Shown: positions 1 to 64,000 of the stretch, piece by piece
Numbering within the stretch: the first letter of the stretch is position 1
Layout: the number at the start of each line of letters is the position of its first letter
Assembly (NCBI GenBank): GCA_030427835.1
Contig: JAUICN010000013.1
Span: 16,663-80,662 of the forward strand
Length of the DNA: 64,000 nt
DNA from: Polyangia bacterium
GTDB lineage: Bacteria; Myxococcota_A; Polyangia; Polyangiales; JAUICN01
Direction of reading: 5' to 3'
Made by a program: the position numbers and the translations under genes
The notes under the pieces: model-generated
What the model was told of the DNA's origin: nothing
What the model saw: the letters and a program-made list of their open reading frames with translations, nothing else
Database searches by the model: none

Positions 1-1150
1 CGGGGCCCGACATGAGAATCTGGGAAGCCCCGACCGCAAGCCACCCACCCTCACCCGCAAACGTATCCCCGAAATCCAACTGCGCGGCCTGATCCGAAGG
101 TTCGATTTTTTGCACCAACCGTAGCGTTGGATCGGTAGAGTTTTCAACCTCGTAAACAAAGAGCACCCCTTGTTCCACCATGGGCACTTGCTGACGGCCG
201 TTCACAAACAGTTGCCCATCCATCTCAAACATATCCAAGCCAAAAAGCCGGGTATCCTCGGAGTCTGTCGGCCGCAGTTTGATTTCACATCCACCTCGAC
301 CATCACACCACCCATCACCGCTGCAGGGGGTTCCGTCTTCCCGGTGGGTCACGTCACTGCAAATCGGGGTGCCAGTGGTGCAATCCACAAACCCAACCGT
401 GCACTCGGAGGCTCCCGGAAAACAGATCTGCCCGCATTCTGGAGCGACCACGGATTCACAACCGACCGATGGATCGGGGTTGCAGAAATACAAGGGGTCA
501 CACCCCAACGGCTTGATAACCTGTAAGCACATTCCATGGATGCACCTGGAGTCAGCGCACAGGGCTGTCACAGGGCACTCTTCGTCCTGGGTACAGGCCT
601 GGAGTCCACATCCCGCGATCCATGCACCTCCACGTTCCACCCCCGTTGAGCCGTCCCGGTCGATACATTGCCCGTTGACACATTGGTTGCAGGGCAGTCC
701 ATTGTCGCGCAGACAGCCCAGGCTATCGCAACCGCGGGAGAGAACCACGGTGAGTAACTCCTGACCCCTAAAAAACAACGGCACCGACCAGGCATCGACC
801 ACCCCCTCCGAGTCGTTCATAAGGCGAACGTTCACGGTTTGATCGCCCAGGGGCAGCCCTTGCACATCCGCAACAACAACCCCTTCGTTCAAGTTGCCCG
901 CACCCTTTGGGTCCCAGCGCACGTCGTGGGAAACCTCCGCCGCTTGCAACACCCCAGCACTCACATGGGTGTGCACCGAAGAGAACTCCCGACCTGGCTC
1001 GTAGTCGGTCACCAACACCACCCGCAAACCCGCCACGCGCTGCACGGGCTCGATGCGACCACAACCCGAAAGCATGCAGAGCAGCAGCAGAGAATCGACG
1101 CCCCAGCAAAACCGGTTGAAACGGGATTTTTCGGCTCGATTTGTGTTCAA
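1..1150 (-). CDS. Cys-rich lipoprotein with FG-GAP-like C-terminal region, truncated at window edge (absent from ORF track)
   Basis: Manual translation gives an open frame from TTG 1150 to position 1. It has a lipobox-like LLLLCMLSGC, Cys-rich repeats (CTQDEECP..CADSRC..C) and a distal LDFGDTFAGEGGWLAVGA segment resembling FG-GAP repeats. Start codon uncertain. Confidence 0.7.
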   Translation of the reverse strand, partial: MNTNRAEKSRFNRFCWGVDSLLLLCMLSGCGRIEPVQRVAGLRVVLVTDYEPGREFSSVHTHVSAGVLQAAEVSHDVRWDPKGAGNLNEGVVVADVQGLPLGDQTVNVRLMNDSEGVVDAWSVPLFFRGQELLTVVLSRGCDSLGCLRDNGLPCNQCVNGQCIDRDGSTGVERGGAWIAGCGLQACTQDEECPVTALCADSRCIHGMCLQVIKPLGCDPLYFCNPDPSVGCESVVAPECGQICFPGASECTVGFVDCTTGTPICSDVTHREDGTPCSGDGWCDGRGGCEIKLRPTDSEDTRLFGLDMFEMDGQLFVNGRQQVPMVEQGVLFVYEVENSTDPTLRLVQKIEPSDQAAQLDFGDTFAGEGGWLAVGASQILMSGP

Positions 1151-1291
1151 AACAACCGATATGTTGCGCTACGTCATCGACCCGGTCAAAGCAACAAAAA
1201 TGTGAATACGTTGTTTTTCCGCGTTCAGGAATCGCCCGGTCAGGGCCCTAGTTCACAAGCGGTGTAGGCAACCCAGCGTAAACGACCCGGC

Positions 1292-2470
1292 TCAGCGCGG
1301 GCTTTCGCCTAGGACCTGGGCAGCGGCGTTGACGGCGAGGGACGTGGGCGACGCCTGTTCTGGGAGTTCATAGGTTTCGCGTATTGCGGTGAGAAACATA
1401 CTTAGGTTGTCGATGAGTAAGAGTTTGTTGTCGGCTTGCACCGCTCCCACGTGCCACAGGGTGCGGCCTAGGATGACAAGCAGGGACGTGAGCGGCTCCT
1501 GGATGTCCCTGTAGCTCTCCTGGTTGGGTACGTGAACCGACCAGGTGCGGTTGTTCTCGAGATCCCAGGCACGCTGTTCTGGGTTGAGCGTTTCGGCTCC
1601 AGCGGAAAGCGTGTGGTGGGTTTCCACGTGAACGATCACTTCGTCAACCGACGTGCGCAGGACGTGCGCCTTGAATACCACCAGAAGGCGCCCGGCCCTG
1701 GTTTGCCAGTGCAAATGCGTGGGGTGCAGGTGTGCGTTTTTTACGTCGGTCAGGGTTCTGTTCAGACAGGGCTCGATCCAACCCAGGACGCCATTGGTGG
1801 GCGTGTACACCACTCGGGTTTCATTCTCTGAGCAATGGATGGACGGACCCGCCCGGTCCAGGGTGATGTCGCTCACAAATGGGACGTTCTCCCCCGGGCG
1901 CGGTGGTTGCAGACCGTAGCCGATGGATTCAAACGGGGCCTTTCGGTACCCACGGCGAACGTTACTCCAGGGTACGGTTCTCCACTCCATGCCCACGTTG
2001 CCAACCTTGACCTGGTACATGAGGCCTCCCCTGTCCCGAATGGCGCCAAGGGTAGTCTTCAGTGTAGGTTGCGCTTCTCCTGCGAGCTGCTCGGAGATAT
2101 GAACCTGGGTCGTCTCTTCGAGACCGGGCAGGATACCCAGAGGGGTGTGTGATTCTGCGCGATTCTGTCCGCGCAGACCGATCCGCCATTGCACCATCGC
2201 CAGGCCGCCGGGCCCCGCCTGGTCGTTCATACGTTGGCTGGGTAGCGTGAGTTGCCGTGGGGTGACGTTCACCTGGGTGCTGTCAGGCGTGCATGTGCCC
2301 GCAAAACAAAGGGAGCCCTCGGCGCACTCGGCGTCGGCGAAGCACCACGGGTGGCTACTTAAGCTGCCAGCCACTGCTTTGGGCTCCGAGTGCCCTGCAC
2401 TGCAACCCATCTGCAAAAACAGGGCGCCCGCAACCACCCATGTACCGCTCGAACACCATGAAGCTACCAT
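1292..2470 (-). CDS. Hypothetical lipoprotein with short Cys-rich N-terminal motif
   Basis: ORF 1292..2500. The ATG at 2470 has a GGAG SD. Lipobox-like LFLQMGC and CFADAECAEGSLCFAGTC. The ORF-track start at 2500 is the -12 box of a sigma54-like promoter. Confidence 0.65.
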   Translation of the reverse strand: MVASWCSSGTWVVAGALFLQMGCSAGHSEPKAVAGSLSSHPWCFADAECAEGSLCFAGTCTPDSTQVNVTPRQLTLPSQRMNDQAGPGGLAMVQWRIGLRGQNRAESHTPLGILPGLEETTQVHISEQLAGEAQPTLKTTLGAIRDRGGLMYQVKVGNVGMEWRTVPWSNVRRGYRKAPFESIGYGLQPPRPGENVPFVSDITLDRAGPSIHCSENETRVVYTPTNGVLGWIEPCLNRTLTDVKNAHLHPTHLHWQTRAGRLLVVFKAHVLRTSVDEVIVHVETHHTLSAGAETLNPEQRAWDLENNRTWSVHVPNQESYRDIQEPLTSLLVILGRTLWHVGAVQADNKLLLIDNLSMFLTAIRETYELPEQASPTSLAVNAAAQVLGESPR

Positions 2471-2495
2471 TGACTCTCCAATCGTGAGAGCACGT

Positions 2496-2511
2496 GGCAA
2501 CTACTGTGCCA
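2496..2511 (-). promoter_or_regulatory. sigma54-type -24/-12 promoter
   Basis: Minus strand TGGCACA-GTAG-TTGCC (GG-N10-GC). The -12 C lies 27 nt before ATG 2470. Confidence 0.65.
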
Positions 2512-2566
2512 ATCCAGACGACTCCCCCCAGTGGAATACGAGCCATGTTCAGGCGCTGGGATCTGG

Positions 2567-2730
2567 CTAGACCGCTTCGGGATTTAGATGAGTGAATGAT
2601 CGGTGCCCAGCGGAGCCTCCAGGGCACGACAAGCGACGAAGCAATGTAGAACATTGTTGAGGAGGTTGGAGCGTCGTGGTGGTTTTGCTGGGTGCCGAGG
2701 GTCGATCAGATAAATCCCGAAGCGGTCTAG
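2567..2730. mobile_element. MITE-like element with 20-bp perfect terminal inverted repeats (CTAG at both ends)
   Basis: CTAGACCGCTTCGGGATTTA (2567-2586) is the exact reverse complement of 2711-2730. The element is 164 bp with no credible ORF. Confidence 0.6.
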
Positions 2731-3599
2731 AGGTCTTCTTCGCCAGGGTTGGCGAGGCGTTGGGTCCAGAGGATGGCGTCCTTGCGGGCGTCTCCTTCGG
2801 TAATCCCTGAGGCCAATAGCCCGGTCTTGCGGAAACCGGCGGCCACGTAGGCGGCTCCGGTTTGCACGTCATCGCTTGCGGCAAAGCCGAATGCGGAGAC
2901 GATGCCCCGCTCCTTCAGATCAGCGCACATGTGGCGCAGGCCTCCCACCAGGTTCTTAAGCTGCTTGTCGTCCTCGGGGCGGTGCATGACCTCCACCAGG
3001 GAATGACCAAAGCAATCCTGGAACTCGGCACCCAGGTAGTTGGTGGCACCCTTGGAGGCGCAGGAAAAACTGATCCGCTCGGCGTCACGGCCAAAGACGT
3101 CAAAGGAGTTGATGGACTGGCCTTTCTTAAAGCTCTTGTCGCGAAGGGCTTCCAGTTCGGTGTCTTCGATCTGTTCGACCTTGATGCCACGGAGCTCCTC
3201 TGGAATGTCCTTGGCGATCTTCTTGGCTTGCACAATGGTCTTCTCTGCGAGCTTCTGCCCGTCCTCATTGACCTCCACGCTTGCGGTCTTGTCGCCGATG
3301 ACACACCCACACACGTGGCCATCGCTGCGCTTGTAGAACCCGGGGATGGTGCCTTCGCGCACAAAGCCCACACGGGTCCAGGAGGAGACCTCATCCTTTT
3401 CCACCAGGGTGATGACTTTTTCAATGCCTTCCTTCTTGGCCATGGACTGGATGAACAGCCGCTTGGCGGGCAGCGCGCCGGCACGAAAATCAATGACGCG
3501 GATCAGCCGTGTGCGCCGGTTGAGCAGCAAGCAAAGAAATGCGCTGTCGCTGCGGAATAAAAACTCTTCAACCCAGGGCTGTTTCGACTTCGTGGCCAT
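2727..3599 (-). CDS. Tandem GNAT-fold protein resembling beta-lysine N-acetyltransferase (AblB/YodP-like)
   Basis: RIRVIDFR..AKKEGIEKVITLV..GFVREGTIPGFY and C-terminal AGFRKTGLL match my recollection of the AblB two-domain GNAT pattern. Confidence 0.55.
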   Translation of the reverse strand: MATKSKQPWVEEFLFRSDSAFLCLLLNRRTRLIRVIDFRAGALPAKRLFIQSMAKKEGIEKVITLVEKDEVSSWTRVGFVREGTIPGFYKRSDGHVCGCVIGDKTASVEVNEDGQKLAEKTIVQAKKIAKDIPEELRGIKVEQIEDTELEALRDKSFKKGQSINSFDVFGRDAERISFSCASKGATNYLGAEFQDCFGHSLVEVMHRPEDDKQLKNLVGGLRHMCADLKERGIVSAFGFAASDDVQTGAAYVAAGFRKTGLLASGITEGDARKDAILWTQRLANPGEEDL

Positions 3600-3695
3600 T
3601 GTTTGGTGGGTACCTTTCTGTGGGGCGACGTGTGGAGATGTCGCCGTAGATCTCGCAGGCCAAGCTACGGTTCGGGATCCAGGCTGTCAATCGGT

Positions 3696-3745
3696 TGGAA
3701 CATGGGATGTTCCAGTTTTTGGGAACATGGAGCGCTCCATGTTCC
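3696..3745. promoter_or_regulatory. Paired palindromes sharing a GGAACAT half-site; candidate enhancer (UAS) or operator
   Basis: TGGAACAT-GGG-ATGTTCCA (3696-3714) and the perfect 24-bp palindrome GGAACATGGAGCGCTCCATGTTCC (3722-3745) lie about 45-95 bp upstream of a sigma54 -24 box. Confidence 0.5.
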
Positions 3746-3787
3746 GCTGTGGACCCAAATACCAGCAAACCCTGGGCGAAACTCGCT

Positions 3788-3803
3788 GGGCACGGAGGTT
3801 GCT
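3788..3803 (+). promoter_or_regulatory. sigma54-type promoter
   Basis: gGGCACG-GAGG-TTGCT. The -12 C is at 3802 and an in-frame GTG is at 3816. Confidence 0.6.
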
Positions 3804-3815
3804 ACCTGTTTGGGT

Positions 3816-5564
3816 GTGCTGTCCCTCCCCCAACCAAACAATGTACGCAAACGTGGTGGCATCTACTCCCCTGTGGGTCGGCTGTCCCTCGCCCTATCTG
3901 GAGCGTTGGCCCTTTCAGGCTGTTCTGGGTTTTCGGGTTTGATTTCGGATCCCGGCGGCAACACACCCAAGAAGAACGGCGGCAACACGATTGACCTGAC
4001 GGCCGGCGACCCAGGCCATGTGGGGCCGGCTCGCCTTACCCGGGATCAATACACCCGCACCATGCAGGATCTGTTTAGCTCGGAACAAACTCCTGGCGAT
4101 CTACTTCCCACCGATGGCCTTGGTAGCAATGGCTTTCCGAATCAGGCGGAAAGCCTGACCCTGTCGGATGCCCATGTGCAGGGCATGCTGACCGGTGCCG
4201 AGAACCTGGTGGGTGAGGCCTTTTCACGGGGCCCTGTCACCGACGGGAGCTGGGGCGCGGTGCTTCCCTGCGATTGGAGGGAGATGTCCGACGAGGGCAA
4301 GAAGCAATGCGCCTACGAAACCCTGGAGGGATTTGCGTTTCGAGCGTGGCGGCGACCCCTTTCTGACCAGGAAAAATCTGAGATCCGAGGTTATTATGAT
4401 CAAGAGGCCGGCAACGAGACCTGGGAGGAATCCATCACCCGCGGGTTGATGGGCATTCTGCTTTCGCCGCAGTTCATCTACCACGTCAACGGCACCCAAG
4501 GGGACGGCGAGAAGAGGGAACTGGACCCCTACTCCCTGGCCTCACGATTGTCCTACACCGTGTGGGGCACCATGCCCGACGAGCTTCTTTTCGATTCGGC
4601 CAAGAGTGGAGACTTGATCAAGGAGGAGGAACTACTCCGTCAGGTGGACCGCATGCTGGATGACCCACGGGCGACGGAAGCACTGGTGGATTCGTTTTTC
4701 ATGAATTGGCTTCGTCTTGGACCTGCCGCGAACAATCAGTTTGGGGGCGATCACGGTGCCCGGCTTACGGGTGAATTGCGTGCCGCGATCCTTGCAGAGT
4801 TGAACCGGTTTGCGGAGGAGATTCTATTTGGTGACTACCCCATCACGGAACTGTTGTTGCACCCCACCCTGTACGTGAACGACACGTTGGCCGCCCACTA
4901 CGGCATGGCCGCTCCAGGATCGGCCACAGAGCTGGTTGCGGTGGACGCCTCGCTCGCCCAGGGCGGGCGCCAGGGGATTTTCGGGTTGGCAGGGTTCTAC
5001 ATGGCGATTTCAAACTCCCTAAAGACGGGAGCCACCCATCGTGGCCTGGTGGTTTTGGAAGTTCTTTTGGACCGGGCCCCGCCTCCGCCGCCCGCAGATG
5101 TGTTGGCCATGTTTCCCGACGTCACGGGCGACCTTGCTCCCCGTGAGTTCATGGCAATCCATAGGGCAGACCCCGCTTGCGCGGCCTGCCACAACCTCAT
5201 GGACCCTGTGGGTTTTGGTCTGGAAACCTACGACCCTATCGGCACCTATGTGTCGGAGTACGCGGAGTTCAACAATCAACCAAGGCCCACCGATGGCGTG
5301 TATGATGGACAATCCTTTGATTCGGTGGCGGAGTTGAGTGAGATCATCGCAGCCTCAGACGACTACCCCCGGGCGATGATGAAACACCTCATGGGCTATT
5401 TTGCAGGTCGAAAAATAACAGGCAGCGACGACAGCACCGTGGAAATAGCGATTCAGGACATGCGAGAAAACGGAAACACATTTCGGGATGCCATTCGCGC
5501 GGTGGTCAAGAGCGTGGTGTTTCGTGGGCAGGAAGTTCAAGAAGGAGGCGGAACATGCCAGTAG
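3816..5564 (+). CDS. DUF1587/1595/1592/1588/1585 multi-domain lipoprotein with CxxCH heme motif
   Basis: RLTRDQY, AFRAWRRPL, ILLSPQFIY..LASRLSY..W.TMPD, HRGL..L..LL, HR.DPACAACH..MDP.GFGLE.YD.IG. Lipobox LALSGC. Start revised from 3603 to GTG 3816 (TTG 3810 is an alternative). Confidence 0.85.
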   Translation: MLSLPQPNNVRKRGGIYSPVGRLSLALSGALALSGCSGFSGLISDPGGNTPKKNGGNTIDLTAGDPGHVGPARLTRDQYTRTMQDLFSSEQTPGDLLPTDGLGSNGFPNQAESLTLSDAHVQGMLTGAENLVGEAFSRGPVTDGSWGAVLPCDWREMSDEGKKQCAYETLEGFAFRAWRRPLSDQEKSEIRGYYDQEAGNETWEESITRGLMGILLSPQFIYHVNGTQGDGEKRELDPYSLASRLSYTVWGTMPDELLFDSAKSGDLIKEEELLRQVDRMLDDPRATEALVDSFFMNWLRLGPAANNQFGGDHGARLTGELRAAILAELNRFAEEILFGDYPITELLLHPTLYVNDTLAAHYGMAAPGSATELVAVDASLAQGGRQGIFGLAGFYMAISNSLKTGATHRGLVVLEVLLDRAPPPPPADVLAMFPDVTGDLAPREFMAIHRADPACAACHNLMDPVGFGLETYDPIGTYVSEYAEFNNQPRPTDGVYDGQSFDSVAELSEIIAASDDYPRAMMKHLMGYFAGRKITGSDDSTVEIAIQDMRENGNTFRDAIRAVVKSVVFRGQEVQEGGGTCQ

Positions 5565-7099
5565 GCAAGTGGACGAAGGAACGTCAACAGGCTCTTCTAC
5601 AATCAGAGATCGACGCCGCAAAACGCAGGGAACTCACCCGACGGAAGTTTCTCCAGCGCGCAGCAGCGGGTATCGCGGTGCCCACGTTGGTTTCCCTTCT
5701 TCCACGGACACTTCGGGCAGCCCCCCAACCCGGAGGCGGCACGGGCAGCATACCCAAGTCCAAGTATTTTGTGTTTTGCAATCTCCCCAACGGCATCCCC
5801 GTACATCACCCGGCCCACCAATCGGGGCCCAGTGAAGCCATGATTCCTGGGAGCCAAGGGGTTATCCAATCGCCCACCACGGTGCTTTCACCACTGCTCG
5901 ATGCGAGTACGCCGTTTACGTTGGTATCCAACCTGTATTGGAAATCTGGATGTAAAGCGCCCCTTGGGGACTACTACATGGGCCCCACCGGAAACGGCAC
6001 AGACGGCGACCACGGGCACCCTGGGGGAACGACTGCGTTTACGGGAGCCTCCCACCACCGGGGTTCCACGTACTACGGCAACCACAATGGCGCGACGATC
6101 GACCACATCATCGGCGAACACATTGCCAACCAACGCCCCTATGGACAAAAGGGTGTGCACATGCGCTTTCACAGCGGGCAGTACTCGAAGATGACCTACG
6201 CTACCCTTTCCTACCGCGGTGTGAAACAGCCCAATGTCCACCAGCACATTCCCTCTCAACTTCTATCCAACCTTTGTGTGACCAACCCCGTGGAGAACTC
6301 CGTGCCGCAAGAAGGGTCCAACGGAAACGCCAGACATCGGAGTATTTTGGACTTTGCCAGGGAGCGATTGGACAAGATGGCCTGCGAGGCCAGCGCCGAG
6401 GACCGGGCGACTCTGGACCAGTTCACCACTTCGGTGCGTGAGGTGGAAATGCGTATTCAAGATCTACCTCCGACGGCCAGCTGTGCAGGCCCCGGTACCG
6501 TGAACACAAATGTTCGGAGCGATTCGGAGGGCAAGTACCAAGATCTTTTGACGGCATTCTATCAGTTGGTTCCATTGACGCTTCAAACGGGCTCCGCACC
6601 GGTGGCCACTGTGATGTTGGACAACATTGCCAGCAATCAAACCTACGGCTACATCGGTGCATCGAACTTGCACCACGATGACAGCCACTACGGCACAGGA
6701 AATCACGACGCGACCAAGTTCAATCGGTACGCCAAAATTGTACAGCACCACGTGCGCAAGTTTGGGGAAATGGTCGAATCCCTGAAAGGCTACACCGACG
6801 TGGATGGCCAATCCGTGTACGACGGCACCACGGCGGTGTTCACCTCCAACATGGGGTCCGGCTCCTACCACGAGCAGCGGGACATGGCGGCCATCATCGC
6901 GGGGGGCGGCGGAGGCTACTGGCTGCACAACACCAACAACCAACCCATGCACGTGGCCCATCGCCCGGGCACCAGCGGCGGCCACCTAGGGGATTTCCTC
7001 TCCACCCTCGCCCGCGCCCACGGCCATCAGCAACTCGTAGGCCACAGCGACTGGGTCGACGGCATCATCCCCGAAATCACCTACACTGCCAACACCTAG
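5555..7099 (+). CDS. DUF1552 family protein with Tat-type signal
   Basis: RRKFLQRAAAG twin-Arg motif, SILD..RE....L....D...LDQF..SVRE.E.RI core, SNMGSGSYH. Overlaps the upstream DUF1592 gene, the usual partner arrangement. Confidence 0.85.
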   Translation: MPVGKWTKERQQALLQSEIDAAKRRELTRRKFLQRAAAGIAVPTLVSLLPRTLRAAPQPGGGTGSIPKSKYFVFCNLPNGIPVHHPAHQSGPSEAMIPGSQGVIQSPTTVLSPLLDASTPFTLVSNLYWKSGCKAPLGDYYMGPTGNGTDGDHGHPGGTTAFTGASHHRGSTYYGNHNGATIDHIIGEHIANQRPYGQKGVHMRFHSGQYSKMTYATLSYRGVKQPNVHQHIPSQLLSNLCVTNPVENSVPQEGSNGNARHRSILDFARERLDKMACEASAEDRATLDQFTTSVREVEMRIQDLPPTASCAGPGTVNTNVRSDSEGKYQDLLTAFYQLVPLTLQTGSAPVATVMLDNIASNQTYGYIGASNLHHDDSHYGTGNHDATKFNRYAKIVQHHVRKFGEMVESLKGYTDVDGQSVYDGTTAVFTSNMGSGSYHEQRDMAAIIAGGGGGYWLHNTNNQPMHVAHRPGTSGGHLGDFLSTLARAHGHQQLVGHSDWVDGIIPEITYTANT

Positions 7100-7219
7100 G
7101 CCAGTTCCATCCCTCAGTCACAACACCAGTTCGCTAGAAGCCGTGATCAAACGGCGAAAAAACGACCCAGGTTGAAAAAGTACGCAACTGAGTGGCGTGT
7201 CTGACCGATAAGGGAGCAC

Positions 7220-8098
7220 ATGACGATGCCCCGCCAGGTCCTGCAAGGGACCACCTACATGATAAGCCGCCGGTGCGTTGAACAACGGTTCTACTTGCAA
7301 CCCAGTGCCTGGCTCAATGCCGTTATCCTATTTCTCCTCGCCGTACTGGCTGAAATGTTTGGGATGGAAGTCCACGGTTTTACCTTCATGAGCAACCACT
7401 ATCACCTCATGATGACCGACCCCCACGGGAAAATCCCCCAGTTCATGGCACGATTCAACCGCCACTTGGCCCTCGCCGTGAAGTTCTACCACCGCATCGG
7501 AGGATGCATATTCGACCCCTGCGTCTCCTACCACGCCATGCCCCTGCTCACCCCAGAGGCGGTCCTCGACAAGCTCAGCTACATGACCCTGAACCCTGTC
7601 TCCGCTGGCCTTGTCCCCAAACCGGAGCAGTGGGAGGGCCTGAATACCTCCCCCGAACAACTCGGAACAGTTCTCCTGGAAGGGCTAAAGGTCCCTTCCT
7701 TTTTCAAACGCGTTTCCTGGGTGATTCCCAAACGATTCGTACTCACCATGCCCCCAGCCCTACGGGACCAGGACCGGGACACTGTCGTAATCACTTTGCA
7801 ACGTCTCAATGAAGACCGGCGTCGCAAGGTACGGGGCCCCTTTCGCGGGATGCAACAGGTGCACAATATCCCTGTCACCTTCCAACCAGAAACCCAGGCC
7901 CCAAACAAACCCCAGCGCATCCCCACACATTCGGCAAAAAGCACAGCCGTCTATCGCCAAGCACGTGCTTCCCTACGTGCGTTTCGCAACGCTTACCGCA
8001 ATGCCTTGCGCCATTTTCGAAACGGTCACTTCAACACACCCTTTCCTGAGGGTACCTGGTGGATGATTCACTACGGCGGCGCTTCCCTCGCTACATAG
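7220..8098 (+). CDS. REP-associated tyrosine transposase-like HUH (Y1) endonuclease, copy 1
   Basis: TYMISRRC, F.FMSNHYHL (HUH), YMTLNPV.AGLV (catalytic Tyr), C-terminal FPEGTW. SD AGGGAG upstream. Confidence 0.85.
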   Translation: MTMPRQVLQGTTYMISRRCVEQRFYLQPSAWLNAVILFLLAVLAEMFGMEVHGFTFMSNHYHLMMTDPHGKIPQFMARFNRHLALAVKFYHRIGGCIFDPCVSYHAMPLLTPEAVLDKLSYMTLNPVSAGLVPKPEQWEGLNTSPEQLGTVLLEGLKVPSFFKRVSWVIPKRFVLTMPPALRDQDRDTVVITLQRLNEDRRRKVRGPFRGMQQVHNIPVTFQPETQAPNKPQRIPTHSAKSTAVYRQARASLRAFRNAYRNALRHFRNGHFNTPFPEGTWWMIHYGGASLAT

Positions 8099-8286
8099 AG
8101 CACCCCTACACCTTGCAAGTTCCCACGGAAGCCTCTTCCCACCGCATCCGTGCGTCCACGGGCAGACACTTTTGAAAATCCTCTCCGCAGACTCACTTCC
8201 ACGGAGGCAAAACGGCAGCAATGTGCGTAACCAGAAGCTGTTCCGGTCACAAAGAGGTTGGTGCACAGGCAGCCTCGTGCCCCCAA

Positions 8287-8316
8287 TCACCCGAGTTACC
8301 CAATCAACCTGGGTGA
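8287..8316. repeat. REP-like inverted doublet (ACCCAGGTT family)
   Basis: TCACCCGAGTT-ACCCAATC-AACCTGGGTGA forms an 11-bp stem with one G-T pair and one mismatch. Confidence 0.5.
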
Positions 8317-8429
8317 GTTTGTAACAAGCGACTCGCCGGTTAGGTTTTCAATGCACAATTGGCAACGGGCCAACTCCTGGTGGAGATGACCCGCTGGGTA
8401 GGAGGATTGCCCTCCCCGGTTACCCCAGA

Positions 8430-10415
8430 CTAGTTGGCCAGGGCGGCGTCAATGGCGGCTTTGAATGCCGGGAAGGGTTGCGCCCCCTGCAGCAGTTTGC
8501 CGTTGATGAAGAAGCTGGGTGTACCGATCTGGGCACCGGCCTTGGTGACCGCCTGCTTGTCCTGATTGATGCGTGCAGCGTGGCGGTGGCTATCCAGGGC
8601 AGACTTGAACTGGGCCATGTTGATGCCTCCCACTTCCTGGGCGTACTGCTCCAGGTTGGCCCGGGAAAGGGCACGTTGGTTGGCGAACAGTTTGTCATGG
8701 TAGGCCCAGAACTTCTCATCCCCACCCTGGCGATGAACCTCCATGGAGGCCTCATGAGCAAGCTGCGCGTTTTGGTGGAACGGCAATGGGAAGTGGCGCC
8801 AAACGATGCGCACCTTGCCTGCGTACTCCTGCTTGATCTGCTGAATAGTGGGGTTCACCCGACCGCAGAATGGGCATTCAAAGTCGCTGAACTCCTGAAT
8901 CACAACCTTTGCATTCTTTGGACCGTAGGAGGGTGAGTCGTCGGTGACGGCAATGTTGTAGATCTTGTTGGGGTCCGGGCGGGCGGGCGCCTCGGCGTTG
9001 CCGCCGCCAATGGTCTGGGGCGAGGTGGCGCCATTTTTGATGCTTTCCTCATAGACCTTGGATCGGGGAGTGCCGGCTGCCACAAGCTTGTGTGCCTTTG
9101 CCAACTCCTCGTCGATGACCTTCTTGAAAGCCTCGAAGGGCTGGGCGCCCCGCAGGTTGCGACCGTTGATGAAGAAACTTGGTGTCCCGCGAGCGCCAAG
9201 CTGGGCCGCAAGCTTTTGATCCTTCTCGATGGCCGCCTGGTGCTCGTTATTGTCGATGGCGGACTTCAACTGGGCCACGTTCAGGCCAAGCTCCTGACCG
9301 TATTTCTCCAGGTCGGCACGGCTGAGGGCGGTTCGGTTGTCGAATAGCTTGTCGTGCATGGCCCAGAACTTGTCATTTCCGCCCTGGTCAAAGGCTTCCA
9401 TGGCGGTCTGATGAGCGGGGCCCGCGTTCTTGTGGAATGGCAGCGGGTTGTTGAACCACACGAATCGAACGTCGTTGCCGTATTGCTCCTTGATTTGCTT
9501 CATGGTGGGTTGCACGCGGGAGCAGAAGGGGCATTCGAAGTCGCTCACCTCAACAATGGTGACAAGCGCATCAGCTGGACCCTTGGAAGGATTGCCGTCC
9601 ACAGGAACCTTGTACACCGCGTTGGGGTCAGGCTGGGCACGGGCCTGTTGTGGTTGTTGGGGCTTGGGATCTTCGGCCTTCTCCTTGGCGTTCTTCATGA
9701 AGGCGGCGTAGAGCTGTTGGCGCTTCACACCCTTTTTGAGCAGGCCTTCCGCTGCGGCGATTTCCTCGTCGATGACTTCCTTGAACTTCTCAAAGGGCTG
9801 GGCACCGGCAAGTTTACGGCCGTTGATGAAAAACCCGGGGGTTCCGCGGGCGCCAATCTTGGAGGCAATCTGCAGGTCGGCTTGAATCACACCCATGTGA
9901 GCGTTGGAATCAAGAGCCTTCTTAAACGCTCCCATGTCAAGAGCGAGTGCCTTGGCGTGCTTCTCAAGGGTTTCACGCCCAAGGGATTTTTGGTCGCCGA
10001 AGAGTTTGTCGTGCATGGCCCAGAACTTCTTGCTGCCACCCTGCTTGAAGGCCTCGATGGAGGCCTGGTGTGCCAGGGGTGCGTCCTTATGGAAAGGAAG
10101 GGGACTGTGGCGCCAGAGAATGCGTACCTTGCCATCGTATTCCTTGAGAATGCGGGCCATGGTCGGGTTCACGCGGCTGCAGAATGGGCATTGGAAGTCA
10201 CTGAACTCCACGATGGTGACCAGCGCATCCTTCACGCCCTTCATGGGCTGGTCATCCGATACGGGAACCTTGAGGCGCTCCACGTTGTCGTCGACACCCA
10301 CGGTGACGGCTTCCTCGGCGACATCGTTGCCGGATTTTCCACCCGTGAGGTGGCCTATTAACAGGCCTCCCACAAACGCGACCAAAATCGATGCAATGGC
10401 TGAACCCTTATTCAT
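8430..10415 (-). CDS. Membrane-anchored protein with three tandem DsbA-family thioredoxin domains
   Basis: Three copies of [FV]SDF[QE]CPFC...GTP.FFING. N-terminal hydrophobic anchor. SD AAGGAG upstream. Confidence 0.9.
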   Translation of the reverse strand: MNKGSAIASILVAFVGGLLIGHLTGGKSGNDVAEEAVTVGVDDNVERLKVPVSDDQPMKGVKDALVTIVEFSDFQCPFCSRVNPTMARILKEYDGKVRILWRHSPLPFHKDAPLAHQASIEAFKQGGSKKFWAMHDKLFGDQKSLGRETLEKHAKALALDMGAFKKALDSNAHMGVIQADLQIASKIGARGTPGFFINGRKLAGAQPFEKFKEVIDEEIAAAEGLLKKGVKRQQLYAAFMKNAKEKAEDPKPQQPQQARAQPDPNAVYKVPVDGNPSKGPADALVTIVEVSDFECPFCSRVQPTMKQIKEQYGNDVRFVWFNNPLPFHKNAGPAHQTAMEAFDQGGNDKFWAMHDKLFDNRTALSRADLEKYGQELGLNVAQLKSAIDNNEHQAAIEKDQKLAAQLGARGTPSFFINGRNLRGAQPFEAFKKVIDEELAKAHKLVAAGTPRSKVYEESIKNGATSPQTIGGGNAEAPARPDPNKIYNIAVTDDSPSYGPKNAKVVIQEFSDFECPFCGRVNPTIQQIKQEYAGKVRIVWRHFPLPFHQNAQLAHEASMEVHRQGGDEKFWAYHDKLFANQRALSRANLEQYAQEVGGINMAQFKSALDSHRHAARINQDKQAVTKAGAQIGTPSFFINGKLLQGAQPFPAFKAAIDAALAN

Positions 10416-10600
10416 GACTCTCTACCTCTCCTTACACATGGAACCCGGATGGGCGTCCTAACTTCACGTGGCCAATGTTTGAATAACGATTTGGCACACG
10501 ATTGGGCACAATTGGGGCCCGTGAGTTGCGTACAAACCACGGTCGCTGCAAAAGGTCAACTGCCGAGCAGGATCGGGGGCGATCGGGGGCACCACGGAAC

Positions 10601-11233
10601 ATGAAGCGCGAACACCTGGAACAGCTGATCTATTCCCTGAAAACGCCCCTTAGGGCAGAGATTCCCCAGGTGGTGAAGGCCCAATTGGCGGATTTTGCGA
10701 AACTTGTGGCCCAGTGGAACCGGCGCATGAACCTGACCGCGGCCAAAGATAGCCAGGATCTGTGCGAGGTGCTTTTTGCGGATGCCCTGGTTTTGGCAGG
10801 CGTGGTGAGTGACTCGGCCCGGGTGGTGGACGTGGGCTCAGGGGCGGGAGCACCGGGAATTCCGCTGTTTTTGTTGCGGCAGGATCTCGAGGGGCTACTG
10901 GTAGAACCTCTTCACAAGCGATGCACGTTCCTGAGGTTCTGCCTGGCCGAGCTGGGGCTTCTGGATCGAGTGAGCGTGGCCCAGCAGTCCATCCCCACCG
11001 ACGGCCCTCCCCCGCCCCAGCACCCGGTGCCCCAGTTCAAGCCCACCGTAGCCATGTCCCGAGCCACCTTCGCCCCAGCCGACTGGCTACCCCTCGGGCA
11101 AGGCCTCCTGCCCACCGGCGCCCCCGTGGTGGTGCTAGCCAGCCAACCCCTGCAAGCCCCATCCAGCCCTAACCAAGTAATCGAATACACCTGGCCCCTG
11201 TCTGGACGACAACGTTGGTTGGGGGTTTGGTAG
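10601..11233 (+). CDS. rsmG: 16S rRNA m7G527 methyltransferase
   Basis: WNRRMNLTA, VVDVGSGAGAPGIPL, LVEP..KR..FL, SRAT. Confidence 0.85.
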   Translation: MKREHLEQLIYSLKTPLRAEIPQVVKAQLADFAKLVAQWNRRMNLTAAKDSQDLCEVLFADALVLAGVVSDSARVVDVGSGAGAPGIPLFLLRQDLEGLLVEPLHKRCTFLRFCLAELGLLDRVSVAQQSIPTDGPPPPQHPVPQFKPTVAMSRATFAPADWLPLGQGLLPTGAPVVVLASQPLQAPSSPNQVIEYTWPLSGRQRWLGVW

Positions 11234-11254
11234 GCTATTAACCCTGGAACGTTG

Positions 11255-11887
11255 CTAGTTGCGATCGGGGAGGATGCGGATGCGGCGGTTGTTGCCTTCG
11301 CCTTCGGAGCGGGTGGAGACGCCTTCGAACTCGGCAAGGAAGTTGTGGACCACGCGGCGGTCCCTGGGGGTCATGGGCTGTAAAGAGACGACCTTGCCCT
11401 GATCGATGGCCCGTTCGGCCTGACGCTCGGCAAGGGTGCAGAGGCCCTCGTCGTGGCGTTCGCGGTAGTCGCCGGAATCGATCAGGATGTGCCTGCGGCC
11501 CCGGTGGGAGCGGTTGATGTGCTTGTTTACCAGAAACTGTAGGGCGTCCAGGGTTTGGCCCTTGCGGCCGATGGCGCGACCGGAGTCAGGGCCGGAGATG
11601 TCCAACACCACTTCTTCGTCGTCGGTACGAATGGCGACGTCGGTGTCCAGGTCCATGTGGGCGAGAATGCCGTCCAGGAACTCCAGTGCTTCCTCGGCCT
11701 TGCCGTCACCGGGGTGCCCCTTGGAGGCCTCGTCGTCCCGGCTGTCGGAACGGCGGCTGGCATTGCGACGGCTGTCACTGCGACCACTGCCACTACGGCT
11801 GCTGGCATTGGGTTTGTCGTTGGTGGGGGCGTCGCCATCCACAAAGAGGGCGCCATCCATGAGGGGCTTGTCGTTATTGTCGGCCAC
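11255..11887 (-). CDS. jag: Jag/KhpB RNA-binding protein (KH + R3H)
   Basis: IGRKGQTLDALQFL, PMTPRDRRVVH, SEGEG..R. Located after yidC. Confidence 0.9.
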   Translation of the reverse strand: MADNNDKPLMDGALFVDGDAPTNDKPNASSRSGSGRSDSRRNASRRSDSRDDEASKGHPGDGKAEEALEFLDGILAHMDLDTDVAIRTDDEEVVLDISGPDSGRAIGRKGQTLDALQFLVNKHINRSHRGRRHILIDSGDYRERHDEGLCTLAERQAERAIDQGKVVSLQPMTPRDRRVVHNFLAEFEGVSTRSEGEGNNRRIRILPDRN

Positions 11888-13844
11888 GTCGTGTTCTCCG
11901 CTTGGTATTCTTTTTGTTTTTCTTGGCCAGGGTGGTTCGTTCTACCACGCTGGATGAGCGATCGTCGGTGTTGTAGTTGCCGCCGGCAAGGGCAGGTGTG
12001 CCAAGTACAGCCTCGGGAGTCTCCCCCGATTCTGTGGGCTTGTCGCCGTTTTTCTGGGGCGCCTTCTGGGCAGATTTCTCCGCTGCGGTTTTGCGGTCCA
12101 GGGCCCTGTGAATCGTTTGCTGTTGGGCCAGGCCGAGCATGCTGCTGGTGACCATGTAAAGGCACAGCCCCGCGGGCAAGAACAGCATGAATACGGTGAT
12201 CATGATGGGCATCATGTACATCATGATCTTGGCCTGGGAGGCATCCATGGTGGTGGGGGTGAGCCGTTGTTGCAGGAACATGAGCGCGCCCAGGGTAAGG
12301 GGCAGCACGTAGTAGGGGTCGGGGGCGGAGAGGTCGGTCCACCAGAGCACGAAGTTGGCGTGGTAGAGCTCCACGTTGGTGGAAAGGGAGGCGTAGAACG
12401 CAAACCACACGGGCATCTGAACCACCTGGGGCAGGCAGCCGCCGATGGGGTTGATTTTGTGTTTGCGGTAGATCTCCATCATCGCCGCGCCCTTTTTCTC
12501 CCGGTCGTCGGCGTAAAGGGCGTTGATGCGGTCGATTTCAGGCTTCACTACCCGCATGCGGGCCATGGACTGAAAGCTTTTCCAGGTGAGCGGGAACATG
12601 ACCAGGCGCACAAGGATGGTCATCAGAATGATGGCCAGGCCCCAGTTGCCCGCAAAACCGTAGACCCAAGTGAGCAGGCGTACGAGCTGCTGGGCGACCG
12701 CGGAGAACCAACCGAGGTCGATGGCACGGGAGAGTTCGTGGCCGGCAGCCTCCAGGTCGGCGGCGGACTTGGGGCCGGCGTAAATAAGCGAGCGGGACAT
12801 GTGGGTTTCGCCCGGTGGGATTTCGGTGACAGGGCTTACGAGGCCAGCGGCAAAGAGGTTGCCGTGGGGCTCGTCGACAGTGCCGCCACGGGGCTCTCCC
12901 ACAATCTGGCAACGGGCGCCGGGGGCTTCTTTTTCGGGCGCCAGGAGAATGGTGAAGAAACTGTCTTCGATTCCCACAAAACCCACCTTGCCACCGTAGC
13001 CGTGGCCCTTGGGGGCCTCTGGGGTGACGCGGACCTTTTCCTTGTCCATGCGGGTGACTTCATCGTCGTGTAGGCACAGGCCGGTGGTGATTTTAGGAGA
13101 ACGGCGGGCAAGCATGCCGCCGCCCTCGTCGGCGGTTTTGGTGTAGTGGTGGGTGCCGGTGCGGAGTTTGATCTTGCGGGGGCGGGTGGTGTGGTTGGTG
13201 ACCCGTACGGTGGACCAGGCCTGGAAGCGGTTGGTGGCGGCTTCAAGCTCGCGCACCACGGTGTAGCGGCCGTTAGTCCAACGGAGTTCCACCAGGGATT
13301 CGGACTTCTGGGTGACCTGCCACACCGCGTTCTCGGGCATGCCAATGCCCTGGACGTGGAGGCGGCCGGGGTTGTATTCGGGGCGGTCGGTGGTGACGAG
13401 GTTCAGGGGGTTGCCGTCCCCATCCACCATGCGGTCGGCGTGGAGGTGCCAGGCCTCGAAGCCTCCTGAAACGTTGCTTACGAGAGCACGGAAGCCGTTC
13501 CCCTTGAGGGGTGTGGAGGTGGGTTCCACACCCTTGGTGGCGGCCACTTGGGCTGGTGTGGTAGGCGCTGTTTCGACTGGAGTTGGTTCGACTGGAACGG
13601 GTTTGGCGGAGGAAGGCTGGGAGTCGTTCAGTTCAGGTTCTGGCGTAAAGGACTCGTCAGCCGGGGCGGAAGCGACCTCTGGGGCATCCACGGCGGGGGT
13701 AGTGGAGGTGACGTCTTCTTTTTTGTTGAAGAACGCATCGTAGCCCCAGTAACCGCCGACGACGATTAGGGAGATCAATGCCATCAGTAGGATCTGACGG
13801 GTGTTGATCGTGGATTCGTGGGGGCTGGAGGGTGGCTCGTACAT
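11874..13844 (-). CDS. yidC: Membrane protein insertase YidC
   Basis: GNWGLAII..TILVR....PL, INP.GGCLP..VQMP, DLSAPDPYYVLP, LPAGL.LY. Conserved gene context. Confidence 0.95.
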   Translation of the reverse strand: MYEPPSSPHESTINTRQILLMALISLIVVGGYWGYDAFFNKKEDVTSTTPAVDAPEVASAPADESFTPEPELNDSQPSSAKPVPVEPTPVETAPTTPAQVAATKGVEPTSTPLKGNGFRALVSNVSGGFEAWHLHADRMVDGDGNPLNLVTTDRPEYNPGRLHVQGIGMPENAVWQVTQKSESLVELRWTNGRYTVVRELEAATNRFQAWSTVRVTNHTTRPRKIKLRTGTHHYTKTADEGGGMLARRSPKITTGLCLHDDEVTRMDKEKVRVTPEAPKGHGYGGKVGFVGIEDSFFTILLAPEKEAPGARCQIVGEPRGGTVDEPHGNLFAAGLVSPVTEIPPGETHMSRSLIYAGPKSAADLEAAGHELSRAIDLGWFSAVAQQLVRLLTWVYGFAGNWGLAIILMTILVRLVMFPLTWKSFQSMARMRVVKPEIDRINALYADDREKKGAAMMEIYRKHKINPIGGCLPQVVQMPVWFAFYASLSTNVELYHANFVLWWTDLSAPDPYYVLPLTLGALMFLQQRLTPTTMDASQAKIMMYMMPIMITVFMLFLPAGLCLYMVTSSMLGLAQQQTIHRALDRKTAAEKSAQKAPQKNGDKPTESGETPEAVLGTPALAGGNYNTDDRSSSVVERTTLAKKNKKNTKRRTRRGRQ

Positions 13845-13943
13845 GGAAGAGTTGGGGCGTTCCTTGCTTGGGAACGGGTGTTGGAACAGGTGGGCGAAAA
13901 AGGCCGAGGAAAGTCTTGGTAGAGGTCTTACGGAAAGGTAGGG

Positions 13944-14183
13944 CTAGGAAGGTTGGTCCGGAGGATGAAGGGATTCGGGCGGAGGATCAAACCCCCCAGG
14001 GTGAAAAGGGTGACAACGGGCCAAACGGCGCAGGCCTAGAACCACCCCCCGGAGCACCCCAAGGCGCTGAATGCAGGTGGCGGTGTAGCTGGAGCAGGTG
14101 GGGTGAAAGCGGCATTGATAGCCCAGCCAGGGGGAGACCATGTGCTGGTACAGGCGAACCAGGGTGAGCACTGCCCTCTTCAC
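13944..14183 (-). CDS. yidD: Membrane protein insertion efficiency factor YidD
   Basis: YQ..VSP..G..CRFHPTCS.Y...RCHPFHPGG.DP. Confidence 0.95.
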   Translation of the reverse strand: MKRAVLTLVRLYQHMVSPWLGYQCRFHPTCSSYTATCIQRLGVLRGVVLGLRRLARCHPFHPGGFDPPPESLHPPDQPS

Positions 14184-14614
14184 AGGTCCTTCGTTTCAGC
14201 TCGGCGGGCGGCCCGGGCAGCGCTACTAAGCTCGTGTGTAACCTGCTCCAGGGTAAGCTCGGGGGCGCCCCGTTTGGCCACCACCACCAGATCGACTCCA
14301 GCGGGCAACTGATCGCGGTTCTTACGGTAAAACTCCCGTACCAGGCGTTTTACGCGGTTTCGGTGCACCGCACGTTTGCTCACGCGCTTGGTGACGGTGA
14401 TTCCAATGCGGCGCGCCACTGGAGGATCCCCATCGGCAGGGTTGTTCGCCAGGACCATCAGAATGAAGTGACGGGTGTGGAATTTGGCACCACCGGATTG
14501 AACCCGGAGGAACTGGGAGCGAAAGGTGAGGTGCTCGGCCTTCGGAAAGGCCTGGGACTCTGGAGCCTGGGACTCGGTAGAGAGCCCCTGGGGCGCTTTA
14601 CTTCTTGTAGACAC
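14180..14614 (-). CDS. rnpA: RNase P protein component
   Basis: [26 protein letters not shown] motif; lies between rpmH and yidD. Confidence 0.95.
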
Positions 14615-14747
14615 TCACGGCGAGCCTTTTACGGCCCTTACGGCGACGGGCGGCAAGCACCTTACGGCCGTTTTTGGTTTCCATGCGGGCACGAAAACCG
14701 TGGGTACGGAGCCTGCGAGTTCTGCTGGGTTGGTAGGTGCGCTTCAC
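14598..14747 (-). CDS. rpmH: 50S ribosomal protein L34 (absent from ORF track)
   Basis: Manual translation: [54 protein letters not shown] (49 aa). SD GGAG upstream. Confidence 0.97.
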
Positions 14748-14823
14748 GGCGATCTCCACAGCCGGCGATAAAGGGGGCCGGCGACAAAAAGGTCGCTAAA
14801 GGGAGCACGGCCGGGGGGGGCTG

Positions 14824-15540
14824 TCAAGCAACGGAGGATCCGTCGGTGGGGGCGAGCATGCCCTGTTCCCGAAAGCTGAAGTGTTGGTGATGACCCAGGA
14901 TGATGTGGTCCACCAGGGGAATGCCCAGGATATCGCCCGCGTGGGCCAGGCGATGGGTGAGCTCCAGGTCCGACGGGCTGGGGGTGCAGTTGCCCGAGGG
15001 GTGGTTGTGTACGACCACGGCAAATACGGCCCCCTGGTGGAGCAGGGGGCGAAATACGTCGGCGGGGGTGACCCAGGCAGAGTTGGCGCTGCCCTGGGCC
15101 ACGCGGGTGTTGCCGCAGAGGCGGCTGCGGGAATCCAGGCCAAAGGCGAGCACGTGTTCCTGGGGTGGATTTCCGATGCGGTGGCGGGCCAGCTGGGCGA
15201 TTTCTTCGCTCTTGGTAATGGACTGGCGCTCCGGTGCGGGCTGGCTGTGGCTACGCCGGCCCAGTTCCAGGGCGCTCAATATCCGGGCGGCCTTGGCGGG
15301 CCCCACCCCGGGAAGGCCTGAGATTTCTGCTGGGGTGGCCTGGGAGAGTTCACGCAGGCTTACAAACCGGTGCAGTAGGCGGCTGGCGAGCACCTTTACG
15401 GGTTCCCCTGGCGTGCCGGTACCCAGAACGATGGCGAGCAGTTCTTCTTCGGTGAGGCGTTGGGCGCCCTGTTGGAGGAGCTTTTCCCTGGGAGGCAACA
15501 TGGTGGGAGCCAATGCACGTGCCGTACCGGTTGGGTTCAT
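14824..15540 (-). CDS. radC: RadC family protein (HhH + JAB)
   Basis: PREKLL..GA..L..EELLAI.L.TG, G.GPAKA, HNHPSG..PS..D...T..L..AG..LGI.L.DH.I. Confidence 0.92.
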   Translation of the reverse strand: MNPTGTARALAPTMLPPREKLLQQGAQRLTEEELLAIVLGTGTPGEPVKVLASRLLHRFVSLRELSQATPAEISGLPGVGPAKAARILSALELGRRSHSQPAPERQSITKSEEIAQLARHRIGNPPQEHVLAFGLDSRSRLCGNTRVAQGSANSAWVTPADVFRPLLHQGAVFAVVVHNHPSGNCTPSPSDLELTHRLAHAGDILGIPLVDHIILGHHQHFSFREQGMLAPTDGSSVA

Positions 15541-15560
15541 TAAGGGTTACGGTGTGTTAC

Positions 15561-16376
15561 GTGGATGAAGCCAAGCCCACCGCCACCCACCGCCGGCGGC
15601 CGCCAGTGAGCCCCGTGGTTTTTGGGGGAGCGACGGCCGTTCTCGCGCTGGCGTCCGCTGGGGTGCTGTGGAGTACACGGGTGCCACCGGAGCAACGTCG
15701 TGCCCACCAACCTGGGATCACTCTCATTGTAACGTCGGGGAAAGTGTTGGAGCCCAGGTTGGACATTGCGATTCAACCTCAGCCCTCCAGCTGCACGCCG
15801 CCGGCAACCAAAACACCAGGGCACGCGAACCCATTACCCACAAACGTGGGAGAGAACGCCGCGAGCCCCGTAACCCGTTGGGAAACCACGAACCAAAGCC
15901 CTGGGGGGTTTGCGTGGGGCGGTACGGACGACCGACTGCACGTGCACGGGTTGGACGGGGCGGAGCTGTGGACGTTCGAGGATACCCAGGACGTGACGGC
16001 GCAACCGCTGGTCGTCGGCAACCGGATTTACGCCGCGGGAGAGTCCGGGGTGGTGCGCGCGTTTGAGTTGAACGGGGACATGCTTTGGGAAACGGATGTG
16101 ACTGGCCCGGTGCGGGCGCCCCTGGTTCAAGCCGGTGAAGATATGATTTGGGTGCTGACCAGCGGGCTCACGCCCCAACTGATTCGCCTAGGGTTCAATG
16201 GCACCCTCCACGCCGTGCACCACCTGCCCCGATCCGACGACCCCGCCACCACCTACCCCCATGCACCCGTGGTGACCGACAACAATTGGACGTGGCTCAC
16301 CGACCACCTGTGTAGACTGCTCGCACTAGACACCCAAGGCCGCCTGCGTGTTCAAAGGGTGTTGTCGCAACCTTGA
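15561..16376 (+). CDS. PQQ-binding-like beta-propeller protein with N-terminal TM segment
   Basis: Repeats G.D..LH....DG.ELWTF and .VRAF..NG..LW. Confidence 0.7.
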   Translation: MDEAKPTATHRRRPPVSPVVFGGATAVLALASAGVLWSTRVPPEQRRAHQPGITLIVTSGKVLEPRLDIAIQPQPSSCTPPATKTPGHANPLPTNVGENAASPVTRWETTNQSPGGFAWGGTDDRLHVHGLDGAELWTFEDTQDVTAQPLVVGNRIYAAGESGVVRAFELNGDMLWETDVTGPVRAPLVQAGEDMIWVLTSGLTPQLIRLGFNGTLHAVHHLPRSDDPATTYPHAPVVTDNNWTWLTDHLCRLLALDTQGRLRVQRVLSQP

Positions 16377-16386
16377 GAATCCACAT

Positions 16387-17685
16387 TTAGTTCACTAGGT
16401 TGACGTTGTAGACGACCTTGAGTGCTGCGAGGGTGGCGGCGTCTGCTTGGGAGGCGCTGAGGGTGAGGAGGAGTCCACGGCCGTTTTGCTTTACAGTCGC
16501 CACGACGTTGTCATTGAGAAGCAATTTTAGGCCGGCAGACGTTACCTCAGGATTGTCGTTCACCGACAGGGACTGAAGGTGTGTGGGCCAGTGGTCTACC
16601 AGATTTGCTAGCCCGGGATCGGAGAAACCACCACCGAACTTGAAGGTGCCGATGAAGCTCAGGTCGAGCGACTCCAGTTTGGGAAATACTTGCGCGATGG
16701 ATGCTAACTCTTCGTTGACTTTTCTGCCCGAGCAAAGCGACATATTTAGTGACTCTAGGCTTTCCATGGTGAAGTTACGGGCGGCGGCCTTGGTTAGGTC
16801 AAACTGGTCTGTTTCGTTGAGCCTCAGTGCCCGAACGCGATCGAGATCAAAGAGCGCTTTCAGCTCCCTATTTCTGGTGGGAAGGTCATAGGGACCTGCG
16901 GTTACGCTTTGCCAAAAGGTGATGCCCACTAGTTGTGGAAGCGTACCAATCGCTGTGAGCCCTTCGGCGCTCGTTTCGATAAGGTCCCCAAAGGTGACAA
17001 CATTTAGGTGGGGAAGCGATGCCAATGCATCAATGCTTCCGCCAATCCAGGCGCGAGCCATGGTTGCGGAAAGCAAGATTGAAATGTCGTCCGGCTTGCC
17101 ACTTTTTTTTTGTCCGATGTTGGCGCGCCCCCCTGCGTACTGGTCTGTGCAGCCCAGGAAAAACGTTGTCGACTCTAGTTTACTATCAAGCCAGCGCACG
17201 ATGGCCCAGTGGACAATCGTGGCAGTCCCTGTGCTGCTGTCGACCACGTGGTCCGACACACGAAGGGCCATGGACCAGGTGTCGCCGATGAAGGTGATGT
17301 CGAGGATGGCTTTGTCACCGACCGGGGCCCACTGGGCTTGCAGTTCGTATTCACCGGTGTACCCGAATGATGCAAGGGCCGCTTTCACGATGTCTCTGTG
17401 AACAGGGGGAGCGGCGTTGGGAAACGCAACATCTGCTTCAGGCAACTCAGTGCTGTTCAGCCATTGCACCAACGTGTCCAGTTCTTCTGGCTTTTCGCGG
17501 TCGGGGAACTTGGCTTCGATGAATGGGATTAGGGCTGCCGCAAAGGCGTTGCACTGGGGATCTGTGGCGGTGACGCCCTCAGTGGACTTGCCAGAGGGCG
17601 CGGCGGGCTTTGGTGCGCCGAAGGCGCAGGCGTGGAGCAGCAGCGTGAGGGTGGCCAGTACAACGGATGAGTGCGCGGAGTTCAT
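16387..17685 (-). CDS. Lipoprotein with C-terminal leucine-rich repeats (paralog 1)
   Basis: Lipobox LLLHAC; LRR-like units LESLNMS, FPKLESLDLS, HLQSLSVNDNPEVT..GL. Start revised to ATG 17685. Confidence 0.7.
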   Translation of the reverse strand: MNSAHSSVVLATLTLLLHACAFGAPKPAAPSGKSTEGVTATDPQCNAFAAALIPFIEAKFPDREKPEELDTLVQWLNSTELPEADVAFPNAAPPVHRDIVKAALASFGYTGEYELQAQWAPVGDKAILDITFIGDTWSMALRVSDHVVDSSTGTATIVHWAIVRWLDSKLESTTFFLGCTDQYAGGRANIGQKKSGKPDDISILLSATMARAWIGGSIDALASLPHLNVVTFGDLIETSAEGLTAIGTLPQLVGITFWQSVTAGPYDLPTRNRELKALFDLDRVRALRLNETDQFDLTKAAARNFTMESLESLNMSLCSGRKVNEELASIAQVFPKLESLDLSFIGTFKFGGGFSDPGLANLVDHWPTHLQSLSVNDNPEVTSAGLKLLLNDNVVATVKQNGRGLLLTLSASQADAATLAALKVVYNVNLVN

Positions 17686-17697
17686 GCCGGACTGAAA

Positions 17698-17713
17698 AGC
17701 AATCCCTGTGCCA
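17698..17713 (-). promoter_or_regulatory. sigma54-type promoter
   Basis: TGGCACA-GGGA-TTGCT. The -12 C is at 17699 and the ATG at 17685. Confidence 0.7.
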
Positions 17714-17915
17714 TTTGTGCTTCTTGCGAAAACTGGAGGACATTCCGTCACCCCGGCGCGACATATTCACCGGCCGAACGACCGGAGAAGCCATCCGCCC
17801 CTGTAGACATGAACACAAAAACACGCCTGCCCGTACACGCGGTGTTGTGGCACCCCATCACGCAGTTGCGCGAGTATGGTGACCGCCGGGTGGACGTGAC
17901 TCTTGAAGCGCGAAA

Positions 17916-19214
17916 TTATCTCCAGTGTACCTTGTAGGTGCCTTCGAGCTGGCCTGTGATTTGTTTGTTGGCCTGGCTCGATGAAAGCACGAGCCCGAAG
18001 GTTGAAGCCCCCGTGGCGAGGGTGCTTTTGATGAACTCGGGCCCAAGAAGAAAGCGCAACCCGTCGGAGTCAATGCCTGAGTTGTCGTCGAGGGAAAGAA
18101 ATCGCACGTTCCGGGGCCACTGGTCTGTCAGGGTCCGAATACCGTCGTTGGAAACCCCTGAGCTGTGCAAATAGAGCGCAGTGATGTCCGGGAATATGCT
18201 GGCGATGTGGGGCATGGTTCCATTTGCCATCTTTTCGCCCATTTGAGACAGGAAAAGCCCCTGCAAGCCCTCCATGACATGCCCCTCTGCGGCCGCACGC
18301 CGCAGGTCAAACTGGTTGCCGCGCAGGTGAAGCTTCGTCAGCCCTCGAATGGAAAAAAGTGCGGCCAACTCCTTTTCTTGGTCTTCGGTTTTGCCGGAAG
18401 TTGGGCTTGTGGTCTCGTACAGCCGCAGGGTGCCCAGGTGAGGGATGCTTCCAATGATTTCCAATTCGTTGACCCCCACTTCCACTGCGTCGAGTTCAAG
18501 GACTTCCAGCGTGAAGAGTGCCGCCGTCGCGGTGATGCTGTGTGGTGCCTGCACTTCTGCACGGGTTGCTACCAACAGGGATTGAATATCACTGGGTTGG
18601 CCGTATTCCTTTTTGACGTACGCGAGGGACGGCCCACCGGCCTGGTCTTCCGTGCAACCGTGGAACGCGACACGCTGATCGACCACACTTGGTTGCCACT
18701 GAACTACAGACCACCGGCCAAATGCAGTGTGATCCGCAAGGTCACCCGCAGCGTCTGGAACTGAGGTGTTCAACCCACGAAGAGCCACCGACCAGGTTTC
18801 GCCAATGAACAGGATGTCCAACACCGAAAGGTTTCCGGCGGGGGTCCACCGTGCCTGTACGGTGAAGTCTCCGGAATAGCCCAAACCTGCGAGTGCCTTT
18901 TGCACTCTCCTGTGGTTGCTGGAGGGCGCTGCCAAGGGAAGCTCCCGGGCAGCCTCAGGTCGCTCTGTGCGGGTGAGCCACTCCTCAAGGGTTTTCAGAT
19001 CCTCCTGCCCTTCGTGCTTGGGTAGCTTGGCTTCCACCAAGGGGATCAGCCCCCTGGCGAAGCCATTGCAATGCGATTCACTTTCACCTACTTCTGTGTT
19101 TGCCTTTGTGGTGTGGATGGTCTCTACAGAACAAGCACAAAACGCAGATATCCCGGCGAGGAGAAGGGGTAGAGACAATGGCGACGAACGGTGACGGGGA
19201 GCTTCAATAGACAT
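17916..19214 (-). CDS. Lipoprotein with C-terminal leucine-rich repeats (paralog 2)
   Basis: Lipobox SAFCAC; colinear similarity to paralog 1 (CNGFARGLIPLVEAKLP vs CNAFAAALIPFIEAKFP); LRR units. Confidence 0.7.
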   Translation of the reverse strand: MSIEAPRHRSSPLSLPLLLAGISAFCACSVETIHTTKANTEVGESESHCNGFARGLIPLVEAKLPKHEGQEDLKTLEEWLTRTERPEAARELPLAAPSSNHRRVQKALAGLGYSGDFTVQARWTPAGNLSVLDILFIGETWSVALRGLNTSVPDAAGDLADHTAFGRWSVVQWQPSVVDQRVAFHGCTEDQAGGPSLAYVKKEYGQPSDIQSLLVATRAEVQAPHSITATAALFTLEVLELDAVEVGVNELEIIGSIPHLGTLRLYETTSPTSGKTEDQEKELAALFSIRGLTKLHLRGNQFDLRRAAAEGHVMEGLQGLFLSQMGEKMANGTMPHIASIFPDITALYLHSSGVSNDGIRTLTDQWPRNVRFLSLDDNSGIDSDGLRFLLGPEFIKSTLATGASTFGLVLSSSQANKQITGQLEGTYKVHWR

Positions 19215-19226
19215 GTGACAGCCCTA

Positions 19227-19242
19227 AGCAATCGCCGTGCCC
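19227..19242 (-). promoter_or_regulatory. sigma54-type promoter
   Basis: gGGCACG-GCGA-TTGCT. The -12 C is at 19228, the ATG at 19214, and no SD is present. Confidence 0.65.
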
Positions 19243-19286
19243 ATCACCAAGGACCCTGTGCGGCGATCGTTTTTGGACGTACGCGG

Positions 19287-20828
19287 TTAACCCTGGTGGA
19301 TTTTCCAGTCGGTGCCGGTGGGGCGGTCTAGGATTTCGATGTGTTTGGTTTGGAGTTCGTCGCGGACGGCGTCGGCGGTGGCGAAGTCCTTGTTGGCGCG
19401 TGCGGCGGCTCTTCGATCCAGTTGTTGTTGCACCCATTGCGGGTCGATGCCGAGTTGGGTGCATTTTCGGGTGCGCACCCCGGCGAGCACGTGTTCAGCC
19501 TGGCGTTCGGCAAGGCCTAGGGTTTGGCCAAGGTATTCGAAACCGGCTTTCATGGCATCCACCAGGTTGCCGGCGACCTTGCCCTTTTTACCCTTGGCTT
19601 GATCGAGGTGCTCGTTGGTGGCCTTGAGGAAGGCAGCAAGGTGGCTGAGCGCGACCGACGTGTTGAGGTCATCGTTGAGGGCATTGCGCAAGCGCTCCGG
19701 GAAGTGGAGCAATGTGGCGTTGGCGTGGCCTTCAGGATTGGCGGGGTTGGGGGAGATGCGCTTGGGGGGCAGGTTGTGGAGGCGTTGGCGCGTTTCGTAG
19801 AGGTACTCGATTCGCCCTTCAGCTTCGTCAAGCTGGGGAAAGGTCTGGGGGTGGGCGCCTTTTGCGTTGCCGGGGTCTTTTTCGTTGTGATCCTCGACCG
19901 CAAAGTGCAGCGGTGCGCGGTAGTGGGTGGTGAGCATGAAGTAGCGCAGGGCCTCCGGATCGTAGCGTTCGTACAGGGCACGCAGGGTGAAGAAGTTGCC
20001 CAGGCTCTTGGACATTTTCTCCTTGTCGATTTCCACAAACCCGTTGTGCATCCAATGGGTGGCGTAGGGCTTGGTGGTGGCGCATTCGCTTTGGGCGATT
20101 TCGTTTTCGTGGTGGGGGAACACCAGGTCGAGCCCGCCGCCGTGTAGGTCCATGGTTTCACCTAGATGTTCGATGGCCATGGCGGAGCACTCGATGTGCC
20201 AACCGGGGCGGCCGTGGCCCCAGGGGCTGGGCCAACCGGGCTCTTCGGGGGAGGCACACTTCCAAAGGGCGAAGTCTTCGGGGGATTGCTTTTGGGATTG
20301 TTCGCCGTCCGCAAGTCGGCCGCTGGCGCCCTGGACCATGTCTTCGAGCTTGCGGTGGGAGAGTTTCCCGTAGTTGGGAAAAGCGCGGACCTTGAACCAA
20401 ACGTTGCCCTCCACGGCGTAGGCAGCGCCCCGGTCGATGAGGGTTTGGATGAGGGCGTGAATGTGGGGAAGGTGGTCGCTCACCCGGGGTTCCACGTCGG
20501 GCGCCAGGTTGCGCAGACGGGCCATGTCCTCGGTGTAGGCGGCGGCGTATTGGTTGGCGACTTCCAGTGGGGTGCGGTTTTCCTCCACGGCCCGACGCAC
20601 GATTTTGTCGTCAATGTCGGTAATGTTGCGTACGTATTGGACCTTGTATCCCGTGGCGCGCAGGTGGCGGGTGAGCACATCAAACACCAAACACGAGCGC
20701 CCGTGACCCAGGTGAGCATGGTCGTACACCGTGGGCCCGCACACGTAGACCTTCGCCACCCCAGCCTCCTGGGTGGTAAACGTTTCTCGTTTGGAGCTCA
20801 GGGTGTTGTAGATCTCTAGGCCAGCCAT
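19287..20828 (-). CDS. cysS: Cysteine--tRNA ligase
   Basis: YVCGPTVYDHAHLGH, GRPGWHIECSAM, HGGG.DL.FPHHENE, KMSKSLGNF. Confidence 0.97.
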   Translation of the reverse strand: MAGLEIYNTLSSKRETFTTQEAGVAKVYVCGPTVYDHAHLGHGRSCLVFDVLTRHLRATGYKVQYVRNITDIDDKIVRRAVEENRTPLEVANQYAAAYTEDMARLRNLAPDVEPRVSDHLPHIHALIQTLIDRGAAYAVEGNVWFKVRAFPNYGKLSHRKLEDMVQGASGRLADGEQSQKQSPEDFALWKCASPEEPGWPSPWGHGRPGWHIECSAMAIEHLGETMDLHGGGLDLVFPHHENEIAQSECATTKPYATHWMHNGFVEIDKEKMSKSLGNFFTLRALYERYDPEALRYFMLTTHYRAPLHFAVEDHNEKDPGNAKGAHPQTFPQLDEAEGRIEYLYETRQRLHNLPPKRISPNPANPEGHANATLLHFPERLRNALNDDLNTSVALSHLAAFLKATNEHLDQAKGKKGKVAGNLVDAMKAGFEYLGQTLGLAERQAEHVLAGVRTRKCTQLGIDPQWVQQQLDRRAAARANKDFATADAVRDELQTKHIEILDRPTGTDWKIHQG

Positions 20829-20900
20829 GGTAGCCAGCCACCTACCGCGAAACTTAGGGGACGTGCAAGTTCACTTCTCTCGAAAACTCAGCGGTAGGGG

Positions 20901-20939
20901 CCCAATGGAAAGACCCGATGGGAAGACCCAATGGAAAGA
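20901..20939 (+). repeat. 13-bp tandem repeat x3
   Basis: CCCAATGGAAAGA / CCCGATGGGAAGA / CCCAATGGAAAGA, abutting the stop codon of 20940..21821. Confidence 0.85.
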
Positions 20940-21821
20940 CTAGTTCCGGTAGCTTGCTTGCAGTGGTGCTACGGATTTGAGGAAGGACTCGAGTAGGGAC
21001 TTTTCTTTTTCCAAGGCTTCCCCCGAAACCTGGGTGGGGAGCCAGTCCTGGGTGTAGGTGCGGTACAGGGAGAAGGAAGAATCTGCCCGGAGGATGGCGA
21101 CCCCAGCGCCGCCGGCTTTCTCTGCTGCGGCCGAAAACGCGGCGAACTGCCTTGTTTTTGCGTTTTTCCAACGGTCGAACATGTTGAAAGTGGTTTCGAG
21201 GGCCGAAAACGCCGTTGCCTCCGCCTCCGTCATGGTGCTCAAGGGTTTGGGCGGATTCAGGCGCCCCTCGGTAGAGTGCGTCTTCTTCCATTGGAGTACG
21301 GTGTGGGTGGCGTTGACCCAGGAAACGAACTCGTTCACGTCGCCGATGCTTTCAAGCGTGGCGTTCAGTAACCCGATTCCCGACTTTCGGAGGTCAGCCA
21401 CGGTGTCCGTTAGAATAGGAAAGAACCCGGCCGATTGCTCCGTGCTCAGGATCGAGGGGTCTGCCCAGAACGCGGTGGCGTAGTTAAAGATGTCTTCGAC
21501 GCGTAGGTGGCCCATGCCGTGGTAGCGGGAGAACCTAACGATGGCCGGATCCCACGCGAGTGGATGCCGAAGCACTGTGGGGTCCAGCTGCCGCATGGTC
21601 TCAAGAATGGCAGGGCGCTCCCATTCAAACGTACGGAGCCGGCTGCCTGTGGTTCCAATGGGTTCCAGGGGAAGTGCACTGCCGCCCTCGATGTTCCCCA
21701 CTGCCATTTGGAATGCCACCTTTGCACCCAGCTCGCGCACCGAACGAAATAGCTGGCTGGATTGGGGCGCACAGGGCTTAAGGGTGAGCTCATTGTTGAA
21801 CTGCATGTCGAGCTGGGCCAT
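20940..21821 (-). CDS. Hypothetical protein (no family recognised)
   Basis: 293-aa ORF fitting cleanly between cysS and the PP2C gene, with protein-like composition. Confidence 0.6.
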   Translation of the reverse strand: MAQLDMQFNNELTLKPCAPQSSQLFRSVRELGAKVAFQMAVGNIEGGSALPLEPIGTTGSRLRTFEWERPAILETMRQLDPTVLRHPLAWDPAIVRFSRYHGMGHLRVEDIFNYATAFWADPSILSTEQSAGFFPILTDTVADLRKSGIGLLNATLESIGDVNEFVSWVNATHTVLQWKKTHSTEGRLNPPKPLSTMTEAEATAFSALETTFNMFDRWKNAKTRQFAAFSAAAEKAGGAGVAILRADSSFSLYRTYTQDWLPTQVSGEALEKEKSLLESFLKSVAPLQASYRN

Positions 21822-21868
21822 TCGGGCAGGCCCCGTTTCCAGGAGTCGACCCTACTGAAACAACCCCG

Positions 21869-21906
21869 CTGAAACGACCCACGTTCGAAAATTAATCAAT
21901 GATTTC
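21869..21906. repeat. Dispersed ~39-bp intergenic repeat, copy A (inverted copy at 46761-46799)
   Basis: CTGAAA-CGACCCACGTTCGAAAATTAATCAATGATTTC vs CTGAAAACAACCCAGGTTCGAAATTAAATCAATGATTTC (reverse complement of 46761-46799). Confidence 0.75.
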
Positions 21907-22076
21907 AAAATCCCAAAATCACCCAGGTTGGAATGGTGGCAAGGGTGTTTTGTGTCGAAAAGTGGTTTTCAGCATGTGTCTTATTTTGCTCCAGTGGAAC
22001 TGACCCTTAAAATCATTTGGGAAAATTGGAAAATTCGACCGCTGGATTGGAGGCTTGGGTGGCCTGGGTTGTTCGA

Positions 22077-22108
22077 CTGGGAGATTGAGCGGCTGGGAGA
22101 TTGAGCGG
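22077..22108 (+). repeat. 16-bp perfect direct tandem repeat x2
   Basis: CTGGGAGATTGAGCGG twice, about 105-135 bp upstream of the sigma54-like promoter at 22213. Confidence 0.85.
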
Positions 22109-22212
22109 CTAGTGTGTTGAGCAGCTGGGAGTGCGACGTGTTTGGTCCAGCTGGCTGGGGCCTTGGGTGCTCCGTGGCACGGATTGGCTCCCGTTTTCCC
22201 TGGGAATTCCGC

Positions 22213-22228
22213 TGGCACGGGGTTCGCA
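22213..22228 (+). promoter_or_regulatory. sigma54-type promoter
   Basis: TGGCACG-GGGT-TCGCA (GG-N10-GC, one mismatch in the -12 box). The -12 C is at 22227 and the ATG at 22241. Confidence 0.5.
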
Positions 22229-22240
22229 TTGTCTGGGGGT

Positions 22241-23011
22241 ATGTCTACGACGACAGATCAAGCAGTACTTACCAGCCAGGGCCTTGGGGCCACCCACGTG
22301 GGGCGGCGCTCCAACAACGAGGACGCCTTTGTGACCGACCCTATTCTGGGGTTTTACGCCGTGGCAGACGGCATGGGCGGCCACGAGGGTGGAGAGGTGG
22401 CGAGCTGGCTTGCCATTGAATCCCTCCACGGGTTTTGCATGCGTGCGGGAGCGCGATCCGCGAGCGAAGTGAGCCAGGTGACCTCACCGGGAAGTACGGT
22501 TGGGCAGGATATGATGGCCCTTGCCTTTCGCCAGGCCCACCGTTCCATTCAACGTCAACGTACTGGCCGATTGTCCCACATGGGTTCCACCGCGGCCCTG
22601 GTTTGGGTACACGGAAGCCGCGCCACCATCGCCCACATCGGCGACAGCCGGGTCTACATGAGCCGTGGCGGCGTGTTGCAACAAATGACGCGGGACCACT
22701 CCCTGGACGCGGAACTGCAGGAAGCCGGCATGGTGGCCAAGGGAATCACGGTGGTGCCCGGCCTGATTACCCGGGCCCTGGGGATCGAGGGGGACGGCGC
22801 CGCCGAGGTCACTGAAGTGGAACTCCAGGCAGGAGACCGATTTGTGATTTGTAGCGATGGCCTCACGGATGTGGTGGACGACAACATGATTCAGCAGATT
22901 CTTGATCATTCCCCCTTTGGCATCCGTGCCGACGCCCTAGTCAACGAGGCGTACCGCGCGGGTAGCCGGGACAACATCACGGTTGTGAGCATTGAAATCA
23001 AGGGTTCTTAG
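22241..23011 (+). CDS. PP2C-family Ser/Thr protein phosphatase
   Basis: THVGRR.NNEDAF, VADGMGGH.GGEVAS, HIGDSRVY, TRDHS, ITRALG, CSDGL, GSRDNIT. Confidence 0.93.
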   Translation: MSTTTDQAVLTSQGLGATHVGRRSNNEDAFVTDPILGFYAVADGMGGHEGGEVASWLAIESLHGFCMRAGARSASEVSQVTSPGSTVGQDMMALAFRQAHRSIQRQRTGRLSHMGSTAALVWVHGSRATIAHIGDSRVYMSRGGVLQQMTRDHSLDAELQEAGMVAKGITVVPGLITRALGIEGDGAAEVTEVELQAGDRFVICSDGLTDVVDDNMIQQILDHSPFGIRADALVNEAYRAGSRDNITVVSIEIKGS

Positions 23012-23099
23012 TTAGGATTTTTTCTGCACGGCAGAAGGTTAATTTCTGCGCAGATGCGGAAATCTGAGCAAAGACGGAAAGTTTTGTCATATTGACTAG

Positions 23100-26000
23100 G
23101 TGCGTCGTGACAAGAGTGTTCAACAGGGGTCCATGGTTCCGCCAGAAGTGACCCTACTTTCCGTGGCGGAACGGGCTGCGGCGCAGGGTCTATACCGGCC
23201 GGACATGGAGCACGACAACTGTGGTGTGGCTTCTGTTACCGATATTCAGGGGCGCCCCAGCCACGGGTTGGTGGCCGCTGGGCTCAATGCCCTGGAGCGG
23301 TTGGCCCACCGGGGAGCTACGGGCGCCGATCCCTTGACCGGGGACGGTGCGGGAATGCTCTGCCAGGTGCCGCACCTATTGTTGCAGGGCGAGGTGGGAT
23401 CCCACCTGCCAGGGCCTGGCGAATACGGCCTGGGTATGTTCTTTCTGAACCGGGACCCCTGGAAGGAACGGACCCAGCGGCGCTGGCTTGAGGGTGTGTT
23501 TCAGGCGCTGGGGCTCCGTGTTGTGGCCTGGCGAGACGTGCCCGTGCGTGCAGATTCCTGTGGCCCCTTTGCCCAACAGACGCGGCCCTCCATCGCCCAG
23601 GCCGTGGTGCAACCCCAAAAATCTCTTGCCTCGGGCGAACTGGAGCGACTGCTGTTTGTGGCCCGTAAGAAGATCGAGCACACCCAACGGCAACGTAGGT
23701 GGGTGGGCAAACACGATTCCCTCTACGTGTGTTCCCTTTCGAGCTCCACGGTGGTGTACAAGGGCCTGTTGCTCCCAAGCCAGCTGGGTCGGTTCTTCCC
23801 AGACCTGACCGACCCCCGCATGGAGTCGGCCGTGTCCGTGGTGCACCAACGGTTCAGCACCAATACGTTTCCTGCCTGGGAGCGCGCGCACCCCTACCGT
23901 TTGTTGGCCCACAACGGAGAGATCAACACCCTGTCGGGCAACCGCAAGGCCATGGCTGCCCGGGAGTTGTTGTTTGCCTCACGGCGCTTCGGCATAGACG
24001 TGGAACTGTTGCGGCCACTGTTGGAAATCGAAAGCAGCGACTCGGCCATGTTGGACAACACCGCAGAGCTTCTGTTGCAAAGCGGGCGATCCCTGCCCCA
24101 TGCGCTCGCCATGATGTTGCCCCGGGCCTGGGAGCAGGACCCGATCATGCCACCGGATGTGCGTGGGTTCTACGAGTACCACGCCTCCATCATGGAGCCC
24201 TGGGACGGCCCTGCCTGCGTGGTGTTTACGGACGGTCGCGTGAGTGGTGTGGCTGTGGATCGCAACGGCCTGCGGCCCGCACGGTACCTGCAAACCCGGC
24301 AGGATTGGTTTGTGGTGTCGTCGGAAGTGGGGGTGATGGACGTGGCACCCGCAGAATTAACCCGGGTGGGGCGGCTTGGCCCAGGTGAAATGGTGGTGGT
24401 GGACACCCAGCGGCAACGGGTGCGTTTTGATGCTGAGGTAAAACGGGAGCTCGCCTCCCTAAGGCCCTACGCCCAATGGGTACAGCAGGCGCTGGTGCGT
24501 GTGGGCGATTTGCCAACGCCGCGAAGCCAGCAGACGGTTTCCCCGGCGAGGACGACACCGTTGGGAACCACCCAGGTTGGAAGCACGCAGCTGCAATCTC
24601 TGCCGCGGGCCCAACGGGTGTTTGGCTACACCCGGGAGGATGTGTCCACCGTTCTTGGGGCCATGGCCGAGCAGGGCAAGGAGCCCGTGGGCTCCATGGG
24701 AAGAGACACTCCGCCGGCTGTGCTTTCCAGGAAACACCCTTCCCTCTTTGACTACTTTTCACAACGTTTCGCGCAGGTCACCAATCCACCCATCGACCCC
24801 CTGCGCGAAACCAATGTGATGTCCCTGCGTACCTTGCTCGGTCCGGGGCACAACCTGTTTCAGGAATCCCCAGAGCTGTGCTCCCACCTGGAGCTTTCAA
24901 GCCCCGTGTTGGACGATTCGCTCTTTCAGAAAATCCGCCAGATCCAGCACCCAGAGTTTCGCGTGACCACGGTGTCGACCCTATTTCCGGCACGTCAACA
25001 GGTGGGGCAGTTGGGCCGGGCCCTGGCAGACCTTTGTTCCCGGGTGGAACACCTGGTCCGCTCCGGTCACACGGTGCTTGTATTGTCGGACCGTGGGTTC
25101 CATTCCGGGTTGGCGCCCATGCCCAGCTTGCTTGCAGCCTCCGCGGTGCACCACCACCTGGTGCGGGTACGTTTGCGGCAGCGCGTGGGGCTGGTGTTGG
25201 AATCGGGAGAGCCCCGGGAGATCATGCACGTGGCCTTGTTGGTGGGGTTTGGAACCGACGCGGTGTACCCCTACCTGGCCCTGGACACGGTGGCGAACTT
25301 GCACACGGTGTCGAACCTGCACACAGTGTCGAACCTGGGCCGTGATGGAGCTGGGAATACTGGAGCTGGGAATATTGGGGTTGGGCACGCAGAAACGGCC
25401 GGGCCACAGGGTGGCCACGACGCCCAGCAAAAATACCTTCGGGCGGTGAACCTGGGCCTACACAAGGTTCTCAGTCGAATGGGGATTTCCACCCTGCAGA
25501 GTTACCGGGGAGGGCAGATCTTTGAAGCTCTGGGGCTTACCCAGTCTTTCTTGAATGACTTTTTCCCCGGTGTGAAGAGTTCCATCGGGGGTATTGGGTT
25601 GGAAGAAGTGGAGGCGACCACCCTTGGCCGCCACCGAAGTGCCTACGACGAACGCAAGGACCCGGAGGTCTCTGGGCTGGAGGCCGGCGGACGGTACAAA
25701 TACCGGAGGGATGGGGAGTTCCACGCGTACCACCCCACCACCGTGGGCCTTTTGCAGGACGCGGTCCGGCGCGACCGGTGGGACGTGTTCGAACGCTTTG
25801 CAGACGTGGTGGATCGCGAAAACCAAAGCACGACCCTGCGTGGGCTATTGCGGTTCAAATCCCCCCAGGGTGACCGGGCCATGATCGGTGCCAACCCGGG
25901 CCCGTTGGATCTGGACCAGGTGGAACCCGCAAGCGAGATCATTCACCGGTTTCGAACGGGTGCCATGTCCTACGGGTCCCTTTCTGCCGAGGCCCACGAA

Positions 26001-28019
26001 ACCCTGGCCGTTGCCATGAACCGCCTGGGAGCCCGATCCAACACGGGTGAAGGGGGCGAAGATCCAGAGCGCGCTACCCCAGGCCATCCGAAACGAAGTG
26101 CCATCAAGCAAATCGCTTCTGGCCGCTTTGGCGTTACGCCGGAATACCTCGCGTTTGCGGATGAAATCCAAATCAAGATCGCCCAGGGTGCCAAGCCAGG
26201 TGAGGGCGGACAGCTCCCGGGCCACAAGGTAGACGAGGTCATTGCACGCACACGTCACTCGGCGGTCGGGGTAACGCTCATCTCGCCGCCGCCGCACCAC
26301 GACATTTACTCCATTGAGGATCTGGCCCAGCTCATTACCGATTTGAAGGCCATCAACCCCAACGCCGACATTTCAGTAAAACTGGTGAGCGAAGCGGGGG
26401 TCGGTACCGTGGCGGCCGGTGTGGCCAAGGCGGGGGCCACGCAGATCGTGATCAGTGGCAACTCTGGTGGCACGGGCGCTTCACCGCTCAGTTCCATTCA
26501 ACACGTGGGCATGCCCTGGGAGTTGGGGCTCGCCGAAACCCACCAGACCCTGGTGGTCAACGGGCTGCGTGACCGGGTGACCCTAGAGACGGATGGTCAG
26601 CTGAAGACCGGGCGTGACGTGGTGGTGGCAGCCATTCTTGGGGCGGATTGCTTTGCCTTTGGCACGGCCGCCCTTGTAAGCGTGGGCTGCGTATTGATGC
26701 GGGCCTGCCACCTGAATACGTGCCCTGTGGGTGTGGCCACACAGGACCCCCAACTCCGGGCACGGTTCCAGGGCAAGCCCGAACACGTGGAACGCTTTAT
26801 GGGCTTTGTGGCAGAGCACGCACGGCACATCATGGCGGAACTGGGCGTGACCCGTTTTAGGGATCTGGTGGGTGCCACGGAGTTGTTGACCACGGCACAC
26901 ACCTCGGCACAGGCCGCTGGGCACTCCGCTGGGCACTCCGCTGGGCACTCCGCTGGGCACGGGAACACCCCGAACAGCCAGTCGAGGGCACCGCACCACA
27001 CGGACGGGCTCAATCTGGATCGTTTGCTGTACAAGCCTGAACAGATTCACGCCCAGCCTGACCTTGTACCCCAACGGCAGCCCGGCACCTCCGTCATGCC
27101 GCCCGAGCCACGGGTGAACCTTGAGGAGGCGTGGCTGTCCCAGTTGGACCATTTGCCCACCGACGTCGACAGGGTTTGGTCACTGGATGGGGAGATTCAC
27201 AACTGGGATCGCACGGTGGGTGCGCGGTTGTCCCATGCGCTTTTGGTTCACCCCGAGGGCAAGCGCATTCGTGAACGGGGCGTTCACATGCGGGCCCGTG
27301 GTTTTGCGGGCCAAAGCCTTGGGGCGTTCATGGTAGGGGGGCTTACGCTCGAGCTGGAGGGCTTCGCCAACGACGGCGTGGGCAAGGGCCTGGGTGGTGG
27401 TCAGATTGTGGTTCGTTTGCCGGAAGCCGCACCCATGGATTCACCGGAGGACGCCGTATTGGTGGGCAACGCCGCCCTGTACGGGGCCACCCGTGGCTCC
27501 CTGTTTGTGCAAGGAAGTGCCGGGGATCGATTTGCTGTACGCAACAGTGGCGCCACCGCTGTTGTTGAGGGCATGGGCGCCCACGGCTGCGAGTACATGA
27601 CGGGCGGTACCGTGGTGTGCCTGGGCGCCGTGGGGCCCAACTTTGGCGCCGGCATGACGGGCGGAGAAGCCTTCATTGTGGACTTGGATGGAAAGACGGA
27701 CCTGCGGATCAACCAGGAACATGTGCTGACCTCTCGCCTGGATTCAGTGGAATACTTCGGCACCTCACGGGAAGCGCCTGGGGAGCTGAATCAGGCTCTG
27801 CTCGAGCAAGCTCAGCAACGGCTCAAGGCACTCATCCAGTCCCATTTTGACATTACGGGCAGCGGCACATCCCAGCGACTGTTGGCCGGAGGTGACTTTG
27901 CCTGGAAGGACTTTATTTGGGTACGCCCCAAATCCCAGGGGGGACCAGCCACATCCACGACCCAGAGTCGACCTACCCCCCGTACCCACCTACCCACCCT
28001 GAATGCGGAGCGCCCATGA
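23100..28019 (+). CDS. gltB: Glutamate synthase large subunit
   Basis: HDNCGV, HQRFSTNTFP.W..AHP, EPWDGPA, AQVTNPPID, KQIASGRFGV, KIAQGAKPGEGGQLPG, CVLMRACHLNTCPVGVATQ, GXGXG domain. Start may be ATG 23133. Confidence 0.97.
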   Translation: MRRDKSVQQGSMVPPEVTLLSVAERAAAQGLYRPDMEHDNCGVASVTDIQGRPSHGLVAAGLNALERLAHRGATGADPLTGDGAGMLCQVPHLLLQGEVGSHLPGPGEYGLGMFFLNRDPWKERTQRRWLEGVFQALGLRVVAWRDVPVRADSCGPFAQQTRPSIAQAVVQPQKSLASGELERLLFVARKKIEHTQRQRRWVGKHDSLYVCSLSSSTVVYKGLLLPSQLGRFFPDLTDPRMESAVSVVHQRFSTNTFPAWERAHPYRLLAHNGEINTLSGNRKAMAARELLFASRRFGIDVELLRPLLEIESSDSAMLDNTAELLLQSGRSLPHALAMMLPRAWEQDPIMPPDVRGFYEYHASIMEPWDGPACVVFTDGRVSGVAVDRNGLRPARYLQTRQDWFVVSSEVGVMDVAPAELTRVGRLGPGEMVVVDTQRQRVRFDAEVKRELASLRPYAQWVQQALVRVGDLPTPRSQQTVSPARTTPLGTTQVGSTQLQSLPRAQRVFGYTREDVSTVLGAMAEQGKEPVGSMGRDTPPAVLSRKHPSLFDYFSQRFAQVTNPPIDPLRETNVMSLRTLLGPGHNLFQESPELCSHLELSSPVLDDSLFQKIRQIQHPEFRVTTVSTLFPARQQVGQLGRALADLCSRVEHLVRSGHTVLVLSDRGFHSGLAPMPSLLAASAVHHHLVRVRLRQRVGLVLESGEPREIMHVALLVGFGTDAVYPYLALDTVANLHTVSNLHTVSNLGRDGAGNTGAGNIGVGHAETAGPQGGHDAQQKYLRAVNLGLHKVLSRMGISTLQSYRGGQIFEALGLTQSFLNDFFPGVKSSIGGIGLEEVEATTLGRHRSAYDERKDPEVSGLEAGGRYKYRRDGEFHAYHPTTVGLLQDAVRRDRWDVFERFADVVDRENQSTTLRGLLRFKSPQGDRAMIGANPGPLDLDQVEPASEIIHRFRTGAMSYGSLSAEAHETLAVAMNRLGARSNTGEGGEDPERATPGHPKRSAIKQIASGRFGVTPEYLAFADEIQIKIAQGAKPGEGGQLPGHKVDEVIARTRHSAVGVTLISPPPHHDIYSIEDLAQLITDLKAINPNADISVKLVSEAGVGTVAAGVAKAGATQIVISGNSGGTGASPLSSIQHVGMPWELGLAETHQTLVVNGLRDRVTLETDGQLKTGRDVVVAAILGADCFAFGTAALVSVGCVLMRACHLNTCPVGVATQDPQLRARFQGKPEHVERFMGFVAEHARHIMAELGVTRFRDLVGATELLTTAHTSAQAAGHSAGHSAGHSAGHGNTPNSQSRAPHHTDGLNLDRLLYKPEQIHAQPDLVPQRQPGTSVMPPEPRVNLEEAWLSQLDHLPTDVDRVWSLDGEIHNWDRTVGARLSHALLVHPEGKRIRERGVHMRARGFAGQSLGAFMVGGLTLELEGFANDGVGKGLGGGQIVVRLPEAAPMDSPEDAVLVGNAALYGATRGSLFVQGSAGDRFAVRNSGATAVVEGMGAHGCEYMTGGTVVCLGAVGPNFGAGMTGGEAFIVDLDGKTDLRINQEHVLTSRLDSVEYFGTSREAPGELNQALLEQAQQRLKALIQSHFDITGSGTSQRLLAGGDFAWKDFIWVRPKSQGGPATSTTQSRPTPRTHLPTLNAERP
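25287..25376 (+). repeat. In-frame tandem repeats within gltB (18-bp x3, 15-bp x2)
   Basis: TVANLH-TVSNLH-TVSNLG (25287-25340) and GAGNT-GAGNI (25347-25376). Confidence 0.8.
26916..26960 (+). repeat. In-frame perfect 12-bp tandem repeat (3.75 copies) within gltB
   Basis: GCTGGGCACTCC x3 plus GCTGGGCAC, encoding (AGHS)3-AGH. Confidence 0.9.
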
Positions 28020-29488
28020 CACGCACCCCCGATGCTTTCCTACGGATTGACCGCACCGCACCACCCAAACGCCCGGTGGAGGAACGGATTAGGGATAGCC
28101 GCGAGGTGGACGCGTGCATGGAGCCGGCCGCCCTGCGCGAACAGGCCTCCCGCTGCATGGACTGTGGGATCCCCTTTTGCCATCAGGGTTGCCCACTTGG
28201 GAACCGTATTCCCGAGTGGAATGAACTGGTTTCGGAAGGCGATTGGAAACGGGCCCTGGATGAACTGCACGCCACCAACAACTTCCCGGAGTTCACGGGC
28301 AAGACCTGCCCCGCACCCTGCGAACAATCCTGCGTACTGAACATCGACGGTGAGCCGGTGAACATCAAGGCGGTGGAACGGCATATTGTCCAGCGGGGCT
28401 GGGCGGAGGGATGGATTCAACCCAAACCTTCCCAGATCACAACCGGACGACACGTGGGTGTTGTGGGTTCCGGCCCCGCGGGCCTCGCATGCGCGCAGCA
28501 ACTGGCGCGGGTGGGCCATCGGGTCACGGTGTACGAGAGAGACGATCGCGCGGGGGGCTTGCTTCGCTACGGAATCCCAGATTTCAAGCTTGAAAAAGTG
28601 GATGTGGAGCGACGGGTGCAGCAACTGCAGGCTGAGGGTGTGGACTTTCGCCTTGGAGTGGAAGTGGGCCGGGACATTACCGCCCAAGCGTTGATCACGG
28701 GTCACGATGCGCTGTGCCTTGCTGTGGGCGCGCAACAACCCAGGGAACTTCAGGTTCCAGGGATGGAACTCCAGGGCGTGCACTACGCCATGGACTATTT
28801 GACCCAACAGAATCGACGGGTTGCTGGAGACACCCTGCAAGAAGAGGGAACGGGTAGGAATTCACCCATCCATGCCTCTGGAAAACGCGTGGTGATTCTT
28901 GGGGGCGGTGACACGGGGGCCGACTGCCTGGGGACTGCCCACCGGCAGGGCGCGGCGGAAGTTCGACATTTTCATTACAAACCTGCCCCCCCTGAGTCCC
29001 GCACCGAAGACATGCCCTGGCCCTGGTGGCCCATGGTCGCACACCCCTCGAGCTCCCATGAGGAAGGGGGGATTCGCGGTTGGTCTGTGGTGACCAAGGG
29101 CTTTCGCGGTGAGAACGGCCAACTGACTCACATGGACCTGGCCCGCGTGCAGTGGGTGGAGGACGAAGGCAAGAACCTCATGCGCGAGGTGGAGCAGTTT
29201 TCCATCGAGGTGGACCTGGTACTCATCGCCGTGGGGTTTGAAGGCCCGGGTGCGGAATCGCTTTTGTCCGGGCTTGGTGTGTCGACTTCACCCAATGGGT
29301 TTCCCCAGACGGATGCGGGTTACCGCACCAGCCAGCCAGGGGTGTTTTGCTGCGGAGATGCCAGAAGGGGCGCGTCGCTCGTGGTGTGGGCGATTTGGGA
29401 GGGCCGTGAAACCGCGCGTACCATTGACGACTACCTCAATGGTGAGACGCGGCTGCCCACCCTTCCAAACCACTACCCTCTTTTGTGA
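28016..29488 (+). CDS. gltD: Glutamate synthase small subunit
   Basis: RCMDCGIPFCH.GCPL, NNFPEFTG..CPAPCE, VVGSGPAGL, GGGDTGADC, GD.RRG.SLVVWAI.EGR. ATGA overlap with gltB. Confidence 0.96.
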   Translation: MTRTPDAFLRIDRTAPPKRPVEERIRDSREVDACMEPAALREQASRCMDCGIPFCHQGCPLGNRIPEWNELVSEGDWKRALDELHATNNFPEFTGKTCPAPCEQSCVLNIDGEPVNIKAVERHIVQRGWAEGWIQPKPSQITTGRHVGVVGSGPAGLACAQQLARVGHRVTVYERDDRAGGLLRYGIPDFKLEKVDVERRVQQLQAEGVDFRLGVEVGRDITAQALITGHDALCLAVGAQQPRELQVPGMELQGVHYAMDYLTQQNRRVAGDTLQEEGTGRNSPIHASGKRVVILGGGDTGADCLGTAHRQGAAEVRHFHYKPAPPESRTEDMPWPWWPMVAHPSSSHEEGGIRGWSVVTKGFRGENGQLTHMDLARVQWVEDEGKNLMREVEQFSIEVDLVLIAVGFEGPGAESLLSGLGVSTSPNGFPQTDAGYRTSQPGVFCCGDARRGASLVVWAIWEGRETARTIDDYLNGETRLPTLPNHYPLL

Positions 29489-31800
29489 GCACTGAACCGT
29501 TTACGTCGGACCGCAAACAGGGCGGCCACAACCCAGAATGCGATCTGGGATGGAGCCGAAGGTGCTTGTTCGTTGCCTGCGGCTACCGTGCACCCGCCAC
29601 CACCAATGGCGCCCGCGGAAGGTACGGGTGTTCCCGCATCACCGTTGTTGGCACCGCCGTCTCCTGCACCGCCATCTCCCATGCCGGCATCACCCGTTCC
29701 ACCGTCCGCCATGCCGCTGTCGGGCATTCCGGCGTCCACCGGTTCGGTGGCGCATAGGTTGGAATCACAATGCATGCTCATGCAATCGCTGTCTGCAGAA
29801 CAGGCATCCCCGTTTGCACAGGTCGCACCGCAGGAACCACCACAGTCCACATCCGACTCGTCGCCATTTTGGACCATGTCCATGCACGTGGCCGCAAGGC
29901 AGGTGTCGGTCATTCCGGAGTCGCACACCAGGCTGATGCAATCGTTGTTGGATGCACAGTCCTCTCCCGTGTCGCAGGTGGATCCGCAGGAGCCACCGCA
30001 ATCCTCATCTGTCTCATCACCGTTTTGCACCATATCCCCACAGGTCGCCATGAGGCAGGTGTTTGTGGACATGGTGTCGCACACCATGCTCATGCAATCG
30101 CTGTTCATCACGCACATCATCCCGTCGGCACATGTGGAACAGATGGCACCGCCGCAATCCACGTCGGTCTCGTCCTGGTTCATGAACATGTCCACACAGG
30201 TGGCTGTGGCGCAGAGACCAGATGTGGTGTTGCAAAAGCCGCTATTGCACGCGCCGCTGTTGGTGCAGGATTCGCCGTCGTTCAACAGGCATGTGGCGGA
30301 GCAGGCTCCCCCTGGGCCGTTCTGAACACCGTCGTCACAGGATTCACCCATGTCGATGGTGCCGTTTCCACACTGGCTTGTGCCAAAGGTGAAAAACGCG
30401 TTGTCCGCAAAGTCCCCCATGTCGGTGCAATAGTCTGCGCCCACCACACTTAGGGGAAACTCCACCGTTCCGGTGGTAAAACTGGCGTCTGTGTTGTTCA
30501 CCAGCAGATGGGTCATGCCTGCGCTTGGTGGAATACAGACTTGAACCGCACCCACCGAACCCGTTTCGTTGATTTGCCACACGCGGCCCATCCGGTGCGA
30601 CGGGGTTCCCGTGTAGGCCACGTCCATGCTGGTGTTACCGTCGTTGTTTCCCCACATCATGAACGACAGGTCCGAGCCAAACGTTCCTGTGTTGGCTGCA
30701 TTGGTGGCGGCAATGTTTCCGAGGCCAATGGTGACGAGCCGATCCTCACTCGCGCTCCGTGCCTGTTTCTGTAGCACTTCACCGCCGTCGTCCCGTCCAA
30801 TACCTGCAATGTCGTTGTTGTAGGTGGTGTGCCCGAGCACATCCCAGAACACGGTGCTTGCGTCGCTGGCCACGTAATCCTGGGAAAGCGAAATGCCGTA
30901 TTTCAGTCCAAGATTGGCCTCTACCCGTGCCATCTCGGCCCCGTTCAGATCCCAGGAGAACACCAGAGCTTCGTGCAAGGTGCCATCGAAGTGGGTGTCG
31001 AAACCGCCGCCGCCCACGGCGCGCTTGGCGCCCACAACGATGTGGAATGGAATGAGGTCGGGTGCGAAATCCGAGTTTGCACTTGGGACCACCAGGGGTG
31101 ACCCGGGCACGCCATCCACCGCGGGTATGAATTGGCTGAGTAGGTCGCCATTGCTGTTGTCAAAGCGGTAGATGTGGGTTTCCGCGAGGGTCGCAGAAGC
31201 GGTCTTCGAGGCCCATTTGCCGTTGAAGGTGGGAGTGGGGCCTGAAACGTAGGCCGCGTGATGGTCACCCGGGTTGAGGCCGTCGGAATCTGTGGTGGAC
31301 CAACCGTAGGCAATGTTTCGCTGGTTGATGGGTGTGCTCCTCCCCAGGTACAGGGCAGAACCGCCGTTGGAGGATCCGGAAATAACAAAGAACGCTGTTT
31401 TTTCTGCTGTGCCATTGAGGCCTGGTGCGTTCACTCCCGTGGCACGTTCCAACCATTGGGCGGCGTCAAAACTCACACCAGGATTAAAGTTCAGGGAAGA
31501 ATCCACAAGGGAAGGTTCGTTGCCGCCAGTGGCGGTAAGGTGATTGCCATTGGCCGCCCGGTCGTTCCACGTGGTCACCGTTCCGCCCGGAGCGGTGATT
31601 CCCACGTCGGCGCTGTACCAGAGCTCCAGGTCCATCAGAACCCCACCGGGACCAAAAAGAGGTGCCACCTGGGCGCCCACTTCTTCGTGACCCCCGCCCT
31701 GCTTCGAAAGATTGCACCCCGTGACGGGCAGTAGGCCTGCACAGAGGGCCAAGCCCAGGGTCGTTGCAAAAACCGGCGTATGTGTTTGCTTGGTGTTCAT
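29473..31800 (-). CDS. MYXO-CTERM surface protein with LamG-like domain and Cys-rich repeats (TraA-like architecture)
   Basis: LELWYSAD..V.TWND..GNH (LamG-like), repeats TC.D.VQNGDE.D.DCGGSC..C, C-terminal GGGGCTV...FWVVAALFAVRRKR. Confidence 0.8.
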   Translation of the reverse strand: MNTKQTHTPVFATTLGLALCAGLLPVTGCNLSKQGGGHEEVGAQVAPLFGPGGVLMDLELWYSADVGITAPGGTVTTWNDRAANGNHLTATGGNEPSLVDSSLNFNPGVSFDAAQWLERATGVNAPGLNGTAEKTAFFVISGSSNGGSALYLGRSTPINQRNIAYGWSTTDSDGLNPGDHHAAYVSGPTPTFNGKWASKTASATLAETHIYRFDNSNGDLLSQFIPAVDGVPGSPLVVPSANSDFAPDLIPFHIVVGAKRAVGGGGFDTHFDGTLHEALVFSWDLNGAEMARVEANLGLKYGISLSQDYVASDASTVFWDVLGHTTYNNDIAGIGRDDGGEVLQKQARSASEDRLVTIGLGNIAATNAANTGTFGSDLSFMMWGNNDGNTSMDVAYTGTPSHRMGRVWQINETGSVGAVQVCIPPSAGMTHLLVNNTDASFTTGTVEFPLSVVGADYCTDMGDFADNAFFTFGTSQCGNGTIDMGESCDDGVQNGPGGACSATCLLNDGESCTNSGACNSGFCNTTSGLCATATCVDMFMNQDETDVDCGGAICSTCADGMMCVMNSDCMSMVCDTMSTNTCLMATCGDMVQNGDETDEDCGGSCGSTCDTGEDCASNNDCISLVCDSGMTDTCLAATCMDMVQNGDESDVDCGGSCGATCANGDACSADSDCMSMHCDSNLCATEPVDAGMPDSGMADGGTGDAGMGDGGAGDGGANNGDAGTPVPSAGAIGGGGCTVAAGNEQAPSAPSQIAFWVVAALFAVRRKRFSAHKRG

Positions 31801-31815
31801 GAGTTTGCTCCTTAG

Positions 31816-33705
31816 CTACCGCTGCGTCTTGGGACTGGTGAGTTGGGGTGTTTGGTTCTGCCTGCTTTCTTCGTGAACTGGGTTTTCCTCGTCCATCGGG
31901 TCGTCTTCCATGATCGTAAACTCCACACGGCGGTTCTGGGCGTGCTCCTCACGGGTGGAGGCGTTCTGTACCACGGGGCGATCGGGGCCGTAGCCATGGG
32001 CCACGAGGCGTCCGGCATCTACTCCACCCGTTTCCACCAGGTATTGCACCACGGATTCCGCGCGGGCCTGGGAAAGGGCAACGTTGCCATCGTGATCTCC
32101 GGTGGAGTCCGTATGCCCCTCCACACGAACGTGGGTGATTTCGCCGTGGGCGTTGAGCACCTTGGCGACGTTCACCAACAGGGGAAAGGAGCGTTGCTGA
32201 ATGTTGGCCCGGCCGGTCTGGAAGTACACCTTGTCCAGAATCTTGAGATGGCCAGCTTCCATTTGAACCAGCTGCTTCTCTAGGCACCCCATCTGTTCTG
32301 CGGTACCCGCCACGTCTGGGCAGTTGTCCAGACGATCGACCACACCATCGTTGTCACGATCGGTATCGGGGCAACCATGGTTTTCATGGGGGCCGACTTC
32401 CATGGGGCAACGGTCGTGGCTATCGACTACCCCGTCTTCGTCGTTGTCCAGATCAGGGCAACCGTCTTCGTCCTCAAAACCATCTCGGTCTTCGGGCTCC
32501 GCACGGCAACCGTCCCTGTCGTCGGGCACGCCGTCCATGTCGTCGTCGTTGTCCGGGCAACCATCTTCGTCGTTAACGCCATCCATGTCTTCCGCATCGT
32601 TCACGCAGGCATCGACCGAGTCCTCAATGCCGTCGCCATCGTTGTCCAGGTCAGGGCATCCGTCTTCGTCCTCAAAACCATCGATGTCCTCCGGAACGTC
32701 CACACAGGAGTCGTCGTCATCTCCCACGCCGTCGCCATCGGAATCGACCACAAACTTGATCGGGAGATCCGAGGTTTCACCCACGTAGGCCAGGGTGGCC
32801 ACTGCGCGGAATTGGGGTGTTCCGTAACCCCGTGTGATTCCCGGGCCGGCGGCTGCACCCACCACCAAGCCACTGTTGTGGTGGTACTTGGGGCCCACCA
32901 GCAGCTCGAGGGGGGATTCGGACCGTCCAAGCCAATCCTCGAAGTTCACTGCGCCAAACAGGTCGGCATGTACCCGAAGCGCATCCTCGTCCAGGAACCC
33001 CTGGGAAACTCCCAGGCCGTAGGTCATTTCGTGACCGTAGGTAAGGCTCCCGATTTCAAGGGCGCTGGGTCGAATGTGCGCGCCCAGGTTGGCGGCCCAG
33101 CGGAACCCACCGAAATTCCCTTCGGCCAGAAGCTCTGGTGCCAGGCCAAGGGTGGAGTCACCCGAGTACCGTTGGTCGCCATTGGTCCACTCTGCCGTGG
33201 GAAGAAAAACCGCAAGGGAGGCACCCAGGGCGAACGCTCCCCCAGCATGGCCGGCGAGTCGTACTCGGCCTCCAAAAAAGGCATCGCCCATTCCGAAGCC
33301 GTCAGCTCCAGCAATGCCCGCCAGCCCACTCACATCGTCACCGTCCATGAGCAGGTTCACGGGCAATCCCGCAAACACCATCACACGCTCATGCACGCCC
33401 ACCGAAATGTTGAGGTGCCCCGCCAACTGGTCGGATACGAGGGAGACATCCCCGCCACCCCCACCGGGTCGAAATACTAGCGGATTGCTGGAGTAATCCC
33501 CGTAGAGCTGTACATCCAGGCGCCCCACTTCACCCACATCGGGGCGACTCACCGCGAAACCGTCCGTGGCTAGCTCACTGGGCCGAAAACGGTTCAGGGT
33601 GGCAGAGTTGCTCTGGGCATGGGCGGATCCGGCAAACGTGGCCGCAACCACCACACCTAGCAGGCCCAAAAACGCAACACTTGAATTCGATGTACGATGA
33701 AACAT
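31816..33705 (-). CDS. OM beta-barrel + TSP3 Ca-binding repeats + OmpA C-terminal domain (TraB-like architecture)
   Basis: Signal ..AHA-QS, barrel-like N-terminus, many DGCPD.D.D.DG repeats, VRVEGHTD...LSQARA.SV..YL...QNRRVEF. Start revised to ATG 33705. Confidence 0.88.
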   Translation of the reverse strand: MFHRTSNSSVAFLGLLGVVVAATFAGSAHAQSNSATLNRFRPSELATDGFAVSRPDVGEVGRLDVQLYGDYSSNPLVFRPGGGGGDVSLVSDQLAGHLNISVGVHERVMVFAGLPVNLLMDGDDVSGLAGIAGADGFGMGDAFFGGRVRLAGHAGGAFALGASLAVFLPTAEWTNGDQRYSGDSTLGLAPELLAEGNFGGFRWAANLGAHIRPSALEIGSLTYGHEMTYGLGVSQGFLDEDALRVHADLFGAVNFEDWLGRSESPLELLVGPKYHHNSGLVVGAAAGPGITRGYGTPQFRAVATLAYVGETSDLPIKFVVDSDGDGVGDDDDSCVDVPEDIDGFEDEDGCPDLDNDGDGIEDSVDACVNDAEDMDGVNDEDGCPDNDDDMDGVPDDRDGCRAEPEDRDGFEDEDGCPDLDNDEDGVVDSHDRCPMEVGPHENHGCPDTDRDNDGVVDRLDNCPDVAGTAEQMGCLEKQLVQMEAGHLKILDKVYFQTGRANIQQRSFPLLVNVAKVLNAHGEITHVRVEGHTDSTGDHDGNVALSQARAESVVQYLVETGGVDAGRLVAHGYGPDRPVVQNASTREEHAQNRRVEFTIMEDDPMDEENPVHEESRQNQTPQLTSPKTQR

Positions 33706-33713
33706 GGCGCGGA

Positions 33714-33744
33714 ACGCTACCATGTCCCTCCGCGGGGGTGTCAA
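33714..33744 (-). promoter_or_regulatory. sigma70-type promoter candidate for the OmpA/TSP3 gene
   Basis: TTGACA (33744-33739), a long 19-nt spacer, and an extended -10 TGg-TAGCGT ending 8 nt before ATG 33705. Confidence 0.4.
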
Positions 33745-33785
33745 GCCGCCGGGCCGCATTGGAGCGCGCGACCCCGCATGCCTCG

Positions 33786-34868
33786 CTATTCAGTCGTTGC
33801 GGGTTCCGGGCTTTCCTCGGGCTGGGCAGGAACTTCGATACCCAGCACCGTGGGGACGTCCTCATCTACCTTTTTGGCAAGGGAGTTGGGGATGCTTACC
33901 CAGGCGTGGGTGGCCGGGGATCGGGCGTAGTACTCATCTCCCACACGCACCATTTCCACGGTACCCAGGGTATCCCCGTCGCCGTCCAGGTAGGTGAGTT
34001 GCACCACTGGGATGAGCTCGCCTGTGGAATCCACCAGGTTTTCACCAGGCTCCTGATCGGGGTTCAGGTACTCCTGCACACGCATTTGGTGCAGGGGGCT
34101 AACCCAGTTTCCAAAGAGTTCGTTGCGGCGGTCCGGGTCGCTTGCGTCCACCCATTGGGCACGGGCAGGGTCCCTGCGGTCACGCTGAAGTAGGGTTCGG
34201 GAGGCGCCCTGGGCCTCCACCTTGAGCTTCTCCACCTCAGTCACGTCGAACCCAAGGATGTCGCGCTGCATCAGCCGATGCTTCGCAGACTTCAACTGGT
34301 TGATGATGTCGCCTGCCACCAGGTACACGGTTTGGGAGGCCTTTGGGGCCGATGGCTTTTCGGTGCCCTGGAAGGGGCTGATGTAGCGGGCGGGGGAACC
34401 AAAGGCCGTGGCACCCACGGTGTACTTCACCGCGGCTTTTCCGCAGTTGAACTCAAGTGTCTCCTTGGAATCCTGCAGGCCCAGGTCCTCGAGCAGTTCT
34501 GGTTCCACCTGCCCTAGGGATCGCAATGCCATCATGGGCGACAACATGGCGATGTATTCCTGGGCGTCCTTACCTGCCACAAAGGTGGAAGATTTTGCGG
34601 CTTGCGCCTGCTCCGGAGCTCCGTCGTTCTTCTTTGGAGTGTCATCGACCTGCACCCAGAGCACGCGCCCGTCACCTTCGCCCTTCGCGTGGAGCCGTAC
34701 ATTCTGGGTTTCAGAAGAAAGCGTGGCCGAAACAAAAGAGGATTCCTTGCATTCGAAGATTTCCACGGCCTCTGCGGGTGTCTCTTCGGCATCTTCCTTG
34801 GTCCAGGCCCACCAGGCGGAAGCAAGACCCACGATGGCCAGTAGGGAATGGGTGACGATGGTCTTCAT
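33786..34868 (-). CDS. DUF4340 domain protein
   Basis: N-terminal TM, VG....G..RY.......YLV....L...R.ILGF..VE.L.V pattern; 4-bp overlap with the upstream gene. Confidence 0.7.
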   Translation of the reverse strand: MKTIVTHSLLAIVGLASAWWAWTKEDAEETPAEAVEIFECKESSFVSATLSSETQNVRLHAKGEGDGRVLWVQVDDTPKKNDGAPEQAQAAKSSTFVAGKDAQEYIAMLSPMMALRSLGQVEPELLEDLGLQDSKETLEFNCGKAAVKYTVGATAFGSPARYISPFQGTEKPSAPKASQTVYLVAGDIINQLKSAKHRLMQRDILGFDVTEVEKLKVEAQGASRTLLQRDRRDPARAQWVDASDPDRRNELFGNWVSPLHQMRVQEYLNPDQEPGENLVDSTGELIPVVQLTYLDGDGDTLGTVEMVRVGDEYYARSPATHAWVSIPNSLAKKVDEDVPTVLGIEVPAQPEESPEPATTE

Positions 34869-36790
34869 GACTGCACTCCTTGTTCGGTGTCTCCCTCAAC
34901 AACAGGAGCTTGTGCCGGGGGCGGTGTACCAGGCCCAGATTTCGGTCCCGAACGGCGCTTGCGACGGCGGGTGCCGGCCCAAAGCCCAAGGGCAAATAGT
35001 GGAAGTGGGGCGCCAAAGGTGGTGATCCAGAACCAGGCCTTGTCCTCATCCTTGGTGTGCTCAATGCGAACGTCTTCCTCAGAGTTGGTCTCGCCCACGA
35101 TCTGTTCTTCGCCCAGCATCCACTGGAGCATGTCCCCGAACACCAGGACGTTGCCTGGGTTACGCACCACCTGGTCGGTCACGAAATCACCATCCGAAAT
35201 GATGAGCGCACGGCCTTCCTCTTCCGCGGGCTTGCCTGCCACAGGAACGCTTACCGCGGCCACCATGTTGTACTGCTTCAACTCTTCGGTTTCTCCCCGT
35301 TGGAAATCACCGTCCAAGTCCAACCAGCAGGGGGCCACGGTGCGTACCGGGAATACAACGTTGCTTCCTTCGAGCACGCCCTCGCCCTCGTACTTGGACA
35401 AGGCACCTCCTCGAAGAAAGATGGTTGCAAGCTGATTCGAGTTGCGGCTGGCCATGGTCACTGTGGGGTGGGCCGAGTAGTTGTTGGTCCGTACAATGGT
35501 TCGGTCGGAGAGGTTGAAGTTCCGGCGAATGAAGTACCGGTCGCTGGTCAGCACGCCCGACTCCAGTTTCACCCCAAGGGCCTGAAACAGGGGTGTGAGC
35601 CCATGATCCACATCCGGGTCCACCATGACCACGAGGCGACCGCCCTGTTGCACGTAGCGCAGTAGGGCCTGGGTTTCTTCAGGCAAGAAGGGCTTGCGGG
35701 GGCCAAGCACGGACACCAATGGAATGCCCTTGGGGACGTCATTGCCCAATCCCTGGGTCAACCCCAGTTCGCGGGTGGTGATGTTGCTGCGTTCAAGCAG
35801 GGTTCGTAGTTCACTGATGCGCAGTTCGGGGCCATCCCCTTCCACGCCCGTGCGGGAACGTTCGTCGTGGCCAATGGTCAGGTGCAGCTCCCGCCGTTGA
35901 CGTGTGAGCTTCATGAAGCTTTCCTGGAAGCGACCGTCCAGGGTGCGCAGTTTGCTGCGTGCCTCTTCCAGGTCCGTTCCAACCGCGAATTTTTCCACCT
36001 GTTGGCTATCACCCTCACCCTTGAATAGGGCAATGGTTCCGTTTTCCCGGATCTGATGTTTGCGGGTCAGCTTTGGGGCCAGGGCGTGGTCCCGTACGCG
36101 AAACTCCACGTGGGAGGAAGCCTTATCCACCGCCGCAAAGTAGGGCTTCAGTTGGGAGAGCACCTCGTTTGCCTTGGGAAAGAACAGCACGATCTCGATG
36201 GGTTCGCCCAGGGCCTCCACCATGTCGAGCGTACCTTCGCTTGGCCGGGTGGTTTTGAAGTAGCTCATGTCCTTTCGGACATCCTGCTTGGCGGTGGCGT
36301 AGTTGACCCCAAGCACAAACACCATGGACAGGGCGATGGTCAGCCCGTCCAAACCGGCAGAACGGATTCGGCGAATCTCCACCGCCTGGGCCACGGGCAT
36401 GCGGGCGTAGGCAAGTTCCATGAACTTGAGCGCCCCCCCCGCGGCCACGAAGACCACGGGCCAAAGCACAGCCAACACCGCTGGGATACGGCTTTCCGTA
36501 TTTCCGTTGAGGCCCAGGAGGGTCAGCCCCCATTCGGTGCTCATCACGTAGAGGCCAAGGGCCACAAACACGCCGCCGTAGGCCAGCAGCAGAATGCCTT
36601 CCACCGGCTTTTGGGCCGCCCCCGCGGAACCCAAACGGGTGATGCGCCATACCAGGGCACCCAGGATCGCCGCCGTTGCAAGCCACGTCACCACGCTTTG
36701 GGTGGTGCCCTCAGAAAGGACCTGACGCGCCACAAATAGCAGCGAAACGCCGAGGCCAAGCAAGAAACTAATCCACTTACTCATTGCCAC
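34865..36790 (-). CDS. GldG-like ABC auxiliary component
   Basis: N-terminal TMs, .D.SYF.T..PS..T, GHDE, V.GP..PFL.EE..AL.RY...GGRL.V.VDP, SDGDF, C-terminal TM. Confidence 0.75.
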   Translation of the reverse strand: MAMSKWISFLLGLGVSLLFVARQVLSEGTTQSVVTWLATAAILGALVWRITRLGSAGAAQKPVEGILLLAYGGVFVALGLYVMSTEWGLTLLGLNGNTESRIPAVLAVLWPVVFVAAGGALKFMELAYARMPVAQAVEIRRIRSAGLDGLTIALSMVFVLGVNYATAKQDVRKDMSYFKTTRPSEGTLDMVEALGEPIEIVLFFPKANEVLSQLKPYFAAVDKASSHVEFRVRDHALAPKLTRKHQIRENGTIALFKGEGDSQQVEKFAVGTDLEEARSKLRTLDGRFQESFMKLTRQRRELHLTIGHDERSRTGVEGDGPELRISELRTLLERSNITTRELGLTQGLGNDVPKGIPLVSVLGPRKPFLPEETQALLRYVQQGGRLVVMVDPDVDHGLTPLFQALGVKLESGVLTSDRYFIRRNFNLSDRTIVRTNNYSAHPTVTMASRNSNQLATIFLRGGALSKYEGEGVLEGSNVVFPVRTVAPCWLDLDGDFQRGETEELKQYNMVAAVSVPVAGKPAEEEGRALIISDGDFVTDQVVRNPGNVLVFGDMLQWMLGEEQIVGETNSEEDVRIEHTKDEDKAWFWITTFGAPLPLFALGLWAGTRRRKRRSGPKSGPGTPPPAQAPVVEGDTEQGVQS

Positions 36791-37506
36791 CTCTGACTCT
36801 TCAACACGCGGGTCGATGCCAACAGCATCAGGTACACAAGCGTTACAAAGAACACCACATCACTGAGCTGCAGTAGTCCCCGCCGGAAGGGTTGAAAATG
36901 ATTGTAGAACGGGGAGAAGTACTCAAAAATACTCGCCCAGGAACCTTCGCTGATCCGCGCGACCCACCAGCAGATCTCCAGCAGCGCCGCGAACATGCCC
37001 GCAAGAAGCACCGCCAAAAACGGGTGCTTTGCAAGGGAAGAGGCAAACATTCCCACCGCCAGGGTGGAACCACCGAGGAAGAGCAGCCCCAGGTACCCCG
37101 AGGCGATGTGCCCGTAGGACACCTTACCGTTCACGAAAATCAGGGCGGGCAGGTACAGGCTCAGTAGGATCACCACCGATAGGAATACAAAGGATGCCAG
37201 GTACTTCCCCACCACGATTTCGCCCTCTCGAATGGGAGAAGTGAAAAGCAGGGTCTGGGTGCCGTTGCTGCGTTCCTCGGCGAGCAGGCGCATGGAAAAC
37301 AGCACGCCGCTCACAATCGTGGTTCCCCCGGCCACCTCAAAGAAGCGCAAGAGCACATCGGTGGAGAGGCTGGGTTCGGATCCCACGGCGTAGGCGTTGA
37401 AGGTGATGCCCTGCCAAAGCAGCATCACACCCGCAATGATGTAACCCGCGGGAGTGCGCAGGTACGCCGCAAGCTCCCGACGGACGATGAGCCCAATACT
37501 TTTCAC
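36781..37506 (-). CDS. GldF-like ABC-2 permease
   Basis: IVRREL.AY..TP.GY, SMRLLAEER..GT..LL.TSP...IV.GKY.A, D.VFF. Confidence 0.85.
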   Translation of the reverse strand: MKSIGLIVRRELAAYLRTPAGYIIAGVMLLWQGITFNAYAVGSEPSLSTDVLLRFFEVAGGTTIVSGVLFSMRLLAEERSNGTQTLLFTSPIREGEIVVGKYLASFVFLSVVILLSLYLPALIFVNGKVSYGHIASGYLGLLFLGGSTLAVGMFASSLAKHPFLAVLLAGMFAALLEICWWVARISEGSWASIFEYFSPFYNHFQPFRRGLLQLSDVVFFVTLVYLMLLASTRVLKSQRWQ

Positions 37507-38495
37507 GCTTCACCTCCTGCAGCTGCGTTCCCAGGGCTTGTGTGGCCAGGGGTGGCGGCGCCCGTCTGGGATCCGCCCTTGCTCAACTGCACAAAAATTT
37601 GTTCCAGACCGGTGGCCTCGCGCTCCAGGGAAAGCAGACCCAGGTCTGCAGAAACAATCGATTTGGCCATCTGCTCGCGAACGTCCTCGGCGGTGCGCAC
37701 CACCACGTGCTGTAGGGAATCGGTGCCTCCCTGGAACTGCACGTCCACCACGCCGGGTACGGACTGCAGCACACTCTGCAGGGCGCTACGTTCACCCCGG
37801 GCGGACAACTTGATGGTGACCCCGGTTCCCAGTTTTTCTGCCAGTTGGGCTTCTGTGCCCTGGGCTGCGAGCTGGCCCTGGTGAAGCATGAGAATGCGGT
37901 CACAGGTCTGTTCGATCTCAGAAAGAATGTGACTGCTCAGTAGAATGGTGTGCTTGCCACGCAGCGCCCGAATCATCTCACGCATTTCCACGATTTGAAC
38001 CGGGTCCAAACCGTTGATGGGCTCATCCAGGATGAGCAGGTCGGGGTCGTGCACAATGGCCTGGCCGATTCCAACCCGCTGCCGGTAACCGTGGGACAGG
38101 CTGTGAATGGGCTGCTGGGCCACGTCCGTGAGGCCACAGGTATCCATTACCTCTGGCAATCGTTTTTGGATGGCACTGTTTTCCATTTTTCGGAGTCGGC
38201 CGGCAAAGGTGAGGTAGTCCGCCACGTTCATCTCTGGGTAGAGCGGGGGCTGATCAGGAAGAAAACCGATAAACTTTCGGATTTCGTGGGGGTCGGTCTC
38301 CACGTCCAGTCCCCGAACGGTGACTTTTCCGGAGGTGGGCAACAGCAAACAGCTGAGCAACCGAAGGGTCGTGGTCTTTCCTGCGCCGTTCAGGCCCAAA
38401 AACCCAACGCATTCGCCTTCTTGGATTTCAAAATCCAAATCCCGAATCGCGGGCGTGTTGCCGTAATACTTGGTGACGTGCTCGACTCGAATCAT
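37503..38495 (-). CDS. GldA-like ABC ATP-binding protein
   Basis: GLNGAGKTT, LSHGYRQRVGI.QA, LILDEP..GLDP.QI.E.R..I, SSHIL.E. Confidence 0.92.
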   Translation of the reverse strand: MIRVEHVTKYYGNTPAIRDLDFEIQEGECVGFLGLNGAGKTTTLRLLSCLLLPTSGKVTVRGLDVETDPHEIRKFIGFLPDQPPLYPEMNVADYLTFAGRLRKMENSAIQKRLPEVMDTCGLTDVAQQPIHSLSHGYRQRVGIGQAIVHDPDLLILDEPINGLDPVQIVEMREMIRALRGKHTILLSSHILSEIEQTCDRILMLHQGQLAAQGTEAQLAEKLGTGVTIKLSARGERSALQSVLQSVPGVVDVQFQGGTDSLQHVVVRTAEDVREQMAKSIVSADLGLLSLEREATGLEQIFVQLSKGGSQTGAATPGHTSPGNAAAGGEA

Positions 38496-38561
38496 GGTGG
38501 GGCGGATAATTAGGCAGAAAACCCTATCGGGTCAACTCTCCTACACCTAAATACCGGATTA

Positions 38562-40358
38562 TTACTCTGATATCGGATTTTCGCGGAGTTGCTGTTGGGA
38601 TCGGCACTGGATCGGGCGGGCCCCGGGGTAGCGCACCCTGGGCTCCCTGGGGTTCCACCCGGGATACTCCGGGCCGGTGAGATTTCCCCCCATGTGACGG
38701 AACTGCCGAACCAGGGAATCCCGAATGGGAACCCCTTCGTGAAGGGTCACCCTGCCGGACTTTAGGGCCCCATGGAACCCCCCATGGGAGCGCCCGGCCA
38801 GGTAGTCGTTGGTGATTAGGATAAGGCGTGTGTCCCCAGAAATGATGGAGCCGTCGCGTTTTTTGAGGGTCACCTGGAGTTCGCCCCCCTGGCAGCTGGC
38901 GTCCACCTGAATGCCGCTGACGAACAGGAATCCACCGCGGCTGGTAAGATTTGAGGCAAACAGGGCGCGGACTTCGTCACCGCTCATCTGAATCTCGGCG
39001 AAGTTGTTTTCAAAGGGGTACACGTCGTACACGTCGCCGTAGGTCACGGGCCCCACGGGGAGATCCGTACGAATCCCCCCCGCATTCATGACCGCCAGGT
39101 CCGCCCGGGGAAACTCCGCGCGCACCATGTCCGTGATGAGGTTTCCAAGCGGGCCTTCGTTGTCGTAGGTGGATCGAATGGGCGATTGCAGTACCGGGCC
39201 CAGGGGTACTGAGGATTCCCGTTGGGCGTTTTGCAGGAAGGGTTTCACCACTTCCGTGAGCACAGGATCCGGCGGGGCGGACGGTCCATGGCAGGGGGCG
39301 GGATCCCCCTGCACGCAAATGGACGTGGGTGGAAATATTTCCGTTCGAGTGAGAACGGTTTGTCCGTTGTTGGCCTCCTCGCCAGGCGCGGCACTGGAGA
39401 GGTGCAGATCCACACGGCTGAATGCCCGGGCGCGAGCATGGGCTTCCACCACTGCTATCCCGTTGACCCAATGGGCCACGCCCCGGTGGGTGTGACCGCC
39501 GATGATGACATCCACCAAGTCCCGTGGGAGTTTGCGGGCAACCCTGAAGATTTCCTCGTACTCACGGCAGGAGGAAAGATCCGTGGGATCACGAAAGTCC
39601 TCGCAGTGGCCCCCCGCGTGGGCGGATACGACGATGACGGCGGCCCCACGTTGACGGAGGGCACGGGCGTGCCGTTCAATCGTTGCGGCAAGGGGGCGCA
39701 TGCGTAGGCCCCGTACGTTGTCTGCAAGGGTGGTGTGGGGGGTGTCGATGGTGGTGACACCGATGACTCCAATGGAAACGCCCCGGTGCTCCAACAGGAT
39801 ACTTGGGTAGGTATTGGGCAGTTGAAGTCGCGCTCCGGTTTCTGCACGTTCCATGTTTGCCAATAGGAATGGAAACTGGGCCTGGCGAGCGCGGGCACGG
39901 AGGGCACCCAGGGGATCCTGCCCGGGTTGGGTCACTTTCACATCGGGGCCCACGGGTCCGTAGTCGAACTCGTGGTTGCCCACGGCCGCCGCGTCGTAAC
40001 CCAGCGCGTTGTAGGCCTCCAGTACGGAATGCCCCTCCACCATGTTGGATTCGAGCGTGCCCTGAAACATGTCGCCCGCGTCCAACAGCAACAGTTTGCC
40101 ACCGTCGGACTGGCGCGCCATGCGCAGTTCTTTGACGTGGCTTGCAAAGGTGGGGAACCGTTTGAGCTGGCCGTGAAAATCGTTGGTACCGACGATGGTG
40201 AGCGTCCAGGATCCCGGCTCCGGTTGCCTCGCCGGTTCGGCTTCCACCACATCCACGCGGCCACAACGGTGGCAGGCGGTAAGTCCATACACGGCAACCG
40301 CAAGGAGAAGGCCCCCTGCCACAACGTGGTGCTTGGATGGAAACAACATGTCCCTCAA
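38562..40358 (-). CDS. Bifunctional metallophosphatase / 5'-nucleotidase
   Basis: TNDFHG, LDAGDMFQG, GNHEFDYG, GGHTH, NAGGIR.DL..G.VT..D.Y.V.PF.N. Confidence 0.92.
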   Translation of the reverse strand: MRDMLFPSKHHVVAGGLLLAVAVYGLTACHRCGRVDVVEAEPARQPEPGSWTLTIVGTNDFHGQLKRFPTFASHVKELRMARQSDGGKLLLLDAGDMFQGTLESNMVEGHSVLEAYNALGYDAAAVGNHEFDYGPVGPDVKVTQPGQDPLGALRARARQAQFPFLLANMERAETGARLQLPNTYPSILLEHRGVSIGVIGVTTIDTPHTTLADNVRGLRMRPLAATIERHARALRQRGAAVIVVSAHAGGHCEDFRDPTDLSSCREYEEIFRVARKLPRDLVDVIIGGHTHRGVAHWVNGIAVVEAHARARAFSRVDLHLSSAAPGEEANNGQTVLTRTEIFPPTSICVQGDPAPCHGPSAPPDPVLTEVVKPFLQNAQRESSVPLGPVLQSPIRSTYDNEGPLGNLITDMVRAEFPRADLAVMNAGGIRTDLPVGPVTYGDVYDVYPFENNFAEIQMSGDEVRALFASNLTSRGGFLFVSGIQVDASCQGGELQVTLKKRDGSIISGDTRLILITNDYLAGRSHGGFHGALKSGRVTLHEGVPIRDSLVRQFRHMGGNLTGPEYPGWNPREPRVRYPGARPIQCRSQQQLRENPISE

Positions 40359-40396
40359 TCAACGGCTCGGACCTGAATCACTCGAAAAGACCTTTG

Positions 40397-41728
40397 TTAG
40401 CCGGGCGGCGTGTAGCGTGTGGCCCAGAGTTTGGCGAGTCGCTCCGCGATTTTCCCTTCGAACCCTCGGCTGCTGGGCCTGTAGTAGGGCTCCGGTTCCA
40501 TTCCATCTGGGAAATAATGTTCACCGGGAGCGAACCCGCCTTGCTCGTTGTGGGGGTACCGGTAGTTTTTCCCGTAGCCCAGATCTTTCATGGTGGAGGT
40601 GGGTGCATTGCGAAAGCGTTTGGGGACCTCCAGGGAACCGAACCGACGCACTGCAGTTCGCACCCCCTGGAGCGCCGTGGCCGCCGCGTTGGATTTGGGA
40701 ACGCCGGCAAGGTAGGTACAGCACTGGACCAGGGCGTAGGCGGACTCTGGCATTCCCAGGCGCTCGTGGGCGTCGCTTGTGGCAACGGCGATTTGCAGGG
40801 CACGGGGATCTGCGTTGCCAATGTCTTCGCTGGCGAAAATCATCATGCGGCGCACCACAAACCGGGGATCCTCCCCGGCTTCGATCATGCGCATCATCCA
40901 GTAGAGCGCCGCATCCGGGTCGCTTCCCCGCAGGGATTTGATGAACGCACTGACCACGTTGTAGTGGTCGTCACCCGATCGATCGTGGCGTAGGGCTTGC
41001 TCCCCCAGGGCCTGTTGTGCCAGCTCCGGGGTGAGCTCCTGGGCGCCCTGGGCACGGGCATATTGGGCCAGGGTATCCAACTGGTGCAGCAGCCGCCGGG
41101 CATCCCCATCGGCCTGGGCCACCAGCAGATCTGCGGTGCCCTGCCCCAGGGTGAGCTGCAACTCCCCGAGGCCCTGCTCCGCATCTGCAAGCGCACGTTC
41201 GACCACGGTGTGGAGCTGCCCGTGGGATAGGGGCGACAACTGAAATAGCTCGGCACGGGAAAGCAATGCATTGTTTACCGAAAAGGAGGGATTCTCGGTG
41301 GTCGCCCCGATAAAGCGTACCCACCCCCGTTCCACGTGGGAAAGCAGCGCATCCTGCTGGGCCTTGTTAAACCGGTGGACCTCATCGATGAACAGCAACG
41401 GCGGTACGGGGTGCAGGGAGTGCATTTGCTCCTCGGCCCGCTTCAGTACCTTGCGCAGTTCCGGTACACCCTGGAGCACGGCGCTGAACTCAATGAACTC
41501 GGTTTGCAGTTCCTGGGCGATGGCCCGGGCCATGGTGGTTTTTCCGCAGCCCGGTGGGCCCCAAAGAATGAGTGCATGGAAATGGCCCGAACCGATGAGC
41601 GTGGTGAGGCGCTTCACCTCGCGGCCATGGCCAACGAGATCCTGGAGCGTCCTGGGCCGCATGCGCTCGGGGAGCGGTGCACTGGAACTACCGGGGGCGG
41701 GGCGGGGGCCTGGAGTGGTGGATTTCAA
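40397..41728 (-). CDS. rarA: Replication-associated recombination protein A (MgsA/RarA)
   Basis: PL.ERMRP, LWGPPGCGKTT, FIDEVHRFNK.QQD, GATTENPSF, SAFIKS.RGSDPDAA, ASEDIG.ADP. Start approximate (TTG 41728). Confidence 0.93.
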   Translation of the reverse strand: MKSTTPGPRPAPGSSSAPLPERMRPRTLQDLVGHGREVKRLTTLIGSGHFHALILWGPPGCGKTTMARAIAQELQTEFIEFSAVLQGVPELRKVLKRAEEQMHSLHPVPPLLFIDEVHRFNKAQQDALLSHVERGWVRFIGATTENPSFSVNNALLSRAELFQLSPLSHGQLHTVVERALADAEQGLGELQLTLGQGTADLLVAQADGDARRLLHQLDTLAQYARAQGAQELTPELAQQALGEQALRHDRSGDDHYNVVSAFIKSLRGSDPDAALYWMMRMIEAGEDPRFVVRRMMIFASEDIGNADPRALQIAVATSDAHERLGMPESAYALVQCCTYLAGVPKSNAAATALQGVRTAVRRFGSLEVPKRFRNAPTSTMKDLGYGKNYRYPHNEQGGFAPGEHYFPDGMEPEPYYRPSSRGFEGKIAERLAKLWATRYTPPG

Positions 41729-41854
41729 GACGATGTGAACCGATAGCAGGGAATGGGCCCGCGGGATCGAGAATGTCGCAGTGGGGTCTACGTTCCCCCG
41801 CTTTTCCCTACACGCAATAGGCCAAAAATCCAGCAAAAAGCCGATTTCAAAGGT

Positions 41855-41870
41855 CGGCACCCATCTTGCT
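41855..41870 (+). promoter_or_regulatory. sigma54-type promoter candidate
   Basis: cGGCACC-CATC-TTGCT (GG-N10-GC). The -12 C lies 26 nt before ATG 41895, which has a GGAG SD. Confidence 0.5.
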
Positions 41871-41894
41871 CAATGGGGAGTGAGGACTGGAGAC

Positions 41895-42329
41895 ATGCTG
41901 AACCTAATCGACGCGCTGTACGAATACCAAACGCTGCACATCCGATACCGCTCGGAGGGAATGCCCACCGACCAGGATGAGGCGGCCGAGTTCGAAGGGC
42001 TGGCACGCATTCTCAAGGGGCAGTTCGCGGGGCGACAGGCCCGTGGAAACCTTCGGCTCACGAAGCCCATCTCCGTGGACTACGCCCACCAGGGGCAGTT
42101 TCGCCGGGGTCGTATTCGCAACGTCACCACCGGGGGCGTGGCCCTGCAGGGCAAGGCCCTGCCCCGCCCCGGGGATCCGACATTCTTGCGATCGTACGAC
42201 CCCCACACCGGTGTGGAGACTCTTTTTCCGGTGCGCACGATTTGGAAACGGGGCGATGTGGTGGGCGTGGCCTTTGATGGGGATCCCATTCGCCAGCCGC
42301 CCATGTGGCGCACCCAGGCCGTGGCCTAA
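41895..42329 (+). CDS. PilZ-domain protein
   Basis: R..R..LR followed by NVTTGG (D/NxSxGG-like) and W....VGV.F. Confidence 0.7.
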   Translation: MLNLIDALYEYQTLHIRYRSEGMPTDQDEAAEFEGLARILKGQFAGRQARGNLRLTKPISVDYAHQGQFRRGRIRNVTTGGVALQGKALPRPGDPTFLRSYDPHTGVETLFPVRTIWKRGDVVGVAFDGDPIRQPPMWRTQAVA

Positions 42330-42350
42330 CCGAACGTTGAACACCGGCAC

Positions 42351-43463
42351 CTAACGAAGGATCTTCAAGCGCTTGGGCTGATCGGCGGTGGGAGCCTTGG
42401 TACCTCCCGTACGGGTGAAGTGTTCCCGGGCCGACAATTCGACGACCTGTTCGGCCACCTCCGCGAATGCAGCGGCCGCAAGGCTATCGGGTGCGGCTTG
42501 CACCACAGGGGTTCCCTTGTCGCTCCACTCCCGTACGCCCACCTCCATGGGGATTTGACCCAGCAACGGGGCTTCGGCCATGTCGGCGATTTTCTGCCCG
42601 CCTCCCGCGCCGAAGAGCTCGTGGCGAACCCCTGCGGTGTCCATGAAGTAGCTCATGTTCTCCACCACCCCGAGGATGGGAATGCCCACGCGCTTGCACA
42701 TGTTCACGCCCTTGTAGACATCCTGCAGGGCGACCTCCTGGGGAGTGGTCACCATGACGGCACCGGTCACACGCAGGCGTTGGGCCAGGGTGAGTGCCAC
42801 ATCGCCCGTGCCCGGGGGAAGGTCCAACACCAGGAAGTCCAGCTCGCCCCAATCCACGTCGTTCACAAACTGCTGCAGGGCACCGTGCAGCATGGGCCCG
42901 CGCCACACGATGGCCGTGTTCGGATCTTCCAATAGAAACCCAATGCTCATCAACTTCATTCCGAACCGTTCCAGGGGCACGATTTTTCCGTCGGCGTTGC
43001 CCCGGGGTTGGCCCGCAATGCCAAACATGGTGGGGATGGACGGGCCGTAGATGTCGGCATCCAACACGCCCACCCGCATGCCCTGGCGCTTGAGCGAAAG
43101 GGCTAGGTTCGCCGCACAGGTGCTTTTTCCCACCCCGCCCTTGCCACTCATGACAAGAATCACGTTGCGTACATTGGGAATGGGGTCGTCCTGCAGGACT
43201 TCCCTGGAGGGCATCTGTACATCCCAATCGATGGCGGGCTCGGCCCCAAGGGGTGCCAGGGATTCGCGCACCGCCTGTTCAATGGTGCTTTTGGTCTTGG
43301 GGTTGTCCGTGGAGATGCGCGCCTTGAGGTTCACCTGTTGGCCCTGAATGCCGTTCAGGGTGAGGGAACCGATTTCAAGCATGGGCTTTTCAAAAGTGGG
43401 GTCCACCACCTGGGCAAGGGCTTTTTGTACGGTCTCCTGGGAGATGGGGGCGAGCTCGGTCAT
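42351..43463 (-). CDS. mrp: Mrp/NBP35 Fe-S cluster carrier ATPase
   Basis: SGKGGVGKST, LDADIYGPS, WRGPM, DLPPGTGD, VTTPQEVAL.D, ENMS..FG.GG. Confidence 0.93.
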   Translation of the reverse strand: MTELAPISQETVQKALAQVVDPTFEKPMLEIGSLTLNGIQGQQVNLKARISTDNPKTKSTIEQAVRESLAPLGAEPAIDWDVQMPSREVLQDDPIPNVRNVILVMSGKGGVGKSTCAANLALSLKRQGMRVGVLDADIYGPSIPTMFGIAGQPRGNADGKIVPLERFGMKLMSIGFLLEDPNTAIVWRGPMLHGALQQFVNDVDWGELDFLVLDLPPGTGDVALTLAQRLRVTGAVMVTTPQEVALQDVYKGVNMCKRVGIPILGVVENMSYFMDTAGVRHELFGAGGGQKIADMAEAPLLGQIPMEVGVREWSDKGTPVVQAAPDSLAAAAFAEVAEQVVELSAREHFTRTGGTKAPTADQPKRLKILR

Positions 43464-43539
43464 GGCACGGTCCATGTAGCACCGGTGCTGCCCGGATCAC
43501 AGTGTCCGCGGAGAAGAAGCGTCAAGATCAACACTGGAT

Positions 43540-44961
43540 TTAGTGCGGTTGAAAGATCTGGGCCTGGGAATCGCTGTGGTCGTAGAAGGCTGGCGCACGA
43601 CCAAACGTCACAGCACCGAAGGTGTTCACCACCACGGCAAACACCGCGGCTACCCAGAACCCACGCCCCCAACGGCGGCGGCTCAGGGCCAGGGCCACAA
43701 ACACCAGGGGCAAATAGTCCAGGGCAAACCGGTAACCAAACTGGATCCAACCGCTGTTTTGGTACATCAGATCCAACACCGCCACGACCAGGGCACCTGC
43801 GTAGAGGGACACCAGAACCCGAACGGTGGAATCGGTGGCGGCAGTGACCGCAGTGGCGGCAGTGGGGTGCGTAGGGGGAGTCGCCGACCTGGGGTAGAGG
43901 GCCCAGAGCAGGTTGGGGGTGGTGAACCAAAGGGCCAAACCGTGACGACCCACGGAGACATGGGGTGGCACAATGCTCAACCAGGGCAGAGCTGCCAGAA
44001 AAATGGCCAGGTTGCGGGGCAGGTAGTGGTAGTTGAACAGTCCCCATTTCTCGATACGGGGCCGCCACCGGATCTGCAGAAAGGAATGGCCAAACTCGAA
44101 CGGGTTTTCGAACCGGGCCTGGTTGTGCAGCATGGTCGCCACCCCCACCACCGCGATGGGAATGGAAAAAAGAACCAGGCTACGCAGGGCCGCTCGCCAC
44201 TGGAATCCTGTGATGACGCGACCTGTGGAAGGCCGGCAGGCCCAGTAGACCTCCAGCAAGAAGAAGGGCACTAAAAACAGGGTGGTGGCACGGGTCACAA
44301 AGGCCAGGGTCAGCATGGCTCCCGCCAACAGCGGTCTCCGGGCCCCAAGCCCAAAATGGAGATGCAGCACAACCAGGGGCACGGCCACCACGTGGGCCGC
44401 AAACCACACCGTGCCCTGCACGGCCACAAAGAAGAACACGGTACCGAAAGCAAACAACGCCGTGAGGCCGAGGTCCTCCCCCTGGGACCGGTGACTTCGC
44501 CCCTCGATACGCAACCGACGCAGCAGTACAAACAACAGGGCTGGGCCCAGGCCCGCAAGCAGGGCCCAGAACAGGGCATCCAGGGTGTGGGTGCCCCACA
44601 GGGCCACCACCGGTGCGATCAACACTGCGGGAAACGGGGGAAACGATACGTACCACTTGTATCGATCTGGGTTTGGATTGTGCCCGCGCAGGGATTCGGG
44701 GCAACGGGCGTGTTCCTGGTTGTCGAAACAGGCCCAATCGTTTTCACCCGGGGGCTGATCACCCACCACGTGGAGCTGCCCCTGGAGCCAGCTGTGGGCA
44801 AGGTGTACAAAATGGTTGTTGTCGGACGGCCCTGTGACACGGCTCCCGGCCACGCTGGTGTAGACCGCGGCACAAATCACAAAGACCACTACCGGTAGGG
44901 CCCAGGGCCGACGGGCGGGAGCCTGCTCAGGCAGTGAGGGTTGGGGCAATGTTGCGGGCAC
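43540..44961 (-). CDS. Polytopic membrane protein, probable GT-C-fold glycosyltransferase
   Basis: First TM followed by a loop with DNNH...LA...L.G, about 10 TMs, N.ARF..PFEFG and RF..D segments. Confidence 0.5.
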   Translation of the reverse strand: MPATLPQPSLPEQAPARRPWALPVVVFVICAAVYTSVAGSRVTGPSDNNHFVHLAHSWLQGQLHVVGDQPPGENDWACFDNQEHARCPESLRGHNPNPDRYKWYVSFPPFPAVLIAPVVALWGTHTLDALFWALLAGLGPALLFVLLRRLRIEGRSHRSQGEDLGLTALFAFGTVFFFVAVQGTVWFAAHVVAVPLVVLHLHFGLGARRPLLAGAMLTLAFVTRATTLFLVPFFLLEVYWACRPSTGRVITGFQWRAALRSLVLFSIPIAVVGVATMLHNQARFENPFEFGHSFLQIRWRPRIEKWGLFNYHYLPRNLAIFLAALPWLSIVPPHVSVGRHGLALWFTTPNLLWALYPRSATPPTHPTAATAVTAATDSTVRVLVSLYAGALVVAVLDLMYQNSGWIQFGYRFALDYLPLVFVALALSRRRWGRGFWVAAVFAVVVNTFGAVTFGRAPAFYDHSDSQAQIFQPH

Positions 44962-44973
44962 GTGAGGCCTTGT

Positions 44974-45675
44974 CTAGGGTGCGTTCGTTGTGCCGGGCGC
45001 CTGGTCCATGGCACGGGCATCCACACGCTTGCGAACCTCCGCCGTGGCCACTTCCAGATCCGCAACCTTTTGATGGGCCTGTAGGCGGGCCTGGGGAAGC
45101 GCTGGATCCAACAGGTCTGGGTGGGCTGTGGCAAATTCACCCATGGCGGTCCAGGCCTCGGTACGGCGTTCCCTTGGTACGTCGGTCATGAGCTCCAGGG
45201 TCTGGGCGACGCCCATGAGGCATCGGGCTTGCCACATCAGGGCCGCCTTATCCTCAGGTTGATCTCCCACGATCTGGGCGGAGCGCAGCGCGCAGTTGCG
45301 GTAGGTCGTCAGGGATTGGCCCAGTTCGCCCTTGGCACGCAACACCGTGGCCATGAGCCCGTAGGCGCGAGGGTCCCCCGGGTGTTGCTGTATGGCTTCC
45401 TGGAACGCTTGCACCGCGCCATCAAAATCCTGTGCCTGGGCCAGGCGCAGGCCACGTACGTCGGCAGGTAAGTTGTTTGCTGGCTCCCCCGTACCGCTGG
45501 ATTCCTTGGCGGCTGTTTCTAGGGCGGCGGTGCCCTGGGCGGTGCCTCTCTGGGCGGCACTTCCCTGGGCTACAGCTCCCTGCGCCGCGGCCTGGGCAGA
45601 CGCAAAGTTGGTTGAGGCCAATAGGAGGGCGCAAAAGAAAAAGGAAACCTTGTACGTGGGCTGGCGCATGGGCAC
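44974..45675 (-). CDS. Secreted TPR-repeat protein
   Basis: Signal peptide; TPR-like DFDGAVQAFQEAIQQHPGDPRAYGLMATVL. Confidence 0.7.
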   Translation of the reverse strand: MPMRQPTYKVSFFFCALLLASTNFASAQAAAQGAVAQGSAAQRGTAQGTAALETAAKESSGTGEPANNLPADVRGLRLAQAQDFDGAVQAFQEAIQQHPGDPRAYGLMATVLRAKGELGQSLTTYRNCALRSAQIVGDQPEDKAALMWQARCLMGVAQTLELMTDVPRERRTEAWTAMGEFATAHPDLLDPALPQARLQAHQKVADLEVATAEVRKRVDARAMDQAPGTTNAP

Positions 45676-45751
45676 AGGCTACTCCAGTGCTGCGTCACCC
45701 GCCACATGCGCACCACACATGCACCGCTTGGGAAGGTCTCGTTTGGAAGGT

Positions 45752-46597
45752 CTAGCGCTGTACGTGCACGCTGAAACTGGCGGGGTGGGCTGGCATGTTT
45801 TCAGAAAGGGATCGCAGTCTGAAAAGGCCAATGACGTTGTTTTTCGCGGGCTTTTGGAAGGGGTTCAGTTTGCCGGTCTGGCAGGCCACCTTGGCCTCGA
45901 TGACCCAACTGCCGCGCTGGCGGAGCTGGTTGCACCCGTTTCCTTCGGTGCGCTTGTTGCCCTCATTGCACTGGACCTTGAGACTCACCACCGAGCCCGC
46001 ACGGTCGTCGGTACAGTGGAAAAAGAGGTCACCCTCGTAATCGGTGAATTTGTCTCCATCGAACCGAACACGAACGGTGGGCTGATTGTTGGCAGAGGCG
46101 TTTACCACGTCGATTCGGTACCACTCGGTATCATGGTACTGAACGCACATGGGAGTCTCCTCGGAGGTGAACTTACGGTGGGCGTTCACGTCGAAGGGGG
46201 CCCAGGGCTCGGCCGCACTGGAGGAGGTGTTGTTGGGCTCGTGGGGGTCGGGGCATTCGTCGAGGCTGCCATCTCCACCATCCACTCCCGCGTCGGGTAT
46301 GGGGCCGCCCGCGTCACCCCAATTAGCAGCGTCGGGGCCGGTGTCCGCCACACCGCCGTCGAAGGGGTCCCCCTGGCCCAGGCCGGGGCTCACGGGTGCA
46401 GGCCCAAGGTCCGACGTACAGGCCACGGTGAGGGACGAGAGCAGCACCGCACATCCAATTGCCAAGGTCCCCTTGAACGGGCGAGGAATCGGGGGTGAAA
46501 CACTGTTGTCTCGGGGTACACGGTCGGGGGGAACAAACTGCACGGTAGGAGTAATGCAAGAACGAAACCAACCCCCATGGCCACTTATTGGTGCCAT
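45752..46597 (-). CDS. Hypothetical lipoprotein (DAG-rich linker, CPDPHEPNN...D.EWY module)
   Basis: Lipobox LTVAC, acidic DAG linker, Cys pairs. Start uncertain (ATG 46597 or GTG 46543). Confidence 0.65.
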   Translation of the reverse strand: MAPISGHGGWFRSCITPTVQFVPPDRVPRDNSVSPPIPRPFKGTLAIGCAVLLSSLTVACTSDLGPAPVSPGLGQGDPFDGGVADTGPDAANWGDAGGPIPDAGVDGGDGSLDECPDPHEPNNTSSSAAEPWAPFDVNAHRKFTSEETPMCVQYHDTEWYRIDVVNASANNQPTVRVRFDGDKFTDYEGDLFFHCTDDRAGSVVSLKVQCNEGNKRTEGNGCNQLRQRGSWVIEAKVACQTGKLNPFQKPAKNNVIGLFRLRSLSENMPAHPASFSVHVQR

Positions 46598-46760
46598 TTC
46601 CCTGGTTTTTCTGGATCGAGAAGAACATCGCAGGGGCATGGGAACCCCAGTTGTGGGGCCTGAACCCCACCCCCCACACCCCACCCGGGGAGCGTAGTCG
46701 CCACCCCGCCCCCCCAAAAAGCAGGTCCCGCAAACGAACCCGTACCATGCCACCTGCGCT

Positions 46761-46799
46761 GAAATCATTGATTTAATTTCGAACCTGGGTTGTTTTCAG
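46761..46799. repeat. Dispersed ~39-bp intergenic repeat, copy B; contains palindrome AAATCATTGATTT and AACCTGGGT core
   Basis: Aligns with 21869-21906 in inverted orientation with about 5 differences. Confidence 0.75.
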
Positions 46800-46801
46800 A
46801 C

Positions 46802-46832
46802 AAAAAAAGACCGGGAAAACCCGGCCTTCTTT
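46802..46832 (-). terminator. Intrinsic terminator
   Basis: Minus strand AAAGAAGGCCGGG-TTTT-CCCGGTC-TTTTTTT, downstream of 46868..47683. Confidence 0.8.
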
Positions 46833-46867
46833 GTTCCTCCTGCGGAGGCTTATCGTAGCCCTGGGGC

Positions 46868-47683
46868 CTAGAACACGCCTGCGTTCTTTTGAACGGTGAG
46901 CGCCGTGGGGATTGCAAAGCCTTCTCCGCTGTCAGAAGTAACGGCGATGGTCACACGGGCATTGTTCGCAACTCCACCAAAGAGACCCTTCTTCTTGCAC
47001 TTGGCCTCCGCCTTGAACTCAATCGGCTTAATCTCGACCGGATCTTTCCTTGTATTGATATCAACGGCTGCGTTCACGAGCTCACAACCAATCTCCACTC
47101 CATCCCGCTTGAGTACCTTGGATGCTCCGGGACAAGCGATATTGGTGACTCCAGTGGCATCCTCTTCGGTGCATTCAAAAATGGCCCGGACAGTGAACGT
47201 CTGATCCACGGCACCTGCGGGCGTCAGGAGCATGGTGACACGGGGTTTCGGGTCGTTTCCGGCACCGGTGTAACTCAGCACGTAGTAGTGGTCGTCGGAG
47301 CCTTCGAGGCAGAGATCTTTGGTTTCTTCGTACTTATTGCTTGTGGCAAAATCGTAGTTGCCCCAGTCGATGGCATCGAGGGGTTCCAGGTTGTCTTCTG
47401 GAATGCAGGCGGTGAGGGCAGAGCCGTCGGGGTCGCCGCCGTCTGTGCCACCGTCCACGCTGGCGTCGCCCGCATCACCGAGCCCAGCATCCGGAGTGTT
47501 GTTGTTCCCTGTGTCGGGGGTGTTGTTGTTTCCCGTGTCCCCGACAGAGCCGTCCGGGTCACCTTTGAAGGTGGGGCCTGGATCCTCGTTGCAACCGGCA
47601 GCCGCGAGGGCAAGCACGGCAACGGTAGAACAAAGGGCAACGTAGGAGCGTCGGTTCATGGGGACCTGTGTTGTGGCGAACAT
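46868..47683 (-). CDS. Hypothetical lipoprotein, probable distant paralog of 45752..46597
   Basis: Lipobox LAAAGC, duplicated DTGNNNTP linker, similar Cys spacing and EAK..C C-terminal segment. Confidence 0.7.
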   Translation of the reverse strand: MFATTQVPMNRRSYVALCSTVAVLALAAAGCNEDPGPTFKGDPDGSVGDTGNNNTPDTGNNNTPDAGLGDAGDASVDGGTDGGDPDGSALTACIPEDNLEPLDAIDWGNYDFATSNKYEETKDLCLEGSDDHYYVLSYTGAGNDPKPRVTMLLTPAGAVDQTFTVRAIFECTEEDATGVTNIACPGASKVLKRDGVEIGCELVNAAVDINTRKDPVEIKPIEFKAEAKCKKKGLFGGVANNARVTIAVTSDSGEGFAIPTALTVQKNAGVF

Positions 47684-47808
47684 TGTTTTTGTTTCCTTCC
47701 GGTTCGGCAGGGCCCCCTATTTGTAGGTGAACCCGCCTGTTTCCATTTTTCTTTCAGATGCGGTGTGCTTGATACGCCTCGTGTGAACAGGGCGCTGCTC
47801 AACTACAA

Positions 47809-47824
47809 AGCAACGTCCATGCCC
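47809..47824 (-). promoter_or_regulatory. sigma54-type promoter candidate
   Basis: gGGCATG-GACG-TTGCT, about 125 nt before ATG 47683. Confidence 0.45.
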
Positions 47825-47949
47825 AGAGGGGATGGCGGTAATTACGCCCTTTTTGGTTCAGGTCGAGGACAAAAACCAGGGTCTCTACACCCCACTTGCG
47901 CCCCACTGGGTGGTTTTGTCCCTGACAAGGTGCGTCATGGCCCACATTC

Positions 47950-48173
47950 GTACGCGGTCAGCGAGGTCTGTTTTCGTAGGGATCCGGTTTGTATTGAAGG
48001 AACCCCTGGAAGGAAGGGGTGCACCCTCCGTCAGCGGTTTAATTGGCGCTTCCTTCGGGCACACCCCTTCCTTCCAGGGGTTTTTCCGTACTTCAGGGTA
48101 TGGGAGCTCGCTCGTCTTCGGGAAGAAAGTGGGGTCTGTCGAGGAACGTAGAAAGACCCCGCTGACCGCGTAA
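47950..48173. mobile_element. MITE-like or structured ncRNA element (224 bp)
   Basis: 13-bp perfect inverted repeats (47951-47963 / 48160-48172) extending imperfectly to about 27 bp. Flanked by the 8-bp direct repeat CCACATTC (47942-47949, 48174-48181). Internal perfect 21-bp stem (48001-48021 / 48062-48082). Confidence 0.55.
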
Positions 48174-48199
48174 CCACATTCTACTTAGGGGGACCCAGC

Positions 48200-48898
48200 T
48201 CAGGGAGATGCCGTGAGGCGGTTGTAGCGATCGAGCACCTTCCAGACATAGCGCTGGGTGGAGGGGTAAGGAGGAATGCCGCCATGTTTGTCCACGGCGC
48301 CCTCGCCCGCATTGTAGGCTGCCAGGGACACGGGCCAATCCCCCTCAAATCGATGGAGCAGCCAGGCCAGGTAGCGGGTGCCGCCTCGGACGTTTTGCTG
48401 GGGGTTCAGGGAATTTTGCACGCCCATGGCCGCCGCCGTACGGGGCATAAGCTGCATGAGCCCCTGGGCGCCGGCGGGCGAAACGGCGTCCGGAACGCCG
48501 GCACTCTCCACCTGAATGACGGCGAGTATGAGGGGCACGGGGACGCCAAACTCCGCGGAGGCCGCGGTGGCCATGGCGTGCAGTCGATCCTGGGACAAGG
48601 GTGGGGTGGTGGAACGGCGGCGACGGGACACCCTGGATGGATGCCCTGATGGGGATTTTGCCCTGGATTGGGGCGAGAGCTCTCCGTAGGAATCCCGGGG
48701 GCGCGAACGGACCACACGGCTGCAGTGGCGGGCATGCCTACCCCTTGGCCGTTTGGTGGTGAAATGGCTGGTGCCTTCCGAGTCCACGCATTCGTAAATG
48801 TGCGCGTGGGCCCCGGGGGCCGAGAAAAGAGCCCCGAGCACAAGGGCGGATCCTACCAGGCCGTATGGGATTGCTGTTTTTGTGGGTCGAAGCGCCAT
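48200..48898 (-). CDS. Lytic transglycosylase (SLT) with N-terminal DUF4124-like segment
   Basis: Signal, IYECVD.EG..HFT, AVIQVES, AVSPAGAQGLMQLMP, AAYNAGEGAV, T..YV..V. Confidence 0.92.
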   Translation of the reverse strand: MALRPTKTAIPYGLVGSALVLGALFSAPGAHAHIYECVDSEGTSHFTTKRPRGRHARHCSRVVRSRPRDSYGELSPQSRAKSPSGHPSRVSRRRRSTTPPLSQDRLHAMATAASAEFGVPVPLILAVIQVESAGVPDAVSPAGAQGLMQLMPRTAAAMGVQNSLNPQQNVRGGTRYLAWLLHRFEGDWPVSLAAYNAGEGAVDKHGGIPPYPSTQRYVWKVLDRYNRLTASP

Positions 48899-48939
48899 GG
48901 GTGGGTCCAGCCTAGGGGGCCGTTGCGGATTCAGGGTAC

Positions 48940-49488
48940 ATGGGGATGCCCCGCGGGGCCAGAACCCCTATGTTGCGGCCCGACATGACTCCCTCCAAGT
49001 TCACTCCCCTGGGTACGCCACCTGCCGATACCCCCAGTTCTCCAACCACCTCCAGTGGAACACCCCAGGGGCCACGCCTATTCCTTTCGCGCCTGTTTGC
49101 GGGATTGCTGCAGGTCGGATTGGCGGCAGGGCTTGGCTCCGCCGTGGCCTGGGGTTTGCCTGCCCGGTGGCCTTCCATGGACGGGTGGCTGATCACATTG
49201 ACCGGCCTGGGCGTGCTTGGCGGCCTGGGATTGGTATGGGGGCACCCGATGGGCCGGCGCCTTTCGGCCGTGGCTTCGGTGGCGTGGTTGGTGAGCGGGT
49301 TGTTGCTGGTTACCCTGCTGAGCTTTTCTTCTAGCTACCTTGCGGGCCTCTATGGCCCCGTGGGGCAAGGCGGCGCTGCCCTGTTTGCGGTGGCCGCCCT
49401 GTTGGTGCTGGCCTATTTGGTGATTTTCCCGGTGGTCATTCTCTTTGCGTCGCGTACCCAGGCCCACGCCACCCCAGGAAAGGCCTAG
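48940..49488 (+). CDS. Small four-TM membrane protein
   Basis: Four hydrophobic segments; 5 bp from the downstream gene. Confidence 0.65.
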   Translation: MGMPRGARTPMLRPDMTPSKFTPLGTPPADTPSSPTTSSGTPQGPRLFLSRLFAGLLQVGLAAGLGSAVAWGLPARWPSMDGWLITLTGLGVLGGLGLVWGHPMGRRLSAVASVAWLVSGLLLVTLLSFSSSYLAGLYGPVGQGGAALFAVAALLVLAYLVIFPVVILFASRTQAHATPGKA

Positions 49489-49493
49489 GGCCC

Positions 49494-51389
49494 GTGCTGG
49501 GTTTGCTTCCGTTTCGGCTGGGCTTTCGGGGAACCGTGTTGGCACTGGTCCTGTGCTGGCTCACCGCGACCGCGATTTTCTCCTACGGGATTGCCGTTCG
49601 CGTGCGCACCCACGCGCCCGTCGCCACCTACCATGCCGATCAGGTTCTCGAGATGCTGGAATCGGCGCTATCGGAATCGATGCCGTCGGAATCGAGTGTG
49701 CCCACCGACACGGCGGCCTTGGTGGACATCTGGCGTGCCCCTGGAGTGGCGCCCATGTTTCTGGACCACTGGTGTGATGGCTCCCGCCAGTTTCGGGCCA
49801 ACCCCTACAGGGATAGGGAAACATCCCACAAGGAACTCACACGGTATCTGCGGCAGGACCTGCAACAGGACCTCCAGGGGCACCACCGCAAAACCTGCCA
49901 TTGGGTGGTAAGCGAACTGGGGGCACCACGGCCCATGTGGGGCAAGCCCAGGTGGCTGCGGCCTTTTTCATTGGTGCCCATGGTGGAAGGCATCCAGGCC
50001 CGTTTTGGCGCCGGCGTGGCGACCTTGCTTCCAGACGATCTTTGGGCCCTGGGGATCGCCCAGGGATCCCTACAAACGGGGCTTACCGAAGTGCGATTGG
50101 GCATGGACACCAATGCCGCGTTGGACGCCATGGCAAAAGAACTTTCAACCGATCGCGAAACCCTGCTGAGGGAGGGCGCGTTCATTCGGTCGCGCGTGCG
50201 GCGGCATTCCAGGGCCTTCGAGTTCCCGTTTCAGGGCCGCGCCACAGGTGAGCCACAACCGCCACTGACACCCGATCGACTTGAGGAGGCGGCCGTGGCT
50301 GGGGCTGAGTTCCTGTTGAGGCACCAGGCGGAGGCGGGCTTTTTTGCCTACGTCTACGATGGACGGAACAACCGGGTGGACAACGATGGCTACAACCTGA
50401 CGCGCCACGCGGGCTCGGCCTATTTTCTAGCGCAGGTTGCAGGGATCGCAGGGCACGCCGGCGCACTGCAAGGATCCCGACGCGCGCTGGAGTGGACCTA
50501 CAAACATTTTGCAAAACCCTGTGGGGAACACATGTGCATTTCCTCCTCGGATGGGACCGCGCGCCTGGGCGAAACCACCCTGACTGCCCTGGCCACCGCG
50601 GAGTTCATCCATGCAACGATCTTGCAAAACACACCCGCTCCCCGACGCACAAAGGAACGGTTGATTGGGCTCATGGCGTTTTTACAATCCCAACAACGCC
50701 AGGATGGGGAACTCATGCACGAGTACGACCTGGTGAACCGGGCGCCCATCGACGTGCAACACCTCTATTTCAGCGGGCAGGCCGCACTTGCGTTTGCCCG
50801 GGCGGCTTTGACCATGGAGGATCAACGCCAGGAATACCTTGCGGCCGCCAACCGCATTGTGACTCGACTGACCCAGGGCGGTTGGGACTTTTTTGGCAAC
50901 CAATACTACTTCGGCGAAGAACACTGGACGTGCCTTGCGGCAGGGGAGTTGGGTCCGAGTATGCTACCGGAGCGAGTGACCCGGGCGCGGGAGTTCTGTG
51001 CCAACTGGGCAGAGTTCGCCCGGAGCTACCAATACGGCCCTGGGGTCACGCCCTGGAGATCCGAAGGCCTCTATGGAATGGGGCCCATCATGGTGCCTCG
51101 CATTACGCCGACGTCGTCCAGAACGGAAGCGTTTATTTCAACCTGGGATCTTGAGAAGCACCACGGCACGGATCGAGACACTGCGGAATCCATCCGGCGC
51201 CAAATCGAAGCGGGCCTCCAGGGGTTGCTTCGTTACCAATGGACACCTGGGCCCGTTCACCTGTTTCGGGATCCCGCGGCGGCCCACGGGGGAATGCCAG
51301 GCAGCCCCGCCGAATTGTTTTCGCGCAACGACTACGTGCAACACGCCTGCAGCGCCATGATTCGATGGTCCCAGCGGCTACGGGAGTAG
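49494..51389 (+). CDS. Membrane-anchored protein with probable (alpha/alpha)-barrel C-terminal domain (possibly AMMECR1-associated family)
   Basis: FLLRHQ...G.F.Y.YD......YNL.RHAG..Y.L, FL.SQQ.QDG, helical repeats. Confidence 0.5.
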   Translation: MLGLLPFRLGFRGTVLALVLCWLTATAIFSYGIAVRVRTHAPVATYHADQVLEMLESALSESMPSESSVPTDTAALVDIWRAPGVAPMFLDHWCDGSRQFRANPYRDRETSHKELTRYLRQDLQQDLQGHHRKTCHWVVSELGAPRPMWGKPRWLRPFSLVPMVEGIQARFGAGVATLLPDDLWALGIAQGSLQTGLTEVRLGMDTNAALDAMAKELSTDRETLLREGAFIRSRVRRHSRAFEFPFQGRATGEPQPPLTPDRLEEAAVAGAEFLLRHQAEAGFFAYVYDGRNNRVDNDGYNLTRHAGSAYFLAQVAGIAGHAGALQGSRRALEWTYKHFAKPCGEHMCISSSDGTARLGETTLTALATAEFIHATILQNTPAPRRTKERLIGLMAFLQSQQRQDGELMHEYDLVNRAPIDVQHLYFSGQAALAFARAALTMEDQRQEYLAAANRIVTRLTQGGWDFFGNQYYFGEEHWTCLAAGELGPSMLPERVTRAREFCANWAEFARSYQYGPGVTPWRSEGLYGMGPIMVPRITPTSSRTEAFISTWDLEKHHGTDRDTAESIRRQIEAGLQGLLRYQWTPGPVHLFRDPAAAHGGMPGSPAELFSRNDYVQHACSAMIRWSQRLRE

Positions 51390-51450
51390 GACGTCTACGA
51401 AATTCACGGCGCTTCACTGAAAAGAGCGGCGCATTAACGCAGGACCTTCA

Positions 51451-51479
51451 TTGACAGGGATCCTTGCGGGAATTACAAG
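51451..51479 (+). promoter_or_regulatory. sigma70-type promoter of metK
   Basis: TTGACA-N17-TACAAG, followed by SD AAGGAG and ATG 51501. Confidence 0.55.
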
Positions 51480-51500
51480 CATTCGGTGAAGGAGAGCGGA

Positions 51501-52829
51501 ATGGGCAACTACGTGTTTACTTCAGAGTCGGTGACAGAAGGTCATCCGGACAAAATCTGCGATGCGGTGAGCGACGCTGTACTGGACGCGATTTTGGCAA
51601 AGGACGCGAGTGCGCGCGTGGCGGCGGAAACCATGGTGAAGACTGGGTTTGCCATTGTGGCCGGCGAGGTCACCACCACCGCCTGGATCGATTTGCCCAC
51701 GGTGGTGCGGGATACCATTCGCGACATTGGCTACACGGACTCGTCCATGGGCTTTGACGCGGACACCTGTGCGGTGATGAATGCCATTGAATCCCAGTCA
51801 CCCGATATCGCCCAGGGCGTTTCTGAGGGCGAAGGTCTCTACAAGGAACTGGGTGCCGGCGATCAAGGGTTGATGTTTGGCTATGCCTGCAACGATACCC
51901 GGGCGCTCATGCCCGCCCCCATCTACTACGCACACCGCATGAGCAAGCGACTGGCCAAGGTACGTAAGGATGGAACCCTCCCCTGGCTGCGCCCGGATGG
52001 TAAAACCCAGGTCACCATTGAATACGTGGACGGCAAGCCCTCCCGCGTGGAGTCTGTGGTGCTTTCCACCCAGCACTCGGAGGATATTTCACGCAAGGCC
52101 CTGATCGCCGCCATTCGTGAAGAGGTGATTGAAAATGTCATTCCCGCCAAGATGCTGGATCGGAAGACCCGCTATTGGATCAACCCCACGGGGCGTTTTG
52201 TGGTGGGTGGCCCCTACGGCGACGCGGGCCTGACGGGCCGCAAGATTATTGTGGATACCTACGGGGGCATGGGCCGGCACGGTGGTGGCGCATTTAGTGG
52301 TAAGGACCCCACAAAGGTGGACCGAAGTGCCTGTTACTTCGCTCGCTATGTGGCCAAGAACATTGTGGCCGCCAAGCTTGCGGAGCGCTGCGAGGTGCAG
52401 GTGGCCTATGCCATCGGTGTGGCCAAGCCCATGGGTGTGTATGTGACCACCTTCGGCACCGGTGTGGTGGAAGACGAGAAGATCGCCCGGGCCGTGGAGC
52501 GCATGTTTGATTTTCGCCCCGCTTCGATCATCGAAACCCTCAATCTTCTGCGCCCCATCTACCGAAACACGGCCGCCTACGGCCACTTTGGGCGTACGGA
52601 AAAGAGCTTCACCTGGGAGAAAACCGATCGGGCAGAGGAACTGGCTTCCTTGCTTTCTCCTTCCAGGCGTAGGCCTTCTTCGATTCCGCCTTCGGCCGAA
52701 CGGGTCACCTCCGGTGACGCCCCTAAAAATGGCAAGGCCAATGGCAGCAAGGCCAACGGCAGCAAGGCCAACGGCAGCAAGACAAGCAGCCGTCGAGCGA
52801 ACGGGCGGACGGCGCGAGCCAGCCTGTAA
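51501..52829 (+). CDS. metK: S-adenosylmethionine synthetase with low-complexity C-terminal tail
   Basis: [57 protein letters not shown]. Confidence 0.98.
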
Positions 52830-52837
52830 CCTTCACC

Positions 52838-53878
52838 TCATCGATCGAAAACGGTGAGGTGAGCTACCACCTGGGCTCCACCAAGGTGTGGTGAACTCCC
52901 TAGGGTTAGGCGGCCACCCTGGTCTTCCAGGATGCGCCGCGAGATGGCAATTCCTAACCCCCGACCCAGGCCCTTGGACGACACTAGGGATCCCGGATGG
53001 GTGGCCATGGAGCCCGTGGGAAATCCGGGCCCATTGTCCTCCACGTGGATTTGATATTCGTCTCCCGCCCGCCGCAACTCCATATGGATACGGGCGGTCG
53101 CCCCCTGTTCAGAGGTGGCCTCCTGGGCATTTTGCACAAGGTTGAACAGCACTTGAACCAGCAGATCGGAGTCTGCTCGCACGATGGCCGCCTGGGGCCC
53201 AACTTGCACGGTGAGGGGTGTACCACCGGTGGAAAATAACTTTTCCACGTGCCCAAGAACGTTGCGAAGATCCACTTCCGATCGTTCGGGTGCCGGCACG
53301 CGCGCGAAATCGGTGAAACCCTGGATAATACGCCGCATGCGCCCAATCTCGATGCGCACCGTTTCCAGGGACTCCTGGACAACTACCTCAAGATCGGGGT
53401 GATTTCTGGAATGGGCCTTGGCCACGTTTTCCATGGAAAGCTGAATTGGAGACAGGGGGTTCTTCAGTTCGTGGGCCAGTTGCTGGGCGATCACGCGCCA
53501 GGTGGCAATCCTTTCTGCGGCCACGATTCGAGCCCGGGCGGTGCGTAGGTCCACGGTCATTTGGTTGAACGCATCCCCTGCGCTCGCCGCTTCCCCAAAG
53601 GTCCCCATGGTGACCATCGAGGAGAGATCCCCCGTGGCCACGCGGCGGGCAGCTCGCTCCAGTTCTTTCAAGGGGCGCACGACAGTGTGGTGGACCCAGG
53701 CTGCGGCGCCCACCCACAACGCAAGGAGTGCAAAAAGCACCAGCACCCCTTCCCCATTTTTGCTCATGCCCAGAAACGGGGTGCGGCCCTGCCCTTCGAG
53801 CCACCACAGGACCAGCACCGCGGGCACCACCATGAGCACCAAAAACACCCCCAGGATGCGATGCCAGAAACGCGTCAT
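52838..53878 (-). CDS. HAMP-containing sensor histidine kinase (NtrY-like)
   Basis: Two TMs, HAMP, LAHELKNPL, N box FNLVQNA, DNGPG, G.GLG..I...I...GG. Confidence 0.88.
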   Translation of the reverse strand: MTRFWHRILGVFLVLMVVPAVLVLWWLEGQGRTPFLGMSKNGEGVLVLFALLALWVGAAAWVHHTVVRPLKELERAARRVATGDLSSMVTMGTFGEAASAGDAFNQMTVDLRTARARIVAAERIATWRVIAQQLAHELKNPLSPIQLSMENVAKAHSRNHPDLEVVVQESLETVRIEIGRMRRIIQGFTDFARVPAPERSEVDLRNVLGHVEKLFSTGGTPLTVQVGPQAAIVRADSDLLVQVLFNLVQNAQEATSEQGATARIHMELRRAGDEYQIHVEDNGPGFPTGSMATHPGSLVSSKGLGRGLGIAISRRILEDQGGRLTLGSSPHLGGAQVVAHLTVFDR

Positions 53879-56151
53879 CCTGGTGAATGTCGGAACTCGA
53901 AGCTGCGATGGGGCTGGGTACGCTCAAAATCCTTGGGCACGGTTTGTTCGGTAACTTCTACCGCGTGCACGGCCCGGAGCAGTTCGGAATCCAAGTTGAA
54001 GTCTCGCTTATTCGTGGTGAACAGGAGTATTCCGCCGGGAGACAGCATGTTCATGGTCTGGGAGATGAGCTTGGCGTGATCCCTACCGATCTCAAAATCC
54101 CCGTGCATGCCCTTGGAACGGGACCAGGTGGGTGGACCCAGAAAAATGCGGTCAAACTTGTGCTTGCGTTGGTTGCGTTGGATCCATTGGCGGGCGTCTT
54201 CCCGAAAGAGTTGATGGGGGCTCCCGGGGGCCCCCGCCTGAACGCCGTTCTTTTGCAGGTTGCGTTTGGCCCAGTCGAGGTAGGTGTTGGAGAGGTCCAC
54301 GCTGACGGTGCGGTTGGCACCACCGCACACCGCAGCCACCGTGGCGGCACCGGTGTAACAAAAAAGGTTAAGAAACGAGAGGCCTTCGGCGTCCTTTTTG
54401 AGTCGAGCCCGAATTTCCCGATCGTCCAGGAATAGGCCCGTGTCCAGGTAGTCATCCAGGTTGACCAATAGGGGCACCCCATCCTCCTGCACCCAGTGCT
54501 CCTCTCCGGAATCGTCCCGTTGGTGTGGATGATCGGCCTGCTTTGCACGGACGCGAAATGTCACGTCCTCCGGGCCAAGGCCGAGCACGTGGCCCACGAT
54601 TGCCAGCACAGTTTTGCGGCGGTTGGCGGCTTCAGCCACCATGGGCCCGGACATTTGGGCCTCGGTACGACGATCGGTTTCTTCGACCCGAGCCCGACCG
54701 TTGTACCAGTCCACCGTGAAAGGGAATTCGGGCATGTCCCGGTTGTAGATTCGATAGGCGTTGGTTCCCTGGCGTTTTGCCCAGGACTGCCACCGCCTCC
54801 AACTCTTTTGCAGGCGGTTGGCAAAGGGGTTGTTTTGATCGAAGGCCACCCGTGAAGCCGCAGGTGATCCTAAGGTGGCATCGGACCGGTTACTGCCGGC
54901 TTGGTGAGCACTGCTGGCGTGGTGGGCACTGCCGGCTTCGGTGCTTCGTTCGAGGGCGCGCAGCTCGTATTTGGCGAAACGACATTCGATGGGGCCGTTG
55001 TAAACAATGTGGCGTTGGGTGGAACGGAGCCCCACGTGCTTGAGCAGTTGTGTTCCACCCGCGAGGATCCACGCAGTCCAGCCTGGAAAGTGGTGCTTCA
55101 GTTGGTCGCCAAACTGGGTGTACATGGGCTCCAGTTCCTGGGCCTGGCCCATGCGCTCTCCGTAGGGGGGATTGGTGATGAGCACCCCTGGCGCGCCGGC
55201 AGGTGGATGAATGCGGTGAAAGGAGTTCACCGTGAAGTGGGTGTGCAAGTTCACACGGGCTTTTCGCGCCTGGGCGCGGGCCAGATCCACGGCCGCGGAA
55301 GACTTGTCGGAACCGACAACGCGTATGTCTCGGCCTGCGCCCCCTTCTCGGTGTTGCTTTTGCCACATGAGAGCTTGCTCCAATGCGTCGGCGTGCTTGC
55401 GTTTGTCGTGGTGCAACCAGCCACGCTGCCCAAACCAGGGCCGTTCGTGGGCGTGGGGAAGATCACGGCGGGCCACCGCAACGGCCTCGATGGCCAGGGT
55501 GCCGGAACCGCAAAAAGGATCCACCAGGACACGGCTCGGGTAGGCCTCGGGCCAACCCGCCAATCGAAGCAAACCCGCAGCCAGGGTTTCACGTAGGGGC
55601 GCACCGAGGGAGGCACCCGCCAGGCGGTACCCACGACGGTGCAGGGAACCATCCCCCAGGTCGATACCCACCGAGACATGTGCCAGGTCCTCTTCAATCC
55701 GGGAGTAGGCCACGATTTGCACATCTGGGTATTGGCGGTCCACCGAGGGGCGCCGCCTCCGTTTGGCCATGAAGTGATCGGCAATGCCATCCTTCAATCG
55801 TTGGGTGGTGAAATTCGCCGTACCGTGGAACGGAAACCGCCCTGAGGTGCGGGCGGCAAAGGTGGACTGCAAATCGATGTGTTCCGTCCAGGGTATGCGA
55901 CGTACCTGCTCGTAAAACTCCTGATCCGAGGAGGCAGGGAACTGGGCAAGCTCCAGGATCACGCGGCTGGTGATGCGACTGGAAATGGCCACTCGATAGG
56001 CGGAAGTGAGGTCTCCTTTCCAGGAAACGCGACCCCGTTGGGGCGTGGCCTCGAGGCCATATTCGCCCAGTTCCGCGCACAATGCGGGCTCCAGACCCGA
56101 CGCACAGTGGGCAAAGAATAGGGCCGTGGGAGATGTTGGGGCGGTGGGCAC
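53875..56151 (-). CDS. rlmKL: Bifunctional 23S rRNA m2G2445/m7G2069 methyltransferase
   Basis: THUMP region, SLHRRGYR, APLRETLAA, DPFCGSGT, NPPYGER, NRL.K, YLDTGLFLD.R, LNLFCYTG, DLS.TYL.WA..N. Start approximate. Confidence 0.92.
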   Translation of the reverse strand: MPTAPTSPTALFFAHCASGLEPALCAELGEYGLEATPQRGRVSWKGDLTSAYRVAISSRITSRVILELAQFPASSDQEFYEQVRRIPWTEHIDLQSTFAARTSGRFPFHGTANFTTQRLKDGIADHFMAKRRRRPSVDRQYPDVQIVAYSRIEEDLAHVSVGIDLGDGSLHRRGYRLAGASLGAPLRETLAAGLLRLAGWPEAYPSRVLVDPFCGSGTLAIEAVAVARRDLPHAHERPWFGQRGWLHHDKRKHADALEQALMWQKQHREGGAGRDIRVVGSDKSSAAVDLARAQARKARVNLHTHFTVNSFHRIHPPAGAPGVLITNPPYGERMGQAQELEPMYTQFGDQLKHHFPGWTAWILAGGTQLLKHVGLRSTQRHIVYNGPIECRFAKYELRALERSTEAGSAHHASSAHQAGSNRSDATLGSPAASRVAFDQNNPFANRLQKSWRRWQSWAKRQGTNAYRIYNRDMPEFPFTVDWYNGRARVEETDRRTEAQMSGPMVAEAANRRKTVLAIVGHVLGLGPEDVTFRVRAKQADHPHQRDDSGEEHWVQEDGVPLLVNLDDYLDTGLFLDDREIRARLKKDAEGLSFLNLFCYTGAATVAAVCGGANRTVSVDLSNTYLDWAKRNLQKNGVQAGAPGSPHQLFREDARQWIQRNQRKHKFDRIFLGPPTWSRSKGMHGDFEIGRDHAKLISQTMNMLSPGGILLFTTNKRDFNLDSELLRAVHAVEVTEQTVPKDFERTQPHRSFEFRHSPG

Positions 56152-56219
56152 CGTGGGATCTAGCAGGTTGCCGCGTCCGGGGGAATTCGCCCCGTAACCC
56201 CTTTGTTTTTCGACCTGGC

Positions 56220-57887
56220 CTAGGCGCCCTGGAACACGATGGGGAAGGACGTCTGCGTGAGGTTGCCAGAGCTCGGGAACCTCCACCGTTTTACGGAACG
56301 CTGAATACAGGTCTTTAGGCCTGCCACGTCGTTTCCACGGGCGTTTACCTGGGTCACGATACCCGACATTCCCACCGTGATGTCGATGTCCAGACGCACA
56401 CTTGGCGGCGCACCCATGCCTCGGATGGAGGTTTCGTAGCAGCGTTGCAACCCAGGTTTGTTGCGGTTGACGACCTGGGAAAGTTGCTGGGCGTTGAGGC
56501 CTTCACCCGTGGGTGTCTGCCTTCCACCCATGCCGTTGTTGAACCTGAGATTGCCATGGGAACCAAAACCCCCGCCCATGCGATCAAACATGGCGCGCTG
56601 TTCGGCGGTCATTCCGTCGTTGGGCGCGGCAGGTTGTTTTTCTGAGGACGACGCCGCCTGGGTTTCGGTTTTTGCGGCCGCGCCCTGGGCATGGGAGCGT
56701 ACGTGACGACGTTCGTGGGAGGGTTCCTTTTCGCCTTCCTGTTCCGTTTGGCTACCCGCAGCGCCGTAGGCTTCCATGGGATCCGCAAGTTCGGTATCAA
56801 ACTCAGGGCGGGCTCTTCCTCCGCCCTCCTGGTTTGCAATACGGGACCCCGAACCGTCAGATCCCCAAATCCATTTGAGGCCCACCATGACGCCGAGTGT
56901 AATTCCGAAAGCGGCAGCACCCACGATGGCAATCCATGCACCCACGGGCATGGATTGCTTGCGTGGTGGTAGGGACGATACGGGCAGACTCGCCCGTTCC
57001 GCACCCACGCCACGCACGGGCGCAAGTTGCGGTTGCACCGCCGCGGGCTGCATGGCGGATTGCACCATATGTGGAGCGGCCGGTGCCTGTGGGATTTGCA
57101 CCACGCCTGGGTTTTCCGACTGAAAGAACGGATGATCCGTGACCCTGAGGCTGCCTTCTGGCGCCGCACTGTGCCCCGGAACCGCACTCTGCCCCGGCGA
57201 GATACTTTCAGATCCGAGAATGGGCAGGCTGGATAGGCCGCGCCCCGGAGCACTTTGCTCCGCTTCTACGGACCCTGCCGAACTGGGCTCCGCCAGACTG
57301 GGTACCGCCGCACTCGAGCCTGCCATGCTGGCACTGGCCGTGTGGGTGATATCCCCCGTTGGAACGCCACCGGTTGCGACAGAACCCGTACCGGTGGAAG
57401 GGCTGCCAATGGGTTCCATTCCAGGCTCAAATGCACCCGCCGCGGACTGGGAAGGGGGGGGCTCTGAGGGAACGGCCGCCTCCGGAACTAGCCCGGCCAG
57501 TTCAGGAACCTCCTGAACGGGTTTCCAATCCTCAAACCCCTCCCGCCAACAAAGGGAATCTCCGGTGATGGCGCCCGCCTGGGCGCGGATTTGGATTTCC
57601 TCCTGGGAAATGGGCCCCACCGGAACATCATTGATGGCCACATGCCACTGATCTTCAATGGTGGGCTGCTGGGGAAGAGAAGAGCCCCGCAGCATGTCCA
57701 CTGTGGAGGCACGCACGTCTCCTACCTTGGAGGGGGATGTGGCCGCTGGGGGGACCTTGCTGAGGCTTTTCCCACGGATGAGAATATCTGAACCGCATTT
57801 GCGGCACTTCATTTTCAGGGTACGCCCAGAGACTTTTTCGTCGGCGATTTGGTACTTTGCCTGGCAATTTCCGCACTGAAATTTCAT
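56220..57887 (-). CDS. Zinc-ribbon + GYF_2 + TM + AgmX/PglI C-terminal domain protein (GltJ/AgmX-like)
   Basis: MKFQCGNCQAKY.I.DEK......CRKC, W.V.I...P.GP....CWREG..DW.P...VPEL, TM, LQRCYE...C......W.FP. Confidence 0.82.
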   Translation of the reverse strand: MKFQCGNCQAKYQIADEKVSGRTLKMKCRKCGSDILIRGKSLSKVPPAATSPSKVGDVRASTVDMLRGSSLPQQPTIEDQWHVAINDVPVGPISQEEIQIRAQAGAITGDSLCWREGFEDWKPVQEVPELAGLVPEAAVPSEPPPSQSAAGAFEPGMEPIGSPSTGTGSVATGGVPTGDITHTASASMAGSSAAVPSLAEPSSAGSVEAEQSAPGRGLSSLPILGSESISPGQSAVPGHSAAPEGSLRVTDHPFFQSENPGVVQIPQAPAAPHMVQSAMQPAAVQPQLAPVRGVGAERASLPVSSLPPRKQSMPVGAWIAIVGAAAFGITLGVMVGLKWIWGSDGSGSRIANQEGGGRARPEFDTELADPMEAYGAAGSQTEQEGEKEPSHERRHVRSHAQGAAAKTETQAASSSEKQPAAPNDGMTAEQRAMFDRMGGGFGSHGNLRFNNGMGGRQTPTGEGLNAQQLSQVVNRNKPGLQRCYETSIRGMGAPPSVRLDIDITVGMSGIVTQVNARGNDVAGLKTCIQRSVKRWRFPSSGNLTQTSFPIVFQGA

Positions 57888-57983
57888 GGGTCTAATACGT
57901 GCCTCTCCGCAAGCGGCAAGTGTACCCTGAAATGCGGTCCATCGGGGAGTTCTTGGTGCGTAGTTCTTGCACTTCCCCCGGAC

Positions 57984-58535
57984 CTACATGCCGGAGCGGA
58001 TCTCGAAGCTGTCTGCCCGGGCCCGAAGCACAAGTCGATTATCGGCCAGTCGGCGAAACCAGCGCTCACCCTCAGGGGTTTCCACTCGGAAACTGCCTGT
58101 GTAGGTGTAGTCCACGAGAATCTCCTGGCCCGCCCCGCTGATGCTCCGGTATTTGATTTCGTAACGTACGGCCAATACCTCCTTGGCCCAGGCGTCGAGT
58201 TTTTGCTGAAGGCCTTCTCGATCAATGTCGTCATCGCCGATAGGTGTCCCGTTGTCGTCATAATAACGGTCTGAAGCAAGCGACATGAGCTCTGGAACAT
58301 TTCGGGCCTCCACGGCCTTTCGGTACAGCTCCACAAAATCCAAAATGTCTCGATTTTCACTGGTGTCCTTCACGGTCGTGTTGGGAATGTTTGCCCTTCC
58401 ACAACCGGAAACGACCAGGCACAGGGCGATGAGGGCAATGGAAAGCCCCACCGCTGGGCGAAAAGGGATCGCTGGACGAAAAGGGGTCGCTAAGAAAAGA
58501 GATGACACTGTAATTGCTCCTCGTAACTCGAACAC
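57984..58535 (-). CDS. NTF2-like-fold lipoprotein
   Basis: Lipobox VVSGC; ..Y..AVE.RN...LM.LAS..YYD..GT....D followed by beta strands. Confidence 0.65.
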   Translation of the reverse strand: MFELRGAITVSSLFLATPFRPAIPFRPAVGLSIALIALCLVVSGCGRANIPNTTVKDTSENRDILDFVELYRKAVEARNVPELMSLASDRYYDDNGTPIGDDDIDREGLQQKLDAWAKEVLAVRYEIKYRSISGAGQEILVDYTYTGSFRVETPEGERWFRRLADNRLVLRARADSFEIRSGM

Positions 58536-58719
58536 CGTTGATCAGGAACCCCACGGGGCGTGAGGCTATTCCCAAGGGTGGGGCTATCTGTAGCAGGTTT
58601 CTTGGGGGTTTCGTAGCTTTGGGATGGACCTTTTGTACCCGACCGCGGCCAGGCCTTGCGCGGCGCTTGGTAGGGACGCGCGGTTGCGCCAGTGCCCCAG
58701 GTCGGATAGGCGGTGGTTC

Positions 58720-59229
58720 ATGAGGTACCTTGTTGAGTTAGGGGATGTGTCCATGGAAGTGGACGTGCTCGTGGACGAGCAGGGGGGTACACGGATCGAG
58801 GTGGACGGCAAACCGTGGAACGGTGCGGTTCAGGAGGTGCCCGGCGGTGTATTGCTGGAGGAGGGAACCACCCGGAGACGTGTGTACGTCGCCCTGGATC
58901 CGAAACCCGGTAGCGATGAGGTGGACCTGGCCCTGGGAGAGACGCGCCTTCGGGGCCGGGTACAAAACGCCCAGCGCATCAGCCTGCAACAGGGCAAGGG
59001 AAACGCAGGTTCGGACCGGGAACTGCGGGCCCCCATGCCAGGCAGGGTGGTGAATATTACGGTTTCTGAAGGAGCGAAGGTGACAACCGGGGATTCACTC
59101 ATGGTGATCGAGGCCATGAAGATGGAGAACGAACTCAAGGCTACCCATGCGGTGAAGGTGGCCGGCATTCACGTGACGGTTGGCCAAAGTGTAGAGCGCG
59201 GTGCTCTCCTGCTGTCATTTGAAGAGTAG
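58720..59229 (+). CDS. Biotin carboxyl carrier protein
   Basis: APMPG.V, IEAMKMENE (biotinylated Lys), V..G..V..G..L. Confidence 0.9.
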   Translation: MRYLVELGDVSMEVDVLVDEQGGTRIEVDGKPWNGAVQEVPGGVLLEEGTTRRRVYVALDPKPGSDEVDLALGETRLRGRVQNAQRISLQQGKGNAGSDRELRAPMPGRVVNITVSEGAKVTTGDSLMVIEAMKMENELKATHAVKVAGIHVTVGQSVERGALLLSFEE

Positions 59230-59268
59230 AGCGTTCGAAGAGTAGGACCCTCGAAGGCTCGTGCCGGT

Positions 59269-60630
59269 CTAGGTGAGACCGAACTCTTTGATCTTGTACA
59301 ACAGCGCGCGGTGGGAGATCTCTAGGATCTTTGCGGCACGGGTGCGGTTTCCGCCCGTCTTCTCCAGGGCCCGCCGGATAAGCACTTCTTCGATGTAGCG
59401 GGTAGTCTTTTTGATAGAGAGTTCCCCGCTTGAAAGGGTTACCGCGACCGGGTCGTCTGCTTCGACCAGGCGCTCTGGAAGGTTTTCCACGGTGATGGTG
59501 TCACCATCGGCCAGTACCACGGCGCGCTCCACGGTATTCTCAAGCTCCCGTACATTGCCCGGCCAAGCGTAGCGGAGCAGCCGTTTCATGGCGGCGGACT
59601 CCAGATTGCGCACCTGGGAACCAAACCGGATGTTGCAGCGGTCCACGAAGTGACCCACCAGCAGGGGGATATCGTCGGAACGTTCACGCAGGGGGGGCAG
59701 CCGAATCTTGAGGGAGCTCAATCTGTAGAAGAGGTCCTCCCGAAAACGACCCGTGCTGACTTCCTTTTCCAGATCCCGAATGGTGGCTGCAATCACCCGG
59801 ACATCAACCAGTCGGTCGGTCTCTTCCCCGACGCGGCGCACGCGGCCTTCCTGCAGAGCGCGCACGAGCTTCACCTGCAGGTGCAGGGGTAACTCTCCCA
59901 CCTCGTCCAGGTACAGGGTTCCTTCGTGCGCCTCTTCCAGCAGACCACGTTTGTCCCGGGTGGCTTCTGTGAAGGCACCCTGAACGTACCCAAAGAGTTC
60001 GCTTTCAAGCAAGCCCTCTGGAATCGCGCTGCAGTTGACGGCCACAAAGGGTTTGGCGGCGCGGGCGCCCTGGTTGTGTGCGGCACGGGCCACAAGCTCC
60101 TTGCCTGTGCCGCTTTCGCCCTGAATGAGCAAGGTCGTCTTGTGCTCCGCGACTTTTTCAACGATGCGAAACACGGCTTGCATGGCCTCACTGCGGCCCA
60201 GCAACTCGCCAAACCGGTGTTGATCACGCACGGCCTCACGTAGGACTTTGTTCTCCTGTTGGAGGTGGTGCCGTTCGGCGGCCTTGCGCAACGCAAGCCG
60301 GATATCCTGTTCCTCAAGCGGCTTACGCAAGCAGTCGTATGCGCCCGCTTCGATGCCTGCGCGGGCAAGCTGGGAAGCGTTGGCGTCTGCCATGAGCAGC
60401 ACTGTGGCTTTGGAAGAGCGCGCCTGCACTTCCGAGCATAGCGTCGGCCCTTCCAGACCGCGCGTGGTGGCATCCGCTAGCACAAAGTCAGGGTCGAAGT
60501 TGGAGAGCAGGGCCATTGCGCGATCCATGTCCGCAGCGACCTCCACATCGTACCCATCGTTTGTTAGCCAGCTGCCCAAGGAACGCCTGACGCGCTCGTC
60601 CGCGTCGAGCACCAGGACTCGTGCTCCCAT
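59269..60630 (-). CDS. sigma54-dependent enhancer-binding response regulator (NtrC family) with atypical receiver
   Basis: [61 protein letters not shown], Fis-type HTH. Confidence 0.93.
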
Positions 60631-60951
60631 GTCCTCCAGGCCCCCTTTTTTTTCTTCGAAATCATACACGCAAAAACTGCGAAACGTTCCGATATTCCTC
60701 AGGAAATGTAACACGGGGCGGGCGGTCGTCCAAGGTTTTGTCTGGATCCTTCCTGGGAGCCGCCATGGGATCTGGGCGCAACCTTCGATATACTTAACCT
60801 TGATCCTGTGGATCCCCCGAATGGTTTGGGGTGTTTTTGGCCCTAGGGCGAGGTTGTCGGTTAGTGTGGGTTTACTCCACTCGCGGTTTGAAATTCTTGG
60901 TGTTTTTTCTACTAGCTTACCCGTTGGGGGATTTGGATCAGGAGACTTGGC

Positions 60952-62679
60952 ATGAAATCAGTTCTACGTGACCGCGCCGTTGTGGCGCTCCTTGCAATTT
61001 TTGCGGTGTATTTTCTACTGAGTTGTACCCGTCGGGACCTGCGTGCATTAACCCCCTGCACGGTTTCTGGAGTGGTGGAAAACATCCAAGTCAACACCGT
61101 CGACAAGATCGACCTTTTGGTGGTCATCGATGACTCCGGTTCCATGGATGTGGAACAATCTTCCCTCGGAGCTGGGCTTCCACGTTTGATTCGCGCACTT
61201 ACGAGCGGCGATCTGGATCAGGACAGCGTCCAAGACTTCCCACCTGCCAGCGACATCCACGTTGCTGTGGTGACGACGGACATGGGTACCGGCGGTGTCT
61301 TCAGTGCATCTGGCTCGGGTTGCGAAACCCAACCAGATCTGGGTGAAGATGCCATTTTTCAAACCACACCGGGTAGCAACGCACCGGGGACCTGCGCGTC
61401 TAGTTTTCCGAGCGTGCTCAACTTCGACGGGTCCGTCGACGATCCAGACACCTTTGCAAGCGAAGTGGAGTGCCTTGTTCGAAGGGGTACCGAGGGATGT
61501 GGACTGGAGCACCAACTTGAAGTGGCACTCAAGGCAATGACACCCAGCACCTCTTCCTTACGTTTTCGGGGTGCTTCCCAGTCTTCGGTCACGGGCCATG
61601 GCGACACATTGAATGATGGGTTTCTCAGGGAAGACGCGTTGCTTGTGACTCTTGTCGTATCAGACGAGGAAGACTGTTCCGTACAGACTTCGGAAATGAA
61701 CCTTTTCCACCCTGAACAGGACAACACGGAGTACCCGGGCCCGATCAATCTCCGTTGCATCGACTACCCAGACGCGTTGCACCCGGTGGAGCGCTATGTG
61801 GATGGATATCTGGAACTCAAGCAGAATCCTGATCTGTTCGTGTTTGCGGCGATTGTGGGTGTACCTACAGACTTGGTCGCCGATACGAGCAACATCAACT
61901 TTGATGCGATCCTTGCGGACTCCCGCATGGAGGCAAAGCCTGACGCTCTCAACCCTGAGATTCCTGCAACGTCCTGTGATGTTTCGGGCGTGGGTAAGGC
62001 CTACCCTCCCCGTCGCATTGTGCAGGTTGCGCAGTCGTTGGAAGAGGAAAAGGGATCCAACGGAATCATTCAATCCATTTGCCAATCCAACTACAACGGG
62101 GCCCTGGATGCCATCGTGGAGAAGATCGGTTCCGTGTTGGGAGGCGCCTGCCTTCCCCGTGCCCTGAGCCGCAACGAATCTGGACTGGTAAACTGTGATG
62201 TCATCGAGACCTTACCGTCGGGAACTTCTTGTAGCTCGTTGTCAGGCCGAGCGCTCGTTTCCACCAAGAAGGTGAATGGTGAAAACCGTGAGCTTTGCCG
62301 TGTGTCACAACAACCTGTGCTGGGCGGTGCCGCACCCACCGACGCTGGATGGTTCTACGACGACTTCACCACCGACACCGACAGCCGCTGCGGTACCGAA
62401 GGGCAGCGCATCGCGTATGTTGACGGAGCTAGCCCCATCACAGGCACGTCGGTGCGACTGGAGTGCTTGCAGCCCGTACAAAGCGACGCGGTAGGCATCG
62501 GCACCCCCTGTACCCCAGGTGGCGGTTCGTCTAGCAACCCCTGCAGCAACGTCGACCTCACCTGCGACAGCATCAGCAACACCTGCCAGCAGACCTGCAC
62601 CTCAGACGCAGACTGCGACTCCGGTTTCCGCTGCTCCACCAACAACTACTGCGTCAACCCCACCTGCGGCCAAACCTAA
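60952..62679 (+). CDS. vWA-like (MIDAS DDSGS) Cys-rich lipoprotein, CglB-like architecture
   Basis: Lipobox LLSC, KIDLLVVIDDSGSM..EQ, G..GCGLE..LE, FLRE.A.L....VSDEEDCS, Cys-rich tail. SD AGGAG upstream. Confidence 0.75.
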   Translation: MKSVLRDRAVVALLAIFAVYFLLSCTRRDLRALTPCTVSGVVENIQVNTVDKIDLLVVIDDSGSMDVEQSSLGAGLPRLIRALTSGDLDQDSVQDFPPASDIHVAVVTTDMGTGGVFSASGSGCETQPDLGEDAIFQTTPGSNAPGTCASSFPSVLNFDGSVDDPDTFASEVECLVRRGTEGCGLEHQLEVALKAMTPSTSSLRFRGASQSSVTGHGDTLNDGFLREDALLVTLVVSDEEDCSVQTSEMNLFHPEQDNTEYPGPINLRCIDYPDALHPVERYVDGYLELKQNPDLFVFAAIVGVPTDLVADTSNINFDAILADSRMEAKPDALNPEIPATSCDVSGVGKAYPPRRIVQVAQSLEEEKGSNGIIQSICQSNYNGALDAIVEKIGSVLGGACLPRALSRNESGLVNCDVIETLPSGTSCSSLSGRALVSTKKVNGENRELCRVSQQPVLGGAAPTDAGWFYDDFTTDTDSRCGTEGQRIAYVDGASPITGTSVRLECLQPVQSDAVGIGTPCTPGGGSSSNPCSNVDLTCDSISNTCQQTCTSDADCDSGFRCSTNNYCVNPTCGQT

Positions 62680-62706
62680 CCCTCCACCTACCCTGCAGTT
62701 TTCACT

Positions 62707-62778
62707 CTACCCAGGTTAGAGAAGGGCCACCGGGGGCAAACGCTACTCAGGTTAGAGAAGGGGCACCGGGGGCAAACG
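62707..62778 (+). repeat. 36-bp direct tandem repeat x2 containing ACCCAGGTT hairpin core
   Basis: CTACCCAGGTTAGAGAAGGGCCACCGGGGGCAAACG / CTACTCAGGTTAGAGAAGGGGCACCGGGGGCAAACG (2 mismatches, no spacer). Confidence 0.9.
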
Positions 62779-62972
62779 TGCAAGAACGGGAGACTGGAGT
62801 CCGCTTGCACGGCCATATTCGAGTGAGAGCAGAGGGGAGAAGGGGCCGAAAAGGTAAGGGAGGGCCTGAAAACCTTAGTAGGGGTGCGCCATGAGCCGTT
62901 TTGCCAGATTAAAGACGCACCTGTGCGGTCCCACGTGAATCGTAGGTGCAGTCCGGGTGTTGTACTGAAGCC

Positions 62973-63860
62973 TCAAGCGCAGGCGGGTGGGGGGAGATGG
63001 CCATAGTGGTGAAGCCGCCACAGCCAGGTGCCTTCGGGAAAGGCAGAGGTGTCGCCGAAACGTCGGAATCGGTCGAGGGCGAGACGGTAGGCCCGATAAA
63101 ACTCTTGCAAACGCTGCAGAGCCTGTCGGTAGATGGAGGGCGAGGATGCCGCCACGACGGGAACCTTGGCTCCCGGGGTCTCAGGGGTGTGGGGCCGGTC
63201 GGTGAAGCGACTCCGGAGCACACGGCGCATGCCTAGGGCGGGGCCGGTGAGGGTGCTCTGGAGTTGGTGTATGCGTTGCTGTACGGCATCCACCACAGCA
63301 TCTCGGCCCATGGCACAAAGCACAGGAGGAAGGGTGAGGGTCAGGGTGAGGGGCTTCTCGTTGGGCCTGGGACGAAAGTACACCTTGGGGCGGGTAAGGT
63401 GGGTATCGACCACCGTGCCCAAGTGCTCGGGAAGGGACAGGGCCCCTTGCCATTGGTAGGGCTGTTTGACGAGACGGGCAGACACGGGGTTCATGCAGAG
63501 GTAGGCCAGCTTATCGAGCACGGCCCCCTCGTCTTCGAGTGGCAACATGTGGTAGCTGCCCGCCTCAAAGACCGACCCCCGTATCTTTCGGAGGGCCTTG
63601 AGGTACCGGGCCAACAGGAAATCAAGGCGGTGCATGAATAGGGGCAACTTCCCGAACACGTCCGTCAGGTGCAGGTGGTAGTGGTTTCCCATGAGCACAA
63701 ACCCATGGACCTCCACCCCGTAACGGCGCTTGCACTCCGCCAACAGGTACCGGAAGGCTTCGTTGAGCTCCGGGGCAGGCAATAGGTAGAACCGCCGGTC
63801 CCAACACCTTCGGGTTACGAACAGGGTTTGGCCAGCAACGATACGACGTGGATTACTCAT
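62973..63860 (-). CDS. REP-associated tyrosine transposase-like HUH (Y1) endonuclease, copy 2
   Basis: FVTRRC..RRFYL.P, VLMGNHYHL, YLCMNPVSA.LV, FPEGTW. Colinear with copy 1 but clearly diverged. Start revised to ATG 63860. Confidence 0.85.
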   Translation of the reverse strand: MSNPRRIVAGQTLFVTRRCWDRRFYLLPAPELNEAFRYLLAECKRRYGVEVHGFVLMGNHYHLHLTDVFGKLPLFMHRLDFLLARYLKALRKIRGSVFEAGSYHMLPLEDEGAVLDKLAYLCMNPVSARLVKQPYQWQGALSLPEHLGTVVDTHLTRPKVYFRPRPNEKPLTLTLTLPPVLCAMGRDAVVDAVQQRIHQLQSTLTGPALGMRRVLRSRFTDRPHTPETPGAKVPVVAASSPSIYRQALQRLQEFYRAYRLALDRFRRFGDTSAFPEGTWLWRLHHYGHLPPPACA

Positions 63861-63953
63861 GCCCGGGTATCGGACAGGCCCTCCCCCAGTTGCGTCTACC
63901 ACCCCATTTTTCTACCCACACCTATCCCCCACCTATGTTTTTATTCCCTTTTT

Positions 63954-63995
63954 TTCTACCCTGGGTAGAAACCACAATCGGGTGAGAGAAGGGCC
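63954..63995. repeat. REP-like hairpin and partial copy of the 62707 repeat upstream of RAYT copy 2
   Basis: TTCTACC-CTG-GGTAGAA hairpin (63954-63970) and GGGTGAGAGAAGGGCC (about 63980-63995), similar to AGGTTAGAGAAGGGCC. Confidence 0.55.
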
Positions 63996-64000
63996 AAAAC

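Follow-up and report, generated by a model that had tools for sequence, protein, structure and literature searches.

RESULTS

Four sigma-54-type motifs and the genes behind them

In the window (the whole stretch of DNA analyzed here, 64,000 nucleotides long), the following sigma-54-type promoter motifs and genes were located.

2511-2497, minus strand: fifth sigma-54 promoter, TGGCACAGTAGTTGC; perfect consensus; lipoprotein ATG at 2470
3788-3802, plus strand: site 1 motif, GGGCACGGAGGTTGC; one mismatch to TGGCAC-N5-TTGC; -12 C at 3802; predicted transcription start site (TSS) 3814-3816
3816-5564, plus strand: gene 1; 582-aa lipoprotein, counted from GTG 3816, in the DUF1592/1588/1595/1585/1587 (PSD/PSCyt) family
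16387-17685, minus strand: gene 2; 432-aa orphan lipoprotein starting at ATG 17685, with the lipobox Cys as residue 20
17713-17699, minus strand: site 2 motif, TGGCACAGGGATTGC; perfect sigma-54 consensus; -12 C at 17699; predicted TSS 17687-17685
17916-19214, minus strand: gene 3; 432-aa orphan lipoprotein starting at ATG 19214; tandem paralogue of gene 2
19242-19228, minus strand: site 3 motif, GGGCACGGCGATTGC; -12 C at 19228; predicted TSS 19216-19214
22213-22227, plus strand: site 4 motif, TGGCACGGGGTTCGC; -12 element TCGC; -12 C at 22227; predicted TSS 22239-22241
22241-23011, plus strand: gene 4; cytoplasmic PP2C-type Ser/Thr phosphatase of 256 aa

All four numbered sites match the -24/-12 consensus TGGCAC-N5-TTGC(W) with zero or one mismatch and with GG and GC exactly 10 nt apart; the TCGC variant at site 4 is one that we take to be shared with Escherichia coli glnAp2. 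The first-pass annotation had reported that the start codon lies 14 nt after the -12 C at each of them and that no Shine-Dalgarno sequence (SD) stands in between, and both points hold exactly: the distance is 14 nt at all four sites (ATG at three, GTG at site 1), and the 13-nt spacers are free of an SD. Its description of the four contexts as unrelated fails for genes 2 and 3, tandem paralogues of 36% identity, so that the promoters ahead of them do not count as independent cases. By number alone the motifs in the 64-kb window are unremarkable, with 12 matches at up to one mismatch compared to 8 expected, which is not significant.

The four start codons differ in how well they are fixed. For gene 3, which begins 72 nt downstream of cysS, the site 3 spacer TTAGGGCTGTCAC carries an in-frame TAG 9 nt upstream of ATG 19214, making this the earliest possible start; the same spacer contains TCAC, the A of which lies 12 nt after the -12 C. 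The earlier claim that this gene lacks an alternative start ahead of the lipobox survives for ATG, there being no other, and has to be qualified for an in-frame TTG at codon 13. In gene 4, the Pfam match begins at residue 16 and homology to orthologues at residues 2-18, limits that are consistent with a start at 22241. Site 1 is the weakest of the four: GGAGG within the N5 of its promoter (3795-3799) permits an alternative SD reading and in-frame alternatives exist at TTG 3810 and GTG 3873, which leaves the start of gene 1 the least certain. Gene 1 overlaps the downstream DUF1552 gene (5555-7099), and the two are therefore probably one operon.

The promoter at 2511-2497 represents this promoter class in a leadered version. 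Here the A of a TCAC again falls at offset 12 after the -12 C (2485), and beyond it comes a leader of 15 nt that contains a GGAGAG SD.

A genome-wide spike in motif-to-start distance

Across the genome (3.3 Mb), 369 matches to TGGCAC-N5-TTGC were collected (45 perfect and 324 with one mismatch) and set against open reading frames and genes called in-house. The distribution of motif-to-start distances, which the first-pass annotation had proposed to plot as a check, is not flat: it has a sharp spike with a mode at 14-15 nt. An in-frame gene-start ATG lies at offsets 13-18 in 62 of the 369 motifs, compared to 7.1 expected (Poisson p 2.5e-36), and 78 of the 369 count as "near" motifs, with an adjoining start codon, compared to 3 of 247 in a reversed-motif control (odds ratio 22). 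The spike is also present when gene calls are left aside, as GGCAC-N5-TTGC is followed by 9, 7, and 8 ATGs at offsets 14, 15, and 16 against a background of about 2 per offset. With up to two mismatches allowed, ATG counts reach 31 and 31 at offsets 14 and 15 compared to about 3. GTG is a minority among near sites and is itself enriched at offset 14 (16 genome-wide compared to about 4.5). In total, about 114 genes have this layout, roughly half of the recognizable sigma-54 promoters of the genome, and most of them encode lipoproteins or secreted proteins. The observation is thus real, far beyond chance, and well supported in silico.

Three features of the 114 near genes bear on whether the start codons are genuine: (i) in 37 there is no earlier in-frame start; (ii) in 26 an in-frame stop lies inside the spacer; and (iii) in 72 (63%) a lipobox follows the promoter-adjoining Met at the right distance, compared to 408 of 2,389 genes (17%) elsewhere (odds ratio 8.3, p 3e-26). 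These features support the promoter-adjoining codon as the true initiation codon for the class, site 1 remaining uncertain. They also deal with the least credible explanation, an artefact of chance matches, a repeated mobile element carrying motif and ATG, or miscalled starts, which is largely refuted and to which we attach almost no weight: although the motif count in the window is ordinary, sites 2 and 3 are paralogous, and the gene calls are our own, the spike appears without those calls at 9-fold over background and 20-fold over the reversed-motif control, spacer stops and lipoboxes after Met fix the starts, the pattern recurs in other families, and the sites have dissimilar flanks and spacers, which speaks against membership in a repeat family.

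Distribution across the Myxococcota and in PP2C orthologues

Among strict motifs, an ATG at offsets 13-17 is found for 33% in the genome itself, 22% in other Polyangiales, and 22% in other Polyangia, compared to 7.5%, about the chance level, in the rest of the Myxococcota. In 13 other families of Polyangiales, offsets 13-18 account for 65 of 137 first ATGs, and in one genome (G019) 15 of 20 such ATGs open long open reading frames, most of them with signal peptides. A motif-ATG spike was looked for in five gammaproteobacteria, and none was seen there. By this distribution of motifs, the layout is a trait of the class Polyangia.

In at least 10 other families, orthologues of the gene 4 phosphatase (35-51% identity) have retained (T/C)GGCA(C/T)-N5-T(T/C)CGC in their upstream noncoding DNA, including the T(T/C)CGC variant of site 4. 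In four genomes the ATG stands at offset 14-15, whereas in seven others a GGAGG SD and a GTG lie 25-45 nt downstream of the motif. These orthologues thus appear to alternate between leaders of about 2 nt and SD-containing leaders of 25-45 nt while the promoter is kept. Since the motif persists over start distances ranging from 14 to about 45 nt, it behaves as a promoter and not as a translation signal. In these orthologues and at the window promoter 2511-2497, a long interval between motif and start goes with an SD and a short one with none.

Sigma-54 machinery

The genome encodes an RpoN of 536 aa (PF04552, E 1.5e-65) with a Gln/Leu-rich N-terminal region I and the canonical RpoN box ARRTVAKYR, together with 15 full-length AAA+ enhancer-binding activators (PF00158) bearing GAFTGA loops, most of which, by eye, end in an HTH-like C-terminal stretch. 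The near genes are predicted to depend on sigma-54. Activator sequences of sigma-54 promoters are expected about 80-150 bp upstream; when 7-mers ahead of the 114 near promoters were examined for enrichment, no common site stood out, the pair TGGAACA/ATGTTCC occurring at 12-17 sites; with 15 different activators, a single shared site is not expected. Some of the intergenic regions upstream of near promoters are short (72 nt at site 3).

A sigma-70-type leaderless signature

Sigma-70-type promoters in the same genome bear a leaderless signature as well. In 42 cases, compared to about 5 expected, the end of TGNTANNNT lies 7 nt ahead of an ATG or GTG, and TANNNT occupies this position relative to a start 177 times compared to about 65. 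This class peaks at a 0-nt leader, as judged from its sequence signature, and SD use is modest, with a GGAGG SD in only about 100-300 genes. The genome's ribosomes thus evidently handle leaderless mRNAs. The excess of ATG over GTG is 39:5 in the sigma-54 class compared to 35:18 in the sigma-70 class.

DISCUSSION

Transcription start and leader length

In our reading, which we consider probable, the near motifs are functional sigma-54 (RpoN) promoters set so that transcription starts at the start codon or 1-6 nt before it. RNA polymerase-sigma-54 would sit on the -24/-12 element as a closed complex, to be remodeled by one of the 15 AAA+ enhancer-binding proteins; transcription would begin some 12-15 nt past the -12 C, which places its first nucleotide on the A of the ATG or 2-3 nt ahead of it; and the resulting SD-less mRNA would enter leaderless translation, with the ribosome recognizing the 5'-proximal AUG, a route apparently already in wide use for the genome's sigma-70-type promoters. 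For the near genes, leaderless translation would follow from the predicted position of the TSS, and the leader may be anywhere from 0 to 6 nt long.

The main competitor concerns the register of that TSS. The leaders of 1-3 nt predicted for the four sites follow from the canonical sigma-54 spacing, and at three Leptospira sigma-54 promoters the TSS was mapped by differential RNA sequencing (dRNA-seq) to 12 nt after the -12 C (PMC5243855, supplement). A TSS at this canonical offset would give a modal leader of 2-3 nt and not 0. The promoters might then be real and their TSS fixed at offset 12, with leaders of 2-6 nt read not by true 5'-AUG leaderless initiation but by some other SD-independent route, candidates being S1-dependent initiation and the attachment of 30S subunits to an unstructured 5' end. 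We regard this as unlikely, though it is the strongest of the alternatives and departs from the preferred reading by only a few nucleotides. In its favor, a TCA whose A stands exactly 12 nt past the -12 C occurs at 17 of the 114 near sites (15%) compared to about 2 at other offsets, independently of where the ATG lies and in leadered promoters too; and start codons are rare at offsets 12 and 13 (3 and 7 of 114), peak at 14-15, and tail off to 18. This rarity implies either that the sigma-54 TSS lies at 14-15 in this genome or that short leaders are tolerated. The TCA initiator is, however, confined to that 15% of sites. A pyrimidine-purine step is the preferred context of a transcription start; in the offset-14 class a C precedes the ATG in 28 of 37 cases, so that the step from C to A lands on the A of the ATG. 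The peak of the sigma-70 class at a 0-nt leader further argues for selection on a 5'-terminal start codon. For the preferred reading as well, the TCA at offset 12 and the base preceding the start codon, a pyrimidine at 79% of near sites compared to 55% in the background, hint at an initiator.

Could the main promoters lie further upstream? In that case the -24/-12 motif would sit inside a longer 5' untranslated region (UTR) or operon transcript, where it might serve as a subsidiary or conditional promoter or as a point at which bound sigma-54 obstructs or adjusts read-through; translation would rely on unrecognized signals. Site 3 is compatible with this, being separated from cysS by 72 nt in which no terminator occurs, as are motifs at the end of a preceding gene (for example, inside the preceding open reading frame at the Myxococcaceae-like locus L182) and the failure to detect a shared upstream activator site. 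At any single site, an extra upstream promoter may indeed yield a longer transcript. As a general account we find this improbable by a wide margin, because it leaves unexplained both the 14-15-nt start spacing kept in about 100 genes and throughout a whole class and the absence of an SD at short and its presence at long spacing; moreover, a search for a sigma-70-like promoter near the four sites found none.

Returning to promoters that set transcription at or just before the start codon, a broader proposal can be put forward tentatively, as a possibility that we hold with less than even confidence: in the Polyangia, sigma-54 may be dedicated to a large part of the lipoproteome through promoters fused to the start codon. 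Enhancer-gated transcription would then give mRNAs whose 5' ends lie at the AUG or no more than 3 nt from it and which are translated without an SD, the TSS register perhaps having moved to 14-15 nt after the -12 C to yield exact 5'-AUG ends. If true, this would for the first time tie leaderless translation systematically to the activator-dependent sigma-54 class, and it would define a regulon without a 5' UTR for post-transcriptional control to act on.

Comparison with known systems

Sigma-54 promoters form an activator- and ATP-dependent class with, to our knowledge, no basal open-complex formation, and E. coli glnAp2 and Klebsiella pneumoniae nifH are canonical -24/-12 examples. The promoters described here resemble such systems in their TGGCAC-N5-TTGC motif, whose invariant GG and GC are spaced by 10 nt, in an RpoN with an RpoN box, and in AAA+ activators. 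On the sigma-70 side, leaderless mRNAs are found in Mycobacterium and Caulobacter; they have also been described in Deinococcus-Thermus, where the -10 element abuts the open reading frame (PMC12340547). With the sigma-70-type leaderless systems, the near promoters share the predicted lack of a 5' UTR, the lack of an SD, a fixed short distance between promoter and start, and the character of a lineage-specific, genome-wide habit; unlike them, they belong to the sigma-54 class, show a stronger preference for ATG, and may leave a leader of 2-3 nt instead of 0. A functional parallel is the Leptospira EbpA regulon, in which sigma-54 likewise drives putative lipoprotein genes (PMC5243855). Yet the sigma-54 promoters described to date are followed by SD-containing leaders, of 16-27 nt in Leptospira (PMC5243855) and of 25-45 nt in the leadered PP2C orthologues, whereas at about half of the promoters here the start codon follows the -12 C at a distance of 13-18 nt and lacks an SD.

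Promoters that abut their start codons in the window

At four sites in the window, a sigma-54 −24/−12 motif is followed by a start codon whose first base lies 14 nt after the −12 C (a distance referred to here as the offset). The first-pass annotation had reported this spacing together with a lack of Shine-Dalgarno (SD) sequences; both coordinates and spacing were reproduced at all four sites, and none of the four spacers (0/4) contains an SD. A fifth motif, with perfect consensus, is the leadered counterpart of these sites, i.e., a promoter with a longer 5′ leader and an SD.

Sigma-54 motifs and start codons in the window
3788-3802, plus strand: site 1, motif GGGCACGGAGGTTGC, then 13 nt and GTG at 3816
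17713-17699, minus strand: site 2, motif TGGCACAGGGATTGC, then 13 nt and ATG at 17685
19242-19228, minus strand: site 3, motif GGGCACGGCGATTGC, then 13 nt and ATG at 19214
22213-22227, plus strand: site 4, motif TGGCACGGGGTTCGC, then 13 nt and ATG at 22241
2511-2497, minus strand: fifth promoter, perfect consensus TGGCACAGTAGTTGC, leadered; the feature spans 2470-2511

The fifth promoter carries TCAC at its predicted +1, the A being 12 nt after the −12 C, and the ATG of a lipoprotein gene at 2470 follows a 15-nt leader in which GGAGAG forms the SD. Genes 1 to 4, downstream of the respective sites, encode a DUF1592/PSD-family lipoprotein (with an overlapping DUF1552 gene next), two orphan lipoproteins of 432 aa each, and a cytoplasmic PP2C phosphatase. 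The four contexts had been described as unrelated, which fails for genes 2 and 3, tandem paralogues with 36% identity. The upstream regions of these two share the promoter core only.

The start of gene 1 at GTG 3816 is uncertain, with TTG 3810 and GTG 3873 as alternative in-frame starts. GGAGG at 3795-3799, within the N5 spacer of the promoter and 10 nt before TTG 3810, could act as an SD if transcription reads through from upstream; in this genome, an SD-linked excess is not seen for TTG starts. Orthologues searched to fix the GTG start were of no help: paralogy in the family is extensive, with as many as 27 copies in one genome, its paralogues elsewhere mostly have an SD, and homology begins only at residue 25-34. 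For gene 4, the Pfam match runs from residue 16 and orthologue homology from residues 2-18. A second sigma-54-like box, TGGCACGGATTGGCT (22175-22189, plus strand), is found 38 nt before site 4 and is probably nonfunctional, because its GG-to-GC spacing is wrong by one.

Genome-wide spacing and start codon assignment

The genome comprises 3.32 Mb in 30 contigs (59% G+C, 98% complete), for which home-made, ORF-based calls gave 2503 genes. Within the window, the number of motifs by itself does not exceed chance significantly (12 matches, 8 expected). The distance between motif and start codon is far from flat across the genome, with a spike at 14-15 nt, inside the 13-15 nt that the annotation had named as supporting its proposal. 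Independently of gene calling, ATG follows GGCAC-N5-TTGC at offsets 14, 15, and 16 in 9, 7, and 8 of 116 cases, compared to about 2 per offset. With up to one mismatch (n=369), in-frame ATGs near the 5′ ends of our ORF calls number 5, 19, 14, 9, 10, and 5 at offsets 13 to 18 over a background of 1.2 per offset (62 observed in total, 7.1 expected; Poisson p 2.5e-36). Allowing two mismatches, ATG occurs 31 times at each of offsets 14 and 15 (about 3 in the background) and GTG 16 times at offset 14 (about 4.5). Motifs abutting a gene start, termed near sites, made up 78 of the 369 motifs and 3 of 247 in a reversed-motif control (odds ratio 22, p 1e-15). The 45 perfect motifs divide into 16 near sites, 13 located 16-307 nt upstream of a gene, 5 just inside a longest ORF, and 11 elsewhere.

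Among the 114 near sites found genome-wide, offsets 14 (37 sites) and 15 (31) dominate, followed by 17 (14), 16 (12), 18 (8), and 13 (7). No earlier in-frame start candidate exists in 37 of the 114, and 26 have an in-frame stop within the spacer. A lipobox stands at signal-peptide distance from the near-site Met in 72 of the 114 products (63%), compared to 408 of 2389 other genes by a liberal count (odds ratio 8.3, p 3e-26); with hydrophobic N-termini included, the figure rises to 94.

Evidence that the motif is a promoter

Genes are present for a complete, 536-aa RpoN, which contains region I and an RpoN box (ARRTVAKYR), and for 15 full enhancer-binding proteins with GAFTGA loops, whose input regions, judged by eye rather than by a Pfam scan, are apparently of REC, FHA, GAF, or kinase type. 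The strongest evidence for the motif as a promoter comes from comparing PP2C orthologues (35-51% identity, from other families of the same order), which keep a sigma-54 motif directly upstream, its −12 element in the same unusual form, T(T/C)CGC. The ATG is at offset 14-15 in the window's genome and in three others (G174, G183, and G181), while seven (G004, G012, G179, G173, G014, G182, and G020) have a 25-45-nt leader with GGAGG and a GTG start. We therefore rejected the idea that the motif is a translation signal in RNA: it is kept in noncoding DNA independently of the start codon, at varying distances from it. The same variation shows that leadered and near-leaderless forms interconvert.

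K-mer enrichment between −220 and −16 gave no decisive upstream activator site shared by the 114 near promoters. The 7-mers TGGAACA and ATGTTCC, present in 12-17 of these regions (3-5 expected), may form the binding site of one activator. Two enhancer-binding-protein genes (C8:88083-89310 and C15:338184-339320, on two contigs of this genome) each have a perfect sigma-54 promoter of the near type ~0.7 kb or less downstream and could represent activator-target pairs; the N-terminus of the C8 target, MSGIFAGIQPLTRALDYHSERHNVL, may resemble that of a flagellar rod protein.

Phylogenetic spread

Judged from RpoN and CysRS, the organism belongs with uncultured Polyangiales/Sandaracinaceae-like Myxococcota. 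In 13 other Polyangiales families, the first ATG after a perfect motif falls at offsets 13-18 in 65 of 137 cases, with 21 each at 14 and 15. In comparison genome G019, ORFs of at least 140 aa begin at 15 of 20 such ATGs; signal peptides are present in most, and 7 have a stop 3-9 nt upstream. Its loci L174 and L180 each contain, 14-15 nt beyond a perfect motif, a 35-aa ORF; the two are paralogous (M..DGIEYRLFIELIFLVALLGYFVV and M..DGHEWRLFVELVILTALLGYLAPML) and may encode sigma-54-controlled small membrane proteins. In a comparison of 151 Myxococcota genomes, perfect motifs with ATG at offsets 13-17 made up a larger share in Polyangia than in the rest of the phylum (odds ratio 3.8, p 5e-19).

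Perfect motifs with ATG at offsets 13-17 and at control offsets 33-37
Window's genome: 15/45 (33%); control 6.7%
Other Polyangiales: 64/286 (22%); control 8.7%
Other orders of class Polyangia: 15/68 (22%); control 2.9%
Rest of phylum Myxococcota: 180/2399 (7.5%, about chance); control 9.7%

In the rest of the phylum, matches at control offsets typically come with GGAGG. In a Nannocystis genome, also from Polyangia, offsets 14-16 account for 3 of 7, and five gammaproteobacterial genomes show no offset spike. A Marinobacter genome (G168) contains three near-identical copies of an element, TGGCACCCGCCTTGC(T/A)CCGC(A/G)CCATCCATG, that bears a sigma-54 consensus followed by ATG at offset 13. A conserved Myxococcaceae-like arrangement, TGGCACGTCCTTTGC...ATG, was discarded as a clean example because it sits within the 3′-terminal part of the ORF upstream, 3 nt past the stop.

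Discussion

Our data most likely reflect a class-wide architecture in which sigma-54 promoters abut the start codon and would give leaderless or near-leaderless mRNAs, an architecture well supported in silico. It most likely serves mainly genes for lipoproteins and secreted proteins, though not exclusively, as the PP2C phosphatase has the same layout.

Differential RNA-seq placed transcription start sites exactly 12 nt after the −12 C at three Leptospira sigma-54 promoters (PMC5243855, supplement), which have 16-27-nt leaders with an SD (PMC5243855). In our data, 17 of the 114 near sites have TCA with the A placed at offset 12, compared to about 2 at other offsets, an enrichment that is independent of the ATG offset and recurs in leadered promoters. 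The base before the start codon is a pyrimidine in 79% of near sites (55% in the background), and C precedes ATG in 28 of 37 sites of the offset-14 class. Pyrimidine-purine steps are the preferred context for transcription initiation, and the pyrimidine before ATG puts such a step on the A of the start codon itself. We thus predict that the modal class has 0-3-nt leaders, with lengths of up to 6 nt towards the tail of the distribution. The TCA signal at offset 12 would also suit fixed leaders of 2-6 nt, translated via another SD-independent route; set beside the pyrimidine step at the start codon, we consider this unlikely but the most serious of the alternatives. At a 3-kb locus (L185) of an abundant wastewater Polyangia genome (G159), three runs labelled METATRANSCRIPTOMIC (X11, X12, and X14) gave even coverage, no 5′ ends, and contigs of up to 5 kb across intergenic DNA, behaving like DNA libraries. 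The window itself was found in just two metagenome DNA data sets and in no RNA run.

Transcription could instead come mainly from upstream, in which case the motif would act as a secondary promoter or roadblock; we regard this reading as improbable. Scans for sigma-70 promoters and terminators around the sites were uninformative, returning nothing promoter-like. An artefact is more improbable still, given the reversed-motif control, and a repeat or mobile element as the source of the pattern was rejected because flanks and spacers differ among sites.

Near-leaderless sigma-54 transcripts would not be isolated in this genome. In 177 cases, compared to ~65, a start codon follows the last T of TANNNT at a distance of 7 nt, and 42 copies of the extended −10 element TGNTANNNT, compared to ~5, end at exactly this distance from ATG/GTG; such spacing is the geometry expected when the leader has 0 nt. 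SD enrichment is modest, GGAGG at 5-9 nt explaining only ~100-300 genes, and by these sequence signatures leaderless mRNAs seem plentiful in the lineage as a whole. For ATG:GTG, the excess is 39:5 in the sigma-54 class, 96:40 in SD-led genes, and 35:18 in the sigma-70 leaderless class.

If confirmed, leaderless expression would not be tied to the sigma-70 −10 element but would be a property of the lineage's ribosomes, exploitable by any promoter class. An all-or-none, signal-gated sigma-54 switch could then govern ~100 surface-protein genes, with no 5′ UTR remaining for posttranscriptional control, and switching between SD-leadered and leaderless forms at orthologous promoters would offer a natural series for the evolution of initiation modes. 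As to annotation, such starts will be misplaced by gene callers relying on an SD in Polyangia metagenome-assembled genomes, where a −24/−12 motif 14-15 nt upstream is a usable predictor of the start codon.

To our knowledge, sigma-54 promoters and leaderless mRNAs, each well known, have been studied in different organisms and never linked. Full-text searches on leaderless mRNAs together with sigma-54 (RpoN), Myxococcus, or Deltaproteobacteria revealed no report of leaderless transcripts driven by sigma-54; the papers that mention both topics, on Leptospira (PMC5243855), S. meliloti, PexR, and Deinococcus-Thermus (PMC12340547), contain no such transcript. In M. xanthus, a possible sigma-A leaderless pexR has been mentioned beside the sigma-54 promoter of ahpC. 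The three Leptospira sigma-54 promoters, with leaders of 16-27 nt (PMC5243855), differ in this respect from the abutting promoters of Polyangia.

Follow-up and report, generated by a model that had tools for sequence, protein, structure and literature searches.

The window, by which we mean the whole stretch of 64,000 nucleotides analyzed, carries two genes for Y1/HUH proteins, each lying between inverted copies of a short motif with the core ACCCAGGTT. The two units, T1 and T2, are laid out as follows.

7165 to 8314, plus strand: T1 unit, 1150 bp, with one Y1/HUH gene and perfect 11-bp inverted repeats at its ends (inverted-repeat search)
7165 to 7175, plus strand: left terminal inverted repeat of T1, ACCCAGGTTGA
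7184 to 7219, plus strand: promoter-like leader GCAAC-N17-CGATAAGGGAGCAC, directly 5' of the T1 ATG
7220 to 8098, plus strand: T1 gene, encoding a 292-aa Y1/HUH protein with a family-specific C-terminal half
8287 to 8314, plus strand: right end of T1, with a degenerate inner copy, TCACCCGAGTT, and the terminal repeat TCAACCTGGGT (8304 to 8314)
62706 to 64000, minus strand: T2 unit, which extends 1 to 2 nt beyond the window end
62706 to 62723, plus strand: right-end terminal repeat of T2 (outer unit), TCTACCCAGGTTAGAGAA
62973 to 63860, minus strand: T2 gene, encoding a 295-aa Y1/HUH protein with the Y-motif YLCMNP
63952 to 63969, plus strand: left-end inverted repeat of T2, the near-perfect palindrome TTTTCTACCCTGGGTAGA (single-stranded DNA fold of -6.0 kcal/mol, z = -1.5)

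Both genes had been noticed as diverged Y1/HUH reading frames in an earlier note made from the DNA letters alone, and they are real and intact, with 42% identity between their products (E = 2e-64). The T2 start codon at 63860 is backed by family alignments and by a conserved upstream motif, GCAAC (63893 to 63889)-N16-CGATA (63872 to 63868). The GCAAC-N16/17-CGATA spacing precedes every Y1 gene of the genome and the homologues L007 to L015, and it is also found 5' of at least 12 unrelated genes; from these sequences we infer that the leader is a putative promoter. In T1, the HUH motif is H60-Y61-H62 and the catalytic tyrosine is Y121 in YMTLNP. NHYHL and Y..xNP are invariant across 32 family members, with Y121 invariant and N125 nearly so (at least 90%).

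The placement of the two proteins in the RAYT/TnpA_REP branch of Y1 HUH enzymes, as the earlier note had it, is borne out: Y---NP is present, and Escherichia coli TnpA_REP (4ER8) is the best PDB match both by profile (E = 6.8e-7, ahead of ISDra2 with 1e-4) and by fold, being the top Foldseek match of the AlphaFold2 model of T1 (pLDDT of 92.6 and pTM of 0.89) with an rmsd of 2.1 Å over 138 columns. NCBIfam NF047646 REP_Tyr_transpos (cutoff of 80) scores them at 33.7 and 45.9 bits and Pfam PF01797 Y1_Tnp (cutoff of 23) at 16.4 and 14 bits, in each case under the curated cutoff. The C-terminal half is the family's own and has no Pfam model. At E ≤ 1, no Pfam match to Bac_DnaA_C, HTH_23, or HTH_28 was obtained in 23 C-terminal halves or in the full T1 and T2 proteins. 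In the model, this half consists of two long helices and short strands; it matches no PDB fold and folds poorly in isolation (pTM of 0.41). A separable DNA-binding domain was therefore rejected in favor of an extension packing on the core. The family is large and uncurated, with about 2,300 clusters at 50% identity.

The earlier note also stated that the two genes have no IS-type terminal inverted repeats, which is wrong. T1 has its perfect 11-nt pair, an inverted-repeat search gave an 18-nt pair at 89% for T2 (62706 to 62723 and 63952 to 63969), and the 9-mer ACCCAGGTT is the core of the repeat; that each gene is bracketed by motif copies on both sides was correct. The inverted doublet described at the right end of T1 (8287 to 8314) is present in imperfect form, with a single-stranded DNA fold of -5.4 kcal/mol (z = -1.3). 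At the right end of T2, a second 37-nt tandem unit holds ACTCAGGTT (62745 to 62753), and on the left side the repeated unit reaches about 31 nt outside the palindrome, to approximately position 64001. The second genomic copy of T2, at the start of C15, has one tandem unit only, and identity stops right after AACCTGGGT.

A reading of the genes as single-copy domesticated RAYTs does not hold. There are at least 14 copies in the genome, falling into about eight subfamilies; tblastn gave at least nine Y1 loci, many of them at contig ends. Four subfamilies are present as two to three identical repeats of about 1.05 to 1.28 kb with different flanks. In the Logan unitigs, the C6-type unit (1,278 nt) has a depth of 34.2x versus 13x and three different left flanks, the C30-type unit (1,261 nt) has 22.7x versus 11 to 14x and branches precisely at the outermost base of its inverted repeat, and the C14-type unit (1,046 nt) has 20x versus 11.4x. 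T2, one of two identical copies of a repeat of about 1.25 kb, is represented by a 1,252-nt unitig (62748 to 63999) at 23.4x versus 11.9 to 14.8x for its flanks, with two different continuations per end. The T1 unit is single copy (unitig depth of 13.2x, on a contiguous 24-kb contig). Its paralogues on C30 and C29 share 72 to 73% identity with it and have the same ends, the pair on C30 being the same perfect 11-bp repeat.

Between C30-type copies, identity stops exactly at the outer A of the left repeat. T2 junctions were mapped against C17 and C15, and in both junction comparisons made (C30 type and T2 type), the outer base of the motif is the end of identity. C6-type units start 8 nt outside the motif and end 6 nt beyond it, which places some junctions off the motif. 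The occurrence of identical copies next to different flanks, all in one metagenome data set, leads us to infer that the units are apparently mobile. The window is contained in two public runs whose contigs are identical and which probably represent one data set, so a presence/absence polymorphism of T1 is not visible; an exact-protein look-up of the gene flanking T1 returned no match.

The units might also be passive, multiplied as segmental duplications or as cargo of another element, with the Y1 proteins having a role other than transposition. A multi-copy IS3-like element directly abuts the left end of T2 at the window edge, identity between the two C30-type copies continues for more than 110 nt past their right repeat, and no target-site duplications were seen at the available junctions, all of which would suit such passive copying. 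However, the four subfamilies each show a discrete, gene-centered unit of similar size (1,046 to 1,278 nt), most ends have junctions on the motif or no more than 8 nt from it, and the IS3 element neighbors only one unit. We regard this explanation as highly improbable.

Away from the two units, the motif and its associated words occur in the window at these places.

2102 to 2110, minus strand: exact ACCCAGGTT within coding DNA; likewise at 21027, 24570, and 56450
21871 to 22044, plus strand: composite intergenic module, one of 15 genomic copies (nhmmer), consisting of site A ACCCACGTT at 21877, box TCAATGATTTCAA at 21896 to 21908, site B ACCCAGGTT at 21921, GTGTCGAA at 21952, GTGTCTTA at 21976, an inverted box at 22007 to 22019, and TTCGACCGC at 22034 to 22042
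46756 to 46800, minus strand: solo site A plus box, AAAACAACCCAGGTTCGAAATTAAATCAATGATTTCAG, the remainder of the module being absent

The window holds nine exact copies of ACCCAGGTT versus 0.92 expected, and none of 100 shuffles reached nine. Five sites that had been reported as intergenic, 7165 (+), 8306 (-), 21921 (+), 46782 (-), and 62709 (+), all lie between called genes. Three one-mismatch variants, ACCCACGTT at 21877, ACTCAGGTT at 62745, and ACCCAGGGT at 63958 (minus strand), are present as described; the one-mismatch class as a whole is mostly noise (39 found versus 21 expected). Only three exact copies had been counted in coding DNA, but there are four, the one at 21027 having been overlooked. 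They lack the extended AAAACG...CG context and are probably chance occurrences.

Genome-wide, the proposed intergenic enrichment was recovered: 59 of the 125 exact copies are non-coding, a density about 8-fold above that of coding DNA, where non-coding means the roughly 10% of the genome left by a crude home-made gene caller, on which this split depends. By comparison, 300 composition-matched permuted 9-mers had a mean of 2.1 and a maximum of 10 intergenic copies. The most abundant intergenic 10-mer of the whole genome is GACCCAGGTT. We assigned the 80 intergenic ACCCAGGKT sites to Y1 unit ends (22), modules (20), site A plus box (6), and other contexts (32). The approximately 58 intergenic motif copies away from Y1 genes are solo sites, tandem pairs, and the two copies in each of the 15 modules. 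The enrichment is specific to this genome, in which CCCAGGTTCGA has 22 copies in 3.3 Mb versus mostly 0.2 to 1 per Mb in 30 relatives.

In full, the motif is an imperfect palindrome of 13 nt, NN-ACCCAGGTT-N'N', in which the two bases on each side of the 9-mer are significantly complementary (G-C, C-G, and T-A types) and complementarity stops at ±2. The hairpins that had been proposed are real as sequence palindromes, but their predicted stability as single-stranded DNA is weak (-0.5 to -6 kcal/mol, z of -1.5 to +1.7 versus shuffles). No GTAG/GGAG-type foot was found at the motif. These data bear on the possibility of a classical REP/RAYT (REPIN) system, in which domesticated, non-mobile RAYTs disperse hairpin-forming REPs for the benefit of the host. 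Such a system would have the RAYT-class fold and motifs seen here, genes bracketed by their own motif, sometimes in arrays, the 59 intergenic copies, and the complementary bases around the 9-mer. Evidence to the contrary comes from the multiplicity of the genes, identical copies of which lie at separate sites, from the terminal inverted repeats, and from a footless palindrome of just 13 nt whose predicted hairpins are no better than shuffles; the motif copies number in the tens, not hundreds, and the module doublets are direct, not inverted.

Homologous loci in other genomes were also compared. The family was found in 15 of the 31 genomes of the order; each of these has 1 to 17 matches, among them fragments and copies interrupted by stop codons. 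In other Myxococcota, the flank motifs of relatives are either identical or co-diverged, as would be expected from the earlier note. Homologues at 36 to 40% identity have cttCCCAGGTTCGAtt upstream and its complement downstream, often in arrays of two to six, and more distant homologues have other inverted flank repeats; 19-bp inverted pairs surround the homologues L007 (19/19) and L020. Across the species of a related MAG clade, the genes keep their synteny, and the motif, with one to five copies per genome, hardly occurs outside the locus; thus, the family is not everywhere mobile. The syntenic, apparently vertically inherited orthologues of this clade are what a classical REP/RAYT system would predict, but the near confinement of the motif to the locus is not, and taking all of this together we consider such a system very unlikely here.

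The module at 21871 to 22044 lies upstream of a PP2C gene (22142 to 23011), and its two motif copies are direct repeats. The genes downstream of the 15 modules are unrelated and include those for PP2C, a low-molecular-weight tyrosine phosphatase, a Ser/Thr kinase, an aldolase, an outer-membrane protein, and others, which rules out a regulon of related genes. The dispersed copies had been said to sit beside orphan or accessory genes; this is not specifically the case, since one neighbor is the PP2C phosphatase gene, and others have no Pfam family. No sigma-70 promoter or terminator was found in the module, nor, by eye, a consistent match to a sigma-54 -24/-12 element. A structured RNA was rejected for the sites and the module, with 0 hits in an Rfam gathering search of the window and an RNA fold of the module core at z = +1.08 versus shuffles. 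Short words inside the module covary, though a stable RNA was rejected. Nor, beyond the motif, does the module share any homology with the non-coding DNA at the 3' side of the Y1 units, and it is not a MITE closed by an inverted motif copy, as no consistent right-hand copy exists; with no such copy on its right, its only link to the transposase is shared words of 9 to 24 nt. The left end of the C27-type Y1 unit is a site A with the A-rich flank, in the 24-mer context of the solo site at 46756 to 46800. A second abundant intergenic repeat, the operator-like palindrome family ATTATCTGCGCGGCAGAAT with about 40 copies in the genome, is only occasionally adjacent and otherwise unrelated, and was rejected as part of the same system.

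Alternatively, ACCCAGGTT may be a host site (an operator, promoter element, or nucleoid or recombination site) that Y1 units target or have acquired and that is dispersed independently of the transposase. Insertion sequences targeting REP-like palindromes are known. A short dyad-symmetric word is typical of dimeric DNA-binding proteins, and ATTATCTGCGCGGCAGAAT provides an unrelated example of an operator-like family in the same genome; 12 of the 15 modules are co-oriented with the next gene, 30 to 136 nt away, and the outer flanks of the left ends resemble the A-rich flank of the solo sites (AAAACG-ACCC). However, each unit has its two motif copies in inverted rather than direct orientation, which does not fit a target duplication of this asymmetric word, and identity between copies begins or ends at the motif, so the motif travels with the unit. 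In genomes other than this one, motif and protein change together, and the motif stays largely within the gene flanks; 30 relatives of the order show neither the enrichment nor the module. The spacers holding motif sites (14 convergent, 12 divergent, and 32 tandem) are distributed roughly as the background and not promoter restricted, convergent spacers holding sites as often as their length predicts. We therefore think it very unlikely that the motif is a host site.

Among published classes, the layout of T1 and T2 is best fitted not by REP/RAYT but by TIRYT/TIRtron, the TIR-associated tyrosine transposases named by Di Nocera, De Gregorio, and Rocco in 2013 (PMC3733652). As in TIRYTs, a RAYT-like Y1/HUH gene with conserved HUH and catalytic tyrosine lies between terminal inverted repeats unrelated to GTAG REPs; the repeat also forms a moderately abundant family elsewhere in the genome, as single copies, dimers, and clusters, and a genome has several different such genes, each with its own ends. 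The ends here, ACCCAGGTTGA or CTACCCAGGKTAGA, differ from the GGGGWSAS motif of most TIRYTs, which is a majority type and not obligatory. Two further differences from described TIRYTs are the C-terminal half and the fact that some units exist here in several identical copies whose junctions were mapped.

TnpA_Y1 subclass 2.1 of Quentin et al. 2018 (PMC6006769), which is RAYT group 1 of Bertels et al. 2017, shares the Y---NP signature, a long protein with a C-terminal extension, the lack of REP hairpins by the gene, and a wide taxonomic spread; the string "Myxococc" is absent from the main text of the 2018 paper. Of the relatives retrieved, the next-nearest (L051, for example) belong to this type and combine Y1_Tnp with Bac_DnaA_C. 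In contrast to subclass 2.1, the family studied here lacks Bac_DnaA_C, HTH_23, and HTH_28, its C-terminal half resembles no PDB fold and does not form a domain of its own, and its Y1_Tnp scores of 14 to 16 bits (under the cutoff) compare with 35 to 59 bits for the subclass 2.1-type relatives. Class 2 TnpA_Y1 genes are described as low copy with divergent copies, whereas there are at least 14 copies here and four subfamilies with two to three identical ones.

The REPtron (E. coli TnpA_REP/RAYT with REP/BIME or REPIN) is similar in its catalytic domain, 4ER8 being the best match, and in having its gene between inverted copies of its own short palindromic motif, which is enriched intergenically. 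Unlike the REPtron, the system here has no GTAG foot or stable hairpin, a motif of 13 nt versus 20 to 40 nt, copies in the tens, not hundreds, and a gene that is itself multi-copy and apparently moves with its ends. The dispersal of the motif is REP-like in part: its intergenic enrichment is strong, but there are only about 80 sites, and the module pairs are direct repeats rather than REPIN-type inverted doublets. The Y1 HUH core, the small single-gene multi-copy units, and the fragments and pseudogenes among relatives recall IS200/IS605 (IS608 and ISDra2). Those elements, however, have no terminal inverted repeats but similar subterminal hairpins on the same strand at both ends, whereas the ends here are inverted, and the Y-motif here is of the RAYT class.

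We conclude that T1 and T2 are probably members of a group of multi-copy mobile units of about 1.05 to 1.3 kb, with a RAYT-like gene for a protein of about 290 aa and ACCCAGGTT-core inverted ends in the TIRYT/TIRtron layout. The motif being the core of the inverted ends of mobile units, and the units having recently multiplied in this small genome of a myxobacterium, the system would be a little-studied relative of REP/RAYT and not a classical one. The enzyme might recognize the strand that reads 5'-ACCCAGGTT-3' at each end, the top strand on the left and the bottom strand on the right, and nick at or just outside ACCCAGGTT, upon which the unit would move. The approximately 58 intergenic copies away from the genes could then be orphan or duplicated ends left or spread by transposase activity. 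Known Y1 enzymes act on single-stranded DNA hairpins, and the ends here fold weakly; we know of no established mechanism for a Y1 enzyme on inverted repeats.

A broader proposal, which we put forward only tentatively, is that an uncurated RAYT-like branch drives genuine transposition of inverted-repeat units while seeding REP-like orphan ends, including the 15-copy module 5' of unrelated genes. The genome would then show such transposition in progress, through identical copies of 1.05 to 1.28 kb whose junctions fall at the motif. If true, this would be the first sequence-level evidence of an autonomously mobile TIRYT-type element and an intermediate between an insertion sequence and a REP/RAYT system that has been domesticated. 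It would also supply defined ends on which to test how a Y1 nuclease specific for single strands deals with inverted repeats, presumably by working on opposite strands at the left and right ends. The intact genes, mapped 11- to 18-bp ends, and several identical copies make unusually clean substrates for biochemical and genetic testing. For annotation, ACCCAGGTT-type intergenic words and the 15-copy module are probably repeat derived, and a regulatory reading of them needs evidence. RAYT/TIRYT proteins are among the commonest bacterial transposase-like genes. In different myxobacterial clades, one protein family shows two behaviors, that of a fixed, syntenic single-copy gene and that of an expanding multi-copy element, a contrast that bears on the origin of REP/RAYT systems from insertion sequences.

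The 9-mer ACCCAGGTT occurs nine times in the window, counting both strands, against an expectation of 0.92, and none of 100 dinucleotide-preserving shuffles reached nine copies. Five copies lie between called genes (7165, 8306, 21921, 46782, and 62709), exactly those listed as intergenic in the earlier note, and four lie within called genes (2102, 21027, 24570, and 56450), where the note had counted three and overlooked the one at 21027. The three one-mismatch variants that it named are also present, in a class which, with 39 matches in the window versus 21 expected, is mostly noise. The genome-wide count that it proposed was run on all 3.32 Mb (30 contigs, completeness rating of 98%; the window is C23:16663-80662), with coding and noncoding DNA separated by a simple codon-usage gene caller written for this analysis. 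The genome holds 125 exact copies, 59 of them in the roughly 10% of noncoding DNA, a density about 8-fold that in coding DNA. Three hundred permuted 9-mers of the same composition had a mean of 2.1 and a maximum of 10 intergenic copies, and among intergenic 10-mers genome-wide, GACCCAGGTT ranks first in frequency. The intergenic enrichment is therefore real, and the observation of the 9-mer is real and significant.

The 9-mer is the core of the terminal inverted repeats (TIRs) of units which carry a RAYT-like Y1/HUH gene. Two such units, T1 and T2, are in the window.

Features of the T1 and T2 units
7165-7175 and 8304-8314: T1 inverted repeat pair, perfect, 11 nt (ACCCAGGTTGA and TCAACCTGGGT)
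7184-7219: promoter-like motif
7220-8098, + strand: T1 gene, Y1/HUH protein
62706-62723 and 63952-63969: T2 inverted repeat pair, 18 nt, 89%
62973-63860, - strand: T2 gene, Y1/HUH protein
63868-63893, - strand: promoter-like motif

The genes had been described as lacking inverted repeats of the IS type; instead, such repeats bound T1, T2, and a paralogue on contig C30, whose ends are the same 11-nt pair as those of T1. In all six paralogues of the group formed by T1 and the C27- and C6-type units, ACCCAGGTT lies upstream, about 50 nt 5' of the ATG, and AACCTGGGT lies downstream, 210 to 240 nt past the stop codon. The proposed link between gene and motif thus holds, with T1, T2, and their paralogues bracketed by their own motif copies. 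As the 9-mer is not its own reverse complement and is always inverted, a target-site duplication is excluded. Homologues in other genomes have a perfect 19-nt inverted pair including CCCAGGTTCGA (locus L007) or, in a more distant case (L020), arrays of another 19-nt inverted pair. At L007 (2385-2681) and L009, both from Myxococcales MAGs, the repeats also enclose a small CPxCG-type zinc-ribbon ORF 3' of the Y1 gene, which has no counterpart in the 210- to 240-nt 3' region of the window's units.

Directly before the ATG, often with no space for a leader, is a promoter-like motif, (A)CGCAACTG-N11-12-CCGATAAGGGGGC, which occupies about 28 intergenic sites in the genome. All Y1 genes of the genome and at least 12 unrelated genes (DprA-like, FHA/sigma-54 activator, TPR protein, and others) are preceded by it, and Y1 homologues in other MAGs also have GCAAC-N16-CGATA upstream. 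The motif may represent an alternative-sigma promoter class giving leaderless mRNAs. One of the genes so preceded is a short canonical RAYT-like Y1 gene of 182 amino acids (C3:33299-33847; L006:1300-1848), which scores above the Pfam cutoff and is flanked by four copies, two per side, of a perfect 22- to 26-nt palindrome, AATTGTTTCACGTGAAACAATT, with no further copies in the genome. Such a layout, REPtron/TIRtron-like and confined to one locus, contrasts with the dispersed ACCCAGGTT family.

The T1 and T2 proteins are 42% identical over their full length and score under the cutoffs for Pfam Y1_Tnp (16 and 14 bits, respectively; cutoff, 23) and NCBIfam REP_Tyr_transpos (34 and 46 bits; cutoff, 80). 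Both retain the HUH motif (NHYHL) and the tyrosine motif of class 2, Y---NP (YMTLNP), and the two motifs are conserved across a 32-member alignment. Searched against PDB sequences, the profile of this alignment matched Escherichia coli TnpA_REP (4ER8) best (E value of 6.8e-7), with ISDra2 and IS200-type transposases ranking behind at 1e-4 or weaker. A confident AlphaFold2 model of T1 (pLDDT of 92.6 and pTM of 0.89) likewise had 4ER8 as its top structural match, with an rmsd of 2.1 Å over 138 columns, so that profile and fold agree with the RAYT-like enzyme class assigned by the earlier note. Residues ~146 to 292 form a family-specific C-terminal extension, in which no Pfam family was matched in any of 23 members searched; the DnaA-like/HTH domains of subclass 2.1 of Quentin et al. 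are therefore absent. The C-terminal half modelled alone folded poorly (pTM of 0.41) and had no match in a fold search of the PDB. The family is large, with 2,292 clusters (50% identity) matching the full-length profile at E values of ≤1e-30. The next-nearest relatives retrieved are classical Y1_Tnp plus Bac_DnaA_C proteins. Outside this genome, no relative of T1 exceeds 35 to 40% identity.

At least nine Y1 loci were found in the genome by tblastn, many of them truncated at contig ends, and at Y1 genes the contig ends overlap by 127 nt. Copy numbers were read for each unit type from unitig depth in a public run containing this organism.

Copy number of Y1 units from unitig depth
C6-type, 1,278 nt: depth 34.2x, flanks 13x; 3 copies, three different left flanks
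T2-type, 1,252 nt: depth 23.4x, flanks 12-15x; 2 copies, two continuations per end
C30-type, 1,261 nt: depth 22.7x, flanks 11-14x; 2 copies
C14-type, 1,046 nt: depth 20x, flanks 11.4x; 2 copies
T1, 1,150 nt between its repeats: depth 13.2x; 1 copy

Two public runs, X1 (2023, biofloc metagenome) and X2 (2021, metagenome), gave contigs of identical length and depth over the window; because of this they are probably one data set filed twice and not independent support. Counting subfamilies, the genome total is at least 14 copies and at least one remnant, at C18:249386. In this T2-type remnant (C18:249386-249543), similarity runs from the left end through the promoter-like motif and breaks off about 25 codons into the gene.

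Most junctions between copies fall at or near the repeats. Identity within the C30-type pair reaches precisely to the outer A of ACCCAGGTT on the left, and that within the T2-type pair ends on the right directly past AACCTGGGT, where the window copy has an extra tandem 37-nt end unit. Other junctions are less regular: those of the C6 type are set outward of a variant motif, by 8 nt at the start of the unit and by 6 nt at its end, T2-type units share 31 nt more outside the left palindrome, and the C30-type copies have >110 nt in common past the right repeat. No target duplications were seen at the unit junctions examined. A multicopy IS3-family element (orfA start MNGSGKRYTAEFREEAVRL...) lies just past window position 64000 (C23:80664-80789) and abuts the T2 left boundary, where it breaks the assembly; contigs C8, C21, and C9 also carry it at their ends. 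Across the order, the family is present in 15 of 31 genomes with 1 to 17 matches each, fragments and copies with stop codons included, as is typical of an insertion sequence and not of a housekeeping-like RAYT. The units are multicopy and appear to be mobile.

The 80 intergenic matches to ACCCAGGKT are distributed over Y1 unit ends (22), a composite module (20), the first part of that module alone (6), and other solo or tandem sites (32), many of which are AAAACGACCCAGGTTCG. The two bases on either side of the 9-mer are complementary in 44/76 and 53/76 cases, versus 27 and 39 expected, with pairs of the G-C, C-G, and T-A types. No complementarity extends beyond two bases, which makes the unit an imperfect palindrome of 13 nt containing a fixed C.T mismatch. 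Of the hairpins described earlier, the imperfect palindrome stands; the predicted single-stranded DNA folds are weak and no better than those of shuffles. Sites away from Y1 genes occupy tandem, convergent, and divergent spacers roughly in proportion to spacer length, evidence against a site linked to promoters alone. Another repeat abundant between genes, TTCTGC-N-ATTATCTGCGCGGCAGAAT-N-TTTCTGC (inner dyad TCTGC-GCG-GCAGA; ~40 copies genome-wide, e.g., C15:211894, C22:172202, and C5:16267), often forms tandem pairs spaced ~36 to 42 nt, looks operator-like, and is only occasionally next to ACCCAGGKT sites.

The composite module has 15 copies by nhmmer, each ~175 to 230 nt.

Composite module
21871-22044, + strand: window copy, 5' of a PP2C phosphatase gene
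C23:4203, C7:69702, C27:246358, and C18:319525: examples of the 14 further copies

Its order is site A, a 13-nt box (TCAATGATTTCAA), a variable spacer, site B in the orientation of site A (both sites are of the ACCCAGGTT type), and a core with two direct 7- to 8-mers, followed by the inverted box and an inverted 7-mer. The 7-mers covary among subtypes (GTCGAA/TTCGAC, GGCGAC/GTCGCC, and GGCAAG/CTTGTC); in all, three covarying 6- to 8-mers and the inverted box pair form interleaved, pseudoknot-like pairings. No Rfam match, stable RNA fold, or sigma-70 consensus was found in the module. Twelve of the 15 copies are oriented toward the next gene, and the downstream genes are mutually unrelated. In two copies, the start of a paralogous nuclease-like ORF lies inside the module. 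These ORFs (C27:245415-246269, Y-type; C18:319501-320455, X-type) take their first ~17 codons from module sequence and, read by eye, have a YhcG_N-like N terminus and an SNase-like C terminus. The 24-mer made up of site A and its A-rich flank also forms the left end of the C27-type unit; judged from sequence, common end-like words tie the module to the Y1 units, and nothing else does.

RAYT-like genes bounded by inverted repeats have been called TIRYTs and their units TIRtrons, and some of the TIRs gave rise to moderately abundant repeat families, as singles, dimers, and clusters (Di Nocera et al. 2013, PMC3733652). By this operational definition, the present elements are TIRYTs and TIRtrons. 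Most TIRYTs have been equated with subclass 2.1, whose proteins end in an HTH-like domain and whose TIRs contain GGGGWSAS (Quentin et al. 2018, PMC6006769). The present proteins have no C-terminal HTH-like match, the ends do not show GGGGWSAS, and the units are multicopy. The RAYT/REP(IN)-like interpretation thus holds for the class of enzyme and for the link between gene and motif, and the kind of system is replaced by TIR-bounded multicopy units. We consider it likely that these Y1 units have been mobile in the recent past and that their end sequence has, in addition, been dispersed as orphan copies. The Y1 enzyme would act on the inverted ends of the unit, and the orphan copies would descend from spread of the end sequence.

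Homologues in Myxococcales MAGs (36 to 40% identity) are preceded by cttCCCAGGTTCGAtt and followed by its complement, in many cases as arrays of 2 to 6, and more distant homologues have other inverted flank repeats. Ends and protein therefore codiverge, as would be expected of an enzyme and its substrate. In the Myxococcales MAG clade, Y1 gene neighborhoods are conserved across species in three syntenic groups (flank DNA 80 to 92% and proteins 81 to 93% identical), and the 13-mer occurs just 1 to 5 times per genome, mostly at the locus. CCCAGGTTCGA has 22 copies in the present 3.3-Mb genome versus mostly 0.2 to 1 per Mb in 30 relatives from the same order, and BLAST found the composite module in none of the 30, so the expansion is lineage specific. 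The family has fixed, locus-confined "TIRtron"-like members as well as expanding ones, the latter in this genome.

What the first reader, a model, noticed from the sequence alone, without database searches (positions are those of the whole stretch)
29473..33705. TraB-like porin/OmpA gene paired with a TraA-like MYXO-CTERM adhesin, in reversed order and with a different head domain
Seen: adjacent co-oriented genes 15 bp apart. The first is barrel + TSP3 + OmpA. The second has a lipobox-like VTGC, a LamG-like head, a module (LGLKYGISL..DY...YNNDIAGIGRDD...KQARS) that I associate with large Bacteroidota surface proteins, Cys-rich repeats and a MYXO-CTERM. Established: Myxococcus TraA (variable head, Cys-rich stalk, MYXO-CTERM) and TraB (barrel, TSP3, OmpA) mediate kin recognition and outer-membrane exchange, in the order traA-traB. 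Inference: a non-canonical TraAB-like adhesion or recognition pair with a swapped lectin-like head and possibly two anchors.
Basis: partly seen in the sequence, partly recalled or inferred. Interest (0 to 1): 0.65.

Follow-up and report, generated by a model that had tools for sequence, protein, structure and literature searches.

The report
TraAB-style surface adhesin and anchor pair
Two coupled genes of an uncultured myxobacterium encode an outer-membrane barrel/cell-wall anchor of the TraB protein family and a cysteine-rich, tag-sorted surface protein with a lectin-like head; the pair copies the design of the known TraA/TraB cell-contact system but is not orthologous to it, and it belongs to a widespread pairing that the literature has barely described.

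Summary
Two minus-strand genes lie 15 bp apart, and the second has a strong ribosome-binding site.

**Gene 1 (31816-33759)**
- Signal peptide, 12-strand beta-barrel, about 9 calcium-binding TSP3 motifs, and an OmpA peptidoglycan-binding domain.
- It is homologous to TraB over its whole length. It scores 235 bits against a 700-bit cut-off, and an AU test excludes it from the TraB clade (p 4e-5).

**Gene 2 (29473-31800)**
- Lipobox, ConA/LamG-like head, a module otherwise found mainly in Bacteroidota T9SS proteins, four Cys-rich units, and a MYXO-CTERM-type tag.
- It matches none of the three TraA models.
- The genome has no traAB orthologue. It does have myxosortase MrtC and a T2SS secretin.

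**The pairing**
- The kind of pairing is conserved.
- 17 of 57 family members sampled from same-order genomes have a same-strand adjacent Cys-rich MYXO-CTERM gene, in either order (about 26-fold enrichment). Four more are in-frame fusions.
- In gene 1's own clade, 7 of 10 members are paired.
- Anchors are conserved while partner heads vary.

**Reading**
- Most likely this is a cell-wall-tethered surface adhesin or receptor complex built like TraAB.
- Membrane exchange is neither shown nor excluded.
- It is a new variant of a known kind, of moderate interest.

The parts
31816..33759 (-). Gene 1 (P0001): TraB-family outer-membrane protein. Likely start at 33723 or 33705.
   Evidence: ORF. NCBIfam TraB model 235 bits; Pfam OmpA and TSP_3. 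Public call of 635 aa.
33616..33705 (-). Type I signal peptide of gene 1 (MFHR...AGSAHA|Q)
   Evidence: Read directly from the sequence. The same AxAQ site pattern occurs in other exported proteins of this genome. Helix 7-24 of the model.
32782..33519 (-). 12-strand beta-barrel (P0001 residues about 81-326)
   Evidence: AF2 model, strands 63-308 in model numbering. Foldseek matches FapF (5O68) and the COG4313 channel (4RL8), TM 0.69. 26% identity to the barrel of Myxococcus TraB, E 7e-21.
32320..32745 (-). TSP3-type calcium-binding repeat region (residues 339-480; 5 long and 4 short motifs, with paired Cys)
   Evidence: Regex count. Pfam TSP_3. 39-40% identity to the solved TSP3+OmpA periplasmic part of Capnocytophaga OmpA, 5WTL, E 9e-22.
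31933..32226 (-). OmpA-like peptidoglycan-binding domain (residues 512-609)
   Evidence: Pfam PF00691, 70 bits. Motif TDSTGDHDGNVALSQARAESV. Invariant D/N/L/S/R/A columns in the family alignment.
31808..31813 (-). Shine-Dalgarno AAGGAG for gene 2, inside the 15-bp intergenic gap
   Evidence: Sequence read.
29473..31800 (-). Gene 2 (P0002): Cys-rich surface protein with a lectin-like head and a C-terminal sorting tag
   Evidence: ORF. Homologues. AF2 model.
31714..31800 (-). Lipoprotein-type signal peptide with lipobox VTGC (Cys29)
   Evidence: Pattern match. It is the only one among the 11 tag-bearing proteins of this genome.
30946..31665 (-). ConA/LamG-like jelly-roll head (residues about 46-285), starting with the PGGV...LxxW..AD signature
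   Evidence: AF2 pLDDT about 90. Foldseek matches lectin-type jelly rolls, E 1e-5 to 3e-7. Consensus of 40 homologues.
30376..30945 (-). Second head module (residues 286-475) with the LGLKYGISL...NDIAGIGRDD...KQARS signature. PF26628 is the only family on record for this protein, but its boundaries were not mapped here.
   Evidence: Precomputed Pfam PF26628 for this protein and its homologues. pLDDT 92-97. Nearly invariant columns E277 Y296 L297 K300 Y301 G302 G333 D337 Q344 S347.
29752..30372 (-). Cys-rich stalk: one DUF4215-like unit plus three 52-aa repeats (C.D...N.DE[ST]D.DCGG...), 32 Cys
   Evidence: The same repeat type occurs in many proteins of this genome and order.
29476..29610 (-). 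MYXO-CTERM-like tripartite tag (GGGGC, spacer, hydrophobic helix, RRKR), preceded by a Gly/Asp-rich linker
   Evidence: Order-specific tail profile: rank 4 of 14,136, E 3.9e-4. Weak match to the C-terminus of a myxosortase-dependent family. No TIGR03901 hit.

Best explanation
The two genes form an operon for a two-component envelope device built like TraA/TraB but paralogous to it.

**Gene 1.** It gives an outer-membrane 12-strand barrel. Its periplasmic TSP3 calcium-binding linker and OmpA-like domain tie it to peptidoglycan.

**Gene 2.**
- It is exported by Sec. Its C-terminal Cys tag is lipidated and cut by the genome's MrtC myxosortase, and the type II secretion system takes it to the cell surface.
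- A disulfide-stiffened stalk then holds out a ConA/LamG-type lectin-like head.
- The protein probably also carries an N-terminal lipoprotein anchor.

**Joint function.** The barrel protein serves as the cell-wall-tethered partner of the surface protein, so that force on the adhesin is carried to the sacculus. The likely role is adhesion to, or recognition of, a glycan-bearing surface (substrate, prey or other cells).

**Shown:** domain make-up, homology, non-orthology to TraAB, conservation and fusion of this kind of pair, and presence of MrtC and GspD.

**Inferred:** physical interaction, surface display, both lipidations, and the ligand.
For: **Coupling within the window**
- The gap is 15 bp, with a strong SD before gene 2.

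**Full-length homology of gene 1 to TraB, same architecture**
-.

**Conservation of the pairing**
- 17 of 57 barrel-bearing family members in 55 loci from same-order genomes have a same-strand adjacent Cys-rich MYXO-CTERM gene, several with 4-bp overlaps.
- Enrichment: 16 partners in 114 flanking slots against about 5 in about 810 other genes, odds ratio 26, p 1e-11.
- Four in-frame fusions were found, in both orders.
- In gene 1's starred clade, 7 of 10 members are paired.
- The cultured Sandaracinus amylolyticus has the same anchor-then-partner layout.
- In this genome the closest paralogue (C22:305187-307082) is followed by two Cys-rich tagged genes. Five of the six best tag matches lie within 3 kb of a barrel paralogue.

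**Sorting machinery in this genome**
- MrtC scores 200 bits, at or above its 195-bit cut-off.
- The GspD secretin scores 489 bits.

**Lectin-like fold of the head**
-.

**Literature**
- TraB is a barrel+TSP3+OmpA protein, and AlphaFold places the base of TraA on the TraB barrel. TraB anchors TraA dimers to peptidoglycan (PMC12045341).
- The fused MXAN_5598 has been noted as TraA+TraB-like (PMC11980579).
Against: - There is no direct evidence of interaction, expression or surface display.
- Two of the three best metagenomic homologue loci examined lack a partner gene, and about 60% of sampled family members are unpaired. The barrel family can therefore work alone.
- The tag misses the curated TIGR03901 model.
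- No relative has this head beside its anchor.
- The stalk could not be modelled.
- The lipobox rests on a pattern match only.
- My MYXO-CTERM detector for relatives is a regular expression applied to longest ORFs, so the counts are approximate.
Confidence: 0.6

Rival explanations
1. The pair is a genuine outer-membrane-exchange or kin-recognition system. Homotypic binding of the heads on neighbouring cells, anchored through gene 1, would trigger membrane fusion and exchange, as TraAB does.
For: The two-protein architecture is the same, and gene 1 is homologous to TraB. Partner heads vary while anchors are conserved, which is the pattern expected of a recognition receptor. The genome lacks canonical traAB, so a substitute is conceivable.
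Against: - Gene 1 lies outside the TraB clade.
- Gene 2 has no TraA N-terminal domain and no TIGR04201 repeats.
- Homologues of the head are monomeric-looking lectin modules of T9SS proteins, mostly from Bacteroidota.
- No alleles are available to test for polymorphism.
- A short 20-aa N-terminal lipid tether would hold the head close to its own membrane, which fits poorly with head-to-head bridging.
- Myxobacteria with reduced genomes are reported to lack OME genes (PMC6372800).
Confidence: 0.08
2. The barrel is a dedicated outer-membrane export or insertion pore for its neighbour, in the manner of FapF or a two-partner system, and not merely an anchor.
For: The barrel's closest solved folds are the 12-strand polypeptide channel FapF and the COG4313 channel. 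In this small genome most tag-bearing genes lie near a barrel paralogue. Gene fusions also occur.
Against: For TraAB, each protein reaches the outer membrane without the other (PMC12045341). MYXO-CTERM proteins use the T2SS (PMC11980579), and this genome has a GspD secretin. Many tagged proteins in relatives have no adjacent barrel, and many barrels have no partner.
Confidence: 0.1
3. The two genes are merely neighbours: a general OmpA-type envelope-integrity protein, perhaps belonging to the upstream GldAFG-like ABC operon, and an unrelated surface protein.
For: Gene 1 follows a GldA/GldF/GldG-like ABC transporter and a DUF4340 gene on the same strand, with only a 26-80 bp gap. The family is large, with 1-16 copies per genome, and most copies are unpaired.
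Against: The ABC genes are not next to any orthologue examined. The adjacency to Cys-rich tagged genes is enriched about 26-fold, includes fusions and 4-bp overlaps, and recurs in this genome.
Confidence: 0.15

Closest known systems
TraA/TraB outer-membrane exchange pair of Myxococcus xanthus (NCBIfam NF033759 / NF033763)
   Same: - It is a two-gene unit.
- One product is a signal peptide + beta-barrel + TSP3 + OmpA protein, homologous to gene 1 over its full length (26% identity in the barrel, 46% in TSP3/OmpA).
- The other is a surface protein with a variable head, a Cys-rich stalk and a C-terminal Cys sorting tag.
   Different: - Gene 1 scores 235 bits (cut-off 700) and lies in another clade. 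It has about 9 TSP3 motifs, more than the few visible in the TraB alignment.
- Gene 2 has a ConA/LamG + PF26628 head where TraA has its PA14-like domain.
- Its stalk is built of 52-aa repeats, not TIGR04201 repeats.
- It has a lipobox where TraA has a type I signal peptide.
- The gene order is anchor first, with a 15-bp gap and no 4-bp overlap.
MXAN_5598-type fused adhesin / internal MYXO-CTERM / barrel-OmpA proteins (noted in PMC11980579)
   Same: The same association of a tagged adhesin with a TraB-family barrel/OmpA protein. Fused versions occur among the relatives sampled here: L068, L063, L072 and L078.
   Different: Here there are two separate genes, in the opposite order, and the head is different.
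OmpA of Capnocytophaga gingivalis, periplasmic TSP3 + OmpA-like part (PDB 5WTL)
   Same: 39-40% identity and the best structural match to the TSP3 + OmpA region of gene 1. The TSP3 repeats are calcium-binding with an intra-repeat disulfide.
   Different: The barrel of gene 1 is a 12-strand FapF/COG4313-like barrel of the TraB family, and the gene is coupled to a tagged surface protein.
T9SS-sorted surface proteins, mostly of Bacteroidota, with an N-terminal LamG-like domain and PF26628
   Same: The head of gene 2 (residues 45-480) is 25-44% identical to them. It shares the PGGV...WLKAD start and the IAGIGRDD...QKQS signature.
   Different: Those proteins end in a T9SS C-terminal domain and have almost no Cys. 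Gene 2 carries a myxobacterial Cys-rich stalk and a MYXO-CTERM-like tag. Only one of 60 same-order genomes has a comparable head, at 30% identity.

Membership tests
TraB (NCBIfam NF033763, exchanger_TraB) | Score at or above the curated cut-off of 700 bits | tested here: not met
   235 bits. A genuine orthologue in G176 scores 611 bits, and one in G270 scores 550 bits.
TraB (NCBIfam NF033763, exchanger_TraB) | Placement inside the clade of named TraB proteins | tested here: not met
   The TraB clade has 100% SH-aLRT support on a stem of 1.18, and P0001 sits in another 99% clade. The AU test of P0001+TraB as one clade gives delta lnL 73, p 3.9e-5.
TraB (NCBIfam NF033763, exchanger_TraB) | Architecture: signal peptide, OM beta-barrel, TSP3 repeats, OmpA-like domain | tested here: met
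TraB (NCBIfam NF033763, exchanger_TraB) | Encoded directly downstream of, and overlapping, a traA orthologue | tested here: not met
   Gene 1 is upstream of its partner with a 15-bp gap. There is no TraA orthologue in the genome: the best hit is 21.7 bits against a 750-bit cut-off.
TraB (NCBIfam NF033763, exchanger_TraB) | Required for outer-membrane exchange | not testable with these tools
   This needs genetics and transfer assays.
TraA (NCBIfam NF033759; TIGR04566 N-terminal domain; TIGR04201 Cys repeat) | Match to the TraA full-length model, the PA14-like N-terminal domain model and the TIGR04201 repeat | tested here: not met
   P0002 gives no hit even at E up to 10. The control TraA from G176 hits all three models, at 587, 221 and 42 bits. 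Pairwise BLASTP finds only a marginal Cys-pattern match, E 0.004.
TraA (NCBIfam NF033759; TIGR04566 N-terminal domain; TIGR04201 Cys repeat) | Polymorphic variable domain among alleles | not testable with these tools
   No close relative of P0002 exists in the collections searched.
MYXO-CTERM sorting domain (TIGR03901) and myxosortase system | Match to TIGR03901 at its 20-bit cut-off | tested here: not met
   The tail alone gives no hit at E up to 1. A partner in a relative reaches 17.7 bits.
MYXO-CTERM sorting domain (TIGR03901) and myxosortase system | Tripartite tag at the extreme C-terminus: Gly/Cys motif, hydrophobic helix, Arg/Lys cluster | tested here: met
   The sequence reads GGGGC...IAFWVVAALFAV RRKR. 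A profile of 18 partner tails from relatives ranks it 4th of 14,136, E 3.9e-4.
MYXO-CTERM sorting domain (TIGR03901) and myxosortase system | Cognate myxosortase and T2SS present in the genome | tested here: met
   MrtC scores 200 bits against a 195-bit cut-off, at C30:48879-49718. GspD scores 489 bits against a 351-bit cut-off.
OmpA-like peptidoglycan-binding domain (PF00691) | Pfam score over the gathering threshold, and the PG-binding motif | tested here: met
   70.2 bits against 27.2. Motif at residue 550. Structural matches at rmsd 1-2 A.
Bacterial lipoprotein (Lgt/LspA substrate) | Lipobox [LVI][ASTVI][GAS]C at the end of an N-terminal hydrophobic region | tested here: inconclusive
   VTGC with Cys29 follows a 19-residue hydrophobic region. 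No dedicated predictor or experiment was available.
PF26628 head-module family (mostly Bacteroidota surface proteins) | Pfam assignment and the shared sequence signature | tested here: met
   PF26628 is precomputed for P0002 and for 40 of the 41 homologues. The signature is conserved in the alignment. The model is absent from the local Pfam copy.

The most novel reading that the evidence does not exclude
Barrel-TSP3-OmpA genes coupled or fused to Cys-rich MYXO-CTERM genes may form a general platform of a conserved anchor plus a swappable surface receptor in Polyangia, with TraAB as only one specialised branch. On this reading, the pair here, with a Bacteroidota-type lectin head and two lipid anchors, would mediate contact-dependent recognition and perhaps membrane fusion or exchange with a different specificity. 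It would do so in a reduced genome that has lost canonical traAB.
Probability: 0.1. Interest if true: 0.8.

Novelty: new variant of a known kind. Interest (0 to 1): 0.45.

Why it matters
TraA/TraB is the only studied example of a myxobacterial surface receptor working with a barrel/OmpA partner. It underlies kin recognition and membrane sharing.

The data here show that the same two-part design recurs many times in Polyangia. The anchors are conserved and the heads are very different (lectin-like, NIDO, NHL, Ig-like, DUF4215). The design appears as separate genes in either order and as single fused genes.

This suggests a general way of tying tag-sorted surface proteins to the cell wall. It also offers a set of natural 'head swaps' for asking which features of TraAB are needed for adhesion and which for membrane fusion.

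The cultured Sandaracinus amylolyticus carries a pair of the same clade, so the idea can be tested at the bench.

The chimeric make-up of gene 2 is also a clear case of domain shuffling between two different surface-sorting systems: a head otherwise found mostly in Bacteroidota T9SS proteins sits on a myxobacterial stalk and tag.

Tried and rejected
- **GC3-based gene caller.** My caller for the 20-kb loci mis-called gene 1 itself: the antisense ORF 32377-33480 looks more 'coding'. I switched to homology-anchored ORFs plus a tag regular expression, so counts in relatives are approximate.
- **Close relatives of gene 2.** The search for related loci in genome contigs found none. No protein above 53% identity to gene 1 exists in the 5.8-billion-protein set. 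Allelic variation of the head and strict orthologous synteny therefore could not be tested.
- **PF26628.** It is not in the local Pfam library, so its name and boundaries come only from precomputed labels.
- **Solved structures.** A sequence search with the head profile hit only the T9SS tails of homologues.
- **Stalk and tag of gene 2.** They were not modelled with confidence (pLDDT below 50), so no structural comparison with the TraA stalk was possible.
- **Recent horizontal transfer of the head.** There is no compositional signal: GC3 is 0.68-0.69, like the rest of the gene.
- **Sigma-54 promoter before gene 2.** Reading the sequence shows only about 6 of 10 consensus positions, and a strong SD is present instead. 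Rejected.
- **Link to the upstream GldAFG-like ABC genes.** It is not conserved in any orthologous locus.
- **Phylum-wide TraB search.** The search with the TraB model scored only 4 candidates per genome and returned just two TraB-like loci. Named TraB sequences were taken from the protein search instead.


Full report
**What is there**

The window lies on contig C23 of a 3.3-Mb genome that is 98% complete and about 60% G+C. The nearest named homologues of gene 1 come from Sandaracinaceae and other Myxococcota.

On the minus strand, ORF 31816-33759 (P0001, up to 647 aa) is followed after 15 bp by ORF 29473-31800 (P0002, 775 aa). AAGGAG sits 7 nt before the ATG of P0002, so the two genes are almost certainly co-transcribed. 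The 3' end of P0002 overlaps the convergent gltD by 16 bp.

Upstream on the same strand lie a DUF4340 gene and GldG-, GldF- and GldA-like ABC transporter genes. None of these genes is found next to the orthologues of P0001 in other genomes.

**Gene 1**

- P0001 matches Pfam OmpA (70 bits) and TSP_3 (26 bits).
- Its best NCBIfam match is the TraB model, at 235 bits against a curated cut-off of 700. The match comes in two stretches that together span the model.
- An AlphaFold2 model built on 52 homologues (pLDDT 86.7) shows a signal-peptide helix, a 12-strand beta-barrel, an irregular Asp/Cys-rich region and an OmpA-like domain.
- By Foldseek, the TSP3+OmpA part is 39-40% identical to the solved periplasmic part of Capnocytophaga OmpA (5WTL). 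The barrel resembles the 12-strand channels FapF and COG4313, TM 0.69.
- The sequence has five long and four short TSP3 calcium-binding motifs, and the peptidoglycan-binding motif TD...N..LS..RA..V.
- Against a named Myxococcus TraB, the barrel is 26% identical (E 7e-21) and the TSP3/OmpA part 46% identical (E 4e-40). Homology therefore extends over the whole protein.

**Gene 2**

*Signal peptide.* P0002 starts with a hydrophobic signal region that ends in the lipobox VTGC (Cys29). It is the only one of 11 tag-bearing proteins of this genome with a lipobox. The others have AxAQ type I sites.

*Head.* Residues 45-480 have homologues at 25-44% identity. The named ones come almost entirely from Bacteroidota. 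Most end in T9SS sorting domains and carry the precomputed family PF26628, with or without a LamG family label. Their mature N-termini begin with the same PGGV...WLKAD motif. The model of this region is confident. Its fold matches concanavalin-A/LamG-type lectin modules: the trans-sialidase lectin domain, a pilin lectin module, a phage tailspike, and receptor-binding jelly rolls. Only one of 60 same-order genomes has a comparable head, at 30% identity on a 1.9-kb contig.

*Stalk.* Residues 477-683 hold 32 Cys in one DUF4215-like unit and three 52-aa repeats. This repeat type is common in this genome and order.

*Tag.* After a Gly/Asp-rich linker the protein ends in GGGGC, a 14-residue spacer, a hydrophobic helix and RRKR.
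- The tail misses the curated TIGR03901 model.
- A profile built only from 18 partner tails of relatives ranks it 4th among 14,136 ORF tails of this genome, E 3.9e-4.
- The genome encodes myxosortase MrtC above its curated cut-off and a GspD secretin. Together these are the published route for MYXO-CTERM proteins (PMC11980579; 10.1101/2023.06.07.544157).

**Is it TraAB?**

No.
- A genuine traAB operon from a same-class genome served as a positive control (L055: TraA of 710 aa with 71 Cys, overlapping TraB by 4 bases). It scores 587 bits (TraA), 221 bits (TraA N-terminal domain), 42 bits (TIGR04201 repeat) and 611 bits (TraB).
- P0002 hits none of the TraA models even at E up to 10. It shows only a marginal Cys-pattern match to that TraA, E 0.004.
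- In a 70-sequence tree, named TraB proteins plus the two Polyangia TraB-like proteins form one clade with 100% support on a long stem. P0001 lies in a different 99% clade.
- An AU test rejects uniting P0001 with TraB: delta lnL 73, p 3.9e-5.
- The genome has no TraA orthologue (best 21.7 bits) and no TraB orthologue.

**Is the pairing real?**

Yes, as a kind of pairing.
- *Family size.* The barrel-TSP3-OmpA family has 1-16 hits per genome in 60 of 61 same-order genomes. More than 3,400 database proteins match at E below 1e-60.
- *Frequency.* I fetched 17-20 kb around 57 barrel-bearing members from relatives. Seventeen have a same-strand adjacent gene for a Cys-rich protein ending in a MYXO-CTERM-type tag. 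The partner may be downstream or upstream, and five pairs show 4-bp overlaps.
- *Fusions.* Four more members are in-frame fusions. In three, an adhesin with an internal tag and an internal signal peptide is followed by the barrel. In the fourth, the barrel-OmpA part comes first and a Cys-rich tagged protein follows.
- *Enrichment.* Within the same 976 kb, tagged genes fill 16 of 114 flanking slots but only about 5 of about 810 other genes (odds ratio 26, p 1e-11).
- *Gene 1's clade.* Seven of 10 members are paired, five with the partner downstream as here. Even sister sequences differ in gene order.
- *A cultured example.* Independent public gene calls show the same layout in Sandaracinus amylolyticus. 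An anchor 48% identical to P0001 is overlapped by a 1165-aa, 87-Cys gene with a clear MYXO-CTERM. Two other close homologue loci have no partner.
- *This genome.* The closest paralogue (39% identity) is followed by two small Cys-rich tagged genes. Five of the six best tag matches lie within 3 kb of a barrel paralogue.
- *Anchors against partners.* Within the clade, anchors are 38-69% identical over about 90% of their length. Partners often share only stalk repeats. Partner heads across the sample include DUF4215, NIDO, NHL, Big_13, Dicty_CTDC and Dickkopf-like domains.

**How it most likely works**

By analogy with TraAB, the partner would be displayed on the surface by its lipidated C-terminal Cys and probably also by its N-terminal lipid. 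In TraAB, TraB is the barrel+TSP3+OmpA protein, AlphaFold places the base of TraA on the TraB barrel, and the OmpA domain restrains the complex on peptidoglycan (PMC12045341). The barrel protein here would likewise couple the partner to the sacculus. The head looks like a carbohydrate-binding module, so adhesion to a glycan-bearing surface is the simplest role.

All of this is inference. What is shown is the anatomy, the homology, the recurrent coupling and fusion, and the presence of the sorting machinery.

Three rivals remain open at lower odds:
- an exchange or kin-recognition system;
- a FapF-like private export pore;
- mere neighbours.

**Novelty**

The papers I could search describe TraAB orthologues (PMC3325183, PMC6372800) and give one paragraph on the fused MXAN_5598 (PMC11980579). 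I found no description of a family-wide pairing, and searches for 'TraAB-like', 'TraA-like', 'TraB-like' and 'TraB paralog' returned only conjugation papers.

Earlier unchecked notes of this scan report similar pairs and fusions in at least 14 other genomes. That agrees with my counts, and it makes this locus one more example and not a singular find.

The particular features of this locus are:
- a head otherwise found mostly in Bacteroidota;
- a lipobox combined with a C-terminal tag;
- an expanded TSP3 region;
- a host genome that lacks traAB.

Noticed in passing
window 33786-38495 (minus strand): Directly upstream of gene 1 lie a GldA-like ABC ATPase, a GldF-like permease, a GldG-like auxiliary protein and a DUF4340 protein, with overlapping stops and starts. 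This looks like a gliding-type ABC transporter set in a myxobacterium. It is not adjacent to orthologues of gene 1 elsewhere.
   Followed up: partly
G000 C22:305187-311665: A second locus of the same kind in this genome. A barrel-TSP3-OmpA paralogue (39% identity) is followed by two tandem small Cys-rich genes (about 250 aa each) with near-identical MYXO-CTERM-like tails. A third, convergent barrel-OmpA paralogue follows them.
   Followed up: partly
G000 C3:69410-95404: A cluster of at least eight large genes (539-1252 aa) is built from the same 50-aa Cys-rich repeats as the stalk of gene 2. My tag pattern did not flag them as MYXO-CTERM proteins.
   Followed up: no
L068 (G044:C1), L063 (G037:C1), L072 (G013:C5), L078 (G036:C2): These are in-frame fusions of a tagged adhesin and a barrel-OmpA protein. 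Three carry an internal MYXO-CTERM followed at once by a signal-peptide-like segment. One has the opposite order, barrel-OmpA first and then a 187-Cys tagged protein.
   Followed up: partly
G000 C30:48879-49718 and C30:53905-55098: The myxosortase MrtC gene lies about 4 kb from a barrel-less TSP3+OmpA paralogue (397 aa, 48% identical to the C-terminal half of gene 1).
   Followed up: no
window 32377-33480 (+): A 367-aa antisense ORF inside gene 1 has a more 'coding-like' GC3 profile (0.67/0.43/0.75) than gene 1 itself (0.72/0.43/0.68). It is a shadow ORF that misleads composition-based gene calling in this Asp/Gly-rich gene.
   Followed up: partly
window 29473-29488: The stop-proximal 16 bp of gene 2 overlap the 3' end of the convergent glutamate synthase small-subunit gene (27917-29488). 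No terminator-like hairpin lies between them.
   Followed up: no
P0001 residues about 50-80; family alignment A3: A conserved N-terminal segment, LN.FRP.E...D.F..SRP, precedes the first barrel strand and is shared with TraB proteins. It is modelled with high confidence but without regular secondary structure, and it might be a plug or a docking segment.
   Followed up: no
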